This document shows, piece after piece, positions 1 through 64,000 of a stretch of DNA of 64,000 nucleotides (positions are counted from its first letter, which is position 1; the number at the start of each line of letters is the position of its first letter). A program made the translations under genes and the position numbers. The stretch comes from Schmidtea polychroa. Its lineage: Eukaryota. The DNA is taken from the NCBI GenBank assembly GCA_044892525.1, contig CM097886.1, positions 164,474,312 to 164,538,311 of the forward strand. Reading direction: 5' to 3'. The notes below the pieces were generated by a model. The model did not search any database and had not been told where the DNA came from. It saw only the letters and a program-made list of their open reading frames with translations.

Positions 1-42
1 TTAATTTAATTTATTAATATTGTTTATATTTGTTTTAATTAA

Positions 43-558
43 TTGTTATACCTGAATAAAAAATATTCAAATATAATTACATCATTAATGCTTAGCAATA
101 TAAATTATAAAGGAAAATGTTCAGTTTCTCATTTAAAGTTTCCAATGGGAAAACCACAACAAATTATCGATAGAAGTGGAAAGTACCCAATTATGTTTTT
201 CAAATCTGGTAAATGTAGAATAATGGAATGTAGGCAACCAATAAAAGTTGAAGATATACCATTTACAATAGAGGATTTTCAAATTCAATCCATTACTGTA
301 ACTGCAGACATTGGAACAAAAATTGATTTATATGATATATTAAAGAAAACTAATTCCATATATGAACCGGAAATCTTTCCAGCTTTGCGATATGTAAAGT
401 ATAATCCCTTATGCGTTAATGTGTTTGCCAGTGGTAAGATAGTCATACTAGGTATAAAAACATTGGATTATCACGATTTGGTTGAAAATATTCTTAACGA
501 AATTAGATCAATGACTGAAGAGTATGAAATCCTAAATTTCTTACTAACCATTACCTAA
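43..558 (+). CDS. Maverick-encoded compact TBP-like protein (likely start at ATG 88, 156 aa)
   Basis: Motifs LSNINY, MFFKSGKCRIM, FQIQSITVTAD, YEPEIFPALRY and NVFASGKIVILG align with the two TBP repeats (IQNIV, IFSSGKMV, IQNMVGSCD, YEPELFPGL, IFVSGKVVLTG). Confidence 0.85.
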   Translation: MLYLNKKYSNIITSLMLSNINYKGKCSVSHLKFPMGKPQQIIDRSGKYPIMFFKSGKCRIMECRQPIKVEDIPFTIEDFQIQSITVTADIGTKIDLYDILKKTNSIYEPEIFPALRYVKYNPLCVNVFASGKIVILGIKTLDYHDLVENILNEIRSMTEEYEILNFLLTIT

Positions 559-706
559 CAATATGTGTTGTATATGATTGTATATGTAAATATATGTTGT
601 AATACTAGTATATGAATTTGATTGGTTGTTGTACATGACTATGTGTTTCTTGTGTGTTTAAATATTGGTATAAATACAAGTACATTATTTATTTATTTCA
701 TTATAA

Positions 707-1046
707 ATGTTATCCCAATCAATTGATGGTAAGTTACAATTTTAATTTTAAATTTATTTTAATTTTATTTTTAGAAATAATGTATCAAGCTCTTGTTAAT
801 AAGATGATACAACTGTACACAAAAGAACTTTGTGACTTGGTGTTCTGTGCACCAGAAACAAGAAATATTCGAATTCTGGAGGCTACTGGAATCAATTTAA
901 TTTAGTATATTTCAAACTATAAGAAAAATAGAAAAAATTGGATTAAAGATGAGCCCATATGCGATTCACCATGTATGTGCTGTGGAAATTTGAGGATCGC
1001 CAGAAATAAGCTGGAATTAGCTTTCACCATAGAGAGATTGTTATAA
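707..1046 (+). pseudogene. Spliced Maverick accessory 'TGI' gene: exon 707-728, intron 729-774, exon 775-1046, one in-frame TAG at 903
   Basis: GTAAGT...TTTTAG intron of 46 nt. Spliced product is MLSQSIDEIMYQALVNKMIQL...ATGINLI*...ICDSPCMCC. Homologues at 43879-44443 and 63427-63805. Confidence 0.65.
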
Positions 1047-1150
1047 TAAATTATTTTAAATTATTGTTTTTAACTTTTTATTTTTAAAATTTAGTTATTT
1101 AGTTTAAATTTTATTTTGTTTATGTTTTATTTTGTTTATATGTTTAATTT

Positions 1151-1195
1151 ATGTAAATTTGATTGGTTGCACATGTGCCTGATTCAGTATAAATA
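1151..1195 (+). promoter_or_regulatory. Octamer-like / CCAAT (ATTGG) / TATA promoter of the SSB-like gene
   Basis: ATGTAAAT at 1151, ATTGG at 1162, TATAAATA at 1188, ATG at 1229. The 26-nt ATTGG-to-TATA spacing is repeated in Maverick-2. Confidence 0.55.
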
Positions 1196-1228
1196 AAGGT
1201 TTTTTATGATGAATGTGTGCAATTATAA

Positions 1229-1669
1229 ATGTATCTAACAAAAGGAGAAAAAATATCCAATGGTATTGAAACAGTGAAACCTACTCGAACAAAGAAAGAT
1301 TTCAAGCCTGTTCAAGTGTTCCATGACTATAAGATGTATTTCTTGGTGAATGAAATTGAGTACAAGTTATCGAAGCCTGTTACATTGACTAAAACTCAAT
1401 ATTCAAATTTACACGGAAATATATCAAAAGAGGATGTTGATTCAATCAATAAAGTTTTACAACAGATCAATTAAAAATTGAGTTGTACTGAAAACATATT
1501 CATCAATTATCGGCATACAAGATTTCATGATGCTTTTGATGAAATAGAGTTTAAAGAAACAGAGAATTGGTATATCAATATAATAATTCAAGGATATAAA
1601 TTATCCTCCAATGAAGTTATGACACCAATATGAAGGATTGATCAAGCGAGAATTTCTCTTGTATTTTAA
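1229..1669 (+). pseudogene. Maverick accessory gene, putative OB-fold ssDNA-binding protein, two in-frame stops
   Basis: Reading through TAA 1472 and TGA 1631 gives ...FHDAFDEIEFKETENWYINIIIQGY...TPI*RI, collinear with the intact ORF 43212-43625. Confidence 0.65.
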
Positions 1670-2075
1670 TGATCGAGATTTTATATAAAATAAATTTTTG
1701 TATTTTGAAAACTGTCTTTTTATTATTTAATTAAATTAATTTAAAAATTATAGCTCTGGTTAGAGAATAAATCTGTTTGCTTCAAAAGTAATTTTATAAG
1801 TAATCGAGCTTTGATTGATATAAATTATTATTATTATTTTATTATTAATATTATTTTAATATTATTATTTATGGGATTGGTGGCAAAGTGGTGAATTTAC
1901 TTTTTGATTTTTGGTTTTGAAGTTAGGTATGAGGTTCAATTCCAAGTATGGGCGACTTTTCCATCTTGCATCCTCACATAGAGTAGTCAATAGTACTTGA
2001 CTCTCACATAGACCACCTGTGACCACTAAGTATGACGACACAGTTACCATGGTCAGTATATTGAGTCATCAATAA

Positions 2076-2300
2076 GTGGTCAGTTAGTAACAGGTTTGTA
2101 TATGACGTAATTAGCACGCGAGTGGTAAATTAGTAACAATGTGTGTATTATGTAATGGACACGTGAGTGGTCAGTTAGTAACAATGTGTGTATTATGTAA
2201 AGGTCAAGGGTGAGGTCAGTTAGCAACTAAATTTATATTACGTAATAGCCACGCAAATGGTCAGTAACAACTGGGTGTGTATTACATGATCGGCCATATT
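2076..2300. repeat. About 45-bp subterminal tandem repeat (5 copies) in the Maverick TIR
   Basis: GTGGTCAGTTAGTAAC-like units start at 2076, 2122, 2167, 2212 and 2257. Confidence 0.85.
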
Positions 2301-4061
2301 AAGTAATCGTAATACCCCCTTTCGTATCTGACGGGCTCACATCCTTCTACTGTTTGTGAATATCAAGTTGTGTTCATGTCACCAAATTCTGATATGAATA
2401 GTTTCCCCGTCTTTTTTCATTTATCAATTCATGTTATTTATTATTGTAAAATTGAAAGGAAAACAATGCAAGTTCATTCATAGCATTTTCAAAACAAGAT
2501 CTTTCGCAATGATCTTTCAATTTATTCATAATCGCTTTTAAGAAGATTCATTGACATACATTGAAGGTCTTTGATCAGGTTCAATTAAATGTTACAGTTA
2601 AAATCTAAATTTTTCTTTCTGTAGAATCCTTTCAGATCAGGACTTGCAGAAGTTGAGGCAACGTAAAAAGATCATTAAAGGATGAGCAAATGATCTCGAT
2701 TCTTTAATGTTATGAAATTGAAAAACAGAAGGGAGCAATTTGGACATGTCACAATGACTGATAAAGATGGATCATTTAGAGTGGATCAAAAAAAGTATTA
2801 TGAGAAACATATTTCCCGATCAAATTCGTGTCAATTTAGCATGAGATAAGGCAATAAAAAAGAGTTGATGTTGAGATTCTGGAAATGTTAGAGAAATATT
2901 TTAATTATTAATAAAATTACACAAATAAATGATATCAATGAAATGGTAAAGCCATTTGTACAATAAAATATGAGTTCGTGTCTTTTTGGGTGATTGCAGT
3001 TGTAGGTAAAATGGGAAACAAAAGAAATCACAGCCGAATACTTTTATTTCGAATAATCTGACCAAAATTATTTGCTTTTGGAACTTTGTCAACTAGTTTT
3101 CAACTAGATATTTCACTTACCAAAGAATAAGGTTAAATAAATGTTCAATGCATTCACAACAAGATAAGATAAAAGGTTTTGGACTGTTTATTTCTTTCCC
3201 CCATATCATATGCTTAAATGAATGTTTGTATAAATGTTCTATTTAGTTGCAAAACTTACGTTGTATAAATATATGTCATGTCTGCAAGATTCTCACGTGA
3301 CCTCAGCATTATTTACTAATGTATTCGTAAACAATTCGCATTTCATACATTCAAATAATCATCAACAAAATAATGATTCCATATCACAATTTGCGCATTA
3401 TAATGGGTAAATGTTACCGATATTCCTTTCCAAATAAATATTGGAGCGTCCTAACAGCAATAATACTGCTCTCGCCACTCACCAACAGCGCTGATTACAT
3501 TTATTACGAATTGAATGGAACCATTAAAGATTCTGAATGGAATATTTCTTTACTCACCAAAATTTTCGAAGGAATAGTTTTATACGCCACCAATGCAAAT
3601 ACAAGTTTCATCATAAAATTACATTCAGATAATCGGATAGGAACAGTTACTCTAAATGAAATGGCCCCTACTAGCAGGACAATGAGTAAGTAATAATATA
3701 CTGGATATATTATTTGATCCTTCCGGTTCCAGTCAACTGTGCTATTGAACCGATCAATCATTTGACTATTTTGATCAGTTTCTATTCAAGGAGAATTAAA
3801 CTCAATTGCAGAAATGCAACGAATTCGACTTTATTAGCCTCAGATAATGAAGGTAGTTGTTTTTTATAAATAAATATAAATAATTAATATAAATAAATCT
3901 GACCCCTCTCTCCGGTTGGATTTGTGGTTTGCTGATGAAACAGCTAATGGAAGCAAGAGAAAGATATGAAAAGTTAAAAATACAAAATACTTATTACATA
4001 TAGACATAAATATTATAAGAACTTTTTTTCCAATTTCACCACTGATTATTTCTTCCATTGA

Positions 4062-4263
4062 ATTTATTTAAAAGAGAGCTTGAAGAATATAAATCAGTAA
4101 TATATCGATGTTTTTTGATACTCATGACTTTTCGGTACTGCCTTTTTCAAGTGAATTTTAAAATTTTAAAATTCACTTGAAACGGCAGTGCCAAAAAGTC
4201 ATGAGTATCAAAAACATCGATATACTGCTGATTTATATTCTTCAAGCTCTCTTTTAAATAAAT
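4062..4263. repeat. About 200-bp loopless hairpin (foldback) centred on AAAA|TTTT at 4163/4164
   Basis: ATTTATTTAAAAGAGAGCTTGAAGAATATAAATCAG... is the reverse complement of ...CTGATTTATATTCTTCAAGCTCTCTTTTAAATAAAT, with a few mismatches. Confidence 0.9.
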
Positions 4264-4403
4264 ACATATAAATATGTATTTAAAGCGATAATATTTCAAA
4301 GAAATTATAACAATTATAATTTTTTGATTATCTAAGTAAAGGTTCTCAATCACTTAAAATGTTGTATTATGCAGGTTTGTTCTACTTTGTTTATTGGTAC
4401 AAT

Positions 4404-4625
4404 TGTTAAATATGTATATCCATGTATATATGTAGTGTGATTGTGAGTGCATATTATAATAGAGATCGTTAGAGCCCAGCAGTGTCTCCTTTAAAACTTG
4501 TTCGTTGACTGGTGGGATGGTTGTATGTTGTATGTAGTGTTGTAGTAATAAATAAGTATATAATATATTACAACGAACTTAATATAAGAAATTAATTAAA
4601 CTTTACAAAATTTATTTATACAACA
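4404..4625. mobile_element. Probable solo LTR (222 bp)
   Basis: TGTT...AACA termini, near-perfect 5-bp flanking duplication ACAAT/ATAAT and an internal AATAAA. Confidence 0.45.
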
Positions 4626-4761
4626 ATAATATCAAACTTGAGTTTTAGGAGATTAAAGTCGAAATGGGAGCTCCTTTTAACTCGACTTGTAATAGTTATT
4701 CGTAGTGAAAAATCTGGATTATCAGAAAATCGAATCAAATGGAATCAAAATCGAATCAAAC

Positions 4762-7700
4762 CAGTGGCGGATTTAGATTTTGGTGCGTGGGGGCGAGGAA
4801 AATTTTCAGGAGGCGCCATAAATTATGAAGATGGTACTACTTATTTTCGCGAGTATTGAGTAAATACTAATATTATTAAAAAGCATTATATTCAGTAAAT
4901 TTATTCTAGTAAATTTATTGATGTAACAAACAAGTTTATTTATTATTTAAATTGCTTCCTGTGTGATTTCATTGAAGCAATACGATTTATATTTGATTCA
5001 AAGTCAATGTTCTCAGCCAGTTCGCGTTCTATTGAAATTAATGCTAATCCAGACGGACGTTCGTTTGTCATTGTTGATCGCAAATAAATTTTGATGATTT
5101 TCAGTCTACTGAAACTTCTTTCAGCAGTAGCAGATGTAACAGGAAGAGTCAAGTATATTTTATAAAGAATTGCCAAATTGGGAAGTCCTGGCGCCATCTG
5201 TTTTTCAACCAAGAAAGGCAGCACCTCTTTAAGTTGTAGTTCACAAGATAGTAATTGGCGTATTGATGCATACACGTATTTGAAAGTATCATATTCTAGG
5301 ATTGCTTCTTCAATATTAATATCGTTTTTGTAAATGTCGCATAAATTTTGAAAAGATTCTTTATTTTCTTCTGATATTTGTGATGGATCAAGACAGGAGA
5401 ATAAAGCAACAGTGTTATGAAAATCATTAAAACGTTCATCTAGTTGTGTTACAAGTGTATCCAAGACAGTGAAATACGTTTCACATTTGAAGCGTGTAGT
5501 TGGATCATCAACCCTTTCATCTCTGTTAAGTTCACCTGCCATGTGTTTCCTTTTTGCAACTCGCTTTTCTTTAAATTCTGTTTCAACATCTAGTAAGGAA
5601 CAATTTTTGATAATAAATGATTTTACAGCAACATTTAGACTTTCAAAAGCTTTATCACTTCTCATATCAGCAAACTTATTTCTGGCAACATAAATCAATT
5701 GTTTTGCAAACGCAATATCAATGCCCTTTCGTTGCAAATAGTTTGATAGCACAAAGATATTATCTAGCAACTTTTGTAGAAATAGCATCAAAAAAACAAA
5801 AGAATATTTTGTTATCAAAATAGATAGTCCCATAGCTTCTGCTCTGACACTTCCTTTGTGTTCTTTTGATTCCCCAAAATTTATATCTTCTAGAGTAGAT
5901 ATAATAGCGGAGAATGATCCAACAACTGCATCAACTGCATGCTTTCGGCTTGCCCATCTTGTATCAGAAAGTCGTTTTAGAGTATCTACTATCGATTCAT
6001 ATCGAGACTTCTGATGTTCTACGGAGAATATGTAGCCGTGGTAGACTTGATGTAAGGAAAGTATACAACTTTTCTGTTGTACCAAAAAACAACTGAACAT
6101 CACTGTTAAGAGACATTGCTTCAATAGTCACCAAATTCAATGCATGAGAACAACAGTGAACAAAGATGGCATTTGGTGAAAGTGTCTTTATCTTAGTTTG
6201 AAGACCATTTTTAATCCCAGACATCACAGAGGCACCATCATATGCCTGTCCTCTACAAAGTGTCAATGTTTCGCTTTTGTAACTCCGTTAATAATATATT
6301 AGAAAATGCTGCAGCATTACTGTTTTCTAAAGTGTAGAAGCCTATAAATCGTTCAACAACTTGTCCTGATTTTAACACTAATCTTAAAGAAACTGACATC
6401 TGATCAACTCTGGATATATCAATTGTTGAATCAACAATTAGAGAAAAGAATTGTGCAGACCTAACTTCATTATCAATATTTGCGGATAATTCTGAGCCAA
6501 GTGATTGAATTAGGTCATTTTGTACATCATGACATAAATAAAGTTCATTTTTCTTTTCAAACATAAGATGATTGTCCAAAGTGGAATCATATTTAGCCAA
6601 TAAAAATAGCAATTCACGAAAATTTCCAGTATTACTACACTTGTCAGAGCCAGAATGTTTTCTGTGTCCTCTAAATGGCAAACCTTGTTTTGCTAAAAAC
6701 AACGTTGCATTTACCATTCGTTTCAAAACTTCTCTATTTTTTCCACCTGATAACGCTCCTGACTAATCAAACCAGATATCACAGTTTTATCATTTGAAAT
6801 GCGATATTTAGCCAGAAAATATTGACATATTACACTTTGATGTTGATTGGAAGTTTCATGTTTAACGATTTTTTCCATGCCTTTTTTCCAGTTATAAACT
6901 CCAAAATTTGGGTCGGACCATTCCTTGCTATAATTTTCAGTTTTACAATCAGCGAATAACCAGCAAGCTTGGCAATGCATTTTTTGATTTGTTGGTGAAT
7001 AGACAAGCCAATTTCTTTCCTTCTTCATACTACCTTTTCCAAAACATTTTGTGTACCAAGAAATTTGAAACTTGCGCCCCAATTCATCTGTCGGAAATTG
7101 AAATGGTTCATTGAGTCCAGGTTGACATGGTCCGATTTCAAACAATTTTCGTATCAGTTTCGAGCTTATGCTCGTATTAATGTAGAGTCCTGGATCTGTA
7201 GGAAAGTCGGATTGAGGAAAAAGTGATTCTTGTAAAATATCTGAAGCAAGTTGTTCTTCCACTGTATCAAATTCTGAATCACCCTGATTATGTTTCAAGC
7301 CCTGAGCAGGTAATGTTACTGTCTCAGTATTCTCTGCACATGAATGTATAGCTGGGTGTTGTTCATCAACTAGAGATAGTACTTGCTCATCTTCAACAAG
7401 AACTTCAGATGATGTTTCTGTCTCAGCAGGCTCAGCACAGAAACTCGAATGATTAGATGAGTGTTGATCATCAAATACATGCTCATTTTTACCAGAAACT
7501 TCAGTTGATTGAACTACTGGCAGTTTAGACTGTTTAGTTATAAATGATGTTAACTTAATATATTTGCTAGCATCTGCCTTGAGGCTGGCTTCCTTTGCCA
7601 ATTTACGCCTAGATGATCCACTTAATTTGGTAACTGCTTTGCTTTTATTAGTGTCACCAGCTGACTCAGCCATGGCTCTAATTTAAATTTTATTTTAATT

Positions 7701-8292
7701 CAATATTGAATATTATTTTACTATTTCAATAGTAACGCAATAATTTATTTGTCAAAAAAGTCAAAATTGACAATAATTATTATGGTTAGATTTATGTACA
7801 AACACTATACAAGCTTAAAAACTTCAAACAGCCGCTCTTCACTGGAGCTATGTAATATTATTAATATGATGCAGCATAACAGTTGGAGTTGCTTAAATCC
7901 AGTTCAACTTTGTACACAGACAAAACTGTAATAAGAGAAAGGCCAGGCCGTCTGGTTAGTGGCAGTCTCAGCACTGCTGAGTAAGCAGTAATCTGCACAA
8001 CTGAAGAATATGCCTGTTGCTGTGCTGCATCAACTATGTTTAACAACATAGCAGAGTAATAGGTACAATCAATAATAATAATAATCTATAAACGGTGACT
8101 CTGAGCAGCTGTATGCTGCAGTGATAGTAGAATACATTTCAATCCATTTAGCTCTTCCAAATCAAAGATATATTAAATTGTCAGTGTCAGTGATCGGATT
8201 AATCTTAATGCTTGTACACATTCATAAAAATTATCTTTAGGATTCAACAGGCGACTCACCCCCCCCCACGCCTATAGCTAAATCCGCTACTG
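4762..8292 (-). mobile_element. hAT transposon (ZMYM1/TTF-type zinc finger, DUF4371-like class)
   Basis: TIRs CAGTGGCGGATTTAG and CTAAATCCGCTACTG. Flanks AATCAAAC/ATGGAAAC match only 5 of 8. Confidence 0.9.
4943..7673 (-). pseudogene. Frameshifted hAT transposase
   Basis: Four overlapping ORFs carry CQACWLF (zinc finger), LIVDSTIDIS, GQAYDGASVM, HCCSHALNL, SDTRW and PVTSATAERSFSRLK. Confidence 0.92.
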
Positions 8293-10473
8293 ATGGAAAC
8301 TCCTTTTGATTTGGATAATGATAAATATTTGATAATGGATAATGCAGTTTATTGGGCAATATGGTTGGAAAAGTATTCATTTTTTCTTTTATTTTAAGTG
8401 AAACTGTCTAATTTATTGAGGGAAAGAATTAAATATCGAATTCCTTTTGGTTTTTAATTATAATGGATGTACGATAAAGAACGATTTAGACTATTAAAAG
8501 ATGAAATTGAAATTTAATTTCTTTTGCTTTTAATTGTAATAGAAGATATTTTCTTCCATAAGTTTTTTGTTATCTTTCCTTATTGAATTTTTTATCTATT
8601 TATTTATTTTTCAATTCTTCTTTAGTGATAATTCACTATGGTAAATTATCGCTATATAGTTTTTTATATAGAAATTTTAAATCGCGTAAATCGTAAAAAA
8701 TGACAACTTATAACGGATCCTAATTACAAATAAAAAGAAAAATTAAAAAGATACAACAACACATTACATTGACGTTGATGGAACCAAAATTGATATTTAT
8801 CTTTGAACAGGATTAGCAACACCAAATATAAAAATATAATATGTATTTCAAACAGGTACATGTGAACTGACTGGACCGCTAGCACGTTTCCATATTATAA
8901 TTAATTTAAACAAATTTTCATATTAAAGATCATTTCAAGAATCTCCCGGTACCGAAAGATTATTACAAAGCAACGAACACGACATTCATCTGGATGGGAA
9001 ATATTGGTCCGTACGTCGGTTACAATAATGAAACATTTAATCCATTAAAATCACAATTGATTGGTTGTGTTGAATATTTCTATTTCAATAACCAACCAAT
9101 CGCATTGAAAAATCAAAACAATCAAATTTTCCCATCCTGTACCAGCCAGACTGTGACAGAACAAGTCAACAATCGGACAATGAAGTCATCCAGATCAATA
9201 AATGTGCAAATATATGATTGTTCCTTGTCGGGAATTAATGCCAACCGTTGCGATCCAATCGGTGAGGAATTTCTAAATTCAAATTAATTATTAAATTAAT
9301 TAATCAACGAATACTTTCAGAACTGCCCGTCTATAAAGATTCCAACCAATCATATCACAGATATGAGAATAATAATTATAATAAAACAATAAAAATATCC
9401 TTAGTTTGGAAGCAACTTTATTCTAAAGAATTTTGTTTGATGGAGATCAAATTGAGGTGAGATTGTGTTGGGATAAATGGATTATCATGGGCATATTCTA
9501 GAAATGGGACAATAATATTTGTTGTCAATAATATTAATGTTGTTGGCATGTACATGTACAATACTGATGCCGATACTAATCCGTCTCTCATATTATTGGA
9601 TAAAATTTCATTGGATAAAATAAATAAATTATCCATGGCATTCGGAATCTCAGAATTTATGGTCAAGGTGATTTGATGAGTATCCGGGAATTTCATTTGT
9701 TTTAATATTGTAATGGCAGATATTTAACGGGATCCAGATTCATAAATTTATTACTGATTCAATTGGCGCACCAATCAAAATCAATGTTGGAAAATCCCGT
9801 AAAAAACAAATTTGCAGAACATTTGAAGGAATTCTGAGTTTGATTATTTGCATTCTGTAATTGGTTGATGGATGTTGAAACAGGTTTCCAATACGATTCA
9901 TCAGATTTCACGAGATCCGGAAACGGAAATATGAAAGCTAAGGGTCACGGCAATAATTCAGTAGTTGTTAGTTTCATCAAACCTAACAATGTAATTCTCA
10001 TAATTGCGTATAATCTAATTAATTGAATATAAAAAGCCACGAAGTGTTTAGCTGTGTAAAAATTTCGTGCGTGACCTCGTGATTTTAGACCTGAAATGAA
10101 ATCCTAAAAATGGATATTCGTATAAATTTGTTAATGCCTGTTTATGCTGCCAAATTACTTAAATTATTACCAAAGAGTTTCTGATTCTTTTTCAGAGATA
10201 AATGGCGTAGAAATATGTTGGCGGAGATCTGTGGAATTATGTAGAAATTGTCCGCCCATGCAAATGAAGGAAATGAAATTAAATAATGTTGACCAACTGT
10301 GAAAGTATGACTAAGCCTGTTACAGAATTTATAAAAATGTAGATGTTATGAGGGTTATTTAAATGAATAAAGAATATTCAAGCCTTCTAGACTTTGAATG
10401 TTTTCAGGAATATACCAAAACTGAAAAAATTACAAAGGAAGTTAAGATTTATCCAAGATATATACCACTATAC

Positions 10474-12350
10474 CAACGGTGGGCAAATGCGGCTCTTCGT
10501 TGAGTAAACTGCGGCTCATTGATAATTGAATTTTTGATAATTGAATTTGAAAATTGAATTCGATTTTTTTATTTTGAAATTTTTTCAACTGAATTTTTAA
10601 AAAAAAATTTTTTGTTGCAATTGTATTTTCATAAATGTTAAAAATTAACGAAACATTGTTTTTCACATTTTACTGCTTTTTAAAATTATTTTGTAGTAGG
10701 CGGCGCTTTGTTATAACAACGAGAGAGAAGCAATGAAAATAAATTTAGTGAAATTTAGTGAATTTTGATTAGTTAGTATTTTTGTTTGTACAATATTGCG
10801 GTCGTTTGTATATTTTAGTATAGTTTTCTATTCGTGTTTTTTGAAAAATTTGGTAAGAAGATTTTTATGAAGCATTTTAAAATTTTAAATTAATTAAAAT
10901 TAAATTTATGTCTTTTTATTATTTTGTTTAAATTTCAGTAATATAAGTTATTCAAATTTATTATTACAATGACCTCAGAAAACATCAAAAAACGAAAATA
11001 CAAACAAGAAAATAGAACTTTTCAAGAAGAATGGACAGAAAAGTTTTTTTTTATTGACAATAATGGTAAATCGTTGTGTCTTATTTGTAAAGTTACAATT
11101 TCCAACTACAAAGTAACCAATTTACGTCAACACTATGAAGTAAGTCATCCACACTTATCAATTCAATATCCACTCAATTCAAAATTGCGAAGAGAAAAAC
11201 TTAAGTCATTGCAATCAGGGCTTCAAAACCAACAAGGACTAATGTCTTCTTTTAGTCGAGAAGATGACAGTGCCAACGAAGCTAGTTTTTTGATAGCTTG
11301 GAATATAGCTCGTGCTAAACATACATATGGAGAAGGTGAATTTATTAAGAGAAACTTGGAAGAAGTGATTAAAGTTTTGGATCCGGATAACTCAAAACTA
11401 CATAAATTGATCTCACGTATTCCTATGTCACGTCGTACAACTGCGCGTCGAATTGGCCAAATTAGCGAAAATGTTGAAAATAATTTGATGTGTGATTTAA
11501 AAAATTGTACAGCATTCAGTTTAGCTCTCGACGAGTCTACTGACATTCAGGATGTTCCACAATTAGCCGTTTTTGTCAGCTTTGTATCTTCTGACGTAAA
11601 AGTAAAGGAAGAAATTTTAGACCTAGTAGCTCTTAAAGAAACAACTCGCGGTATCGATGTCAAAACTGTGCTTGATGTAGTGATGGACAAGTTTGAATTG
11701 GCGCGTGATAAACTTGTAAGTGTTGCGACAGACTGCAATGATGGGGAAAAATCAAGGTCTCATTGGTCTTTTAAACAGAGATCCAAATATTCCTCATTTC
11801 TTATCTCTTCAATGCATAATTCATCGCGAGCATCTCATAGCGAAGTACTTTAAATACGAAAATGTGTGGAAGATTGTTTTGAAGATTGTGAATTTAATTA
11901 GAACAAATGCCAAAACACATCGTCAATTTAAAAAAATATCCACACTTAAAACAAGTTGCTTGCCGTCTAATTTCAATTTTTGGTACAACATATTGTTGTG
12001 AATCTTTGTACTCCACAATGAAGTTCGTGAAGTCGAAATATCGTTCACAGTTGACCAATCAGCATCTTACAGAATTGCTGCGAACAGCTTTAACAAAGTA
12101 TACACCAAATTTCAAAGATTTGACCAAAAGTCTTCGTTAATTCAAGAAATTTTATTACTTTTTATTAATGGATTTTTATTATATTTTATGTTTGTTACTT
12201 AAATTTTGAAATAATTGTTTTTAATAGCGTTTAAGTCTTTTTTAATCAAATTAATGAAATAAAAAAAAATATGTAGTTCACTATGGTGGCTCTTTAAAAA
12301 ATAAATTTTCGGAAAATGTCTCTCATTGAACTCATGCGTGCCCACCCTTG
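10474..12350 (+). mobile_element. Buster/Charlie-type hAT (GTF2IRD2-like), internally deleted
   Basis: TIRs CAACGGTGGGCA and TGCCCACCCTTG with a perfect 8-bp TSD CACTATAC (central TA). Confidence 0.93.
10969..12140 (+). pseudogene. GTF2IRD2/Charlie-like transposase relic
   Basis: FQEEWTEKFFF, CLIC BED finger, FSLALDESTD, HCIIHREHL-like and TTYCCESLYS motifs. Frameshifts are present and the middle is deleted. Confidence 0.88.
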
Positions 12351-13166
12351 CACTATACCATCCAGATATTGTGTTCAATGACCTCATAAGTTGTCCTAAA
12401 TCTGAATCAAATGAAGAGATAAAAGAAAATGAGAAACAATTTTTGGGTAATATTGTAGAACTTGCAAAAGTGACAATGAACTTTATATGGAAAAATAAAA
12501 CCTACATGTGAAACAATTTGTTATTCTGACTTTATCATTTCCATTCGAGTCCAATTTCCTATAAGCCTCACCACGTAGACAAAAGTAAATTGTAATGAAT
12601 TTATTTCCTCTATGTTATCAATTAGCTATATTTTATCTCTATTAACCTCCTGATTTAGCACAATTTCAATGATTATTTATGATAAACGAAATTTATATAT
12701 TATTTCTTCCAGAATAAAGATATTTGGATTCTGATCGGAGGTTTCTCAATTGTCATAGCAGCATTATTCACCATTTATTGGGTCTTTAGAAAGCAAATGA
12801 AAAGAAGATTCAAAGAGTAAATATTCAATTATATTAAAACAAATTTTATTAATTTCCTCATCAAGAATAAATAGAGATCGGAGTGAACCAATGCATTACG
12901 AGGTCGTTGATAATATCTACACGATCTCCCCTCCTATTAGAGAAAGCTGTGACTATGGAATGATTGAATCGGAATATGCATCTATAAAATGAAATCAAAA
13001 TCAAATATCTTTTGTTTATTTTCAAAATAGTTTCAATGTAATAAAGAATAATTCATTTGCAAAGTTCATAGTTCATTCGATTCGGGAAAATGAATGAAAG
13101 GATATGAATATGAACTTGATTAATCAAAACATAAATATACTTAAAATAAATTAATTTCAACAAAAC

Positions 13167-13277
13167 TGTTTTAATAATAAGACGATTGATCTAACTTGAT
13201 CATTTTGACCTCTATCTATAATGAATGATCTATATAATAGGGAATGACGTCGTTTCTAGGCCACATTTTGGTACCCC
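13167..13277 (+). mobile_element. Possible short LTR (13167-13265) followed by a PBS-like TTTTGGTACCCC
   Basis: TGT...ACA ends. No partner LTR or pol is visible before the N-gap. Confidence 0.25.
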
Positions 13278-15146
13278 TCTTACTACTTAGTAAATAACAT
13301 TAGGCGATAAATGTATCACTACTTTGTAAAGTGGGATAAGTTTCATCTATTTATTTGCTCTCTGATCCGGACTCTTTTAATACTCCTTTTCTAACTCTTC
13401 AGTTCCTATTATAATTCCCCTTTAGTTCTTAGCTTTGTTCCTCAATTTCCTATTGTCAGTTTCTTCTTCCCTACCTGAGGCTACTGCTCATTATCTGAAT
13501 TTGAAGTTTGCTTATATACTCCAATAATCGTTATAATTGACTCAATTGGTTTTGACTTCCTTAGTTATCATTCTCTAATTTGTTATTTCTGTTGACCCTC
13601 TTAGTAATTCCCCTTCTTTGCGATTACCCTAGTTTATCCGACTGTTTGGACAATTACCCTCTAAATTCTCAGTTTTTTTATTCTCTCAAATTGCCGCGCT
13701 CGGGGTTTCTTCATCGTTCGAGTTCTCCATTGGCTCGGACTTCTCATTAGCTCCGGTTTCCCATTAGTCAATTAATTAATTAATTAATATTTTGTATTTT
13801 TTCATATTTGCCTGTTTTACGACTATTTCTAAACATTTTCTAACAATTTCTTGCTCGCTGTCTTCTTCACCATTTCCTAATCTATCCCTCTCTCGTTTTC
13901 CAGCTTCAATTTCGATAACATTTCACTTTATTCCAATTACTCAGGTTTGGGCATTTTTCCATTACGTGTCTGATTGTATCCTTTATAGTTCTCTTTTTAT
14001 CAGATCTTTCTTTGCCATTAATTCTCTGCTTGACCGCGATTCATTTCGTCTAATTTCGGTTTTCTTTTTATTCGGAACTATTCAATTTGATATAATTTAA
14101 TAATNNNNNNNNNNNNNNNNNNNNNNNNNNNNNNNNNNNNNNNNNNNNNNNNNNNNNNNNNNNNNNNNNNNNNNNNNNNNNNNNNNNNNNNNNNNNNNNN
14201 NNNNNNNNNNNNNNNNNNNNNNNNNNNNNNNNNNNNNNNNNNNNNNNNNNNNNNNNNNNNNNNNNNNNNNNNNNNNNNNNNNNNNNNNNNNNNNNNNNNN
14301 NNNNNNNNNNNNNNNNNNNNNNNNNNNNNNNNNNNNNNNNNNNNNNTTCACAACAATAGAAATAAGATAGCACAATGAAACTTATACAATTTTACAATAA
14401 TTTAGCCTAGAGCAAGGATGTAAACCTCAAAAGACACCAAGAGCCGCATAAGGTATTTTGAGTACCCCGCGGTAACTGTGACATTTTGTATTATATTTAA
14501 TTAATTTGCAACGGCTTTATTAAGCTATTCCATCATAACGCTAAATATAATAGATCTGATCGAAATTTTGAAGGATGGGATAAAAAGAAAACAATTTCCA
14601 TTATCATAAAAATAATTAATTTATTACAAATACAATTATTTTTGCCATGAGGTTTGATGCCTCTTTTCCATAAAAATTGTTTTTATATTCGACTTAAATG
14701 CATTTGTCGCTCCCACCTTCATTAAGGATGACAAATGTTTATCATTATCTTTGTTATTTGGGATGTTTTAGTTAATTTTTCGATATTTGTTTAAAAAGAA
14801 AACAACCATATATATTATATATTACATAACTACACTTTAAAATCAAAATCCCTCAAAGAAATTAAACATTTTCATAACTTGGATCAATTCGATAGAATTG
14901 TCGGAAGGCAACAGAGGTGAATTCCAAGATATCTCAGAAATACCCAAAAAGTTTAACGGTTCAAGACGAATAAAGAAAAAGAATAAAGATAAATATTTAT
15001 TTCGAAACTGCTGGAAAATCTTTTTTATTTAAGATTTAACTCTTAGAGCTTTCGTTTTTCAGTGGAGAAACTTAATTTATCAGTTGCCCCACACTGGCGG
15101 ACCGATTTCCACTGGTAATACATCTTTAATGAATAAAAGGGAACAA

Positions 15147-15536
15147 CTGCTCTTTCAAAATGACATTTTCGATGACGCTATTTACAAATTCCACTTCGAT
15201 ACAAAATTGTATCTTTACAGAACCCATTTCTCTGATTACATTAATAAATTTAAATTTTCAACAATCATTTTAACTATGGCATATGATTTACGAAAATCAT
15301 AATTTACAACCGGTTCCAGTGATCCACCATATTGGATTGTACTATTAATTATTATTTCATCACCAGAGTTGGAGAGAGTTATTATATCAAGATTATTTTG
15401 ATAGTCAGAAAGAGATCACATCAGTTTCAAAATTAGTAAGAGTTACTGTATTATGTAGGACTATATCATCGTCTTCAGAATCGTAGAGAATAATGATGTG
15501 ATTATTATTATTTAAATTTTTAATTTTAGATGGATG
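15147..15536 (-). pseudogene. Relic of a Maverick pPolB N-terminal region (mirror of 22621-23010)
   Basis: Reverse complement of 22621-23010. Confidence 0.6.
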
Positions 15537-15699
15537 AGAGTCACTAATAATCAAATTAGATTTTCAGTAGGTAGTGTTAGTGGCCACCTGCAACAATTAC
15601 CCCCCAGGGATGGCGGGTAAAATTGTTGCAACTTTTGATTACGCAATTGTTGTAACTCACATTTTTTGCTTTCAGGGATTTTTAGTACAAAATTTTTTT

Positions 15700-17990
15700 T
15701 TCAGACTATAGTGAGGGTCCTATAGTCTCCATGGTCCTGGGATTTTCAATACAAAAAAATTTTTTCAATACAAAATCCGACTATCACTAAAAAGCATGGA
15801 TTATTCAGACTATAGTGAGGGGGTCTCCAAGGTCCTGGGATTATCAATACAAAAATATTTTTTTCAATAAAAAAGCCTGGTAATTCAAGGTCTCAATTTA
15901 TTTTCAATACAAAAAACCAAGGATAAGTCAGTATTATTTGGGTGGGCCTCTTTGGTCCTAGGATTTTCAATACATAAAGCGGTCTACACTAAAAAAGCGT
16001 GGTAAATAAAAGATAAATAGGAAAATAATGGTCCAAATTTTTGAATTACAGTAAATTATGGGTTCAAATAAGTTAATTAAGGTCCAAATTTTAAAATTAA
16101 AGTAAATAATGGTCCAAATTTAAAAATAAATTTAAAGTAACCAATGGGTTCAAATAAGTTAATTAAGGTCCAAATTTAACTTAAAATAAATTTAGGTTCT
16201 AAAAAATGAAATTAAAGTAAATTAATCTCTAAAATTTTAAATTAAAGTAAATTTACTTTAATCTAATAATTGGATTAAAGTAATCAATGGGCTCAGATTT
16301 TTAAATTAAAGTAAATAATGGTTCAAATAAGTAAATTAAGGTTTAGATTTTTGAATTATAGAAAAATTAAAGTTCGAATTTTTAAATTAAAGTAATCAAT
16401 GGTCTAAAAATTGAATCAAAGTTAATTAAGGTTCAAAAATAAAAATTAAAGTAAATTATGGTCTAAAATTTTGAATTATAGTAAATTAAGGTTCTAAAAA
16501 GTTAAATTAAAATTAATTAAGGATAAAATTTAAAAATTAAGTAATCAATGGTCAAAAATTTAAATAAAAGTTAAACAAATAAATTAAAGTAATAAGTTTT
16601 TAAATAATTAAATTAAAGTAATGTAATAAGTAAATTAAAGTAAGATTTTAAAATTTTTTAGCAAAAAGTTTGAATAACCAACGGCTTTTGAGAAATAAAA
16701 TTTCTTAAGAATTAATGGAAATTTATATGGAATAATTTTTTAAGATAATTTTTATTAAAATTTTAATGATATATTTTTCAAAGACAAATTTTAATAATTA
16801 TATTTAATAATAATAATTCAACAACAAACCAACGATCAGATACCTAATTACCAAATACAAGATACCAACAACTTAGTACACAAACCAGTAACTTACGAAC
16901 ATGTATTTACAACCAGATACCTACAACTAGATACTAACAACCAGTTACCTGCTACCAAGTATTTACAACCAGCTACGAAATACTAACAACCAAAAACAAG
17001 CAGCAACTAGCAGCAACCAAGTACTCACAACCGACAACAACCAGGTACTAAGCATTATCAATCAACTACTAAGTACTTACAAACTTCTACAAGATACCTG
17101 ATACCAAGTACAAAATACCAAGTATTAAGCATTGTCAACTAGATACCAAGTACTTACAACCAGATGACCACATGATAATATTGGATAAATATGACTATAA
17201 GGGTTATATTTAGTTGTTAAGTAAATTATGGTGTAAAATTAAGTAATAAAAGATGATTAAGTAAATTAAGGATAAGTAAATTAAAGTTAAAAATTTTAAA
17301 TCAAGTAATCAATGGTTCAAATTAAAGTTAAATAAGTAAATTAAAGATATAATTTTTAAATAAGTAAAGTAATGTAATAAGTAAATTAAAATAAGATTTT
17401 TAAATTTATTAACAAAAAGTTAGAAAAATTATCAATGTTTGAGAAATAAAAATTTTAAATGAAAATTCATATGAAATAATTTTTAAAGTCAAATTTTAAT
17501 GTAAATTTTAATGGAATATTTTTTAAGCTAATTTTTAATGGAATTTTAAACGGAATAATTTTTTAAGTTAATTTTTTATGGAAATTTTAATGAAATAATT
17601 TTCAAAGATAATTTTCAATGAAAATTTTAATGGATTAATTTTTTAAGTTAATTTGTATGAAATATTTTTTTAAGATAATTTTAAATACAAATTTCAATGA
17701 AATATTTTTCAAATTCAAATGAAACTTTTAATCGAATAATAATAATAATATTAATAAAAAAAAATAATATTAATGTTATAAAATAATTATAATAATAATA
17801 ATAATATTAATAAAAATAATTATAATAATAATAATAAAAATAATAATAATAATTCAACAGTTACCAACAATCGGTTACTAAATATTTTTAACTAGGTGCT
17901 AACAAATAAGTACCAAATACTTACAAAATGATACCATGTACTAACTAACTCTCAAGCAACCAGATACTTACAACTAACTACTTACAATCA
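15700..17990. repeat. Stacked degenerate minisatellites: about 100-bp CAGACTATAGTGAGGG...GGTCCTGGGATT units, about 30-bp AAATTAAAGTAAAT..GGTCC units, CAACCAGATACT-type units and AAT runs
   Basis: Blocks visible at about 15700-15975, 16020-16650, 16830-17175 and 17200-17990. Confidence 0.75.
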
Positions 17991-18359
17991 ACTAAATATT
18001 CTTCATTATATTTTATGAAATGTTTTTTTAAATTAATTTTTTTTATTTGTCTTCAAAAATATTTTTAATTACAATCAGTAGAAAAACCTTTTCAAAATGT
18101 CTAAATTTAACAAAAATGTTGATTTTCATCAAAAATTGAATAATTGTCAACACAACCACTTCAAAACACCACGTGGAATTGAGGATAATTTTAATTACAA
18201 TGAGAGACTAATGAATTCTAATTTACAGAACATTCTTCTTTTAAATGATAACTACTGACTTATTATTGGAAAGTAAAAATTGCGTTCAATAAATAGTTAT
18301 TGTTAATTCGTTTTAATATATATACTCGGAGTTTATCCGACAGGATGTTTTGACCCTCT

Positions 18360-18434
18360 AAGGGTATTGGTCATAAGGGTACTGCTCGTAATGGTATTAG
18401 TCGTAAAGGTACCGGTCGTAAGGATATTGGTCAC
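18360..18434 (+). repeat. 15-bp minisatellite x5 followed by C14
   Basis: AAGGGTATTGGTCAT / AAGGGTACTGCTCGT / AATGGTATTAGTCGT / AAAGGTACCGGTCGT / AAGGATATTGGTCAC. Confidence 0.85.
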
Positions 18435-18833
18435 TCTCAACCCCCCCCCCCCCCACCTACCAATTAACTAGTTACCATGTACTAACAACTAGGTCTCGAA
18501 CAACTAAATACTAAACACTTACAACCATGTACTAACAACCACCATCAAAACCCATCGAGAAATTAACAAATATCAACCTACAACTATGTAATAACAAATT
18601 GATCTTTAAAAGAAAATGCTCTTCACTTGAGAATATTGGATGAAAAATTAATTGAACTAAAAGCACTTTTAAGATTTACCACTAACTAGGTCAAAATTGA
18701 TTAAATTATTGTAAAAATTTAAATTATTCAAAATATACCAAATAAATATTATAAAAATGTAATTAATGGACAGGAAAGAACTTTAAATTCTAGTCATTAA
18801 TCATCCAGTAAATAAAAAAAATACTGATCATTC

Positions 18834-20129
18834 AAGTTAATATGAATCAACTAAGTTAATAAATAAGATTGAATAAATAAATTAAAATTAATTAATTTGA
18901 ATTATTTTTTAAAAGTAATACATGTCAATATCAATGTTTTAAGGGAAATTGCAATACATTATTCAGTTATGAATCAATAATAATGTGAAATTATATCGTT
19001 TTATTAGGTTGTGATTAATCCATTGTATATTAATTTAGATTTATGTTTTAGAACAATGTTTTATTAAATTTTCTATTAATTATCTAGGGTTTTATTAAGT
19101 TAGTGTTAATGATCAATTTACTTGGTTTTGACAATGAAAACTTTACAGATAACTGTGATCGACATCAACTTTAAATTATTTTTATCTTTATTTAGACGGA
19201 GAATGACAAAAGTTGAGAAATATTGATCTTTATTGGAAGAAATTTATCGTGTGATTTTAATTATTAATTAAATTGGTTGAATATCGGTAAAAATGATCAT
19301 TTGAAGAAATATATTTTATTGAATGGATAAATTTAATCTTTCATTGAGACCTAGTCAGTTATATTTATTTTAAATTTTGAGTACAATGATTTACAAAAAT
19401 TTACAGTGATTAACAAAAATTTAATTATAACCGGTTTTATCATTAGATTTTATAAATTATTTAGGGTTAATGACCAAATTATTTTACATGTTTTATGGGG
19501 AAATATTCGTGATAATAGGAATTAAAGTTAGAATTATAGTCATTTAAATGGGATTTTAAGCAATCTTATTAGTCTGAGGTAAATATATAATCTTTTATAG
19601 TTATTTTTCGATAAAATACTAATCTTTAATTATTTCAGGGAAATTTGATGCTTTTTAGATGATTTTAATGAAATATGTGTAATAATATGAATTAAGGGTA
19701 GAAATATAGTCATTTAAGGGATTTTAAGGAATCTTATTAGTTTGAGGAGAATATATGATCTTTGACAAGTATTTATCATTAAAATACCAATCTTTAAATA
19801 TTGATATATTTAGGGGAAATGATTCTTTTTAGATGATTTTATTGGAGAATTCACTTGGATATACCAATTATTGTCATTTAAATGAATTTAATGGTTTATT
19901 AGATGTTATCATTAGTTATCAGTCTCTTTTGGAATTTAATGATAATTATTTTTATTGTAGATTGCTGACTTTGATAATTGTAATGAATTTATACTGATTT
20001 TTTGAATATATTGAGCAATCAGTCAATCAATTTGAGTACATGTATTATTTTTAAAAAATAATTCAAATTAATTAATTTTAATTTATTTATTCAATCTTAT
20101 TTATTAACTTAGTTGATTCATATTAACTT
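18834..20129. repeat. Innermost 92-bp inverted repeat (18834-18925 and 20038-20129) enclosing a 1.1-kb spacer
   Basis: AAGTTAATATGAATCAACTAAG...TAATACATGT matches its reverse complement with one mismatch. Confidence 0.92.
19537..19860 (+). repeat. About 170-bp degenerate tandem duplication in the palindrome spacer
   Basis: TAGTCATTTAA..GGGATTTTAAG.AATCTTATTAGT.TGAGG occurs at about 19537 and 19708. Confidence 0.65.
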
Positions 20130-22620
20130 AAAAAACATTTCATAAAATATAATGAAGAATATTTAGTTGATTGTAAGTAGTTAGTTGTAAGTATCTGGTT
20201 GTTTGAGAGTTAGTTAGTACATGGTATCATTTTGTAAGTATTTGGTACTTATTTGTTAGCACCTAGTTAAAAATATTTAGCAACCGATTGTTGGTAACTG
20301 TTGAATTATTATTATTATTTTTATTATTATTATTATAATTATTTTTATTAATATTATTATTATTATTATAATTATTTTATAACATTAATATTATTTTTTT
20401 TATTAATATTATTATTATTATTCGATTAAAAGTTTCATTTGAATTTGAAAAATATTTCATTGAAATTTGTATTTAAAATTATCTTAAAAAAATATTTCAT
20501 ACAAATTAACTTAAAAAATTAATCCATTAAAATTTTCATTGAAAATTATCTTTGAAAATTATTTCATTAAAATTTCCATAAAAAATTAACTTAAAAAATT
20601 ATTCCGTTTAAAATTCCATTAAAAATTAGCTTAAAAAATATTCCACTAAAATTTACATTAAAATTTGACTTTAAAAATTATTTCATATGAATTTTCATTT
20701 AAAATTTTTATTTCTCAAACATTGATAATTTTTCTAACTTTTTGTTAATAAATTTAAAAATCTTATTTTAATTTACTTATTACATTACTTTACTTATTTA
20801 AAAATTATATCTTTAATTTACTTATTTAACTTTAATTTGAACCATTGATTACTTGATTTAAAATTTTTAACTTTAATTTACTTATCCTTAATTTACTTAA
20901 TCATCTTTTATTACTTAATTTTACACCATAATTTACTTAACAACTAAATATAACCCTTATAGTCATATTTATCCAATATTATCATGTGGTCATCTGGTTG
21001 TAAGTACTTGGTATCTAGTTGACAATGCTTAATACTTGGTATTTTGTACTTGGTATCAGGTATCTTGTAGAAGTTTGTAAGTACTTAGTAGTTGATTGAT
21101 AATGCTTAGTACCTGGTTGTTGTCGGTTGTGAGTACTTGGTTGCTGCTAGTTGCTGCTTGTTTTTGGTTGTTAGTATTTCGTAGCTGGTTGTAAATACTT
21201 GGTAGCAGGTAACTGGTTGTTAGTATCTAGTTGTAGGTATCTGGTTGTAAATACATGTTCGTAAGTTACTGGTTTGTGTACTAAGTTGTTGGTATCTTGT
21301 ATTTGGTAATTAGGTATCTGATCGTTGGTTTGTTGTTGAATTATTATTATTAAATATAATTATTAAAATTTGTCTTTGAAAAATATATCATTAAAATTTT
21401 AATAAAAATTATCTTAAAAAATTATTCCATATAAATTTCCATTAATTCTTAAGAAATTTTATTTCTCAAAAGCCGTTGGTTATTCAAACTTTTTGCTAAA
21501 AAATTTTAAAATCTTACTTTAATTTACTTATTACATTACTTTAATTTAATTATTTAAAAACTTATTACTTTAATTTATTTGTTTAACTTTTATTTAAATT
21601 TTTGACCATTGATTACTTAATTTTTAAATTTTATCCTTAATTAATTTTAATTTAACTTTTTAGAACCTTAATTTACTATAATTCAAAATTTTAGACCATA
21701 ATTTACTTTAATTTTTATTTTTGAACCTTAATTAACTTTGATTCAATTTTTAGACCATTGATTACTTTAATTTAAAAATTCGAACTTTAATTTTTCTATA
21801 ATTCAAAAATCTAAACCTTAATTTACTTATTTGAACCATTATTTACTTTAATTTAAAAATCTGAGCCCATTGATTACTTTAATCCAATTATTAGATTAAA
21901 GTAAATTTACTTTAATTTAAAATTTTAGAGATTAATTTACTTTAATTTCATTTTTTAGAACCTAAATTTATTTTAAGTTAAATTTGGACCTTAATTAACT
22001 TATTTGAACCCATTGGTTACTTTAAATTTATTTTTAAATTTGGACCATTATTTACTTTAATTTTAAAATTTGGACCTTAATTAACTTATTTGAACCCATA
22101 ATTTACTGTAATTCAAAAATTTGGACCATTATTTTCCTATTTATCTTTTATTTACCACGCTTTTTTAGTGTAGACCGCTTTATGTATTGAAAATCCTAGG
22201 ACCAAAGAGGCCCACCCAAATAATACTGACTTATCCTTGGTTTTTTGTATTGAAAATAAATTGAGACCTTGAATTACCAGGCTTTTTTATTGAAAAAAAT
22301 ATTTTTGTATTGATAATCCCAGGACCTTGGAGACCCCCTCACTATAGTCTGAATAATCCATGCTTTTTAGTGATAGTCGGATTTTGTATTGAAAAAATTT
22401 TTTTGTATTGAAAATCCCAGGACCATGGAGACTATAGGACCCTCACTATAGTCTGAAAAAAAAATTTTGTACTAAAAATCCCTGAAAGCAAAAAATGTGA
22501 GTTACAACAATTGCGTAATCAAAAGTTGCAACAATTTTACCCGCCATCCCTGGGGGGTAATTGTTGCAGGTGGCCACTAACACTACCTACTGAAAATCTA
22601 ATTTGATTATTAGTGACTCT

Positions 22621-23010
22621 CATCCATCTAAAATTAAAAATTTAAATAATAATAATCACATCATTATTCTCTACGATTCTGAAGACGATGATATAGTCCT
22701 ACATAATACAGTAACTCTTACTAATTTTGAAACTGATGTGATCTCTTTCTGACTATCAAAATAATCTTGATATAATAACTCTCTCCAACTCTGGTGATGA
22801 AATAATAATTAATAGTACAATCCAATATGGTGGATCACTGGAACCGGTTGTAAATTATGATTTTCGTAAATCATATGCCATAGTTAAAATGATTGTTGAA
22901 AATTTAAATTTATTAATGTAATCAGAGAAATGGGTTCTGTAAAGATACAATTTTGTATCGAAGTGGAATTTGTAAATAGCGTCATCGAAAATGTCATTTT
23001 GAAAGAGCAG
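22621..23010 (+). pseudogene. Degenerate Maverick pPolB N-terminal relic
   Basis: HPSKIKN..IIILYDSEDDD, IQYGGSL and IREMGSVKIQFCIEVEF match IPAKIRK..IIISDDEE, NQIGGSI and IEKMGSVKVQFTVLIQF of ORF 50982-52568. Confidence 0.6.
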
Positions 23011-25815
23011 TTGTTCCCTTTTATTCATTAAAGATGTATTACCAGTGGAAATCGGTCCGCCAGTGTGGGGCAACTGATAAATTAAGTTTCTCCACTGAAA
23101 AACGAAAGCTCTAAGAGTTAAATCTTAAATAAAAAAGATTTTCCAGCAGTTTCGAAATAAATATTTATCTTTATTCTTTTTCTTTATTCGTCTTGAACCG
23201 TTAAACTTTTTGGGTATTTCTGAGATATCTTGGAATTCACCTCTGTTGCCTTCCGACAATTCTATCGAATTGATCCAAGTTATGAAAATGTTTAATTTCT
23301 TTGAGGGATTTTGATTTTAAAGTGTAGTTATGTAATATATAATATATATGGTTGTTTTCTTTTTAAACAAATATCGAAAAATTAACTAAAACATCCCAAA
23401 TAACAAAGATAATGATAAACATTTGTCATCCTTAATGAAGGTGGGAGCGACAAATGCATTTAAGTCGAATATAAAAACAATTTTTATGGAAAAGAGGCAT
23501 CAAACCTCATGGCAAAAATAATTGTATTTGTAATAAATTAATTATTTTTATGATAATGGAAATTGTTTTCTTTTTATCCCATCCTTCAAAATTTCGATCA
23601 GATCTATTATATTTAGCGTTATGATGGAATAGCTTAATAAAGCCGTTGCAAATTAATTAAATATAATACAAAATGTCACAGTTACCGCGGGGTACTCAAA
23701 ATACCTTATGCGGCTCTTGGTGTCTTTTGAGGTTTACATCCTTGCTCTAGGCTAAATTATTGTAAAATTGTATAAGTTTCATTGTGCTATCTTATTTCTA
23801 TTGTTGTGAANNNNNNNNNNNNNNNNNNNNNNNNNNNNNNNNNNNNNNNNNNNNNNNNNNNNNNNNNNNNNNNNNNNNNNNNNNNNNNNNNNNNNNNNNN
23901 NNNNNNNNNNNNNNNNNNNNNNNNNNNNNNNNNNNNNNNNNNNNNNNNNNNNNNNNNNNNNNNNNNNNNNNNNNNNNNNNNNNNNNNNNNNNNNNNNNNN
24001 NNNNNNNNNNNNNNNNNNNNNNNNNNNNNNNNNNNNNNNNNNNNNNNNNNNNNNNNNNNNNATTATTAAATTATATCAAATTGAATAGTTCCGAATAAAA
24101 AGAAAACCGAAATTAGACGAAATGAATCGCGGTCAAGCAGAGAATTAATGGCAAAGAAAGATCTGATAAAAAGAGAACTATAAAGGATACAATCAGACAC
24201 GTAATGGAAAAATGCCCAAACCTGAGTAATTGGAATAAAGTGAAATGTTATCGAAATTGAAGCTGGAAAACGAGAGAGGGATAGATTAGGAAATGGTGAA
24301 GAAGACAGCGAGCAAGAAATTGTTAGAAAATGTTTAGAAATAGTCGTAAAACAGGCAAATATGAAAAAATACAAAATATTAATTAATTAATTAATTGACT
24401 AATGGGAAACCGGAGCTAATGAGAAGTCCGAGCCAATGGAGAACTCGAACGATGAAGAAACCCCGAGCGCGGCAATTTGAGAGAATAAAAAAACTGAGAA
24501 TTTAGAGGGTAATTGTCCAAACAGTCGGATAAACTAGGGTAATCGCAAAGAAGGGGAATTACTAAGAGGGTCAACAGAAATAACAAATTAGAGAATGATA
24601 ACTAAGGAAGTCAAAACCAATTGAGTCAATTATAACGATTATTGGAGTATATAAGCAAACTTCAAATTCAGATAATGAGCAGTAGCCTCAGGTAGGGAAG
24701 AAGAAACTGACAATAGGAAATTGAGGAACAAAGCTAAGAACTAAAGGGGAATTATAATAGGAACTGAAGAGTTAGAAAAGGAGTATTAAAAGAGTCCGGA
24801 TCAGAGAGCAAATAAATAGATGAAACTTATCCCACTTTACAAAGTAGTGATACATTTATCGCCTAATGTTATTTACTAAGTAGTAAGAGGGGTACCAAAA
24901 TGTGGCCTAGAAACGACGTCATTCCCTATTATATAGATCATTCATTATAGATAGAGGTCAAAATGATCAAGTTAGATCAATCGTCTTATTATTAAAACAG
25001 TTTTGTTGAAATTAATTTATTTTAAGTATATTTATGTTTTGATTAATCAAGTTCATATTCATATCCTTTCATTCATTTTCCCGAATCGAATGAACTATGA
25101 ACTTTGCAAATGAATTATTCTTTATTACATTGAAACTATTTTGAAAATAAACAAAAGATATTTGATTTTGATTTCATTTTATAGATGCATATTCCGATTC
25201 AATCATTCCATAGTCACAGCTTTCTCTAATAGGAGGGGAGATCGTGTAGATATTATCAACGACCTCGTAATGCATTGGTTCACTCCGATCTCTATTTATT
25301 CTTGATGAGGAAATTAATAAAATTTGTTTTAATATAATTGAATATTTACTCTTTGAATCTTCTTTTCATTTGCTTTCTAAAGACCCAATAAATGGTGAAT
25401 AATGCTGCTATGACAATTGAGAAACCTCCGATCAGAATCCAAATATCTTTATTCTGGAAGAAATAATATATAAATTTCGTTTATCATAAATAATCATTGA
25501 AATTGTGCTAAATCAGGAGGTTAATAGAGATAAAATATAGCTAATTGATAACATAGAGGAAATAAATTCATTACAATTTACTTTTGTCTACGTGGTGAGG
25601 CTTATAGGAAATTGGACTCGAATGGAAATGATAAAGTCAGAATAACAAATTGTTTCACATGTAGGTTTTATTTTTCCATATAAAGTTCATTGTCACTTTT
25701 GCAAGTTCTACAATATTACCCAAAAATTGTTTCTCATTTTCTTTTATCTCTTCATTTGATTCAGATTTAGGACAACTTATGAGGTCATTGAACACAATAT
25801 CTGGATGGTATAGTG

Positions 25816-27692
25816 CAAGGGTGGGCACGCATGAGTTCAATGAGAGACATTTTCCGAAAATTTATTTTTTAAAGAGCCACCATAGTGAACTACATATTTT
25901 TTTTTATTTCATTAATTTGATTAAAAAAGACTTAAACGCTATTAAAAACAATTATTTCAAAATTTAAGTAACAAACATAAAATATAATAAAAATCCATTA
26001 ATAAAAAGTAATAAAATTTCTTGAATTAACGAAGACTTTTGGTCAAATCTTTGAAATTTGGTGTATACTTTGTTAAAGCTGTTCGCAGCAATTCTGTAAG
26101 ATGCTGATTGGTCAACTGTGAACGATATTTCGACTTCACGAACTTCATTGTGGAGTACAAAGATTCACAACAATATGTTGTACCAAAAATTGAAATTAGA
26201 CGGCAAGCAACTTGTTTTAAGTGTGGATATTTTTTTAAATTGACGATGTGTTTTGGCATTTGTTCTAATTAAATTCACAATCTTCAAAACAATCTTCCAC
26301 ACATTTTCGTATTTAAAGTACTTCGCTATGAGATGCTCGCGATGAATTATGCATTGAAGAGATAAGAAATGAGGAATATTTGGATCTCTGTTTAAAAGAC
26401 CAATGAGACCTTGATTTTTCCCCATCATTGCAGTCTGTCGCAACACTTACAAGTTTATCACGCGCCAATTCAAACTTGTCCATCACTACATCAAGCACAG
26501 TTTTGACATCGATACCGCGAGTTGTTTCTTTAAGAGCTACTAGGTCTAAAATTTCTTCCTTTACTTTTACGTCAGAAGATACAAAGCTGACAAAAACGGC
26601 TAATTGTGGAACATCCTGAATGTCAGTAGACTCGTCGAGAGCTAAACTGAATGCTGTACAATTTTTTAAATCACACATCAAATTATTTTCAACATTTTCG
26701 CTAATTTGGCCAATTCGACGCGCAGTTGTACGACGTGACATAGGAATACGTGAGATCAATTTATGTAGTTTTGAGTTATCCGGATCCAAAACTTTAATCA
26801 CTTCTTCCAAGTTTCTCTTAATAAATTCACCTTCTCCATATGTATGTTTAGCACGAGCTATATTCCAAGCTATCAAAAAACTAGCTTCGTTGGCACTGTC
26901 ATCTTCTCGACTAAAAGAAGACATTAGTCCTTGTTGGTTTTGAAGCCCTGATTGCAATGACTTAAGTTTTTCTCTTCGCAATTTTGAATTGAGTGGATAT
27001 TGAATTGATAAGTGTGGATGACTTACTTCATAGTGTTGACGTAAATTGGTTACTTTGTAGTTGGAAATTGTAACTTTACAAATAAGACACAACGATTTAC
27101 CATTATTGTCAATAAAAAAAAACTTTTCTGTCCATTCTTCTTGAAAAGTTCTATTTTCTTGTTTGTATTTTCGTTTTTTGATGTTTTCTGAGGTCATTGT
27201 AATAATAAATTTGAATAACTTATATTACTGAAATTTAAACAAAATAATAAAAAGACATAAATTTAATTTTAATTAATTTAAAATTTTAAAATGCTTCATA
27301 AAAATCTTCTTACCAAATTTTTCAAAAAACACGAATAGAAAACTATACTAAAATATACAAACGACCGCAATATTGTACAAACAAAAATACTAACTAATCA
27401 AAATTCACTAAATTTCACTAAATTTATTTTCATTGCTTCTCTCTCGTTGTTATAACAAAGCGCCGCCTACTACAAAATAATTTTAAAAAGCAGTAAAATG
27501 TGAAAAACAATGTTTCGTTAATTTTTAACATTTATGAAAATACAATTGCAACAAAAAATTTTTTTTTAAAAATTCAGTTGAAAAAATTTCAAAATAAAAA
27601 AATCGAATTCAATTTTCAAATTCAATTATCAAAAATTCAATTATCAATGAGCCGCAGTTTACTCAACGAAGAGCCGCATTTGCCCACCGTTG
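25816..27692 (-). mobile_element. Mirror copy of the Buster/Charlie-type hAT
   Basis: TSD GTATAGTG on both sides; transposase relic at 26026-27197. Confidence 0.93.
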
Positions 27693-29873
27693 GTATAGTG
27701 GTATATATCTTGGATAAATCTTAACTTCCTTTGTAATTTTTTCAGTTTTGGTATATTCCTGAAAACATTCAAAGTCTAGAAGGCTTGAATATTCTTTATT
27801 CATTTAAATAACCCTCATAACATCTACATTTTTATAAATTCTGTAACAGGCTTAGTCATACTTTCACAGTTGGTCAACATTATTTAATTTCATTTCCTTC
27901 ATTTGCATGGGCGGACAATTTCTACATAATTCCACAGATCTCCGCCAACATATTTCTACGCCATTTATCTCTGAAAAAGAATCAGAAACTCTTTGGTAAT
28001 AATTTAAGTAATTTGGCAGCATAAACAGGCATTAACAAATTTATACGAATATCCATTTTTAGGATTTCATTTCAGGTCTAAAATCACGAGGTCACGCACG
28101 AAATTTTTACACAGCTAAACACTTCGTGGCTTTTTATATTCAATTAATTAGATTATACGCAATTATGAGAATTACATTGTTAGGTTTGATGAAACTAACA
28201 ACTACTGAATTATTGCCGTGACCCTTAGCTTTCATATTTCCGTTTCCGGATCTCGTGAAATCTGATGAATCGTATTGGAAACCTGTTTCAACATCCATCA
28301 ACCAATTACAGAATGCAAATAATCAAACTCAGAATTCCTTCAAATGTTCTGCAAATTTGTTTTTTACGGGATTTTCCAACATTGATTTTGATTGGTGCGC
28401 CAATTGAATCAGTAATAAATTTATGAATCTGGATCCCGTTAAATATCTGCCATTACAATATTAAAACAAATGAAATTCCCGGATACTCATCAAATCACCT
28501 TGACCATAAATTCTGAGATTCCGAATGCCATGGATAATTTATTTATTTTATCCAATGAAATTTTATCCAATAATATGAGAGACGGATTAGTATCGGCATC
28601 AGTATTGTACATGTACATGCCAACAACATTAATATTATTGACAACAAATATTATTGTCCCATTTCTAGAATATGCCCATGATAATCCATTTATCCCAACA
28701 CAATCTCACCTCAATTTGATCTCCATCAAACAAAATTCTTTAGAATAAAGTTGCTTCCAAACTAAGGATATTTTTATTGTTTTATTATAATTATTATTCT
28801 CATATCTGTGATATGATTGGTTGGAATCTTTATAGACGGGCAGTTCTGAAAGTATTCGTTGATTAATTAATTTAATAATTAATTTGAATTTAGAAATTCC
28901 TCACCGATTGGATCGCAACGGTTGGCATTAATTCCCGACAAGGAACAATCATATATTTGCACATTTATTGATCTGGATGACTTCATTGTCCGATTGTTGA
29001 CTTGTTCTGTCACAGTCTGGCTGGTACAGGATGGGAAAATTTGATTGTTTTGATTTTTCAATGCGATTGGTTGGTTATTGAAATAGAAATATTCAACACA
29101 ACCAATCAATTGTGATTTTAATGGATTAAATGTTTCATTATTGTAACCGACGTACGGACCAATATTTCCCATCCAGATGAATGTCGTGTTCGTTGCTTTG
29201 TAATAATCTTTCGGTACCGGGAGATTCTTGAAATGATCTTTAATATGAAAATTTGTTTAAATTAATTATAATATGGAAACGTGCTAGCGGTCCAGTCAGT
29301 TCACATGTACCTGTTTGAAATACATATTATATTTTTATATTTGGTGTTGCTAATCCTGTTCAAAGATAAATATCAATTTTGGTTCCATCAACGTCAATGT
29401 AATGTGTTGTTGTATCTTTTTAATTTTTCTTTTTATTTGTAATTAGGATCCGTTATAAGTTGTCATTTTTTACGATTTACGCGATTTAAAATTTCTATAT
29501 AAAAAACTATATAGCGATAATTTACCATAGTGAATTATCACTAAAGAAGAATTGAAAAATAAATAAATAGATAAAAAATTCAATAAGGAAAGATAACAAA
29601 AAACTTATGGAAGAAAATATCTTCTATTACAATTAAAAGCAAAAGAAATTAAATTTCAATTTCATCTTTTAATAGTCTAAATCGTTCTTTATCGTACATC
29701 CATTATAATTAAAAACCAAAAGGAATTCGATATTTAATTCTTTCCCTCAATAAATTAGACAGTTTCACTTAAAATAAAAGAAAAAATGAATACTTTTCCA
29801 ACCATATTGCCCAATAAACTGCATTATCCATTATCAAATATTTATCATTATCCAAATCAAAAGGAGTTTCCAT

Positions 29874-32800
29874 CAGTAGCGGATTTAGCTATAGGCGTGG
29901 GGGGGTGAGTCGCCTGTTGAATCCTAAAGATAATTTTTATGAATGTGTACAAGCATTAAGATTAATCCGATCACTGACACTGACAATTTAATATATCTTT
30001 GATTTGGAAGAGCTAAATGGATTGAAATGTATTCTACTATCACTGCAGCATACAGCTGCTCAGAGTCACCGTTTATAGATTATTATTATTATTGATTGTA
30101 CCTATTACTCTGCTATGTTGTTAAACATAGTTGATGCAGCACAGCAACAGGCATATTCTTCAGTTGTGCAGATTACTGCTTACTCAGCAGTGCTGAGACT
30201 GCCACTAACCAGACGGCCTGGCCTTTCTCTTATTACAGTTTTGTCTGTGTACAAAGTTGAACTGGATTTAAGCAACTCCAACTGTTATGCTGCATCATAT
30301 TAATAATATTACATAGCTCCAGTGAAGAGCGGCTGTTTGAAGTTTTTAAGCTTGTATAGTGTTTGTACATAAATCTAACCATAATAATTATTGTCAATTT
30401 TGACTTTTTTGACAAATAAATTATTGCGTTACTATTGAAATAGTAAAATAATATTCAATATTGAATTAAAATAAAATTTAAATTAGAGCCATGGCTGAGT
30501 CAGCTGGTGACACTAATAAAAGCAAAGCAGTTACCAAATTAAGTGGATCATCTAGGCGTAAATTGGCAAAGGAAGCCAGCCTCAAGGCAGATGCTAGCAA
30601 ATATATTAAGTTAACATCATTTATAACTAAACAGTCTAAACTGCCAGTAGTTCAATCAACTGAAGTTTCTGGTAAAAATGAGCATGTATTTGATGATCAA
30701 CACTCATCTAATCATTCGAGTTTCTGTGCTGAGCCTGCTGAGACAGAAACATCATCTGAAGTTCTTGTTGAAGATGAGCAAGTACTATCTCTAGTTGATG
30801 AACAACACCCAGCTATACATTCATGTGCAGAGAATACTGAGACAGTAACATTACCTGCTCAGGGCTTGAAACATAATCAGGGTGATTCAGAATTTGATAC
30901 AGTGGAAGAACAACTTGCTTCAGATATTTTACAAGAATCACTTTTTCCTCAATCCGACTTTCCTACAGATCCAGGACTCTACATTAATACGAGCATAAGC
31001 TCGAAACTGATACGAAAATTGTTTGAAATCGGACCATGTCAACCTGGACTCAATGAACCATTTCAATTTCCGACAGATGAATTGGGGCGCAAGTTTCAAA
31101 TTTCTTGGTACACAAAATGTTTTGGAAAAGGTAGTATGAAGAAGGAAAGAAATTGGCTTGTCTATTCACCAACAAATCAAAAAATGCATTGCCAAGCTTG
31201 CTGGTTATTCGCTGATTGTAAAACTGAAAATTATAGCAAGGAATGGTCCGACCCAAATTTTGGAGTTTATAACTGGAAAAAAGGCATGGAAAAAATCGTT
31301 AAACATGAAACTTCCAATCAACATCAAAGTGTAATATGTCAATATTTTCTGGCTAAATATCGCATTTCAAATGATAAAACTGTGATATCTGGTTTGATTA
31401 GTCAGGAGCGTTATCAGGTGGAAAAAATAGAGAAGTTTTGAAACGAATGGTAAATGCAACGTTGTTTTTAGCAAAACAAGGTTTGCCATTTAGAGGACAC
31501 AGAAAACATTCTGGCTCTGACAAGTGTAGTAATACTGGAAATTTTCGTGAATTGCTATTTTTATTGGCTAAATATGATTCCACTTTGGACAATCATCTTA
31601 TGTTTGAAAAGAAAAATGAACTTTATTTATGTCATGATGTACAAAATGACCTAATTCAATCACTTGGCTCAGAATTATCCGCAAATATTGATAATGAAGT
31701 TAGGTCTGCACAATTCTTTTCTCTAATTGTTGATTCAACAATTGATATATCCAGAGTTGATCAGATGTCAGTTTCTTTAAGATTAGTGTTAAAATCAGGA
31801 CAAGTTGTTGAACGATTTATAGGCTTCTACACTTTAGAAAACAGTAATGCTGCAGCATTTTCTAATATATTATTAACGGAGTTACAAAAGCGAAACATTG
31901 ACACTTTGTAGAGGACAGGCATATGATGGTGCCTCTGTGATGTCTGGGATTAAAAATGGTCTTCAAACTAAGATAAAGACACTTTCACCAAATGCCATCT
32001 TTGTTCACTGTTGTTCTCATGCATTGAATTTGGTGACTATTGAAGCAATGTCTCTTAACAGTGATGTTCAGTTGTTTTTTGGTACAACAGAAAAGTTGTA
32101 TACTTTCCTTACATCAAGTCTACCACGGCTACATATTCTCCGTAGAACATCAGAAGTCTCGATATGAATCGATAGTAGATACTCTAAAACGACTTTCTGA
32201 TACAAGATGGGCAAGCCGAAAGCATGCAGTTGATGCAGTTGTTGGATCATTCTCCGCTATTATATCTACTCTAGAAGATATAAATTTTGGGGAATCAAAA
32301 GAACACAAAGGAAGTGTCAGAGCAGAAGCTATGGGACTATCTATTTTGATAACAAAATATTCTTTTGTTTTTTTGATGCTATTTCTACAAAAGTTGCTAG
32401 ATAATATCTTTGTGCTATCAAACTATTTGCAACGAAAGGGCATTGATATTGCGTTTGCAAAACAATTGATTTATGTTGCCAGAAATAAGTTTGCTGATAT
32501 GAGAAGTGATAAAGCTTTTGAAAGTCTAAATGTTGCTGTAAAATCATTTATTATCAAAAATTGTTCCTTACTAGATGTTGAAACAGAATTTAAAGAAAAG
32601 CGAGTTGCAAAAAGGAAACACATGGCAGGTGAACTTAACAGAGATGAAAGGGTTGATGATCCAACTACACGCTTCAAATGTGAAACGTATTTCACTGTCT
32701 TGGATACACTTGTAACACAACTAGATGAACGTTTTAATGATTTTCATAACACTGTTGCTTTATTCTCCTGTCTTGATCCATCACAAATATCAGAAGAAAA

Positions 32801-33402
32801 TAAAGAATCTTTTCAAAATTTATGCGACATTTACAAAAACGATATTAATATTGAAGAAGCAATCCTAGAATATGATACTTTCAAATACGTGTATGCATCA
32901 ATACGCCAATTACTATCTTGTGAACTACAACTTAAAGAGGTGCTGCCTTTCTTGGTTGAAAAACAGATGGCGCCAGGACTTCCCAATTTGGCAATTCTTT
33001 ATAAAATATACTTGACTCTTCCTGTTACATCTGCTACTGCTGAAAGAAGTTTCAGTAGACTGAAAATCATCAAAATTTATTTGCGATCAACAATGACAAA
33101 CGAACGTCCGTCTGGATTAGCATTAATTTCAATAGAACGCGAACTGGCTGAGAACATTGACTTTGAATCAAATATAAATCGTATTGCTTCAATGAAATCA
33201 CACAGGAAGCAATTTAAATAATAAATAAACTTGTTTGTTACATCAATAAATTTACTAGAATAAATTTACTGAATATAATGCTTTTTAATAATATTAGTAT
33301 TTACTCAATACTCGCGAAAATAAGTAGTACCATCTTCATAATTTATGGCGCCTCCTGAAAATTTTCCTCGCCCCCACGCACCAAAATCTAAATCCGCCAC
33401 TG
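29874..33402 (+). mobile_element. Mirror copy of the ZMYM1-class hAT; transposase relic 30491-33221
   Basis: TIRs CAGTAGCGGATTTAG ... CTAAATCCGCCACTG. Confidence 0.9.
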
Positions 33403-33538
33403 GTTTGATTCGATTTTGATTCCATTTGATTCGATTTTCTGATAATCCAGATTTTTCACTACGAATAACTATTACAAGTCGAGTTAAAAGGAGCTCCCAT
33501 TTCGACTTTAATCTCCTAAAACTCAAGTTTGATATTAT

Positions 33539-33760
33539 TGTTGTATAAATAAATTTTGTAAAGTTTAATTAATTTCTTATATTAAGTTCGTTGTAATATA
33601 TTATATACTTATTTATTACTACAACACTACATACAACATACAACCATCCCACCAGTCAACGAACAAGTTTTAAAGGAGACACTGCTGGGCTCTAACGATC
33701 TCTATTATAATATGCACTCACAATCACACTACATATATACATGGATATACATATTTAACA
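33539..33760. mobile_element. Mirror copy of the probable solo LTR
   Basis: Reverse complement of 4404-4625. Confidence 0.45.
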
Positions 33761-33900
33761 ATTGTACCAATAAACAAAGTAGAACAAACCTGCATAATAC
33801 AACATTTTAAGTGATTGAGAACCTTTACTTAGATAATCAAAAAATTATAATTGTTATAATTTCTTTGAAATATTATCGCTTTAAATACATATTTATATGT

Positions 33901-34102
33901 ATTTATTTAAAAGAGAGCTTGAAGAATATAAATCAGCAGTATATCGATGTTTTTGATACTCATGACTTTTTGGCACTGCCGTTTCAAGTGAATTTTAAAA
34001 TTTTAAAATTCACTTGAAAAAGGCAGTACCGAAAAGTCATGAGTATCAAAAAACATCGATATATTACTGATTTATATTCTTCAAGCTCTCTTTTAAATAA
34101 AT
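33901..34102. repeat. Mirror copy of the 200-bp hairpin
   Basis: Reverse complement of 4062-4263. Confidence 0.9.
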
Positions 34103-36494
34103 TCAATGGAAGAAATAATCAGTGGTGAAATTGGAAAAAAAGTTCTTATAATATTTATGTCTATATGTAATAAGTATTTTGTATTTTTAACTTTTCATAT
34201 CTTTCTCTTGCTTCCATTAGCTGTTTCATCAGCAAACCACAAATCCAACCGGAGAGAGGGGTCAGATTTATTTATATTAATTATTTATATTTATTTATAA
34301 AAAACAACTACCTTCATTATCTGAGGCTAATAAAGTCGAATTCGTTGCATTTCTGCAATTGAGTTTAATTCTCCTTGAATAGAAACTGATCAAAATAGTC
34401 AAATGATTGATCGGTTCAATAGCACAGTTGACTGGAACCGGAAGGATCAAATAATATATCCAGTATATTATTACTTACTCATTGTCCTGCTAGTAGGGGC
34501 CATTTCATTTAGAGTAACTGTTCCTATCCGATTATCTGAATGTAATTTTATGATGAAACTTGTATTTGCATTGGTGGCGTATAAAACTATTCCTTCGAAA
34601 ATTTTGGTGAGTAAAGAAATATTCCATTCAGAATCTTTAATGGTTCCATTCAATTCGTAATAAATGTAATCAGCGCTGTTGGTGAGTGGCGAGAGCAGTA
34701 TTATTGCTGTTAGGACGCTCCAATATTTATTTGGAAAGGAATATCGGTAACATTTACCCATTATAATGCGCAAATTGTGATATGGAATCATTATTTTGTT
34801 GATGATTATTTGAATGTATGAAATGCGAATTGTTTACGAATACATTAGTAAATAATGCTGAGGTCACGTGAGAATCTTGCAGACATGACATATATTTATA
34901 CAACGTAAGTTTTGCAACTAAATAGAACATTTATACAAACATTCATTTAAGCATATGATATGGGGGAAAGAAATAAACAGTCCAAAACCTTTTATCTTAT
35001 CTTGTTGTGAATGCATTGAACATTTATTTAACCTTATTCTTTGGTAAGTGAAATATCTAGTTGAAAACTAGTTGACAAAGTTCCAAAAGCAAATAATTTT
35101 GGTCAGATTATTCGAAATAAAAGTATTCGGCTGTGATTTCTTTTGTTTCCCATTTTACCTACAACTGCAATCACCCAAAAAGACACGAACTCATATTTTA
35201 TTGTACAAATGGCTTTACCATTTCATTGATATCATTTATTTGTGTAATTTTATTAATAATTAAAATATTTCTCTAACATTTCCAGAATCTCAACATCAAC
35301 TCTTTTTTATTGCCTTATCTCATGCTAAATTGACACGAATTTGATCGGGAAATATGTTTCTCATAATACTTTTTTTGATCCACTCTAAATGATCCATCTT
35401 TATCAGTCATTGTGACATGTCCAAATTGCTCCCTTCTGTTTTTCAATTTCATAACATTAAAGAATCGAGATCATTTGCTCATCCTTTAATGATCTTTTTA
35501 CGTTGCCTCAACTTCTGCAAGTCCTGATCTGAAAGGATTCTACAGAAAGAAAAATTTAGATTTTAACTGTAACATTTAATTGAACCTGATCAAAGACCTT
35601 CAATGTATGTCAATGAATCTTCTTAAAAGCGATTATGAATAAATTGAAAGATCATTGCGAAAGATCTTGTTTTGAAAATGCTATGAATGAACTTGCATTG
35701 TTTTCCTTTCAATTTTACAATAATAAATAACATGAATTGATAAATGAAAAAAGACGGGGAAACTATTCATATCAGAATTTGGTGACATGAACACAACTTG
35801 ATATTCACAAACAGTAGAAGGATGTGAGCCCGTCAGATACGAAAGGGGGTATTACGATTACTTAATATGGCCGATCATGTAATACACACCCAGTTGTTAC
35901 TGACCATTTGCGTGGCTATTACGTAATATAAATTTAGTTGCTAACTGACCTCACCCTTGACCTTTACATAATACACACATTGTTACTAACTGACCACTCA
36001 CGTGTCCATTACATAATACACACATTGTTACTAATTTACCACTCGCGTGCTAATTACGTCATATACAAACCTGTTACTAACTGACCACTTATTGATGACT
36101 CAATATACTGACCATGGTAACTGTGTCGTCATACTTAGTGGTCACAGGTGGTCTATGTGAGAGTCAAGTACTATTGACTACTCTATGTGAGGATGCAAGA
36201 TGGAAAAGTCGCCCATACTTGGAATTGAACCTCATACCTAACTTCAAAACCAAAAATCAAAAAGTAAATTCACCACTTTGCCACCAATCCCATAAATAAT
36301 AATATTAAAATAATATTAATAATAAAATAATAATAATAATTTATATCAATCAAAGCTCGATTACTTATAAAATTACTTTTGAAGCAAACAGATTTATTCT
36401 CTAACCAGAGCTATAATTTTTAAATTAATTTAATTAAATAATAAAAAGACAGTTTTCAAAATACAAAAATTTATTTTATATAAAATCTCGATCA

Positions 36495-36935
36495 TTAAAA
36501 TACAAGAGAAATTCTCGCTTGATCAATCCTTCATATTGGTGTCATAACTTCATTGGAGGATAATTTATATCCTTGAATTATTATATTGATATACCAATTC
36601 TCTGTTTCTTTAAACTCTATTTCATCAAAAGCATCATGAAATCTTGTATGCCGATAATTGATGAATATGTTTTCAGTACAACTCAATTTTTAATTGATCT
36701 GTTGTAAAACTTTATTGATTGAATCAACATCCTCTTTTGATATATTTCCGTGTAAATTTGAATATTGAGTTTTAGTCAATGTAACAGGCTTCGATAACTT
36801 GTACTCAATTTCATTCACCAAGAAATACATCTTATAGTCATGGAACACTTGAACAGGCTTGAAATCTTTCTTTGTTCGAGTAGGTTTCACTGTTTCAATA
36901 CCATTGGATATTTTTTCTCCTTTTGTTAGATACAT
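36495..36935 (-). pseudogene. Putative SSB-like accessory gene (Maverick-1)
   Basis: Mirror of 1229-1669. Confidence 0.65.
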
Positions 36936-37117
36936 TTATAATTGCACACATTCATCATAAAAAACCTTTATTTATACTGAATCAGGCACATGTGCAACCA
37001 ATCAAATTTACATAAATTAAACATATAAACAAAATAAAACATAAACAAAATAAAATTTAAACTAAATAACTAAATTTTAAAAATAAAAAGTTAAAAACAA
37101 TAATTTAAAATAATTTA

Positions 37118-37457
37118 TTATAACAATCTCTCTATGGTGAAAGCTAATTCCAGCTTATTTCTGGCGATCCTCAAATTTCCACAGCACATACATGGTGAAT
37201 CGCATATGGGCTCATCTTTAATCCAATTTTTTCTATTTTTCTTATAGTTTGAAATATACTAAATTAAATTGATTCCAGTAGCCTCCAGAATTCGAATATT
37301 TCTTGTTTCTGGTGCACAGAACACCAAGTCACAAAGTTCTTTTGTGTACAGTTGTATCATCTTATTAACAAGAGCTTGATACATTATTTCTAAAAATAAA
37401 ATTAAAATAAATTTAAAATTAAAAATGTAACTTACCATCAATTGATTGGGATAACAT
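37118..37457 (-). pseudogene. Spliced 'TGI' accessory gene (Maverick-1)
   Basis: Mirror of 707-1046. Confidence 0.65.
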
Positions 37458-37605
37458 TTATAATGAAATAAATAAATAATGTACTTGTATTTATACCAAT
37501 ATTTAAACACACAAGAAACACATAGTCATGTACAACAACCAATCAAATTCATATACTAGTATTACAACATATATTTACATATACAATCATATACAACACA
37601 TATTG

Positions 37606-38121
37606 TTAGGTAATGGTTAGTAAGAAATTTAGGATTTCATACTCTTCAGTCATTGATCTAATTTCGTTAAGAATATTTTCAACCAAATCGTGATAATCCA
37701 ATGTTTTTATACCTAGTATGACTATCTTACCACTGGCAAACACATTAACGCATAAGGGATTATACTTTACATATCGCAAAGCTGGAAAGATTTCCGGTTC
37801 ATATATGGAATTAGTTTTCTTTAATATATCATATAAATCAATTTTTGTTCCAATGTCTGCAGTTACAGTAATGGATTGAATTTGAAAATCCTCTATTGTA
37901 AATGGTATATCTTCAACTTTTATTGGTTGCCTACATTCCATTATTCTACATCTACCAGATTTGAAAAACATAATTGGGTACTTTCCACTTCTATCGATAA
38001 TTTGTTGTGGTTTTCCCATTGGAAACTTTAAATGAGAAACTGAACATTTTCCTTTATAATTTATATTGCTAAGCATTAATGATGTAATTATATTTGAATA
38101 TTTTTTATTCAGGTATAACAA
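37606..38121 (-). CDS. TBP-like protein (Maverick-1)
   Basis: Mirror of 43-558 with one K to R change (SGKC vs SGRC). Confidence 0.85.
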   Translation of the reverse strand: MLYLNKKYSNIITSLMLSNINYKGKCSVSHLKFPMGKPQQIIDRSGKYPIMFFKSGRCRIMECRQPIKVEDIPFTIEDFQIQSITVTADIGTKIDLYDILKKTNSIYEPEIFPALRYVKYNPLCVNVFASGKIVILGIKTLDYHDLVENILNEIRSMTEEYEILNFLLTIT

Positions 38122-38168
38122 TTAATTAAAACAAATATAAACAATATTAATAAATTAAATTAATTAAA

Positions 38169-38784
38169 ATGGAATTAAGAAATGATGCAGTATATCAAAT
38201 TATTGGTCCAAGCGGCTGTGGGAAAACATTATTTGTTTGTAAATTTTTACAATCAAATATGTTTAAGTCAAAATTTAATTAAATATACTGGCACAGGGGA
38301 GCTGATGATGAACATGGGATGACGCAAGACCAATTTTGTAAAATAAAAATGACAATAATAAAAGGATTCGATAAAAACTGGTCAAATAGATTACGACAAG
38401 GTGATGTAATTATTATCGATGATTTGTATCAAGAAGCAAAAAAAAGAAAAGGATTTTAATAATTTATTTACAAAGATTGCTAGACATAAAGACGTAACAG
38501 TTATTTTTATAACACAGAATCTATTTCATCAAGGCGGAGCTCATAGAACTCAAAACTTGAATGTTCAATATTTGGTTGTTTTTAAAAATACAAGAGATGC
38601 AACTGTAATTGATTTCCTTGCAAGACAAGCTTATCCTAATAATCGTAATCCGTGCGTTTCAAGATGCAACCAAAATTCCATATGGATATATATTTCTTGA
38701 TTTTACACAACATGTCCAGATGATTTACGGGTTAAAATCGATATCTTTAACAAAGAAGGTAGCATGATTTATAAACAAAGTTGA
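38169..38784 (+). pseudogene. A32/FtsK-like packaging ATPase, frameshifted
   Basis: MELRNDAVYQIIGPSGCGKT, IIIDD and FITQNLFHQGG; collinear with intact 45014-45640. Confidence 0.92.
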
Positions 38785-38802
38785 AATTATTATTTTTCAA
38801 CA

Positions 38803-39318
38803 ATGATGTTACTTAAATCTCGTAGTAAAAAACTTCGAAATGTTATTAAAAAGGCACGTGAAACAATAATTCCACCAAAAACTAGTTTTACACCATCGAA
38901 AAAACTTATAACTGAAAATATCCCTGCAATTAATCTTATTTCACACAATTCAGTTAAATCAGTTCCAAAGAAAACAAAATCTGTTCCACAAGAATCAAGT
39001 CATCGCAGCTTTCCATATTTTAATGTATTATTAAAGGCTCCAAGCATTAAAAGAATGAGTATTTTACAGTCGTTTCCTAGTTACATCATCAATGATTTAC
39101 TTGATATTATTGTTAAAGTTGTAAAAGGTAAAGTAAATATCAGTAAATCAATTAAAAATGTTTTGAACAAGCATAAGAAACCGTTGTTATCACTGGTAAA
39201 TTCCAAATATCGAAAGCAAATGCGTAAAATAGTATATAAACAACAAGGTGGTTTTATTGGGGCATTACTTCCATTAGCATTATCATTATTGGGAGGAGTA
39301 ATAGGACAATCAATATAA
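38803..39318 (+). CDS. Basic Maverick conserved protein (PW/PZ class) with C-terminal QQGG/FIGALLPLALSLLGG amphipathic tail
   Basis: Homologous to 45659-46192 and located between ATPase and integrase. Confidence 0.75.
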   Translation: MMLLKSRSKKLRNVIKKARETIIPPKTSFTPSKKLITENIPAINLISHNSVKSVPKKTKSVPQESSHRSFPYFNVLLKAPSIKRMSILQSFPSYIINDLLDIIVKVVKGKVNISKSIKNVLNKHKKPLLSLVNSKYRKQMRKIVYKQQGGFIGALLPLALSLLGGVIGQSI

Positions 39319-39321
39319 ACA

Positions 39322-39513
39322 ATGGGCACAACTAGTTCATTACCTAATCTCATACTAAACTTTAAGTCTACCTGTTGTAATGGAGAAGATTTGGACAAAT
39401 CCAAAAGACGAAGCAGGTTTTGGTGGGGTAGAAAAGTTAAAAAACAAAATTACAAATTCGAAAAAAGAGACGAAAAATTGGTTATCAGGTCAACTGCCAT
39501 ACAGTCTGAATAA
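39322..39513 (+). CDS. Small MGxxxS...CC protein overlapping the integrase 5' end in another frame
   Basis: MGTTSSLPNLILNFKSTCC; orthologue MGANPSLPDIKFKFKYSCC at 46218. Both start 58 nt before the integrase ATG. Confidence 0.6.
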   Translation: MGTTSSLPNLILNFKSTCCNGEDLDKSKRRSRFWWGRKVKKQNYKFEKRDEKLVIRSTAIQSE

Positions 39514-40378
39514 ACCAATGTTGAAACGCTTTAATACAAGAGCGTATAAAACATATGGTATTAACGATTTATGGCAAATGGATTTGATGGAAATGATTCC
39601 ATTTTCTAAAATTAACAAGGGTTACAAGTATATTTTGACTTGTATTGATGTTTTCAGTAGATTTGCTCGTGCAATCCCAGTCAAAACAAAATCTGCAAAT
39701 GAAATGGCTTTAGCAATAAAATCAATGTTTAAAAATGGAAAAACAATTAATTTACAAACAGATTTAGGTAAAGAATTTTACAATAGTAAAGTTAAAGAAA
39801 TTATTAAAGGAATAAATCATTATTCGGTATTTTCACAATTTAAAGCCGCTCATGTTGAACGATTTAATCGAACATTAAGAGATAAACTTAAAAAGTATTT
39901 TGACTATCAAGGCAATAAAACATGGATAACTGTTTTACCAAAATTGATTAAGAATCACACACCCCACAGAGGTATTAAGGATTTGAAACCTGTTGATGTG
40001 ACTTCAAAAGATAGATTTGATATTCAAGATAAAATTAAAAAGCCAAAATATAAAGTCAATGATCATGTTCGAATATCTAAAATATCTGTTTCACCATTCA
40101 TCAAGAATTTCGACAACAATTGGAGTGATGAGGTTTTTCAAATTTCAAAAATCGATAAAGTTCAAAATCCGGTCATGTATGTTATTAAAGATAGTGAAAA
40201 TAATCAAGTATCTGGTAAATTCTACGAACAAGAGCTCCAGGTTATTCCTTCACCCACAGTATTTAGAATTGAAAAAATATAGAAAACTAAAATGTTGAAT
40301 AAAGATAAACAAATTTATGTCAAGTGGCATGAATATCAAAACCCAACATGGATATCAGCAAAAGATCTAGTAAAATGA
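39380..40378 (+). pseudogene. Retroviral-like (RVE) integrase with C-terminal chromodomain; premature TAG at 40280
   Basis: WQMDLMEM, CIDVFSRF, LQTDLGKEF, VERFNRTLR, YKVNDHVRIS, NWSDEVF; YVKWHEYQNPTW follows in frame after the stop. Confidence 0.93.
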
Positions 40379-41372
40379 ATTTTTATACCATTCTACCGAG
40401 TAATAGTTGTCCAAAAATACATCCAGATAATCAAGCTAGCAAATTTATGGTCAGTTTCCATAATCCTATTTATTTAAATGGTAATTGGGAAGTTGCTTTA
40501 CTTGATTACTCATTTGTATACAATACATTTCCATTTTATAGTAATGCTAAAATTGAATACAAAGAAAATGTATTGAAAACAGTTAGCAATAATTATATTA
40601 TTGAACCTTATGACCAATGATTCAATTAAACGATTATTGCTACATATACATTACTAGGGGAATTTTAAATATTTTTTGTGATTTATATCCATTTGAAATA
40701 ACATTTGAAGATGTGGAAAGTGCGAAACGATTGGGAGTTACCGAATTACCTGTTAAAAATACAAGTGAAACAATGCAAATATTAATTCCACCAGTTATTG
40801 ACGGTGTAGGTAATACTCTCAAAATAAAGTTGACGTATACTGCAATAAGTGAAGCAGTTTTTACATTTACTGATAATTTATACATCAAAAATCTTCAAGA
40901 ATTATTTAACTATATCGCGTTATATTGCTCTCATATTTTCAATACCTTCGAAATTAAAGAAAATATATTCGAATTCAGTCTCCGTGAAAACATAAAAGAA
41001 ATTGTATTCGATGAAAACTTAGTCAAAACATTAGGATTAGAGAACCAAGTATATAATGAGAGACAATTTACTGGAATTCGCAAAGGAAAAATATTTAATC
41101 ATCATCAACAAATGTTCATTTACAGTGATATTATTGACCCGATAAATGTTGGAGATTCATTAGTTTCTCTTCTGAAAGCGGTATGGATTAAAGAATATGA
41201 ACAAGATGAAGTTGTGCAAATACAAATAGAAAATCCCATGTATTTACCAGTAGCAAGAACATGTATAAACAATATAGAAATTAATATTCGTGACGATAGT
41301 GGAAATCTCATTAAATTTCCTAAAGATTCAAAAACTCATTTGACATTACATTTCCGTAAATTAGATGATTAA
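40375..41372 (+). pseudogene. Minor capsid (penton, PX) protein, one frameshift near 40617
   Basis: MNFYTILPSNS...LNGNWEVAL at the N-terminus and MFIYSDII..VGDS...INIRDDSG...LTLHFRK at the C-terminus. ATGA overlap with the integrase stop. Confidence 0.88.
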
Positions 41373-41760
41373 TCCAGATATATTGTCATTGTATAGTAAC
41401 AGTCAAACTGGTGGGGAAATACCATATTTTATCGGTAAACAGTACGGATCAGGTTGGTTGAAAACCATTGGCCGATTTGCGTTACCGATTCTTATGCGTT
41501 TAGGTAGTTTTGGTATGAAAACCGCAAATGATGTGATAATGAATGATCAAAAAATATTACCATCATTGAAAACAAACGCTTTATCTGAAATTAGTAAAGC
41601 ATTACCTAATGTAACATCGCTGATACCCGATGTAGCAAACATGTTTAATGCGGAAGAATCTCAATATAATGCAACAGGTGGATCTCAACCGAAACGTAGA
41701 AAACATGGGAGATATATAAACAAACGAATGAAAGGAAATGGAATTATATTCCAAAAATGA
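41365..41760 (+). CDS. Maverick Gly-motif core-like protein (PW/PZ class)
   Basis: QTGGEIPYFIGKQYGSGW..IGRFALP motif and a basic C-terminus; lies between minor and major capsid genes. Confidence 0.7.
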   Translation: MINPDILSLYSNSQTGGEIPYFIGKQYGSGWLKTIGRFALPILMRLGSFGMKTANDVIMNDQKILPSLKTNALSEISKALPNVTSLIPDVANMFNAEESQYNATGGSQPKRRKHGRYINKRMKGNGIIFQK

Positions 41761-42569
41761 TCTGTGGTAAATCTAAATTGTGCATATTTGATCGACCAGC
41801 GCTTCAAGCAGTTATTGATTATTGGGCATTTGAAGAAGTATTTCCAATGAATTCCATTACTGATAGTAGAAATTATGTTGAATTTTATATATATGGTTCT
41901 CAAACTGAATATTTGGATTTGAATGATACTTTATTAACTGTTCAAATTAAAGTTATAAATTTTGACAGAAAAGATTTGGTTGATACTTCAGACATAAAAC
42001 CAAACAATTACATGTTTCATACACTTTTTAAAGATGCAATTCTTGGATTTAATCAAATTAAGATTGAAGGTGGGAACAATACGTATGCACATAAAGCAAT
42101 AATTGAAACTATTTTAAATAATAATGGTGATACTAAAAATACTTGTCTTACACCTATGGGATATGGAAGTTCTGAAGAAAGAAAAAATTGGATTAAAGGC
42201 TCAAAGGTTTTTACAATGTACTCCTCACTACAGTTTGATTTCATGGATCAACCTAAATATCTACTTCCTGGAGTTAATGTACACATTAGATTGAAACGAT
42301 CTGATTCGGCATTATCAATATTTTCAAAAACTGGAGAACCAACTTGTCAATTAGTGGATGCTAAATTAATGATTTGTCGAGTTCGGGTTGAAGCATCAGT
42401 ATTAGCTGGTCATCAACTTGGTCTTAATTCAAAACATGCAATTTATCCAATCAAAACAAAAGAAATTGTACAATTTGCTATCGGAAAAGGTGCATCATCA
42501 TTTTACAAGGAACAAATATTTGGAGATAGAAGAATTATTAATATTTGTAAATTAATATTTGTATATTAA
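41757..42569 (+). pseudogene. Major capsid protein (PY), 3'-truncated near 42535
   Basis: KLCIFDRP..EFYIYGSQTEYLDLNDTLL and PKYLLPGVNVHIRLKRS. Homology to the second copy stops after QIFGDRR. Confidence 0.9.
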
Positions 42570-43013
42570 TATTTGTAAATTTTAAATAATAAAATAAGTT
42601 CGCTTGAAATAATAAAAAACTAAAAAATTAAAAAAAAATTAAATACCAAATTTTTTAAATGTACTTACCTAATTTTATGTGTATATTAAGCCAATAAAAT
42701 TTCACAATAAAAACAATCAAACACGCGTTTACAGATTTTAAATACATATGTATTTCATTGTACGTAATTAAACAACGTTTACAATTTTAAATATAGATCA
42801 GTAAAGTTTCATGACAAAAACTAGATTAGAAAGAAAAATAAGACAAATAATATTACTGATATAATGCTGGTCATAAAATTGACAAAAATTTTAAAAAAAA
42901 ATTCCATTATACAGATATTTTTATTTTGTTAATAGGCCACAGAATATGATTATTTTTATTTTGTGAATGGGCCACAGAAAATGATGAGATGGGCCGCCAG
43001 TTGGACAGCGCTG
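42540..43013 (-). mobile_element. One-ended hAT (Charlie-like) fragment
   Basis: Minus strand begins CAGCGCTGTCCAACTGGCGGCCC, flanked by TTCTAAAT (central TA). No second TIR is visible. Confidence 0.45.
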
Positions 43014-43211
43014 TTCTAAATAATAAATAATTCGGAAATTAATTAATCATGTTAACCTTTTTCTGTAGTCATTATTAACACTTTAAAACTATATTATAAG
43101 TTTGTTTATAGATTTTCTTTGTTAAATTTGCATTAATGTTGCAATTTCTTTGTTAATAAATAGAAAAAACAAATATGACTAATACATTTATTAAATATAT
43201 TAAATATAACA

Positions 43212-43625
43212 TTAAAATAGTTGTGAAAGTCTAGTAGACATAATTTTCCAAATAGGAGAATACACATCATTATTATCAACTTCATATCCCTGGATTGCAA
43301 TTGTTATATACCAATTTTCATTTTCTTTGAAACTGATTTCATCAAATGCATCATAAAAGTTTGCATATCTGTTGTTGAACCATGCATGTTGATTACATGT
43401 TAGATTAGAATTTATCCGTTTAAAAACATCATCAATAGTTTTAACATCTATCATTGAAAGCGTGCCGGATAAGAATTGAAATTGAGTTGGAATTAGCTTG
43501 ACCGGTGCAACCAATTTCATATTGATTTCTTCTTTCAAAAAATACATTTTGTAGTTGTGGAATATTTGAACCGGTTGTACAAGTTCTTCTTTAGGTTTTT
43601 CGGTGCATGAAATTTTCTTGGTCAT
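43212..43625 (-). CDS. Intact accessory protein, putative OB-fold SSB
   Basis: 137-aa open ORF; C-terminal WYITIAIQGY...YSPIWKI beta-strand pattern. The functional call is an inference. Confidence 0.7.
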   Translation of the reverse strand: MTKKISCTEKPKEELVQPVQIFHNYKMYFLKEEINMKLVAPVKLIPTQFQFLSGTLSMIDVKTIDDVFKRINSNLTCNQHAWFNNRYANFYDAFDEISFKENENWYITIAIQGYEVDNNDVYSPIWKIMSTRLSQLF

Positions 43626-43659
43626 CGTAAATAATGATTAAAATGAAATGTTACAGGGT

Positions 43660-43735
43660 TTTTATACCTTTGACTCATGCCTATCAACCAATCAGATTAT
43701 AGCATGTCTTTGTTTAAATTGCATGTCATTTGCAT
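43660..43735 (-). promoter_or_regulatory. Octamer / ATTGG / AP-1-like / TATA promoter
   Basis: Minus strand has ATGCAAAT at 43735-43728, ATTGG starting 43692, TGAGTCA, and TATAAAA starting 43666. Confidence 0.55.
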
Positions 43736-43878
43736 TAATGTTGCATTAATGTTTTATTATAAATATTGTTTTTCTTATTATTATTTCTAATATTATTATT
43801 ACTATTATTACTATTATTATTTCTATTATTTATATTTCTATTTAAAAAAAACAAAACAAAACAATTCAACATAAAAAT

Positions 43879-44443
43879 TTATTTTGAATCAATCTGACTC
43901 GAGTGGTGATTTCTCAGAGTCTTCACCAAACACCATTCAACATATTGTTGATAATGGAAATTGCAGCAGCTACATCCGAAAATACAAGGATCCTCTGGTT
44001 TCATTTCTTTCATCACCCTATATTGACATCCCATAGAAGGGTGTTAATTATATCGAATATCCAGATTCCTGTTTGGTTGTATACCAAATCCGGATTGATA
44101 GCTGGATCTATATCTTGTAGAATTTCATTTAATTCTGGATAATAGAAGCATAATCTTTGCAGGATANNNNNNNNNNNNNNNNNNNNNNNNNNNNNNNNNN
44201 NNNNNNNNNNNNNNNNNNNNNNNNNNNNNNNNNNNNNNNNNNNNNNNNNNNNNNNNNNNNNNNNNNNNNNNNNNNNNNNNNNNNNNNNNNNNNNNNNNNN
44301 NNNNNNNNNNNNNNNNNNTTGAAATTACCATAAGTTGCATGCTCTTTCGTTGAGGTGATTGCGGAACTTTGTATGTTGTACATTTTTGTTGAATAAATGA
44401 TTTCTAAACAGAAAACATATTGTTTAAAACAATCATTAACCAA
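43879..44443 (-). pseudogene. 'TGI' accessory gene homologue interrupted by an N-gap and a frameshift
   Basis: LCFYYPELNEI...NQTGIWIF...PCIFGCSCC resembles LVFCAPET...ATGINL...CDSPCMCC. Confidence 0.5.
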
Positions 44444-44490
44444 TTAGAAATTAACCAATTAGAAATTAACCAATTAGAAATTGACCAATG
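44439..44490. repeat. 15-bp AACCAATTAGAAATT x3 plus a partial copy, at the TBP-like stop
   Basis: Directly visible; each unit contains CCAAT. Confidence 0.85.
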
Positions 44491-44866
44491 AAATTATCTC
44501 ATTTCGAACATTGTCAACAAATTCCCTACTCTCCAAATTTCTCAACCCCAGCATGACAACCTTTCCATTAGCAAACACGTTGACACATATAGGGTTATAT
44601 TTTATTAGTCTTAGTGCCGGAAACAATTCCTGTTCAAACATACAATCACATTTTTTCGATATGTTATATAGATTGATACTATGTCCCATATCCATAGTAA
44701 TGGTAATTGATTGGATTATAATATTATTTATTCGATATTGTAATTTATTAATATCCAAGGGTTTCTTACATCCCATGATTCTGCATTTACCTGTCTTGAA
44801 AAATATTATCGGGTATTTCCCGCTTCTATCGATAATTTGCTGTGGTATTCCTGGTGGGAACCTCAT
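44474..44866 (-). CDS. TBP-like protein (Maverick-2); frame open upstream as ILANINYRG without an ATG
   Basis: IFFKTGKCRIMGC, FEQELFPALR, NVFANGKVVMLG. Confidence 0.82.
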   Translation of the reverse strand: MRFPPGIPQQIIDRSGKYPIIFFKTGKCRIMGCKKPLDINKLQYRINNIIIQSITITMDMGHSINLYNISKKCDCMFEQELFPALRLIKYNPICVNVFANGKVVMLGLRNLESREFVDNVRNEIISLVNF

Positions 44867-45013
44867 ATTTGATACATCAAAAATTCCTCGATAATTTATA
44901 TTTGCTAAAATTATTAAATCATTTATGAAAATTACTCTTTATATATAATTTTAGTACGAGTTCATTAAATCATCGAATATAAACAAATACTTATATATTT
45001 AAAAAAATTTGAA

Positions 45014-45640
45014 ATGGAATTAAGAAATGATGCAGTATACCAAATCGTTGGTCCGAGTGGTAGTGGAAAAACATTATTTGTTTGCAAATTACTAAAATCA
45101 AATTTATTCAAAACAAAATTCAACAGGATTTATTGGCATAGGGGTGCTGATGAAGAACATGGATTGACGCAATCAAGTTTCTGTAAATTAAACAACATAA
45201 AAATAGTAAAGGGATTCGATAAAAACTGGTCCAGCCGATTAAAGAAAGGTGATGTCATCATTATCGATGATTTGTACCAAGAAGATAATAAAGAAAAGGA
45301 TTTTAATAATTTATTCACTAAAATCAGCAGACATGTTGGTGTAACAGTAATTTTCATAACACAAAATCTATTTCATCAAGGTGGTGCACATCGAACACGT
45401 AATTTAAATGTACAATATTTAGTTATTTTCAAGAACCCTAGAGATGCAACAGTGATTGATTTTCTTGCACGTCAAGCATACCCTAACAATCGTAATTTTC
45501 TTATCAGTGCATTTCAAGATGCTACAAAAATACCTCATGGATATATATTTCTTGATTTCACACAACAATGTCCCGATGATTTACGAGTAAAAACAGATAT
45601 TTTCAACCCAAAAGGTGCCATGGTTTATAAACAAAGTTGA
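45014..45640 (+). CDS. A32/FtsK-like packaging ATPase, intact
   Basis: Walker A GPSGSGKT, Walker B IIIDD, ITQNLF and HGYIFLDF. Confidence 0.95.
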   Translation: MELRNDAVYQIVGPSGSGKTLFVCKLLKSNLFKTKFNRIYWHRGADEEHGLTQSSFCKLNNIKIVKGFDKNWSSRLKKGDVIIIDDLYQEDNKEKDFNNLFTKISRHVGVTVIFITQNLFHQGGAHRTRNLNVQYLVIFKNPRDATVIDFLARQAYPNNRNFLISAFQDATKIPHGYIFLDFTQQCPDDLRVKTDIFNPKGAMVYKQS

Positions 45641-45658
45641 AAACCACTATGAATAATA

Positions 45659-46192
45659 ATGTTTCTAAATGCAAGGGTGAAAAATATTAGGAAATTAAGA
45701 AAATGTATTAGAAAGAGTATTAAAGTTCCAAATGTTCCACCAACAACTAGTTATACACCATCTAAAAAACTTGTAACTGAAAATTTCTCTGCAATGAATC
45801 TTATTTCGAAAAATCCTAAACCTAAACGTAAAACCCGTAAAACCAGTAAAACCGGTAAAAAAGTAGTTAAAAATCATCGCAGTTTTCCATTTTTTAATGC
45901 ATTGTTAAAGGCCACGAGTATGAAAAGAATGAATATATTGCAATCATTCCCAAATTTTGTTGTCGATGATTTACTCAATATTATACTTAAAGTAGTCAAA
46001 GGCAAGATTAAAATCAGTAAATCTAAAAAGCATTTATTGAGCAAACATAGGAAAACTTTGTTATCATTAGTAAATAATAAAAATTGTAAGCAAATGAGGA
46101 AAATTATATATAAACAACAAGGGGGATTTATTGGTGCATTGATACCTTTGGCATTATCATTATTAGGTGGAATTGTAGGAAATCAGTCATAA
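45659..46192 (+). CDS. Basic Maverick conserved protein with QQGG/F amphipathic tail
   Basis: Homologous to 38803-39318. Confidence 0.75.
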   Translation: MFLNARVKNIRKLRKCIRKSIKVPNVPPTTSYTPSKKLVTENFSAMNLISKNPKPKRKTRKTSKTGKKVVKNHRSFPFFNALLKATSMKRMNILQSFPNFVVDDLLNIILKVVKGKIKISKSKKHLLSKHRKTLLSLVNNKNCKQMRKIIYKQQGGFIGALIPLALSLLGGIVGNQS

Positions 46193-46217
46193 ATCAGACA
46201 TAACACAATCATAAACA

Positions 46218-46445
46218 ATGGGTGCTAATCCTTCATTACCCGACATTAAATTTAAATTTAAATATTCTTGCTGTAATGGAGAAGATATGGACAAACCCAG
46301 AAGACGAGGCAGGTTTCGGTGGAGTGGTAAAATTAAAGAAAAGAGTTCCGAATTCGAAAAAGGAAACCCAGAAGTGGTTATCAGATCAGCTCGCGTACAG
46401 TTTGAACAAACCGATGCGGAAACGATTTCCGACAAGAACATATAA
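46218..46445 (+). CDS. Small MGxxxS...CC overprinted protein
   Basis: ATAAACAATGGG context identical to 39322; 75-aa frame overlapping the integrase. Confidence 0.6.
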   Translation: MGANPSLPDIKFKFKYSCCNGEDMDKPRRRGRFRWSGKIKEKSSEFEKGNPEVVIRSARVQFEQTDAETISDKNI

Positions 46446-46642
46446 AACATTTGGTATTGACGATTTATGGCAAATGGATTTGATGGAGATGATACCGTAT
46501 TCGATAATTAACAATGGGAATAAATATATTTTAACATGTATTAATGTATTCAGACGGTTTGGCCGAGCAATACCAGTCAAGGCAAAATCTGCAGATGAAA
46601 TGTCCAAGGCAATTAATATTTTATTTAAAGATGGACATCCTA
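46276..46642 (+). pseudogene. Integrase N-terminal half (runs into N-gap)
   Basis: MEKIWT...WQMDLMEM...CINVFRRF. Confidence 0.9.
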
Positions 46643-46844
46643 NNNNNNNNNNNNNNNNNNNNNNNNNNNNNNNNNNNNNNNNNNNNNNNNNNNNNNNNNN
46701 NNNNNNNNNNNNNNNNNNNNNNNNNNNNNNNNNNNNNNNNNNNNNNNNNNNNNNNNNNNNNNNNNNNNNNNNNNNNNNNNNNNNNNNNNNNNNNNNNNNN
46801 NNNNNNNNNNNNNNNNNNNNNNNNNNNNNNNNNNNNNNNNNNNN

Positions 46845-47173
46845 GGTTTAAAATCACAACTGATATTTAATCCATCCTTGTAAAACATATAGCAATGCGT
46901 TTCTAATATTTGATTCGGAATATGATATGTTTTATCATAATTATTGATAACAAAGATACCGCTACATGTTTTCACAATATTCCTTTTAAAATCAATCTTA
47001 CATTGACTATAAAATGGGAATGTGTTGTACACGAATGTAAAATCTTGCAGTGCAACTTCCCAGTCACCATTTAAAGAAATCGGATTCTGGAGATTGACCA
47101 TGAATTTACTGGCTTGATTGTCTGAATGAATTAATGGGCAACAATTGCTCGGCAAAATAGTATAAAAATTCAC
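46845..47173 (-). pseudogene. Minor capsid N-terminus in an inverted block
   Basis: NFYTILPSN...LNGDWEVAL on the minus strand. Confidence 0.85.
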
Positions 47174-47660
47174 TTTACTAGGTCTTTTGTTGATATCCAT
47201 GATGGGTTTTGATAACCATGCCATTTGACATAGTATTGTTTATTCTTGCCAACCTTTTTAGTCTTCAATATCTTTTGAATTCTAAATACTTTTGAGGGAG
47301 GAATGACTTGTAATTCCTGATCATAAAATTTCCCTTGTACAATATTATTATCATTATCTTTGATGACATACATTACAGGATTCTGTTTAGTATTTATTTT
47401 TGAAATTACAAAGACTTCATCACTCCAATTTGTATCAAAATTTTTATTAAATGGTGATGCACTAATTTTACTAATTCTAACATGGTCACCGACTTTATAT
47501 TTAGGTTTTGCAATTTTTACAGATTTTTTAGAAGTCAATGATGTTTTTGATGTAATATCAACCGGTCTCAATCCATTCAGTCCTCGATGTGATGAATGGT
47601 TATAGCTTGTTATTATTTTCGGTAAAACATTTACCCATTTTTTATAACCTTTGTAAGGTA
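47170..47660 (-). pseudogene. Integrase C-terminus plus chromodomain in an inverted block
   Basis: KWVNVLPKI..SYNHSSH, YKVGDHVRIS, YYVKWHGYQNPSW. Confidence 0.9.
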
Positions 47661-48156
47661 CAGTTATTTTTGTTAATATTTTAGTGTTCACAATTAGGAA
47701 TTGCGAATACTAAAATATAAAATGCCAACATCTGGGAAATCCAGATTTTCAAGAAAATATATATAGCGATAATTTGCTATAGTAAATTATCGCTATAGTA
47801 AATTGAAAAAATTTAAAAAAAAAGAAATCAATAACCAATTAAAGAGTTTAAAGATATCAAAGCTAAATTAGCAGAATAAACAATTTAAGATTATATCAAG
47901 GATATATCAGAAAATCATTCGTTGGATTCTTATCAAAGAAAGGGGAACAAACAATCTTAACAACTATTATATTGGTACAATATCGGAGAGGTAGGACGAT
48001 TACGAAACGGAAGAAAAGAGGTCTGGAGACTGATAGAGATTCACAATAACGAATATAATTTTTTATCCTAAATACATTCTTGCGCAACACAATCTAAAAG
48101 GTAAATTAAAGGAAGTGAAAGAAAAGAAATTGAGAGACCGGCAGAGATTATTATTA

Positions 48157-48861
48157 GTTGATGTGCATATTAGACTGAAAAGGTCCGATTCTGCATTATC
48201 TCTTACAAGTGCAACTGGTGCACTAATATGTCAATTAGTTGATGCAAAATTATTGGGGAGAAGAGTTTGAGTGGACCCCTCAGTATTAGCTGGTCATCAA
48301 TTAGGTCTTAATTCAAAACATGCAATTTATCCATTAAAAACAAAGGAAATTGTACAATTTGCTATTGCTAAATGTGCTTCATCATTTTATAAAGAACAAA
48401 TATTTGGTGATAAAAGAATGCCTAATTTTATTCTGATAACATTTCAAAGTGAAACACAATATAATGGATCATATACTGCTTCCAGCTCAATTTTCAAAAG
48501 CTTTGGTGTTACATTATTGACTTTGTCGAAAAATACTGATTATAGAGAAACATATATTCAAGATTTCGAATATGACAATTACTGTGCAACATATATGCAG
48601 AGTATTGTTAGAAATCTGGGTTATTTAGATAGAAATTTGAATTGTGGAATAACTCTAGAAGAATTTAAAAGCAAATACCCATTTTTTACATTCGTTTTAG
48701 CCCCCGATTTTGATTTAAATCAGAGTCAATTACCACAAAATGGAAATTTACGACTGGATATAAAGTTTGCAAAAGCCATTACTGAACCGGTACATGTTAT
48801 AATATATGGAGTATTTGAAAAGGAAGTTCAAATTACTTCAAATAGAACAGTGTTGGTATAA
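48157..48861 (+). pseudogene. Major capsid protein C-terminal half (one TGA)
   Basis: VDVHIRLKRSDSAL...RV*VDPSVLAGHQLG...FVLAPDFD...GNLRLDIKF...VIIYGVFE. Confidence 0.9.
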
Positions 48862-48925
48862 ATGTATACAGAAACACAGAAAGTTGTCATGGAATAAGTT
48901 GTTTTTATACCGTTTAATTTATTAA

Positions 48926-49273
48926 AGTAGTTCTGTTCAGGTTAATCGAATTGGAAAACAAATATTGGGAAATGAATTTGTTGGAGTTTTTCCTCTTGAT
49001 AAAATTCCATATTTGAGCAATAATCAAGCAATAATCGTCAATACTCAATCGTCTCATCTTGGTGGAGAACATTGGATAGCTATATATATGAAACCTGGTA
49101 ATATATTCGTGTTCGATCCTATGGGTTTTTATTACCCAGCTTTGTTAATATCAAAACTACAAACAATGGGGAAACCTATCGTGTATAATAAAACGATGTT
49201 TCAAAATCCATTGACCCAAACATGTGGTCAACATTGTTTAGCTTGGTTGTTGTATAAAAAATTTGATGTTTAA
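48926..49273 (+). CDS. Adenovirus-like (C5) cysteine protease; start codon apparently mutated
   Basis: FVGVFP, GEHW (His), FDP (Asp), QNPLTQTCGQHC (Gln/Cys). Confidence 0.9.
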   Translation, partial: SSSVQVNRIGKQILGNEFVGVFPLDKIPYLSNNQAIIVNTQSSHLGGEHWIAIYMKPGNIFVFDPMGFYYPALLISKLQTMGKPIVYNKTMFQNPLTQTCGQHCLAWLLYKKFDV

Positions 49274-49674
49274 CAAATGTATCCNNNNNNNNNNNNNNNN
49301 NNNNNNNNNNNNNNNNNNNNNNNNNNNNNNNNNNNNNNNNNNNNNNNNNNNNNNNNNNNNNNNNNNNNNNNNNNNNNNNNNNNNNNNNNNNNNNNNNNNN
49401 NNNNNNNNNNNNNNNNNNNNATTAATATTATTATTATTTACAAAATTTTATTATTTAAATTAACATTCATGATTGCAGTTAGCAACCATGAATGCTAACA
49501 AAGACATTATGTGTTTAATGCCTGATCAGTGCATAAAAAATGATTAATAACAAAGACAGTGCATGATCAGTGCATGTCACATAAAGAAACATAATGACGT
49601 GTGCATGCATCCAAATCTTTACTCACTTTTTGGTGTGTATAATGAATAAAGTTGTTGTGTCCAGCTCGACTGTG

Positions 49675-49724
49675 ATTGGCTGAGACCTGAAAGTATAATG
49701 TTTCCTTATAAACATTATACTTTC
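49675..49724 (+). promoter_or_regulatory. ATTGG plus a TATA box embedded in a perfect 15-bp inverted repeat
   Basis: GAAAGTATAATGTTT-CCTTAT-AAACATTATACTTTC (49689-49724); ATG at 49760. Confidence 0.5.
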
Positions 49725-49759
49725 TCTAAATCATCACAATTAATCTAAAAAAATTTAAA

Positions 49760-50325
49760 ATGAACAATCAAAGCAATATTTTACGAGCCATGTTAACTGG
49801 TGGCAATGGTATGTTCTTATTTATTTTTAATATTATTTTAATTCTTTTTTTATCTTTAGAAAATCTATGGTTTGAAATAACCGAAGGAGATACAATTATC
49901 ATTGAAGATGAAGAAGAAATTATTATGTTAGAATCTGATGATGACACAATGAGTAAATTAATTTTATTTAATTAATTAATTTAAAGAATGATTTAGGTGA
50001 TTGTAAAATAATTGAAATTTCTGAAACGGCCGAAATAAATGAAATGGTGGAATCATCAAGTAAATTTAATTTATTTTATTTTATTTTATTAAAAAACCTT
50101 TTAGTTTAAAATGTTGACTTGGACGATGAAATTAATGGCCAAGCTCGGGAAGCCTCGACTCGAGATGATGAAATTGTTACCACTATGTGGGATGATAAAA
50201 TTGATGATGATGAAATTATTGTCCTTATCCGGGATGATAAAATTGATGATGATGAAATTGATGCCCCAACTCGTGATGTCCTCTTTGAGGATGAATCCGA
50301 TTCTGATATAGAATCAAAATGTTAG
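49760..50325 (+). pseudogene. Four-exon acidic protein gene inside Maverick-2 (introns 49809-49859, 49953-49996, 50060-50104; one TAA at 50107)
   Basis: Three phase-1 GT-AG introns of 44-51 nt join the D/E-rich frames. Confidence 0.5.
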
Positions 50326-50981
50326 TTTTTGTAGATTTATTTTAAACATTTTAAAATAATTATTTTCTTAAAAACTTATTAATTTCATAAGTATTTAAAT
50401 TATTTTAAACATTTTCATAATAATTCACGAACATTTCATAATATTATTTACAATTTGAAAAATTAATAAGTTTTAAGAAAATAATAGAATTTGACCAAAG
50501 TAGTTTAAANNNNNNNNNNNNNNNNNNNNNNNNNNNNNNNNNNNNNNNNNNNNNNNNNNNNNNNNNNNNNNNNNNNNNNNNNNNNNNNNNNNNNNNNNNN
50601 NNNNNNNNNNNNNNNNNNNNNNNNNNNNNNNNNNNNNNNNNNNNNNNNNNNNNNNNNNNNNNNNNNNNNNNNNNNGCAACTATATGCAACAAATGATATA
50701 GTCTGAAAATAATCCAATTTATATGATTTAAGTGAACACATCTATTAATATTTAATTCATTTATCAATAATTCTTAAATGAATTAAATAATAATATAATG
50801 ATAATATTTAAGANNNNNNNNNNNNNNNNNNNNNNNNNNNNNNNNNNNNNNNNNNNNNNNNNNNNNNNNNNNNNNNNNNNNNNNNNNNNNNNNNNNNNNN
50901 NNNNNNNNNNNNNNNNNNNNNNNNNNNNNNNNNNNNNNNNNNNNNNNNNAGAAGTAATGTCAGTCATCGATTGGACATAGC

Positions 50982-53456
50982 TTGGCATGTCATAAATTAA
51001 TGAAAAAATACTATGGTCGTAAATTCTACGGCACCCGCTTTTTTATATGTCCTAAATGCGAAACTGCCCAGAAATTAAAATATTCAGTTGTTTACACCGA
51101 ACACTGTGCACATCTAAACCAGTTTATTTTGAATAAAAAGATGTTGCTAAATAGAATTATGGCCAAGAACCCTGTTAATAATAAAACTTATACAAACAAT
51201 AGTACAAATAATAATTCTCCAAATCTTAATAATAAAAATAATAAAAATTATACAAATAATAGTACAAATATTAATTCTACAAATCTTAATAATAAAAATA
51301 GTACAAATAACAATAATAATATTCTAAATAATAATTCTACAGATCTTATTAAAAATAATAATTCAACAAATCTTATTAAAAATAATAATTCTACAGATCT
51401 TATTAAAAATAATAATTCAACAGATGTTATTAAAAATAATAATTCAACAAATCTTATTAAAAATAATAATTCAACAAATATTATTAAAAATAATAATTCT
51501 ACAAATCTTATTAAAAATAATACTCTACATAATAATAATATTAATAATAATACAAATAGAAAACGGTCTGCTGTAAATATCGCACAATGTATTCCAGCTA
51601 AAATTCGGAAGGTTGATACCATCATAATAAGTGATGATGAAGAATTTTTAATTAATCAAATAGGAGGGTCTATTGATATAAATGATGAGCCCGAAATAGA
51701 AATTGATTTGAGAGGATCTCGTAAAAATATTCGTTTCGATTTCGAACACAAGAACTTAGTTCAAATCGCCCTCACCGATAAAATAATTTATAAGCTCAAC
51801 CGAGAAATTGAAAAGATGGGGTCTGTTAAAGTACAGTTTACAGTACTTATTCAATTTGAAAAAGATGGGGAAATTAAAGATAATTTCTTTTCAAATAGTG
51901 CGAGTGTTTTTTCCGACAATTTTCTTATCGATGGTGTGAGTCGATTAAATGAGAAAATTGAAAAATTTACTTATTTAGGTAGTGGATGGAGAGTAGTAAG
52001 GATTAAGGAAATTGATTTTATTTTGACCACATTTTACCCTATAAGTCGATTAGCTGGCCATAGTTTTATACCTACACCAGCGGCATTGGTTAAAAAGCAA
52101 GCAATTCTAAACGTAAGAAACAATAATCATGCTTGTTTTATATATAGTGTTTTATCACTATTAAAGCGTAACGTAATTTTCCGACATAGGGAGCTTGTTA
52201 CTGGTTATACTAATTACCTAGAAGAACTAAATTATGACCCTATTAAGGATTGCCCAATGAGGCTATGTAATATTCCTAAGTTTGAACGAAAAAACGATGA
52301 TTTAAAACTGGTCATCAATGTTTTCGAGTATAGTCCTACCCCATCTAAGAGTAACAATAATGATAAAGATTATGTACCCCATCATCCTCACCTAAATATA
52401 ATTCACCGTTCCAAAGTCACTTGCGGTAATCCGATTAATCTTTTACTATTACAGGACGGTGATAATTATCATTATACAGCCATTTTTAATTTAAGTAAAT
52501 TAATGAATTGTCATTCGAGTAGCACATGCAATACCAGAATTCAGGTTAACTGGTGCCCCATTGTCTAAACGGCTTTAGACTAGATAATACTTTTGACGCG
52601 CATGTTGCATTGTGTATAAAAAATCAAATAGAAACTACTTTGTACACGCTCCATAAAAATAAAAATTTAAAATTTAAAAACTTTGCAAAAATGATTACCC
52701 CACTGTTTGTAATTTATGCGGACTTTGAGGCCATTTTGCCTAGGGTGATTAAACATCACCAGATACATATGCCGATTACAGCAGGCCTATTATTAATAAA
52801 TAATTACACAAACACAAAATCGTATTTTAATTTTGTTGGAGTAGGCTGTGTTTTAGATTTTTTGATAAAAGTGGAAGAAATTGCTGTCACAATTGTCCTG
52901 CCATATTATGATATTCATGGTAGAAAACCAATGCAGACTCTGTCTTTCAATGAGGAACGGGAGTTCAATGCTTGTAGGACCTGTTATCTTTGTAAAAGGT
53001 TCATAAGAGATCGAGTTAGGGATCATTGTCATTTCTCAGGTAAGTATCTCGGTGCTGCTAGCCATCAATCAGTGCTAGACCTGTCTAAACTGCGGATGTA
53101 TGAACTGCAATATCATGAATTGGCCAAATATAGGACAGAGTTTAATTGTGAAATAAATATCGTTGCCGGTGACACTGATTCGTTTTTCCTTGAGGTTAGG
53201 CATTGTAAGCTAGACACTTTTGCCGGCAATGATACGTGACAATCTTTTAAATACCTCCAATTATGACTCCGCACATCCCTTATACTCGAGAAACCTAGAT
53301 TCTATGATAGGTAAATTTAAAGACGAAAGCAAAGGTCTCGGGTATAAGGAATGGGTTTTCTTAAGGCCCAAGTGCTATAGCTTGTTAGGGGAGAAATTTT
53401 TTTCTATAATCATAATAAAAAGAAATGTTTTTAAAATTGTGTGCGTTGTTAGATAA
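50982..53456 (+). pseudogene. Protein-primed DNA polymerase B with long N-terminal region; frameshifted and internally deleted
   Basis: GSGW..FIPTP..KKQAILNVRN..CF, IYADFE (Exo I), VRDHCH, LDLSKLRMY, AGDTDS (motif C), GKFKDE and LRPKCY. Motifs A and B are absent. Confidence 0.9.
51327..51515 (+). repeat. 27-bp coding tandem repeat x7 (NNNSTNLIK)
   Basis: AATAATAATTC(T/A)ACA(A/G)AT(C/G/A)TTATTAAA units, preceded by two 60-bp units. Confidence 0.92.
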
Positions 53457-53587
53457 TTCATAACGGGTAAAGGGTTAGGATCAAATGAAATGTTGTTAGG
53501 AATCATAAGGGAATTATAACTTATCACGAAATTTGAAAAATCATGTCTATAATTTCTCAATTCAATTCCATTTAAATTGAAAGAAAT

Positions 53588-53825
53588 CAGTGGCGGAACT
53601 TCAAAATTTGGGCCCCCCGCGCAATGTAAAATATTTCCACTTAAATTTTTCGGTAAAAGTTTAATACATAGTTATTCACAGCAGCCACTATTCAATGATA
53701 GTTTTATGTTTGTAGGCAAATATAACTGCGGGAAAAAAGTTTCAGAAAATGGTTGTAAATATTTTTTTAGTAATAATTTTGGGCCCCCGCAACGCAGGGT
53801 CCTGTGTCCACTAGTTACGCCACTG
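53588..53825. mobile_element. hAT MITE (238 bp)
   Basis: TIRs CAGTGGCGGAAC and GTTACGCCACTG with a perfect 8-bp TSD AAAGAAAT. Confidence 0.9.
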
Positions 53826-53867
53826 AAAGAAATACACATTACTTACAAATGTATATTTAGGAATGTA

Positions 53868-54290
53868 ATTCAACTTTTGTTGCGATATTTCTTTGAAATT
53901 TCATCTTGTTTACTTTTACCCGTTATATTATTATATTATTACCCGCCCGTCGACCAAATTTTTTTGTTTAAATTTGATGGATTTATTGAAATTTTCATTA
54001 ATGTCTAAAGTGCAGGAGATTCCAAGTTTCAATTTTTATGAGATTTTGATGAATTAATTTCTAGGTTTTTTGATATTTCAACTTTTGTTGCAATATTTCT
54101 TTGAAATTTCATCTTGTTTATTTTTACTCGTTATATTATTTTGTGAAAAATCATGGAAATGTCCGTCGACCAAAATTGATTGTATAAATTTGATAAATTT
54201 TTTTGAAATTTTCATTGATGGAAGTTTGAACTCATTTGAGTATAAAGTGCAGGAGATTCTGAGTTTCAAATTTTTAATATTTTCAACCAA
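53868..54290. repeat. About 210-bp degenerate tandem duplication
   Basis: TTCAACTTTTGTTGC.ATATTTCTTTGAAATTTCATCTTG, CCGTCGACCAAA and AAAGTGCAGGAGATTC each occur twice. Confidence 0.75.
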
Positions 54291-54350
54291 GCTTTTATAA
54301 GTTTTGGAAAAATAATTTTTCTAGTTTTTCTAAAATCCTTAATTTACAAA

Positions 54351-54591
54351 ATGTCTGCAGAAAATCAAAAGATATTTCGAAGGAGGTTTACAATTTCAAT
54401 TGAAACTGAAGTAAACATTTTGAACCGACTAAAGAAAGGAGAAAAATTATCAGTTGTTGCAATGGAACTTGAATGAGGCAACTATAAAAAAAGAATGAAG
54501 AAAAAAGAAGATACTATGTATCAATAGTAACTTTAGGTGTTAAGAGAAGTTTTTGTTCAATTGATTAATCATGTTCTTCAGGGGTTACCTG
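54351..54591 (+). mobile_element. pogo/Tigger-like transposase 5' fragment
   Basis: RRRFTISIETEVNILNRLKKGEKLSVVAMEL resembles the CENP-B/psq HTH. Possible TIR end GGGGTTACCTG|TA. Confidence 0.5.
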
Positions 54592-54934
54592 TATATTTAT
54601 GACATAAAAGTTCCAATATTTATTTCTGTTGAATCAGGGACTATTATATAATAATGAATATGCGATATAAGACATGTTTCGGACATACAATAACATGCAC
54701 ACATCAAATCATTCATAATAATTATACACTTATATGTGTGTATTACAAAAAAGGTTTCTTAAACTTTGAAAAAAGGATTGCGTTTTCGCGGGAGCGGGGG
54801 GGCACACACAGCTCAGATGTAACTTTATTTACATGTAGGATAATAAATGCTCTTACTGCAAATGGCAACTTCAAGTTTGTTGTGTTAAAACAGACAACCT
54901 GAAACTTGTTAAACAGTTCCCAAAAAAATCTCAA

Positions 54935-56122
54935 AAATATAAAATTCATTTCAAACAGGCACATGTGAACTGACTGGACCTCTAGCACGTTTCCATATTA
55001 TAATTAATTTAACTACAAATTCTCATATTATAGATCAATTCAAGAATCTCCCGGTACCGAAAGATTATTACAAAGCAACGAACACGACATTCATCTGGAT
55101 GGGAAATATTGGTCCGTATGTCGGTTACAATAATGAAACATTTTATCCAATAAAATCACAATTGATTGGTTGTGTTCAATATTTCTATTTCAATAATGAA
55201 CCAATCGCATTGAAGAATCAAAACAATCAAATTTTCCCATCCTGTACCAGCCAGACCGTGACGGAACATGTCAACAATCGGACAATGAAGTCATCCAGAT
55301 CAATAAATGTGCAAATATATGATTGTTCCTTGCCGGGAATAAATGCCAACCGTTGCGATCCAATCGGTGAGGAATTTCTAAATTCTAATTGATTATTAAA
55401 TTAATTAATCAATGAATACTTTCAGAACTGCCCGTCTATAAAGATTCCAACCAATCATATCACAGATATGAGAATAATAATTATAATAAAACAATAAAAA
55501 TATCCTTAGTTTGGAAGCAACTTTATTCGAAAGAATTTTGTTTGATGGAGATCAAATTGAGGTGAGATTGTGTTGGGATAAATGGATTATCATGGGCGTA
55601 TTCTAGAAATGGGGCAATAATATTTGTTGTCAATAATATTAATGTTGTTGGTATGTACATGTACAATACTGATGCCGATACTAATCCGTCTCTCATATTA
55701 TTGGATAAAATTTCATTGGATAAAATAAATAAATTATCCATGGCATTCGAAATCTCAGAATTTATGGTCAAGGTGATTTGATGAGTATCCGGGAATTTCA
55801 TTTGTTTTAATATTGTGATGGCAGATATTTAACGGGATCCAGATTCATAAATTTATTACTGATTCAATTGGCGCACCAATCAAAATCAATGTCGGAAAAT
55901 CCCGTAATAAACAAATTTGCGGAATATTTGAAGGAATTCTGGGTTTGATTATTTGCATTCTGTAATCGGTTGATGGATGTTGAAACAGGTTTCCAATACG
56001 ATTCATCAGATTTCACGAGATCCGGGAACGAAAATATGAAAGCTACGGGTCTCGGCAATATGAAAGCTACGGGTCTCGGCAATATGAAAGCTACGGACCA
56101 CGGCAATAATTCAGTAGTTGTA
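54935..56122 (+). pseudogene. Third, diverged fragment of the laminin-G-like gene (paralogue of about 8830-9970)
   Basis: ORF 55099-55392 differs from 8994-9287 at a handful of residues; contains a 24-bp triplication at 56033-56104. Confidence 0.8.
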
Positions 56123-56631
56123 AGTGTTATTAATCAAAAAAACTGATACGCATGTAGATTAGTTGAATTATAGAAACAGCTTTACTCAAAATAACGGCCT
56201 CTTTTTATGTTTCTGGTAATCTCTGAAAATAAAATTTAAATTACCGTCTGAGTTGGAAAGGACTACTATATCAACAAATTAATTAAAAACATTTTCATCA
56301 GAGTCTGAAATTACGATAGTTGAAATTTGATTTAATTCACTAAATTTAGAAGGATAGGGGGTTAGTGATAATAATTTTTCTTTTATAATTATGACAGCTT
56401 TTCAAAATCACAGTAAAAGTTAACTAAACATGAAAACAATAAAAAAATATTTGCAATATCAAAATAAATAATATTTAAACTTGGAATCAAGAAAGACATG
56501 TTTCAATAATTTACAAATAAAAAGTATTTAAAATGAAAAATGAAAGCTTTATTAGTATATTTTTAGTTTTTTCAAATTATATTAAAATATAAACATAAAT
56601 GCTCCGGGTTCAAACTATCTTCAGGCTACAG

Positions 56632-59188
56632 CAGCGCTGGCGAACCTATGACACGCGAGACAATTTCGTGTGTCACGCCAAACCTTTGAGATAAAACAAA
56701 TTTGTGTACATTTTAGTAGTATAAAATCATTGAAATCGCAATTTTACACTTCAGCATGATTTTATTGTGCAAATATTTTAGAAACCGTTAACTAGGAATC
56801 GAACAATAGGTCATTTTCAGATGGCAGAATATATATTTCTTATGATTAAATCTATAAATTATTTTCTATCATTTTTTGTATATTCCGCATTTGTTTTAAC
56901 AAGTAAAAATAAACAAGTTAAGATGCGCACTAATTTGATGACGCAGACATTTGTTGACATTATTATTGGTGAAAGATTGAATTTTTTTGTAAATATTTAA
57001 TAATTTAAAAATAGAAATTTTGCTAAATAAAATGTCGTGTTGAAAGCAAAAAAAATAAAACTTTCAGAAGAAGGAAGTGGCAGAGAATTCCAAGATTGGT
57101 GGACTGAAAGATATGGAGTAATCAACAAAAAAAGTAAGGCCTTGTGTGTATTGTGTTCTGAAAGCGTTGTTTGTCGAACATCTTCAGTTAAACGTCACTA
57201 TGAAAGTAATCACAAGTGGCTTCTTGGAAAAAGCGAAGATGAACAAAAAGAATATATATTGCGCCGGTTAAAAAATGCAAATCCTGTTCGTTTGTTAAAA
57301 GTACATCTAACTTAGTGTCTGCAAGTTTTGAAGTTCCCAAAATAATAGCTAAGCATGTCAAGCCTTATTACATCAAAGAAACTTGGCTAGAATATGCGCC
57401 ATATTTGTTTGAAGATTTTCCAAATAAAGACAAAATTTTTCAGCGAATAAAAGATCTGCCAATTAGTTGAAATACAGTAAAAGAGAGAATAATTAACTTG
57501 AATTCAAATATTGACAATCAATTAAAAGAAGACATCAAGTTATGTCAGGCCTTCTCTATTTACCTGGACGAGAGTACTGATGTAACATCGTCTGCTCGAT
57601 TAGCCATCATTGCTAGATATCCGAAAGAAAACGAAATGCGCGAAGAACTAATAAAACTAACCAAATTATCTGGAACAACAACGGGTGCAGAAATATGCCA
57701 AAAAGTTGTGGATGAACTTAAAAATGCAGATTTAGACGTAAATATAATAGTCTCTGTGACGACTGACGGTGCACCAAGTATGACTGGAAAACATGCGGGT
57801 TTCGTGAATTTGTTTACGAAACATGTTGGACACCCACTGGTTGCGTTTCACTGTATTGTGCACCAAGAAGCCTTGTGTGCAAAATCCTGTTTGAAGGAAC
57901 TTGAAGATGTTATGAAAATTGTAACAAAAATTGTAAATTTCATTACTGCTCGTGCTTTGAATAAGAGAAAATTTGAACTGCTGTTAAATGAAGTCCAGTC
58001 CGTTTACTCTAGGTTACTAATGTACAATAGTGTTTGCTGGCTTAGCAGAGATCATGTGCTGGAACGTTTCGTGGAATGCCTTGATGAAATTTGAATGTTT
58101 ATGGAAGACAACAAACAGAAGTATTCAGAGTTAACTGATGTTGACTGGCTCAGCAGACTAATGTTCTTTACAGATTTTATTTTACATCTAAATGAACTTA
58201 ACACTAAGTTTCAAGGTTTTGGGAAAACCGTTGACGAGGCTTTCGACGTTATAAAAGCATTTGAAAAAAAGTTGAAAATTTTCAAACGTGATTTGGAAAA
58301 ACAAGAGTTTCAATATTTTCAAAGACTTAAAAGATTTTATACTGAAATAGAAATCCATGAAACCGTTGTCAAAGAAGCTCAGACTTTGTTATTTTTAGAG
58401 ACAATCGACGCAACCCTCGAACAATTTTCAGTGCGTTTTGTTCAGTTTAGAAAGTTTGAAGACACAACAAAATTTATAAAATATCCAGATACAGTTAAGT
58501 TTGAAAATTTGGATTTAACAATGTTCGACTGGATGGAATTACAAGTTTTTCAAATGCAGTTAGTTGAGCTACAGTCCAGCTCAATTTGGAAACCAAAGTT
58601 TGTTGACTTACGATTGCGACTAGAAAGAATTGAATGTGAGCGCTGCAATGGATCAGAACCGCAGCTACCAGCTGAAAAAGAGGTACTCAGTGTCTGGAAT
58701 TGTCTTCCTGAAACTTTCAACTCTCTGAAAAAAGTAACGATTGCGATTTTGTCAATTTCCCCATCTAGTTACTCGTCCGAATCATTATTTTCCTCGATGA
58801 ACTTTATAAAATCAGACACCAGAAACAGTTTGACTGTCGACTTGAGTGCAGCTTGTGTAGCTTTGAAGAATACAAGATATTCTCCAGATATTAAACTTCT
58901 ATCATCCACCATACAACAACAAAAGTCACATTGATTTTACTAAGTCATTAAATCACATTAAATGTATTCTTATAGTAAAGTTATTGTATTATTGTAATTG
59001 TAATTTTGTTAAAATTGTAGTTATAACTATTCTTTTTGACTAAACTAGACTTGAAACATTTAATGTGAACACATGGTATGTAACGGAATCAATTAAAATG
59101 CTAAAAAATGTACTTGGCACGCCAACGTGTTTTTATTTTTCAATTTTAAAATATTGGCACGCAATCTAAAAAAGGTTCGCCACCTCTG
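56632..59188 (+). mobile_element. Buster/Charlie-type hAT (GTF2IRD2/EPM2AIP1-like), near full length
   Basis: TIRs CAGCGCTGGCGAACCT and AGGTTCGCCACCTCTG; TSD GGCTACAG/GACTACAG. Confidence 0.92.
57037..58934 (+). pseudogene. hAT transposase with stops and a frameshift
   Basis: CVLC..HY BED finger, LDESTD, TTDGAPSM, HCIVHQE, SSYSSESLFS. Confidence 0.9.
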
Positions 59189-59599
59189 GACTACAGGCTA
59201 TCATCGAATTCAGGACTTCCATCATCATGACTGTGAGGATTTTTCAGCTGAGAATTAAATATTTCAATGATTTATTAAGATAATTTTAAATAATAAATAA
59301 TGGATTATTAAAATAAATAATTTTTAAATTGACTTTTTTAAATTGAAATTTTTAAATTGAAAAATTGAAAAATTAAAAAACTTTTTAAAAGAAGTTTTAA
59401 TAAATTATCTTTAAATAAATATATTTTAAATATCGAAATTTTAATAAATGATTTTGAAAATAATTTATTCGACGCTGAAAATTTCTTTGAAAATTATACA
59501 ATATTTCATTAAATAAATACTTGGAATTATGACGTTAACTTTTGAACCGGATTTAAAAAATAATTTAGAAGATGTGATAGCAGCTTCTTATATGGCGAC

Positions 59600-60640
59600 C
59601 ACGTCTATGTATTTCTTCATAAAGAAGCTATTTTCAAACGATTATCATAGATGAGACGATGTTGGAACATTCATTAAGGAATGCAATAAATATTTTAAAG
59701 TGTTACAAATGCCTACTTCAAGACAAGAAGTGATGGTCGAATTACTGATCGACAAACAGATATATCAAATATCAAATACAGGAGTTGACCAAAATATATA
59801 ATGTTATAAGGAAAGATTGCGGAACGCATTCGTCAAGAAAACAAGTTTGGCAGAGAATTTACAATCTGCTATGTTCTATAGACAGACGAGTGAGGAGCTC
59901 GATAAATATTTTACAATCATAGACGAGTTAGTCGATAAAATATTGGGGCATGAGTTAAACAAGGAAAGTTTAACAGAATATCTACTGGTTCACTGTGCAG
60001 CCGAGAAGACTTTGAAGCGAGAATTGCGTCTAAGTGACACCAAAAGAACAACGGAAGTGAAGAAAAAATCAAGAAGTTACATGAATCTCGTATATTTGCA
60101 GAAGACACCTATGCAGAGAGAGAAAGGAGGCCAGAACAGAATATAACAAGAAGTTACAGAGACGCGGTAACAAATCAAGCAAGAAATATTGTATCACCAA
60201 GATATAATAATGAGCAGAGAGAGTATCGAGAAGAAAAACCGAACAGAAATAAGAACGAATGTTGGACATGTCACAAGGTAGGACATTTGAGTAGAGATTG
60301 CATAACAAAGAAGGCAGTTACATGTTTCACATGTGGAAGACAAGGACATGTAAGAAGTCAGTGTCCACAGATGCAGAGAAAGGTAGTCGAATGTTATGCG
60401 TGTGGTACCCCGGGACACGAGAGAAGAGATTGTCAAAAAAGGAGGTGTAGCTTGGGAGGTCGTAAAGAAGCAGATTGTTACACAAATTTGGAGAGAATAA
60501 GATATCGGAGAATCAATGAGAATTTTGGAAGACAACAAAAGCAATACGAAGCAGGGCATTGTTATCAAGGAACGAGAAAGGATACAAGACAAGCAGACAA
60601 GAGATACGTAGCATTCATAGACGAACCAAATGATGAATAG
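59600..60640 (+). pseudogene. gag with three CCHC zinc knuckles
   Basis: CWTCHKVGHLSRDC, CFTCGRQGHVRSQC, CYACGTPGHERRDC. Confidence 0.85.
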
Positions 60641-62600
60641 AAGATAAATACAGAGAATAGCAGCGGCACCAGGTACGTTTCAGGAACTGATGAAAAAGTA
60701 TTAATAGGTTTGAGATATGCAGCAGTATACCTAGAGGATATTTTGATATTTACAGAAACGATCAATCATCACTATGAAGTTTTAAATGAAGTGCTGGACA
60801 AAATTGAAAAGGCGGGTCTTAGGATAAACCCTGAAAAGTGCCATATCCTTAAAGAGGAAATCAAATTTTTAGGTCACATAATCAAAAAAGATGAAATACA
60901 GACGGACCCGTCAAAGCTAGACGCGATTAAATCATTAGAAAAGCCAAAATGTGTTAAGAATATGAGAAGCTTCCTAGGAATATGAAATTACTACAGAAGA
61001 TTTACAAAGGAGGCAAAGAAGGCAAGAGTTTTAGAAGAGCTATGCGGGTTAAACAACAAAAAATTAATTTGGACTGACCGATGCAACATCGCATTCGAAA
61101 ATATGAAAAATCCTTTAATGTCCTCACCTATTCTAGGGTTTCCAGATTTCGAAAGAGAATTCATTCTGGATACTGATGCCAGTTTTGACACGATTTGAGC
61201 AGTAATATCGCAGAAAGACGACAAAGGGTGCGAAAAGGTTATAGCATACGGTTCTCATGCAATGAGCAATCATGAAAAGGGATATTGCATAACAAGGAAA
61301 GAGTTGGTGGCAATCTATTATTTTTGTCAACACTTCAATCATTATTTATATGGAAAATGGTTCATTTTGAGAACGAACCATAAAGCTCTCACGTTTATGT
61401 TATCCACAAAGAAACCAATAACAACGCAATTTCAGACATGAATTAACTACCTCAGTAGTCTGGATATTAAAATATGGTATAGAAAAGGTACGGATCATGC
61501 AAATGCAGATATGTTGTCAAGGAGTACATGTGGAACATGCACACAATGTTTATTGGCACACGAAGACGCGAAAGTGGAAAGAATGAAAACCCGAAGAATA
61601 AACACGATGGAAAAAGCTGAAGAGTATAAATGGCAAAAAGATAATACAGAAATAGAACAAATAAAAAAGGAAATAGTACAGGGTTCAAGTTGGAAATTTA
61701 TACTGGTAGACAACGTGGTGAAAACTATAGCGGGTAAGATATGGATACTTTGAGACAAAAGACAAGAAATGATAAAGACTATGCATATTTTGCTATCACA
61801 CGCAGGAGGAGAAAAGGTGACAAAATATGTAGCGGACAATTACGATATTGGAGACATAAAAGAATCAGTAAAAGAAACAATTGGACAATGTGAGCCATGT
61901 CAAAGAACGAAAGTTGTGACAACAAAGATGAAGGAAGAGACAATAAAACTGACAACAGAGGAGCCGTGGGAGGAAGAGTACATTGATATATGTAGCTCAT
62001 TACAGGAAACATTCAGAAAGACAAGATATATAATCGCAATGATTGATCAATGTAGCAGATATATCTCTCTGATTGCTGTCGCTAAACAGGATGAGGAAAC
62101 GGTGAATGAAACAATACTACAAAAATGGATTCTTAGATTTGGAGCACCAACGGAAAATCACACAGATTTTGGAAAAGTATTTAAATCTAAGTTGATGAAA
62201 GATTTTACAAAATAAATGAGAATTACACTATGCTTTTCAAGTCCATACCACCATAATACAAATGGTGTGATAGAACGTCAATTCAGGACAATAAGAGACT
62301 ATATAAATGTATCATTAAAAGAAAAAAGTAAAACAGATTGGGCAGAGATCATACCAGAGATTGAATTTACCATGAATGCAACATTTCAGAAATCAATTGG
62401 GCGAAGTCCCGCAGAAGTAATATTTGGAAGAAAAATAGCTCAAGAACAATTTCATAGTAAAGCGCCGATTTCACAAAAAGAAGATACGCGAGAAACAACG
62501 CAGACAAAAAGATCATTCAATATTGGAGATGAGGTTCTGGTAAAAGTAGAATAAAGAACGAAAGACAAGGAAAAATACGAAGGACCATACAGAATAATGT
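60640..62600 (+). pseudogene. pol relic lacking protease and RT N-half; RNase H and integrase remain with stops
   Basis: AAPGTFQELM, YLED, FILDTDAS, HAG..CEPCQ, IDQCSRY, NGVIERQFRTI. Confidence 0.88.
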
Positions 62601-63009
62601 AGATTCATGATCGTCAATATCTGCTACAAGACCAAAGTAGAGATGCTGAAAAGATAAAAAAAATTCTTAAAGAAAGGGGATGTGAGGTGTTTTCAGATGA
62701 GAATTAAATATTATAAGATTTATTAAGATAATTTTAAATGATAAATAATGGACTATTAAAATAGCTTTTAAAATAATATCAAAATTTTAATAAATGGTTT
62801 TGAAAATATTTTATTCAACGCTTAAAATTTCTTTGAAAATTATACAATATTTCATTAAATAAATACTTGGAATTTTGACGCTAACTTTTGAACCGGATTT
62901 AAAAAATAATTTAGAAGATGTGCTAATATTGACCATCAAATTCTTGGTCAACGTCGTCCAATATTTGGTCAACATCCATGGCATCTATCCTTAAATCTCA
63001 TGTCCAATA

Positions 63010-63402
63010 ATGGGATGTAAAAAATCAATCAAAGTTGAAAATTTAAAATACGAAATCAAAGATTTACAAATTCAATCAGTTACTGCTGATATTGAATCAA
63101 ATGTTAATTTAAATGATTTATCAAAGTATATGAAATGTATTTATGAACCAGAAATATATATAGCATTAAGATATATAAAATATAATCCAATGTGCGTTAA
63201 CATATTTGACAGTTGTAAAGTAGTAATTCTCGGTATAAAAACATTGGATTATCATTTATTTGGGTATAAAATTATTAAAGATAATAAATCAGTAATTGAT
63301 GTCATGAAATTATCAAACATTTTCCTAAAATATAGTTACATGCATGAATCTAATTGGTTGATGGCGTGTATCAAAATAAATATATATACAAGAGCATTTT
63401 AA
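63010..63402 (+). pseudogene. Third TBP-like paralogue, 5'-degenerate (Maverick-3 cassette)
   Basis: MGCKK..LQIQSVTADI..YEPEIYIALRYIKYNPMCVNIFDSCKVVILGIKTLDYH. Confidence 0.8.
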
Positions 63403-63426
63403 TCATTTATTTAGTAATAGTTGAAG

Positions 63427-63805
63427 ATGTCAAATATATCTCAAAGTGGTATATTTTGACTATTGTTTTTCAATTTATAATTTTTATTTTTTAGCAAAAA
63501 TGATACAGATTCTGATTGGAAAAATGACTGAATTATTTCCGAATATTTGAAAGGGTTTAATCTATTTGACACCAAAGACTATTCCATTCTGAATATGGAT
63601 GTCAACCGGCATAGATTTGAATTTGGTCTTGTTTGATCACTTGAGAACGTTAGGTGAAGATCTTTCTCCTGTGGACAACAGTAACAGGCCATCAATATAT
63701 CCATATAAATTCGAAGGTTGTCTTGATAGACAAACGAACTACAATGCATGGCTATTAGAAAAAAAGTTTAGAAAAGCTCACTTTTCATCAATTGTGGATA
63801 AATAA
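63427..63805 (+). pseudogene. Third 'TGI' gene: exon 63427-63448, intron 63449-63494, exon 2 with two TGA
   Basis: MSNISQSAKMIQILIGKM..L..LTPKT...STGIDL aligns with MYQALVNKM..L..CAPET...ATGINL. Confidence 0.6.
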
Positions 63806-64000
63806 TAAATATTTCAATACAAGGCTATAAAATGGATGAGAAAGATGCCAAACCACCATTTTGGAGAGTAGATAGCGCTCGAACTTCTCGCGGGTTTTAA
63901 TAAATGTTTAGTTTTTAATTTTAATATGATTTTTTAATAATAGAATGGGTTTTCTTAAGTATAAATGAATAATCTGTATCTTTTAAATGTTGGGAATGCG

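Follow-up and report, generated by a model that had tools for sequence, protein, structure and literature searches.

The window analysed here, a stretch of 64,000 nucleotides of Schmidtea polychroa DNA, is assembled with a near-perfect palindrome of about 38 kb, and our results point to its being probably an assembly artefact in which the assembler reused one path around a foldback element. The symmetry axis of the palindrome falls within this element (15566-22591), which had been overlooked in an earlier note on the same DNA. If the palindrome is an artefact, it is a warning that palindromic transposons make inverted duplications and extra gene copies appear falsely in gapped drafts of genomes of this kind; if it is real, a Maverick-ended foldback element drives gene duplication, a known type of rearrangement by a little described type of element. 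Either way, the 7-kb central element is the part most deserving attention.

1..18028, plus strand: left palindrome arm, containing the N gap 14105-14346 and reaching the window edge
20038..38163, minus strand: right palindrome arm, containing the N gap 23811-24061

Self-BLAST of the assembled sequence bears out the near-perfect palindrome of about 38 kb that the earlier note had described. Positions 1-14104 mirror 38163-24062 with 99.972% identity over 14,104 bp, and 14347-18037 mirror 23810-20122 with 99.837% (99.84%) over 3,691 bp, the arms being 99.96% identical overall, and a chance origin of such identity is impossible. The palindrome is confirmed for the assembled sequence, not for the chromosome, and the two near-identical inverted arms and spacer that a real inverted duplication would have are found in the assembly only. 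To the right of 38163 the sequence goes on and its mirror partner is absent from the window. The first 40 bases of the window have 5% GC (the lowest 0.8% of 40-base windows), a weak and post hoc sign of a contig end at the outer limit of the left arm.

Each arm carries an N gap, as reported before, of 242 N on the left and 251 N on the right, and the 60-bp flanks on either side are identical between the arms. The sequence record contains gaps (n=7) of 136-251 N each; gaps of this size are typical of short-read scaffolding, which cannot separate 18-kb arms. The shared gap was considered as proof of an artefact and rejected, since real duplicates assembled from pooled reads would share a gap as well. 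Two observations count against an artefact: the arms are not literal copies, being unequal in gap length and in a mid-arm homopolymer at 8259, and the stretch 14347-23810 is a single contig without a gap, which is unexpected if the arms are common to many near-identical copies.

15566..22591, no strand assigned: gene-less foldback element, 7,026 bp, 22.5% GC, with AGTAG...CTACT ends
18834-18925 versus 20129-20038, inverted: innermost arm pair, 92 bp with one transition, overlooked before
18926..20037, no strand assigned: unpaired loop, 1,112 bp, 22% GC, no ORF of at least 65 aa

The boundary of the foldback element was set by its end motif and a change in composition, and is based on one copy. 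Its arms, of 3.4 and 2.6 kb, are made of 13-90-bp tandem units and are near-identical across 2.5 kb; with the 805-bp indel listed below and the 92-bp innermost arm taken into account, the loop measures 1,112 bp and not about 2 kb. The longest stop-free frame in the element is just 62 codons, and it is therefore not an autonomous Maverick/Polinton; pPolB, integrase and the Maverick core genes are absent from 15566-22591, and no Rfam family was found in 12300-23810. Of the Maverick end motifs (AGT)2 and (AG)3, the former agrees in 5/6 bases with the end AGTAGG, which has its first five bases (AGTAG) in common with the resident Maverick end at 2351, AGTAG occurring 75 times in the window on both strands. 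The flanks of the element, AGATTTTC / GAAAATCT, are reverse complements of each other, and no 5-8-bp direct target-site duplication was found at it, the flanks being inverted instead. Since the flanks mirror each other without such a duplication, one native flank appears to be absent, and the lack of a target-site duplication is expected if one flank is non-native.

In the explanation that we favour, the real locus would consist of flank A, the 7-kb foldback element and, beyond it, an unrelated-to-A flank B, which the assembly lacks. Because the element arms are near-identical over 2.5 kb, they would collapse in a short-read assembly graph, and if the loop occurs both ways round (flipped by arm recombination in a heterozygous or mosaic state), or if the arms are common to other copies, the assembler would come in from A, traverse the loop and exit into the reverse complement of A. 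One 15-kb path, N gap included, would then be written twice, variants would stay separate only where a read or fragment extends to the loop or to the outer fork, and the few outer arm differences would be allelic. The host gene, the hATs and the Maverick end described below would then be single-copy on the chromosome. The caution of the earlier note about contig reuse by the assembler is judged right, and we hold path reuse, as judged from the assembled sequence, to be reasonably likely; the axis position, the mirror flanks and the clustering of arm differences are also predicted by a real, element-seeded duplication assembled from pooled reads.

Such a recent duplication, giving A-element-A', is possible but in our estimate unlikely. 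It could have arisen by a crossover of the left arm of one sister chromatid with the right arm of the other, or by a break in the right arm followed by fold-back priming, and old arm differences would be retained centre-ward of the exchange point. It accounts for the position of the axis, for the loss of a target-site duplication and for the cluster of differences near the centre, and is in keeping with the central contig without a gap, and both mechanisms are documented in the cited portions of PMC3403216 and PMC7999016. Isodicentric sister-chromatid crossover (PMC3403216) and fold-back priming with breakage-fusion-bridge (PMC7999016) are there likewise associated with near-identical outer arms and with an axis at which a spacer and inverted repeat existed beforehand. 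However, the product would be dicentric or acentric, with a second event needed for stabilisation, and the inverted-repeat duplications covered in those portions are unstable or disease-associated, whereas the present locus is described from assembled sequence; a loop flip would by contrast be harmless and so likelier to persist. Neither an outer junction of the palindrome nor a telomere-like array is visible within the window, which also speaks against a real duplication. It is doubtful that a gene-less Maverick-satellite foldback seeded a stable inverted duplication, exceeding 18 kb, in an animal germline, doubling an intact membrane-receptor gene and setting Maverick and hAT sequence in a mirror possibly yielding long dsRNA. 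The analysis gave no evidence for the dsRNA silencing suggested in the earlier note.

The differences between the arms are the following:

212: A/G substitution
739: A/T substitution
8259-60: C9/C7 homopolymer, mid-arm
17511: substitution
17756: homopolymer indel, overlooked before
17877: substitution
17956: substitution
18915: transition inside the 92-bp innermost arm, overlooked before
18029-18833: 805-bp indel, in the left inner arm only, with a near-repeat (9/11 bases) at its bounds, overlooked before

Those listed in the earlier note (212, 739, 8259-60, 17511, 17877 and 17956) are all present within a few bases. With the junction-linked ones excluded, 4/7 differences are confined to the 512 bases next to the centre, out of 17,780 (binomial P 2.2e-5, post hoc), and adding the two linked to the indel junction gives 6/9 within 521 bp of the centre (P 1.1e-5). 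No substitution occurs in the 16,529 called bases from 740 to 17510, and in 15566-17510 none was observed against 9.7-12.9 expected at the inner rate. Both outer substitutions occur no further in than base 740 (P 0.002 under a uniform distribution), and this grouping at the window edge, not scattered along the arm, argues against a real duplication. The pattern fits a short-read assembler that phases variants only near the loop and reuses one path: the arms are identical except near graph forks, with the mid-arm homopolymer difference as the exception, a pattern of which artefacts are not the only possible cause. In a toy variant-chaining model, chaining stopped no more than 520 bp from the centre in 41-85% of runs at a phasing reach of 250-300 bp, and at the same distance in 8-30% of runs at a reach of 500 bp. 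Natural homogenisation of the outer arms of a foldback may yield an inner difference gradient without any assembler effect. The arm substitutions appear to be biological variants because 5/6 are transitions, a proportion in favour of a real duplication.

The earlier note had taken the substitutions and the asymmetric centre as arguments for a breakage-fusion-bridge origin. Neither discriminates: the concentration of substitutions towards the centre and the outer edge fits path reuse and element-seeded duplication alike, and the asymmetric part belongs to the inside of a foldback element that was already there. An identical structure would also result from an in-vitro snap-back chimera, in which a displaced strand folded on the element arms and copied flank A during whole-genome amplification or library preparation. 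Palindromic chimeras of multiple displacement amplification are documented in the cited parts of PMC6218980 and PMC13265396, but an 18-kb chimeric arm must be abundant enough to reach a short-read assembly and the arm differences require a separate source; we regard this origin as very unlikely.

Path reuse has a close counterpart in the false palindromes of Adineta vaga AV13 (PMC8494291, PMC7953838, as excerpted), which are likewise large inverted duplicates on one scaffold of a gapped animal draft. None of the palindromes of the short-read draft was recovered in the chromosome-level assembly according to the part of PMC8494291 used here, and the corresponding part of PMC7953838 carries the same caveat on draft palindromes. 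The AV13 palindromes are attributed there to mis-scaffolded phased haplotypes, whereas in the present case arm identity is 99.96% and a foldback element forms the axis, and the artefact status is judged from the assembly itself. The cited part of 10.1101/2022.01.20.477068 deals with assemblers that split palindromes, path reuse of the present kind not being its subject.

The window also contains the following features:

1..2351, no strand assigned: Maverick/Polinton end, terminus AGTAG at 2351 on the minus strand; mirror 35813-38163
43-558, plus strand: TBP-like ORF of the Maverick end, Pfam TBP 1.5e-16
1229-1670: broken ORF of the Maverick end
2075-2245: subterminal repeats of the Maverick end, 45-bp units
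3403..12992, plus strand: host gene with an open reading frame of ~481-497 aa over 9 GT-AG exons; mirror 25174-34761, minus strand
4059..4266, no strand assigned: MITE-like hairpin, 210-bp, self-inverted (92%), in host intron 2
4762..8292, minus strand: hAT transposon with DUF4371 and hAT dimerisation domain, frameshifted, 15-bp TIRs, in host intron 2; mirror 29874-33402
10474..12300, plus strand: truncated hAT with Spin-doc zinc finger and DUF4371, in host intron 7, ends approximate
38164..43637, plus strand: degraded Maverick continuation beyond the mirror, with broken ATPase, integrase and putative capsid genes
39359-40282 (rve to 40279), plus strand: Maverick integrase, Pfam rve 9e-10

The outer arm is ordinary chromosome: besides a Maverick end it holds a membrane-protein gene that is intact, has 9 exons and carries two hATs in its introns. 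The earlier naming of these contents was correct, but its view that the palindrome had captured them is unsupported, since the Maverick end faces inwards and the DNA of the arm is that of a normal chromosome. The same observations bear on the idea that the entire palindrome of more than 38 kb is mobile as one giant unit of foldback or composite type, or that it derives from a Maverick by copy-back and carries the host gene. Each arm does carry a Maverick end and the ends of the central element are Maverick-like, but the terminus at 2351 points inward and leaves the host gene outside the element, a copy-back genome should have outermost termini, no outer ends are visible, and the make-up of the arm, an intact gene with hATs in its introns, is that of a normal mosaic; we regard this origin as extremely improbable.

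Just one end of the resident Mavericks was identified within the window. The two genes at this end are also neighbours in loci L026, L027 and L032. The degraded Maverick is 73% identical in DNA to a neighbouring second Maverick of the window, whose ATPase matches Pox_A32 and which also has a Peptidase_C5; integrase, A32-type ATPase and adenain protease, genes expected of Mavericks, are found in 35813-43637 and this neighbour jointly. The ORFs of 38164..43637 labelled as capsid are presumed to be so, and the presumed pPolB and capsid ORFs of the resident Mavericks had no Pfam match. None of 18 tested metagenome loci with a Maverick ATPase (at least 3 kb) was a long palindrome, none of 9 scanned had a recognisable terminus, and viral scans with the ATPase gave 0 relatives first and later 3 distant ones.

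The predicted host protein has a signal-peptide-like start, a LamG-like ectodomain, one hydrophobic span and a tyrosine-bearing tail. The LamG-like assignment is a lead only, with Atlas at 0.93, PF02210 on 40% of cluster members and Pfam at 0.034 in one of five relatives. A full HMMER scan gave 8 relatives of the host gene, and a word-based homolog search with a host exon gave none. An apparent 2-bp frameshift of the host gene relative to its paralog was rejected, the site being intronic, and the ORF at 15033-15302 had no Pfam or Atlas match.

Non-autonomous Polintons were reportedly described by Kapitonov and Jurka in 2006, and the Drosophila elements FB and Galileo are Foldback (FB)-type transposons. 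The central element resembles Maverick/Polinton (PMC8097293, PMC10748475) in its AGTAG ends and long inverted arms, but it differs in having no genes, a motif of 5/6 of (AGT)2 and no visible target-site duplication; vertebrate Maverick TIRs are 46-1,447 bp long (PMC8097293, PMC10748475) versus arms of 2.6-3.4 kb here. Like FB-type transposons, whose composite units are mentioned in PMC6431247, it has long arms composed of tandem subrepeats that enclose a non-coding loop, an architecture prone to rearrangement, but it lacks a transposase and its ends look Maverick-like, and the likeness noted is one of architecture. No paper on gene-less Maverick-ended foldback elements as a class was found among the papers listed in literature searches. 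The end pattern of the element had 0 metagenome matches and 5 viral matches, none of which resembled the window by BLAST, and its DNA had no match among 31 metagenome loci carrying a Maverick ATPase. None of the 20 runs listed in the word search of 18038-23810 is an RNA run containing its words. Six runs of one organism (2 studies) contain 0.44-0.69 of the words, and much of this sequence, whatever its arrangement, exists in that organism.

Self-BLAST of the window showed that the near-perfect palindrome of at least 38 kb claimed in the earlier note is present in the assembly, with 1-14104 aligned to 38163-24062 (99.972% identity) and 14347-18037 aligned to 23810-20122 (99.837%), and that, as also claimed, an N gap with the same flanks lies in both arms (242 and 251 bases). 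BLAST gave nine arm-to-arm differences (212, 739, 8259-60, 17511, 17756, 17877, 17956, 18023 and 18032), the last two being part of the junction of an indel that gives the left arm 805 additional bases (18029-18833). Inward of this indel, 92 further bases are paired (18834-18925 with 20129-20038, one transition). The features discussed here are:

1-2351: degraded Maverick end with a TBP-like ORF (Pfam 1.5e-16), 45-bp repeats and a terminus starting AGTAG
3403-12992: host gene of nine exons with GT-AG introns, open frame of about 481-497 aa when spliced
15566-22591: central element, 7,026 bp, GC 22.5%, starting AGTAG and ending CTACT
18926-20037: unpaired loop

The palindrome centre holds a separate element that the earlier note missed. 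This central element is made up of 13-90-bp tandem units and its longest frame is 62 codons. The ends of vertebrate Mavericks read (AGT)2 or (AG)3, with 6-bp target duplications (PMC8097293; also PMC10748475, PMC3014272); the central element agrees with these ends at 5 of 6 bases, has AGTAG in common with the terminus of the resident Maverick and carries no genes. It works like a foldback element whose ends are Maverick-like, without implied membership of the Maverick family. End-pattern searches of viral and metagenome sequence, and the metagenome loci with a Maverick ATPase, gave no second copy, and its boundary was therefore set by end motif and composition. The papers listed in literature searches included none on gene-less Maverick-ended foldback elements, and the available text of PMC6431247 mentions foldback elements for Drosophila only. 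Whatever the status of the palindrome, this element is the part worth keeping. Directly outside it, 14900-15500 is a broken ORF-like stretch with no match in Pfam or Atlas.

The flanks of the central element are reverse complements of each other, not a direct repeat; therefore, if it inserted normally, the mirror of one flank (A) replaced the other native flank (B). Judged by sequence anatomy, the 38-kb palindrome probably does not exist in the chromosome. We consider it rather likely that the assembler entered the central element from flank A and exited into the reverse complement of A, which would be possible because the arms collapse in the assembly graph and the loop may exist in two orientations or in further copies. 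With 7 gaps of 136-251 N, the record has a gapped, short-read style, which rules out independent reading of the two arms. In Adineta vaga, palindromes of the draft disappeared in a long-read assembly (PMC8494291; caveat repeated in PMC7953838). Against an artefact, the central contig is gap-free, the arms differ in gap length and in one mid-arm homopolymer, and flank B was not seen. The assembler artefact described in 10.1101/2022.01.20.477068 differs from the path reuse proposed here. Six of the 20 sequencing runs listed, from two studies of organism A, contain 0.44-0.69 of the words of 18038-23810, which supports the existence of this sequence and does not address its arrangement.

Excluding the two junction-linked differences (18023, 18032), four of seven fall in the innermost 512 bases of 17,780 (P 2.2e-5, post hoc). 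Both outer substitutions lie within the first 740 bases (P 0.002), 16,529 called bases of arm are free of substitutions, and none lies in the outer 1.9 kb of the central element's arms, against 10-13 expected at the inner rate. Five of the six substitutions are transitions, and therefore two real sequences adjoin the loop. In a toy model, phasing limited by reads to 250-300 bp stopped at most 520 bp from the centre in 41-85% of runs; with 500-bp phasing this was less frequent (8-30%). In GC content the first 40 bases of the window rank among the lowest 0.8%, which weakly suggests a contig end where the left arm stops; no telomere-like array was found in the window. The main rival, a real duplication at the central element via sister-chromatid exchange or fold-back priming, as at other inverted repeats (PMC3403216, PMC7999016), predicts the same axis, lost flank and inner cluster of differences, but the resulting chromosomes would be unstable and we hold it to be possible though doubtful; if real, the palindrome is a rearrangement of a known kind. 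An amplification chimera (PMC6218980, PMC13265396) seems improbable. All these odds are judgements based on sequence anatomy. The earlier interpretation is partly supported: contig reuse is favoured, and a real fold-back duplication stays as part of the main rival.

The proposed capture of a gene and transposons is not supported, as the outer arm consists of ordinary animal chromosomal DNA without captured cargo; that the whole is a giant mobile unit appears more improbable still than a chimera. The Maverick terminus is oriented toward the palindrome centre, and on the right side the degraded Maverick continues beyond 38163 with ATPase and integrase genes, and with presumed capsid genes. The host gene was modelled in 12 variants, with differences confined to the last two splice choices, and two hAT elements lie in its introns 2 and 7. 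Eight relatives were found, the longer of which, by eye, resemble it in the layout of signal, ectodomain or membrane span and tail; a LamG-like fold in the product is a lead only.

A host-gene fragment (54933-56133, 96% identical) keeps exons 3-7 with introns, the remainder of the gene being absent, and shows expansion of a 24-bp unit to about three copies. A second degraded Maverick (44474-53400), about 73% identical to the first, has ATPase, integrase, adenain protease and presumed pPolB; its segment 46845-47709, inverted relative to its neighbours beside an N gap, is either truly inverted or was placed in the wrong orientation, and within this Maverick a small acidic, apparently spliced ORF was seen by eye (49760-50320). 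Three diverged TBP-like ORFs (43-558, 44474-44938, 62995-63402) are present, two of them head-to-head with a Maverick ATPase, and relatives occur in at least 7 of the 9 metagenome loci examined. One metagenome contig of 5.9 kb (L020, 1-5939), which carries a Maverick ATPase relative, has 72-bp inverted repeats at both ends. The window also holds, as seen by eye, a short hAT-like element that is non-autonomous and has TIRs and an intact 8-bp direct flank repeat (53588-53825). In addition there are a further hAT transposase, broken by stops and matching the intron-7 hAT in type (56640-59190), and a degraded Gypsy-like element with zinc knuckles and integrase, flanked by two LTR-like repeats that are 85-90% identical (59232-62925).

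Follow-up and report, generated by a model that had tools for sequence, protein, structure and literature searches.

What is a gene for a TATA-binding protein (TBP) doing in a Maverick transposon? The stretch of DNA analysed here (the window, 64,000 nucleotides of a Schmidtea polychroa contig) was reported in the initial annotation to have TBP-like ORFs at four places. Pfam does find a TBP at all four, but two of them are one gene and another is a decayed fragment. Positions 1..38163 form a near-perfect inverted duplication with arms 99.97% identical, a centre near 19080 and a continuation of at least 10 kb before the window start. The genes at 88..558 (+) and 37606..38076 (-), whose proteins are 99.4% identical, lie in the two arms and are therefore one gene, coding for a family-1 Maverick TBP of 156 aa which is recognized by Pfam and by a structure model. 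The ORF had been taken to start at 43; the actual start is the ATG at 88. It should be noted that the duplication (window 1-38163 together with locus L177) has arms of at least 29 kb and is either very recent or an assembly fold-back. The family-2 gene at 44474..44911 (-) has an open frame, lacks the start codon of its family and has its first ATG (44866) 15 codons downstream of the start in its relatives. The family-3 copy at 63000..63402 (+) is a decayed fragment truncated at the 5' end, as seen from Pfam and from comparison with relatives: there is a stop upstream of the ORF at 63010, the stirrup is degenerate, no ATPase adjoins, and the match to its family is confined to 63000-63500 (86%), while intact relatives lie head-to-head with an ATPase. 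The E-values for PF00352 are 1.5e-16 (88-558), 1.8e-14 (the ORF at 44474) and 1.6e-6 (the ORF at 63010), and a match to this TBP profile scores 60.4 bits, above the curated cut-off of 22.9. The three proteins, first described as divergent paralogues, are instead orthologues from three Maverick families and are 45-55% identical.

The head-to-head arrangement with an A32-like packaging ATPase, which had been noticed from the beginning, is seen at 38076/38169 and at 44911/45014; the ATPase partner of the copy at 88 lies just before the window start. Downstream of the family-1 ATPase (38169..38781, in two frames), and like it on the + strand, are a basic, core-protein-like ORF (38803..39318), an rve integrase recognized by Pfam (39380..40372), a putative minor capsid gene in two frames (40348..41372) and the 5' part of the major capsid gene (41757..42569). 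The family-2 ATPase at 45014..45640 (+; Pox_A32, E 1.6e-7) is followed by the remnant of an adenain-like protease (48932..49252, +) and by a broken and internally deleted gene for protein-primed polB (51000..53468, +). Pfam matches to pPolB, rve integrase, A32-like ATPase and adenain protease were obtained on window ORFs or their relatives, and the TBP family's own polB was recognized by similarity. The labels "basic core-like" and "minor capsid" were given by position (for the basic ORF also by composition) or by known motifs and have no Pfam match; the same goes for an ORF which we take, from its position or from known motifs, to be a DEDD nuclease. A relative of the capsid protein (locus L046, 54% identical) folds as a double jelly roll, and its model (pLDDT 66) matches the mavirus and Sputnik capsids with an E-value of 1e-12. 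The 137-aa non-virion ORF at 43212..43625 (-), with a canonical TATA near 43666, has no match in Pfam or Atlas and no family assigned. Its family-1 counterpart lies downstream of the TATA at 1188, and the gene is present in 7 of 9 loci otherwise listed without an accessory gene. Remnants of hAT transposase and LTR-retrotransposon integrase, unrelated to the Mavericks, are found at 4943-7673, 10969-11853, 26313-33221, 57636-58934 and 61769-62554.

The copies in the window are fragments. In a search of the genome (781 Mb) 150 of 4017 candidates were scored, and all 150 are at least 92% identical to the copy at 44474. Two whole copies, of 16.7 and 16.6 kb, have terminal inverted repeats (TIRs) of 656-658 bp at 99% identity; they start with AGT and have a length within the 15-20 kb of Mavericks/Polintons, and both encode TBP, ATPase, integrase, capsid, protease and polB. 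Near a TIR a 105-aa ORF (L172:8233-8547) is found behind a canonical TATA, with a Bcl-2 match which is weak (E 2e-4) and below the cut-off. Related elements carry variable cargo: a ubiquitin-conjugating enzyme (L052:225-719), a dual-specificity phosphatase (L040:4008-4316), a KilA-N protein (L104:7142-7999) and a RING finger protein (L087:13315-13893).

The gene is widespread. The initial search gave 93 homologues of the Maverick TBP. When a profile was used, 65 cluster representatives reached E <=1e-30, with cellular TBPs appearing only lower down. A metagenome scan using a single TBP protein had no matches; the scan using a TBP alignment found 83 stretches, 80 of which were kept as loci. A core Maverick gene is present in 36 of the 80, in 25 of the 31 which are at least 3 kb long and in 18 of the 20 of at least 4 kb, and the two loci of at least 4 kb without one both have the 137-aa neighbour. 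Trees of TBP and ATPase, made from 23 loci with both genes, share a deep split (100/100) that sets a long-TBP clade apart from a short-TBP one, with an identity of about 38% between their ATPases; towards the tips resolution is poor and the two trees do not agree throughout. Among 174 measurable sequences 106 are short and 34 long. The ratio dN/dS is 0.16-0.34 in the seven between-family pairs listed and has a median of 0.22 in 47 metagenome pairs, from a set of 101 intact ORFs in which the pairs are not independent. The TBP-like gene is a core gene of a whole lineage of Mavericks/Polintons, with many copies in this genome.

The protein of 145-165 aa has no extra domain. The AlphaFold2 model of the Maverick TBP (pLDDT 95.3) is a full two-repeat saddle, which aligns to human TBP over 144 of 179 residues at 2.4 A with Z 12.8; overall 144-145 residues align at 2.4 A with Z 12.5-12.8, and Foldseek gives E 1e-9. 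The initial annotation had named three outcomes which would speak against its reading, namely no saddle fold, a dN/dS near 1, and homologues mostly outside Mavericks. All three went the other way, with a saddle predicted at the values just given, a dN/dS of about 0.2-0.3, and a core Maverick gene in 18 of the 20 longest loci. Its description of the two repeats was also borne out: the second repeat keeps the stirrup and both phenylalanines (YEPEIFP, F97 and F113 in 88-558), and the first is shortened with F38 as the single Phe, and has no helices either. Residues 1-74 of the model contain no helix of four or more residues, so that the eukaryotic N-lobe helices H1 and H2 with their basic regulator patch are missing; the corresponding segments have 34 and 20 residues versus 47 and 33 in the reference.

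To survey the residues 189 relatives were aligned to P0224, a plant-like TBP from the search. The mapping is a sequence alignment in which repeat-1 strand 2 can be placed in more than one register, and the base-contact positions were assigned provisionally on P0224 by means of the TBP motifs. F38, F97 and F113 are kept in 97-99% of the relatives, and the stirrup glutamates E93 and E95 in 91 and 99%; N4, P98, V119 and a hydrophobic residue at 36 are kept too. At base-contact positions (a list of these is given in PMC12209930) the near-invariant changes are V to R44 (96%), T to M46 (99%), L to N111 (99%), N to S or T68, V to T or S70 and V to N6 (75%). With T to mostly L121, 7 of the 11 non-Phe positions are altered compared with cellular TBP. 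Three of the four intercalating phenylalanines are kept; an aromatic residue beside the conserved repeat-1 proline is found in 18 of 177 sequences. According to Ravarani et al. (PMC7221094) the two C-lobe stirrup glutamates are the contact for TFIIB and Brf, Brf1 and Brf2 included, and the basic patch on N-lobe helix H2 is a common site for TFIIA, TAF1, Brf, Mot1 and NC2. Taken together with the survey this indicates that the TFIIB surface has been kept, that the regulator surface has been deleted in the short clade, and that the face towards the DNA was remodelled and has since stayed constant.

Which promoters could such a protein read? The initial annotation named two TATA boxes, one at 1188 and one at 43666, but these are most likely not the target. 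Both precede the 137-aa non-virion ORF and are of the canonical kind which whole elements have before the TBP gene, the 137-aa ORF and the 105-aa ORF; the site specific to this lineage is YATAAACR, found before the virion genes. In the window this motif is found on the + strand at 38136..38143, 33 nt before the start of the family-1 ATPase (with its mirror at 21..28 on the - strand, preceding the ATPase just outside the window), at 38770..38777 before the basic ORF at 38803, at 39314..39321 before a small ORF and the integrase, at 41715..41722 inside the upstream ORF and 42 nt before the major capsid ATG, at 44978..44985, 36 nt before the start of the family-2 ATPase, and at 45626..45633 before a basic ORF at 45659. 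The small ORF starts with Met-Gly 10 nt after its YATAAACR and, in a different frame, runs into the beginning of the integrase gene (39314-39400, and likewise 46210-46300).

The motif was counted in stretches of 90 nt preceding the start codons inferred for the 80 metagenome loci and for window positions 37000-54000. Near-duplicates were removed, and an ORF was left out if it had no usable start or too short a flank; the regions upstream of the 137-aa ORF were kept outside the count and read by eye. At -60 to -15, mostly 31-41 nt upstream, ATAAAC precedes the ATPase in 21 of 21 cases (shuffles 1.0) and the basic ORF, the next gene after the ATPase, in 17 of 17 (shuffles 0.75). The other frequencies are 7/10 for the major capsid, 9/14 for the putative minor capsid, 10/14 for the DEDD-like ORF and 6/7 for PLA2. 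The motif is rare in this interval before the protease (1/5), the integrase (3/13), the small ORF before the capsid gene (1/7) and polB (0/3), and for the first three of these sites are seen further upstream. The TBP gene itself has it in just 2 of 54 cases, with a canonical TATAWAWR in 24 of the 54. Over the gene classes the shuffles give an expectation of 0.04-1.7. In an unbiased count ATAAAC is the top 6-mer, found in 71 of 88 regions against 4.5 expected, with the context YATAAACR, positions peaking at -38 to -34, and the reverse complement seen once. Of 22 ATPase sites 19 are covered by no ORF on the same strand, and the motif at the ATPase therefore does not reflect a coding constraint; the site of the capsid gene is within the upstream ORF. 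The first position of the motif is C in 16 of 31 sites of the long-TBP clade versus 3 of 40 of the short one, which is one clade contrast and goes with a GC difference. A reading of ATAAAC as poly(A) signal was rejected: an A precedes it in only 3% of the sites, and the gene upstream of the ATPase points away (this genome). Contigs from four sequencing runs, presumed to be of RNA, cover the region, though contigs cannot show starts; in a single record the contig stops 10 nt short of the ATPase ATG and carries a tail resembling an adapter.

A second Maverick family in the same genome, with a double jelly roll, PLA2-integrase, A32 ATPase and a polB 29% identical, serves as a control. No match to the TBP profile is found in its four TIR-bounded copies (4/4) nor in a fifth, rearranged stretch, and a TBP match in a sixth stretch belongs to an adjoining element of the TBP family. 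ATAAAC precedes 1 of 54 ORFs in this TBP-less family versus 10 of 28 in the TBP family, at equal GC content. The control family represents one lineage, and the comparison amounts to one independent contrast. A search of the genome for polB found no third lineage: all 30 loci obtained resemble the polB of the TBP family (54-65%) more than that of the control. In scans of viral contigs the only TBPs were five distant ones, and neither the Maverick ATPase nor the capsid had a relative there, hence no further TBP-less control. In the TBP-less family (G000:C1:253006017-253021115, L236-L238 and three copies) 37 of 54 ORFs have a TAAATG or TAAA(A)ATG start, a form found in 0 of 28 ORFs of the TBP family. 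We take these starts to resemble the poxvirus late promoter, and they may belong to a different late-promoter system.

We propose a model in which the mini-TBP binds YATAAACR, recruits host TFIIB and Pol II and starts the virion genes, so making an early-to-late switch; on the evidence of conserved residues and promoter words we hold this to be probable. The redirection of host Pol II to Maverick promoters, which the initial annotation had suggested, thereby has strong indirect support. The model postulates that host TBP transcribes the mini-TBP and the other non-virion genes from canonical TATA boxes. The mini-TBP would then read YATAAACR through its rebuilt, more polar concave face, preferring it over TATAAAAG, and the kept stirrup glutamates would dock host TFIIB. 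Loss of both repeat-1 helices would remove the surface for TAF1, Mot1/BTAF1, TFIIA and Brf and set the protein free of host control, and the capsid, packaging and protease genes would thereby be expressed late. The downstream half of the TATA box is the part that cellular TBP touches with its N-terminal repeat. The distinctive C of the motif is in the downstream half, and three fixed changes and the lost Phe are in the N-terminal repeat.

Host TBP could, on the other hand, read YATAAACR as a weak TATA variant, the Maverick protein being a decoy for TFIIB or a blocker of host promoters. We consider this unlikely, but it has to be taken seriously, as the TFIIB-contact glutamates are kept and wild-type TBP binds a TATA box with C at the C position of the motif, the C(-25) variant (PDB 1qn3), by way of Hoogsteen pairs (PMC4402545); tolerating this C, host TBP may read YATAAACR, and the idea stays alive. 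A decoy would, however, account neither for the motif nor for the invariant new residues of the DNA face (R44, M46 and N111, 96-99%), which it does not need, and the idea is at variance with the use of canonical TATA by the non-virion genes of the same elements while the virion genes keep the C, and with a motif missing from the TBP-less family of the same host. It is also rather improbable that the protein binds the motif or other DNA for a job other than Pol II initiation, such as repressing virion genes when integrated, recruiting Pol III via Brf or binding single-stranded DNA. One intercalating Phe is lost, three of the substitutions match those of Giardia TBP, which prefers single-stranded DNA (PMC12209930), and Brf1/2 use the same glutamate (PMC7221094); yet the motif keeps a distance from the ATG (most often -38 to -34) typical of a Pol II TATA box followed by a short leader, it stands before genes that code for proteins, and the N-lobe surface for Brf is deleted.

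Two further explanations disconnect the gene from the motif or from the element. If the motif were the site of a host factor unrelated to the TBP gene, a Forkhead protein would be a candidate, having the core RYAAAYA. ATAAACA matches this core, and an A follows ATAAAC in 81% of 77 sites. We find this explanation very hard to sustain, as a G follows in 16%, the position is fixed as in a TATA box, and GTAAAC, the other common form, is found in just 3 of 88 virion-side upstream regions, and the reverse complement in none. The gene could finally be a captured host TBP pseudogene or a passenger, from a host with at least six TBP-family genes. This is largely refuted by the dN/dS of 0.2-0.3, by conservation across lineages with ATPases about 38% identical, and by a tree in which a branch (SH-aLRT 94, not starred) separates the 14 Maverick TBPs included from the six host paralogues and the other TBPs. 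We give this origin next to no credence.

How does the protein compare with known ones? It is like cellular and archaeal TBP (PF00352) in its two-repeat saddle, in three of the four intercalating phenylalanines and in the TFIIB stirrup, and unlike them in an identity of about 25%, one lost Phe and the deletion of both repeat-1 helices in the short clade. The TBP-like proteins of NCLDV (phycodna-, mimi- and asfarviruses) share the viral TBP fold with it (best E 3.6e-8). They have lost the N-lobe regulator signature, the first stirrup Glu is conserved in only about 40% of them, and most NCLDV encode their own TFIIB (PMC7221094). In the Maverick proteins, by contrast, the first stirrup Glu is conserved in 91%, and no TFIIB-family match in Pfam was obtained among the element ORFs scanned, a scan in which a very divergent TFIIB could be missed. 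Of 21 genomic TFIIB matches 7 were inspected, and none of these belongs to an array of Maverick genes. In the host genome, tandem arrays of divergent TFIIB paralogues (at least 13, intronless, nearly identical to each other and 300 aa long) are found at G000:C3:38.2-39.1 Mb and C1:23.8-24.2 Mb (L247-L250).

In beta- and gammaherpesviruses a vTBP (KSHV ORF24, EBV BcRF1) with a TBP fold, kept phenylalanines and a polar DNA face brings host Pol II to TATT late promoters; ORF24 is described as large and multi-domain, part of a six-protein viral complex, binding Pol II directly, and modelled to be incompatible with TFIIB (10.1101/2025.08.25.672222). The two systems share a virus-encoded TBP fold and a non-canonical TATA before genes that are late or, in the Mavericks, presumably late, a likeness in the way of working only. 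The Maverick protein, in contrast, is a bare saddle of 145-165 aa which keeps the TFIIB glutamates; it has neither the Pol II-binding domain nor, as far as was found, any counterpart of the five viral partners. Structural similarity to BcRF1 is weak (E 0.024), and an independent origin is likely.

The elements share TIRs, pPolB, rve integrase, A32-like ATPase, adenain and double-jelly-roll capsid with the Mavericks/Polintons (adintoviruses) treated by Starrett et al. (2021; PMC8502044). A TBP is labelled on at least one map in their Fig. 5 without discussion, hence the presence of this gene in an element of the kind has a precedent. The main text of that paper, as far as available, names no TBP carrier, no lineage-wide gene and no promoter motif. 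Our literature search, which did not reach subscription papers, Repbase entries and most of the Starrett supplement, found neither a TBP common to a Maverick lineage nor a YATAAACR promoter described.

The finding bears on how animal Mavericks switch on their capsid genes and on their need for a helper virus. With somewhat more confidence than doubt we suggest that a large Polinton lineage has a self-contained late-gene programme, in which one 145-aa TBP, without the host-regulated surfaces and re-specified for YATAAACR, would alone redirect host TFIIB and Pol II to the virion genes. We know of no smaller viral transcription switch than one 145-aa TBP. As factor and promoter word come as a pair, a small protein and a site of 8 bp are all that is needed to test the model, and YATAAACR could be used as a late-gene marker for annotating these elements. 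If the model is true, the mini-TBP is a TBP whose specificity has been altered in nature, and from it one could learn what residues alter the recognition of TATA and what surfaces are dispensable. The vTBP strategy of the herpesviruses would then have been invented a second time, independently, and the "transposons" would be likely to have kept a nuclear virus cycle that needs no helper.

Follow-up and report, generated by a model that had tools for sequence, protein, structure and literature searches.

The window analysed here is a stretch of 64,000 nt from Schmidtea polychroa (GenBank assembly GCA_044892525.1, contig CM097886.1, positions 164,474,312 to 164,538,311 of the forward strand), and window coordinates count from its first letter. 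Toward either end of the window, directly behind a TBP-like gene, lies a copy of a small accessory gene carried by Maverick elements; a further copy, from the lineage formerly called Maverick-2, lies on the reverse strand. The lineages are denoted by letters, and the features are as follows.

88..558, +: TBP-like gene, lineage A (Pfam PF00352, E 1.5e-16 for 88-555)
619..676, +: putative host-type promoter, lineage A, with inverted CCAAT box TGATTGG (619) and TATAAATA (669)
707..728, +: exon 1, lineage A, 22 nt, with start codon, phase 1
729..774, +: inferred 46-nt GT-AG intron, lineage A, GTAAGT...TTTTTAG, phase 1
775..1046, +: exon 2, lineage A; TAG at 903-905 breaks the frame; AATAAA at 1045
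1160..1474, +: CCAAT/TATA promoter and truncated remnant of the next ("SSB-like") gene; no Pfam match
37118..37457, -: mirror of the lineage-A copy in a palindrome, with the same stop and 1 difference in 340 nt
37606..38076, -: mirror of the lineage-A TBP-like gene
43212..43625, -: downstream "SSB-like" gene, lineage D, with CCAAT/TATA promoter
43879..44383, -: lineage-D copy (exon 1, intron, exon 2)
44474..44938, -: TBP-like gene, lineage D (motif match)
62995..63402, +: 5'-truncated TBP-like remnant, lineage B, adjoining a Gypsy-type integrase
63427..63448, +: exon 1, lineage B, 22 nt
63449..63494, +: inferred 46-nt GT-AG intron, lineage B, GTATAT...TTTTTAG, phase 1
63495..63805, +: exon 2, lineage B; TGA at 63548 and 63590 break the frame; AATAAA at 63804
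4943..7682 (-), 10942..12001 (+), 57031..58934 (+), 59802..62554 (+): nested hAT/SPIN-type DNA transposons and a Gypsy-type retrotransposon remnant (Pfam for three of them) that interrupt or flank the Maverick fragments
8824..9955, 28211..29342, 54926..56060: 1.1-kb segment with an unnamed coding-like frame, present three times at 96% identity, no Pfam match

Copies in the window and their carrier

The carrier is an animal Maverick/adintovirus. Its integrase (PF00665, E 9e-10, window 39359-40279) and its A32/FtsK-type packaging ATPase (PF04665, E 1.6e-7, window 45014-45637) are recognizable, and long frames lie in the order expected for pPolB, protease, and major and minor capsid proteins, names that we assume in part from tblastn among the genome's own copies. 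The gene neighboring the accessory gene, which has no Pfam match, is presumably SSB-like. Related repeats in opposite orientation flank elements of one family of this genome, family I (see below).

All copies of the accessory gene in the window are dead; they are fossils. Compared with its nearest relative, the lineage-A copy has 7 nonsynonymous changes and 1 synonymous change, which looks like the pattern expected for decay after insertion; the lineage-B copy, with a dN/dS of 0.45, retains one of the three motif cysteines. In the lineage-D copy, a TA repeat lengthens the intron as recorded in the genome, and exon 2 is frameshifted near 44015. The mirror copy at 37457-37118 exists because the window holds a large palindrome that duplicates one insertion (window 1-14104 reappears in mirror image at 38163-24062, the two arms being 99.97% identical). 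This palindrome, centered near 19,080, runs past the window start (G000:C2:164466900-164476800, L107), and at window 1-38163 it mirrors Maverick genes at 38000-45600.

The earlier note had compared the copies beginning at 707 and 63427, and its gene models are borne out: both first exons are 22 nt long, both introns are 46-nt GT-AG introns in phase 1, and both copies sit directly behind a TBP-like gene; the in-frame stops had escaped its notice. It had found only sparse motifs in common between the two proteins; they are homologous, with 14 identities in 40 positions and a pairwise E value of 8e-7. Profiles built with the lineage in question left out score the first at 29.9 bits (shuffle maximum 15.1) and the second at 36.5 bits (shuffle maximum 8.8). 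In the third copy, the short lineage-D fragment of the window is marginal (15.4 bits versus a shuffle maximum of 13.1), and the "TGI" motif that it was said to share occurs in that lineage only in the window copy and the mirror of that copy. Literal "TGI" was thus dropped as a lineage-D feature, since the other loci, 28 of 30, read TRI. The cysteine cluster noted in this copy is present (CIFGCSCC near 43986), but the frame change near 44015 puts it out of frame with the "TGI" part.

Nine lineages and an intron position

In the genome assembly (781 Mb, 1012 contigs), nine Maverick lineages (A, B, B', C, D, E, F, G, and H) carry the accessory gene directly after the TBP-like gene. Protein searches were run per lineage, and the copy numbers are lower bounds, with at least 150 matches each. 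The accessory proteins of the main lineage groups are 26-55% identical to each other, and leave-one-lineage-out profiles recover 8 of the 8 lineages tested at 36.6-98.1 bits, versus maxima of 8.8-15.1 among 2000 shuffles per profile. The frame is open in 12 of the best 15 lineage-A matches, and exon 2 is open in all 29 fetched relatives of the 63427 copy. Nei-Gojobori estimates of dN/dS for exon 2 are 0.25 between two A sublineages, 0.20 for C/C', and 0.15 for B'/B'', where dS is near saturation; in distant pairs the ratio is 0.14-0.76 or saturated. Between lineages, dN is 0.42-0.98 for the accessory gene versus 0.22-0.39 for TBP. Judged by these comparisons, the accessory gene family is real and under purifying selection. 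The earlier proposal of a selected gene therefore holds at the level of the family, with a dN/dS of 0.15-0.25 in three sister pairs and mostly open frames, but not for the window copies with their stops.

A truncated piece of the lineage-A gene (the acceptor and about 65 codons) has given rise to tandem arrays that comprise over 100 units, with periods of 300 nt and about 860-890 nt (G000:C1 269.36-269.42, 269.88-269.91, and 270.62-270.64 Mb; L016-L030). These arrays are a satellite born from a Maverick gene.

In lineages A, B, B', D, G, E, F, and H, exon 2 starts at the second base of the codon that lies 15 codons before the conserved proline of a [YF]P motif. Anchored on this proline, loci were scored with a rule that combines a G|GTA donor, an AG acceptor, and an upstream in-frame ATG. 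The counts for A, B, B', D, E, and F, listed below with those for G and H, include loci fetched twice. They omit rows in which the anchor is missing, which are those of tandem fragments, of a few decayed copies, and of the lineage-A copy of the window together with its mirror.

Lineage A: 10 of 11 loci pass, intron 46 nt
Lineage B (young): 27 of 29 loci pass, 48-49 nt
Lineage B' (main group): 7 of 7 loci pass, 44 nt
Lineage D type: 29 of 31 loci pass, 43-66 nt, one 146 nt
Lineage E: 4 of 4 loci pass, 45 nt, 10-nt exon 1
Lineage F: 1 of 1 locus passes, 39 nt, 16-nt exon 1
Lineage G: 24 of 25 loci, 44-58 nt, one locus returning no row
Lineage H: three loci, 45 nt, 22-nt exon 1

As background, a slightly narrower rule passes at 141 of 267,244 positions (5e-4). 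In lineage C, which is young and abundant, the ATG plus 16 nt run straight into the site, with no donor in 31 of 31 loci; by sequence, lineage C is a precise intronless form. Intron signals thus stand at the same codon in eight of nine lineages, so we think it likely that the gene is spliced in these eight, as the sequences strongly suggest. Position and phase are identical although the introns of the eight lineages cannot be aligned, and the exon-1 peptides are not conserved across lineages. Since exon 1 gives little beyond a start codon, the intron likely serves expression rather than protein structure.

What, then, remains of the "identical architecture" of the two window copies? The position and phase of the intron are conserved beyond chance, but the exact match of 22 and 46 nt is partly coincidence. 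Intron length varies among the lineages from 39 to 66 nt, and exon 1 measures 10, 16, or 22 nt. Inspection of 10 gaps and 7 read-through matches in host chaperonin genes yielded introns of 42, 44, about 45, and 46 nt, the others being longer or unresolved; 46 nt thus falls in the host's short-intron class, and the length, being ordinary for host introns, was discarded as a conserved feature. The same fate met the in-frame ATG 5 nt into exon 2, which is there at both sites as claimed but is not conserved, occurring only in lineages A and B.

Could the gene be real and its intron never spliced, with translation starting at an exon-2 ATG and the GT and AG being chance occurrences in AT-rich DNA? 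Such a start codon is available, in frame and early in exon 2, in A, B, and B'. In lineage F the 39-nt intron is in frame and has no stop, so read-through is possible there. RNA contigs at one lineage-B locus (lineage B only, from three presumed-RNA runs and one unlabeled run) contain no intron junction in the best 15 of 42 rows; depth at the intron is 2.6 or 0, and this cover is thin and is evidence neither for nor against splicing. However, exon 2 of D, G, E, F, and H opens without an ATG, and E has upstream in-frame stops in 4 of 4 loci. The shared position and phase of introns that cannot be aligned, set against a background of 5e-4, and the precise intronless form of lineage C also argue for a true intron. 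We regard an unspliced gene as very improbable.

Maverick genes have been described as intron free, and their accessory genes are mostly uncharacterized; here, one family keeps intron signals at one codon, through divergence to 25-35% protein identity. Vertebrate Mavericks likewise have core modules and flanking accessory regions with diverse ORFs, and most of their copies are eroded, yet the genes of intact elements are reported to have no introns (PMC8097293); in contrast, the accessory gene described here has phase-1 intron signals in eight lineages and not in the ninth. For Polinton-like viruses, the introns reported are group I introns only (PMC12220804), and the main text on adintoviruses makes no mention of splicing (PMC8502044). 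Annotation by ORFs alone misses or truncates spliced genes of this kind. In a planarian, Polintons are reported to be derepressed when PIWI is knocked down (PMC8532177).

Putative promoter, poly(A) signal, and cassette turnover

The gene comes with signals of its own. All nine lineages have an AATAAA between -2 and +9 nt relative to the stop, a count made without a shuffle control and to which a TAA stop itself contributes letters. Five of the nine (A, B', D, G, and H) have a strict inverted CCAAT box no more than 130 nt from the start, for a background of 0.027 expected per 130 nt; lineage B has only a looser ATTGG, and C, E, and F have no CCAAT box. The same box precedes 3 of 4 "SSB-like" genes but 0 of 5 TBP genes and 0 of 14 genes of the ATPase, integrase, and capsid module, and in 6 of 6 cases the start of the ATPase is preceded, at 33-37 nt, by a TATAAA(C/T)A. 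This distribution suggests a split in these Mavericks between early genes (CCAAT, spliced) and late genes (TATAAACA, unspliced).

The accessory gene sits right behind TBP in every one of the nine lineages. The "SSB-like" gene follows it in A, B, B', D, and G, and in lineage F the accessory gene begins before the TBP frame has ended. Lineage H has an altered order ("SSB-like," TBP-like, accessory gene; L276:2194-3541, L227:3959-5222), with the "SSB-like" gene upstream of TBP, and the accessory gene still follows TBP. No "SSB-like" match was found in 57 of 57 loci of C, E, and F, most of which are short, some spanning whole C elements.

Two sister families allow presence and absence to be compared. 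In family I, which is young and has at least 40 copies, TBP is joined directly to the "SSB-like" gene in 40 of 40 scored matches at 100% identity, spread over all four large contigs, and three sampled elements with the core gene set and mostly open frames contain no match to the accessory-gene profile. Family G, with 40 full-length matches, is 92-99% identical to family I over ATPase and TBP (8 of 9 windows at 96-99% or close) and carries a block of about 710 nt that is absent from family I. Over its coding part, this block is 97-99% identical to lineage D, and in most G copies the protein is 95-98% identical to that of D, while the D and G TBPs are only 59-61% identical. Based on the I/G comparison and on the D-like block beside a different TBP, the gene is gained, lost, or exchanged as a unit together with its putative promoter, its intron, and its poly(A) signal, independently of the type of TBP. 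Mosaicism is reported to be common in viruses of this kind (10.64898/2026.10.13.758929), so cassette exchange is of a known kind. Together with the intronless lineage, the plus and minus sister families in one genome offer a compact natural test of the role of the gene and of its intron.

In a separate comparison, TBP and the promoter region of the ATPase are 59-72% identical between family D and families I and G, whereas the ATPase is 87-93% identical (L156:2890-3580 versus L091 and L270). We take this to mean that TBP and a divergent late-type promoter were exchanged together, which may help test whether TBP and its box covary.

The protein and its possible role

The accessory protein has about 95-120 residues, of which roughly the first 45 form the conserved core. 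AlphaFold predicts an all-helical protein (helices at 3-20, 22-28, 33-44, 48-57, and 78-106) in models of mediocre quality, with mean pLDDT values of 66.7 and 65.5; pLDDT is 71-80 over the first 50 residues and below 50 in the cysteine loop. Eight of the nine lineages have a C-x3-C-x2-C motif, to which C, E, and F add a CxxC. A putative metal site in this loop, as suggested in the earlier note, is plausible, but the five outside relatives described next lack the cluster.

A search of 1.84 billion representative sequences gave 8 matches, two of which correspond to lineages C and F of this genome. Five relatives from outside (P0004, P0005, P0007, P0008, and P0009) have the core in common and lack the cysteine cluster, and a second search added four further relatives near P0007 and P0009; P0006, a repetitive chance match, was left out of the alignments. 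None of P0001-P0009 has a name on record. Searches of viral contigs with P0007, P0018, TBP, or a TBP alignment returned no match, and two metagenome loci considered as context for the outside relatives were rejected as unrelated chance matches. In Pfam, 5 lineage proteins gave 0 matches, and 15 members gave only two subthreshold matches, each to a single member; in PHROGs, 20 members gave only three single-member matches (E 0.06-0.09). Foldseek found nothing at an E value of 0.001 or less in PDB or BFVD. The best VIA-align Z scores, 6.1 (rmsd 2.8, 78 aligned) and 3.3, are generic for helical bundles and point to neither a known nor a new fold. The best PDB sequence match is the Rad23 XPC-binding domain (2qsf_X, E 1.0), a lead only, and STI1 or Rad23 XPC-binding domains are absent from the top 50 of either VIA-align search. 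Fragments of DEDDh/Rv2179c-like exonucleases in the ESM Atlas (score at most 0.88, or 0.76 in another search) are also leads only. Among 4321 candidates, no relative of 318-2000 residues was found, which is weak evidence against fusions. By these searches, the family has no identified relatives of known function. No paper on the gene was found by title or abstract start; it may appear under an Adintoc name in supplements.

Based on the observations above, we posit a dispensable cassette gene of a TBP-carrying Maverick, probably early and spliced, whose small helical protein likely binds a host protein, and we give this model an even chance. In this model, host RNA polymerase II would transcribe the gene early from its CCAAT-class promoter, the host spliceosome would remove the 5' intron, and the product would be a small, predicted all-helical adaptor in which the optional metal site may act as a stabilizer. 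The protein would have its target in the host and would not be tied to the TBP of the element as a fixed partner. Early timing is proposed because the CCAAT-class promoter is common to the "SSB-like" gene and absent from the TBP, ATPase, and capsid genes, and a host-facing role because the gene evolves fast, is dispensable, and is turned over and exchanged. Some observations count against the model: C, E, and F have no CCAAT box, so an "early promoter" is not general, and a purely host-facing gene need not stay behind TBP in 9 of 9 lineages or overlap it as in F.

The nearest analogy for a host-facing protein lies in the adintoviruses, for which Starrett et al. defined Oncoid and Adintoc genes (PMC8502044). 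Adintocs are also conserved small genes of unknown function in the accessory region, and a figure legend notes a TBP-like gene in a related MELD virus (PMC8502044); the protein described here may be an unnamed or an already numbered Adintoc. Oncoids and adenovirus E1A-type regulators are likewise small, cysteine-cluster bearing, probably early, and host facing, although Oncoids sit upstream of PolB and the accessory gene sits by TBP (PMC8502044). Among nine lineage representatives, neither the LXCXE Rb-binding motif of Oncoids nor their CR1 motif, (DEN)(LIMV)XX(LM)(FY), occurs (0 of 9 each); CR1 fits a C' variant (L070) by eye, inside a predicted structural helix. Oncoids also have adjacent Zn or Fe-S motifs, typically paired CXXC; here, the C-x3-C-x2-C motif and the additional CxxC of C, E, and F lie in a region with pLDDT below 50.

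Is the protein instead a cofactor of the element's mini-TBP, a small cysteine-bearing activator with a part in reading the late-type promoter, comparable to accessory subunits of the viral preinitiation complex (vPIC) of beta- and gammaherpesviruses? The earlier note had suggested a functional link to the TBP-like protein, for which adjacency speaks. The gene lies directly downstream of TBP in all nine gene-bearing lineages, H included, and overlaps its end in F; the cysteine cluster is present in eight of them; and, with TBPs 54-69% identical from lineage to lineage, a single interface could suit them all. The vPIC subunits KSHV ORF30, 31, 34, and 66 are likewise reported as small, cysteine-bearing proteins beside a viral TBP mimic, and the cysteine motifs are reportedly needed in ORF34 and ORF66. 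Late expression is said to depend on these subunits, whereas the gene described here is absent from the high-copy, TBP-bearing family I, which has TBP and a TATAAACA box before its ATPase and major capsid genes. Co-occurrence with the viral TBP is therefore not constant, though family I could be complemented in trans. Cassette turnover also argues against a coevolving TBP partner: in D and most G copies, near-identical versions of the protein serve two TBPs that are 59-61% identical. The accessory gene evolves 2-3 times faster than TBP, and the TBP tree groups B' with D (92/95), whereas the accessory-gene tree, mostly unresolved, does not; the family and fold searches found no similarity to the herpesvirus subunits in sequence or fold. 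On balance, we consider a TBP cofactor somewhat unlikely. A combination of both ideas can also be imagined, a two-part switch in which an early, spliced helical/Zn protein would bind the mini-TBP and tune late-promoter recognition, encoded by an optional cassette exchanged between lineages. This version seems to us unlikely; if true, it would be a miniature counterpart of the herpesvirus viral preinitiation complex in an element of 15-20 kb. A helper in replication, working with the "SSB-like" protein or pPolB, would fit the CCAAT/TATA promoter type common to the "SSB-like" gene and the position of the accessory gene in A, B, B', D, and G, where TBP lies on one side of it and that gene on the other. 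However, family I has the "SSB-like" gene without the accessory gene, the C, E, and F loci, though mostly short, have the accessory gene without an "SSB-like" match, and the name of that gene is itself our presumption; we hold this role to be decidedly unlikely.

Several further observations on Mavericks in this genome were made along the way. Conserved orphan frames without a Pfam match include one between protease and PolB (L111:4956-5387, -), one hydrophobic (L112:3125-3502, -), and one acidic (L264:9497-9802, +). Lineage C has two tandem minor-capsid (penton-like) frames (L114:2-1842; L279:2943-4959), and a quite different Maverick lineage, with a PolB about 31% identical to that of lineage B, adjoins a lineage-C element (L113:1-10000). 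Several Maverick copies are folded into short perfect palindromes, with ATPase, TBP, and "SSB-like" genes back to back (L264:4549-10000; L062), suggesting products of hairpin or template-switch replication.
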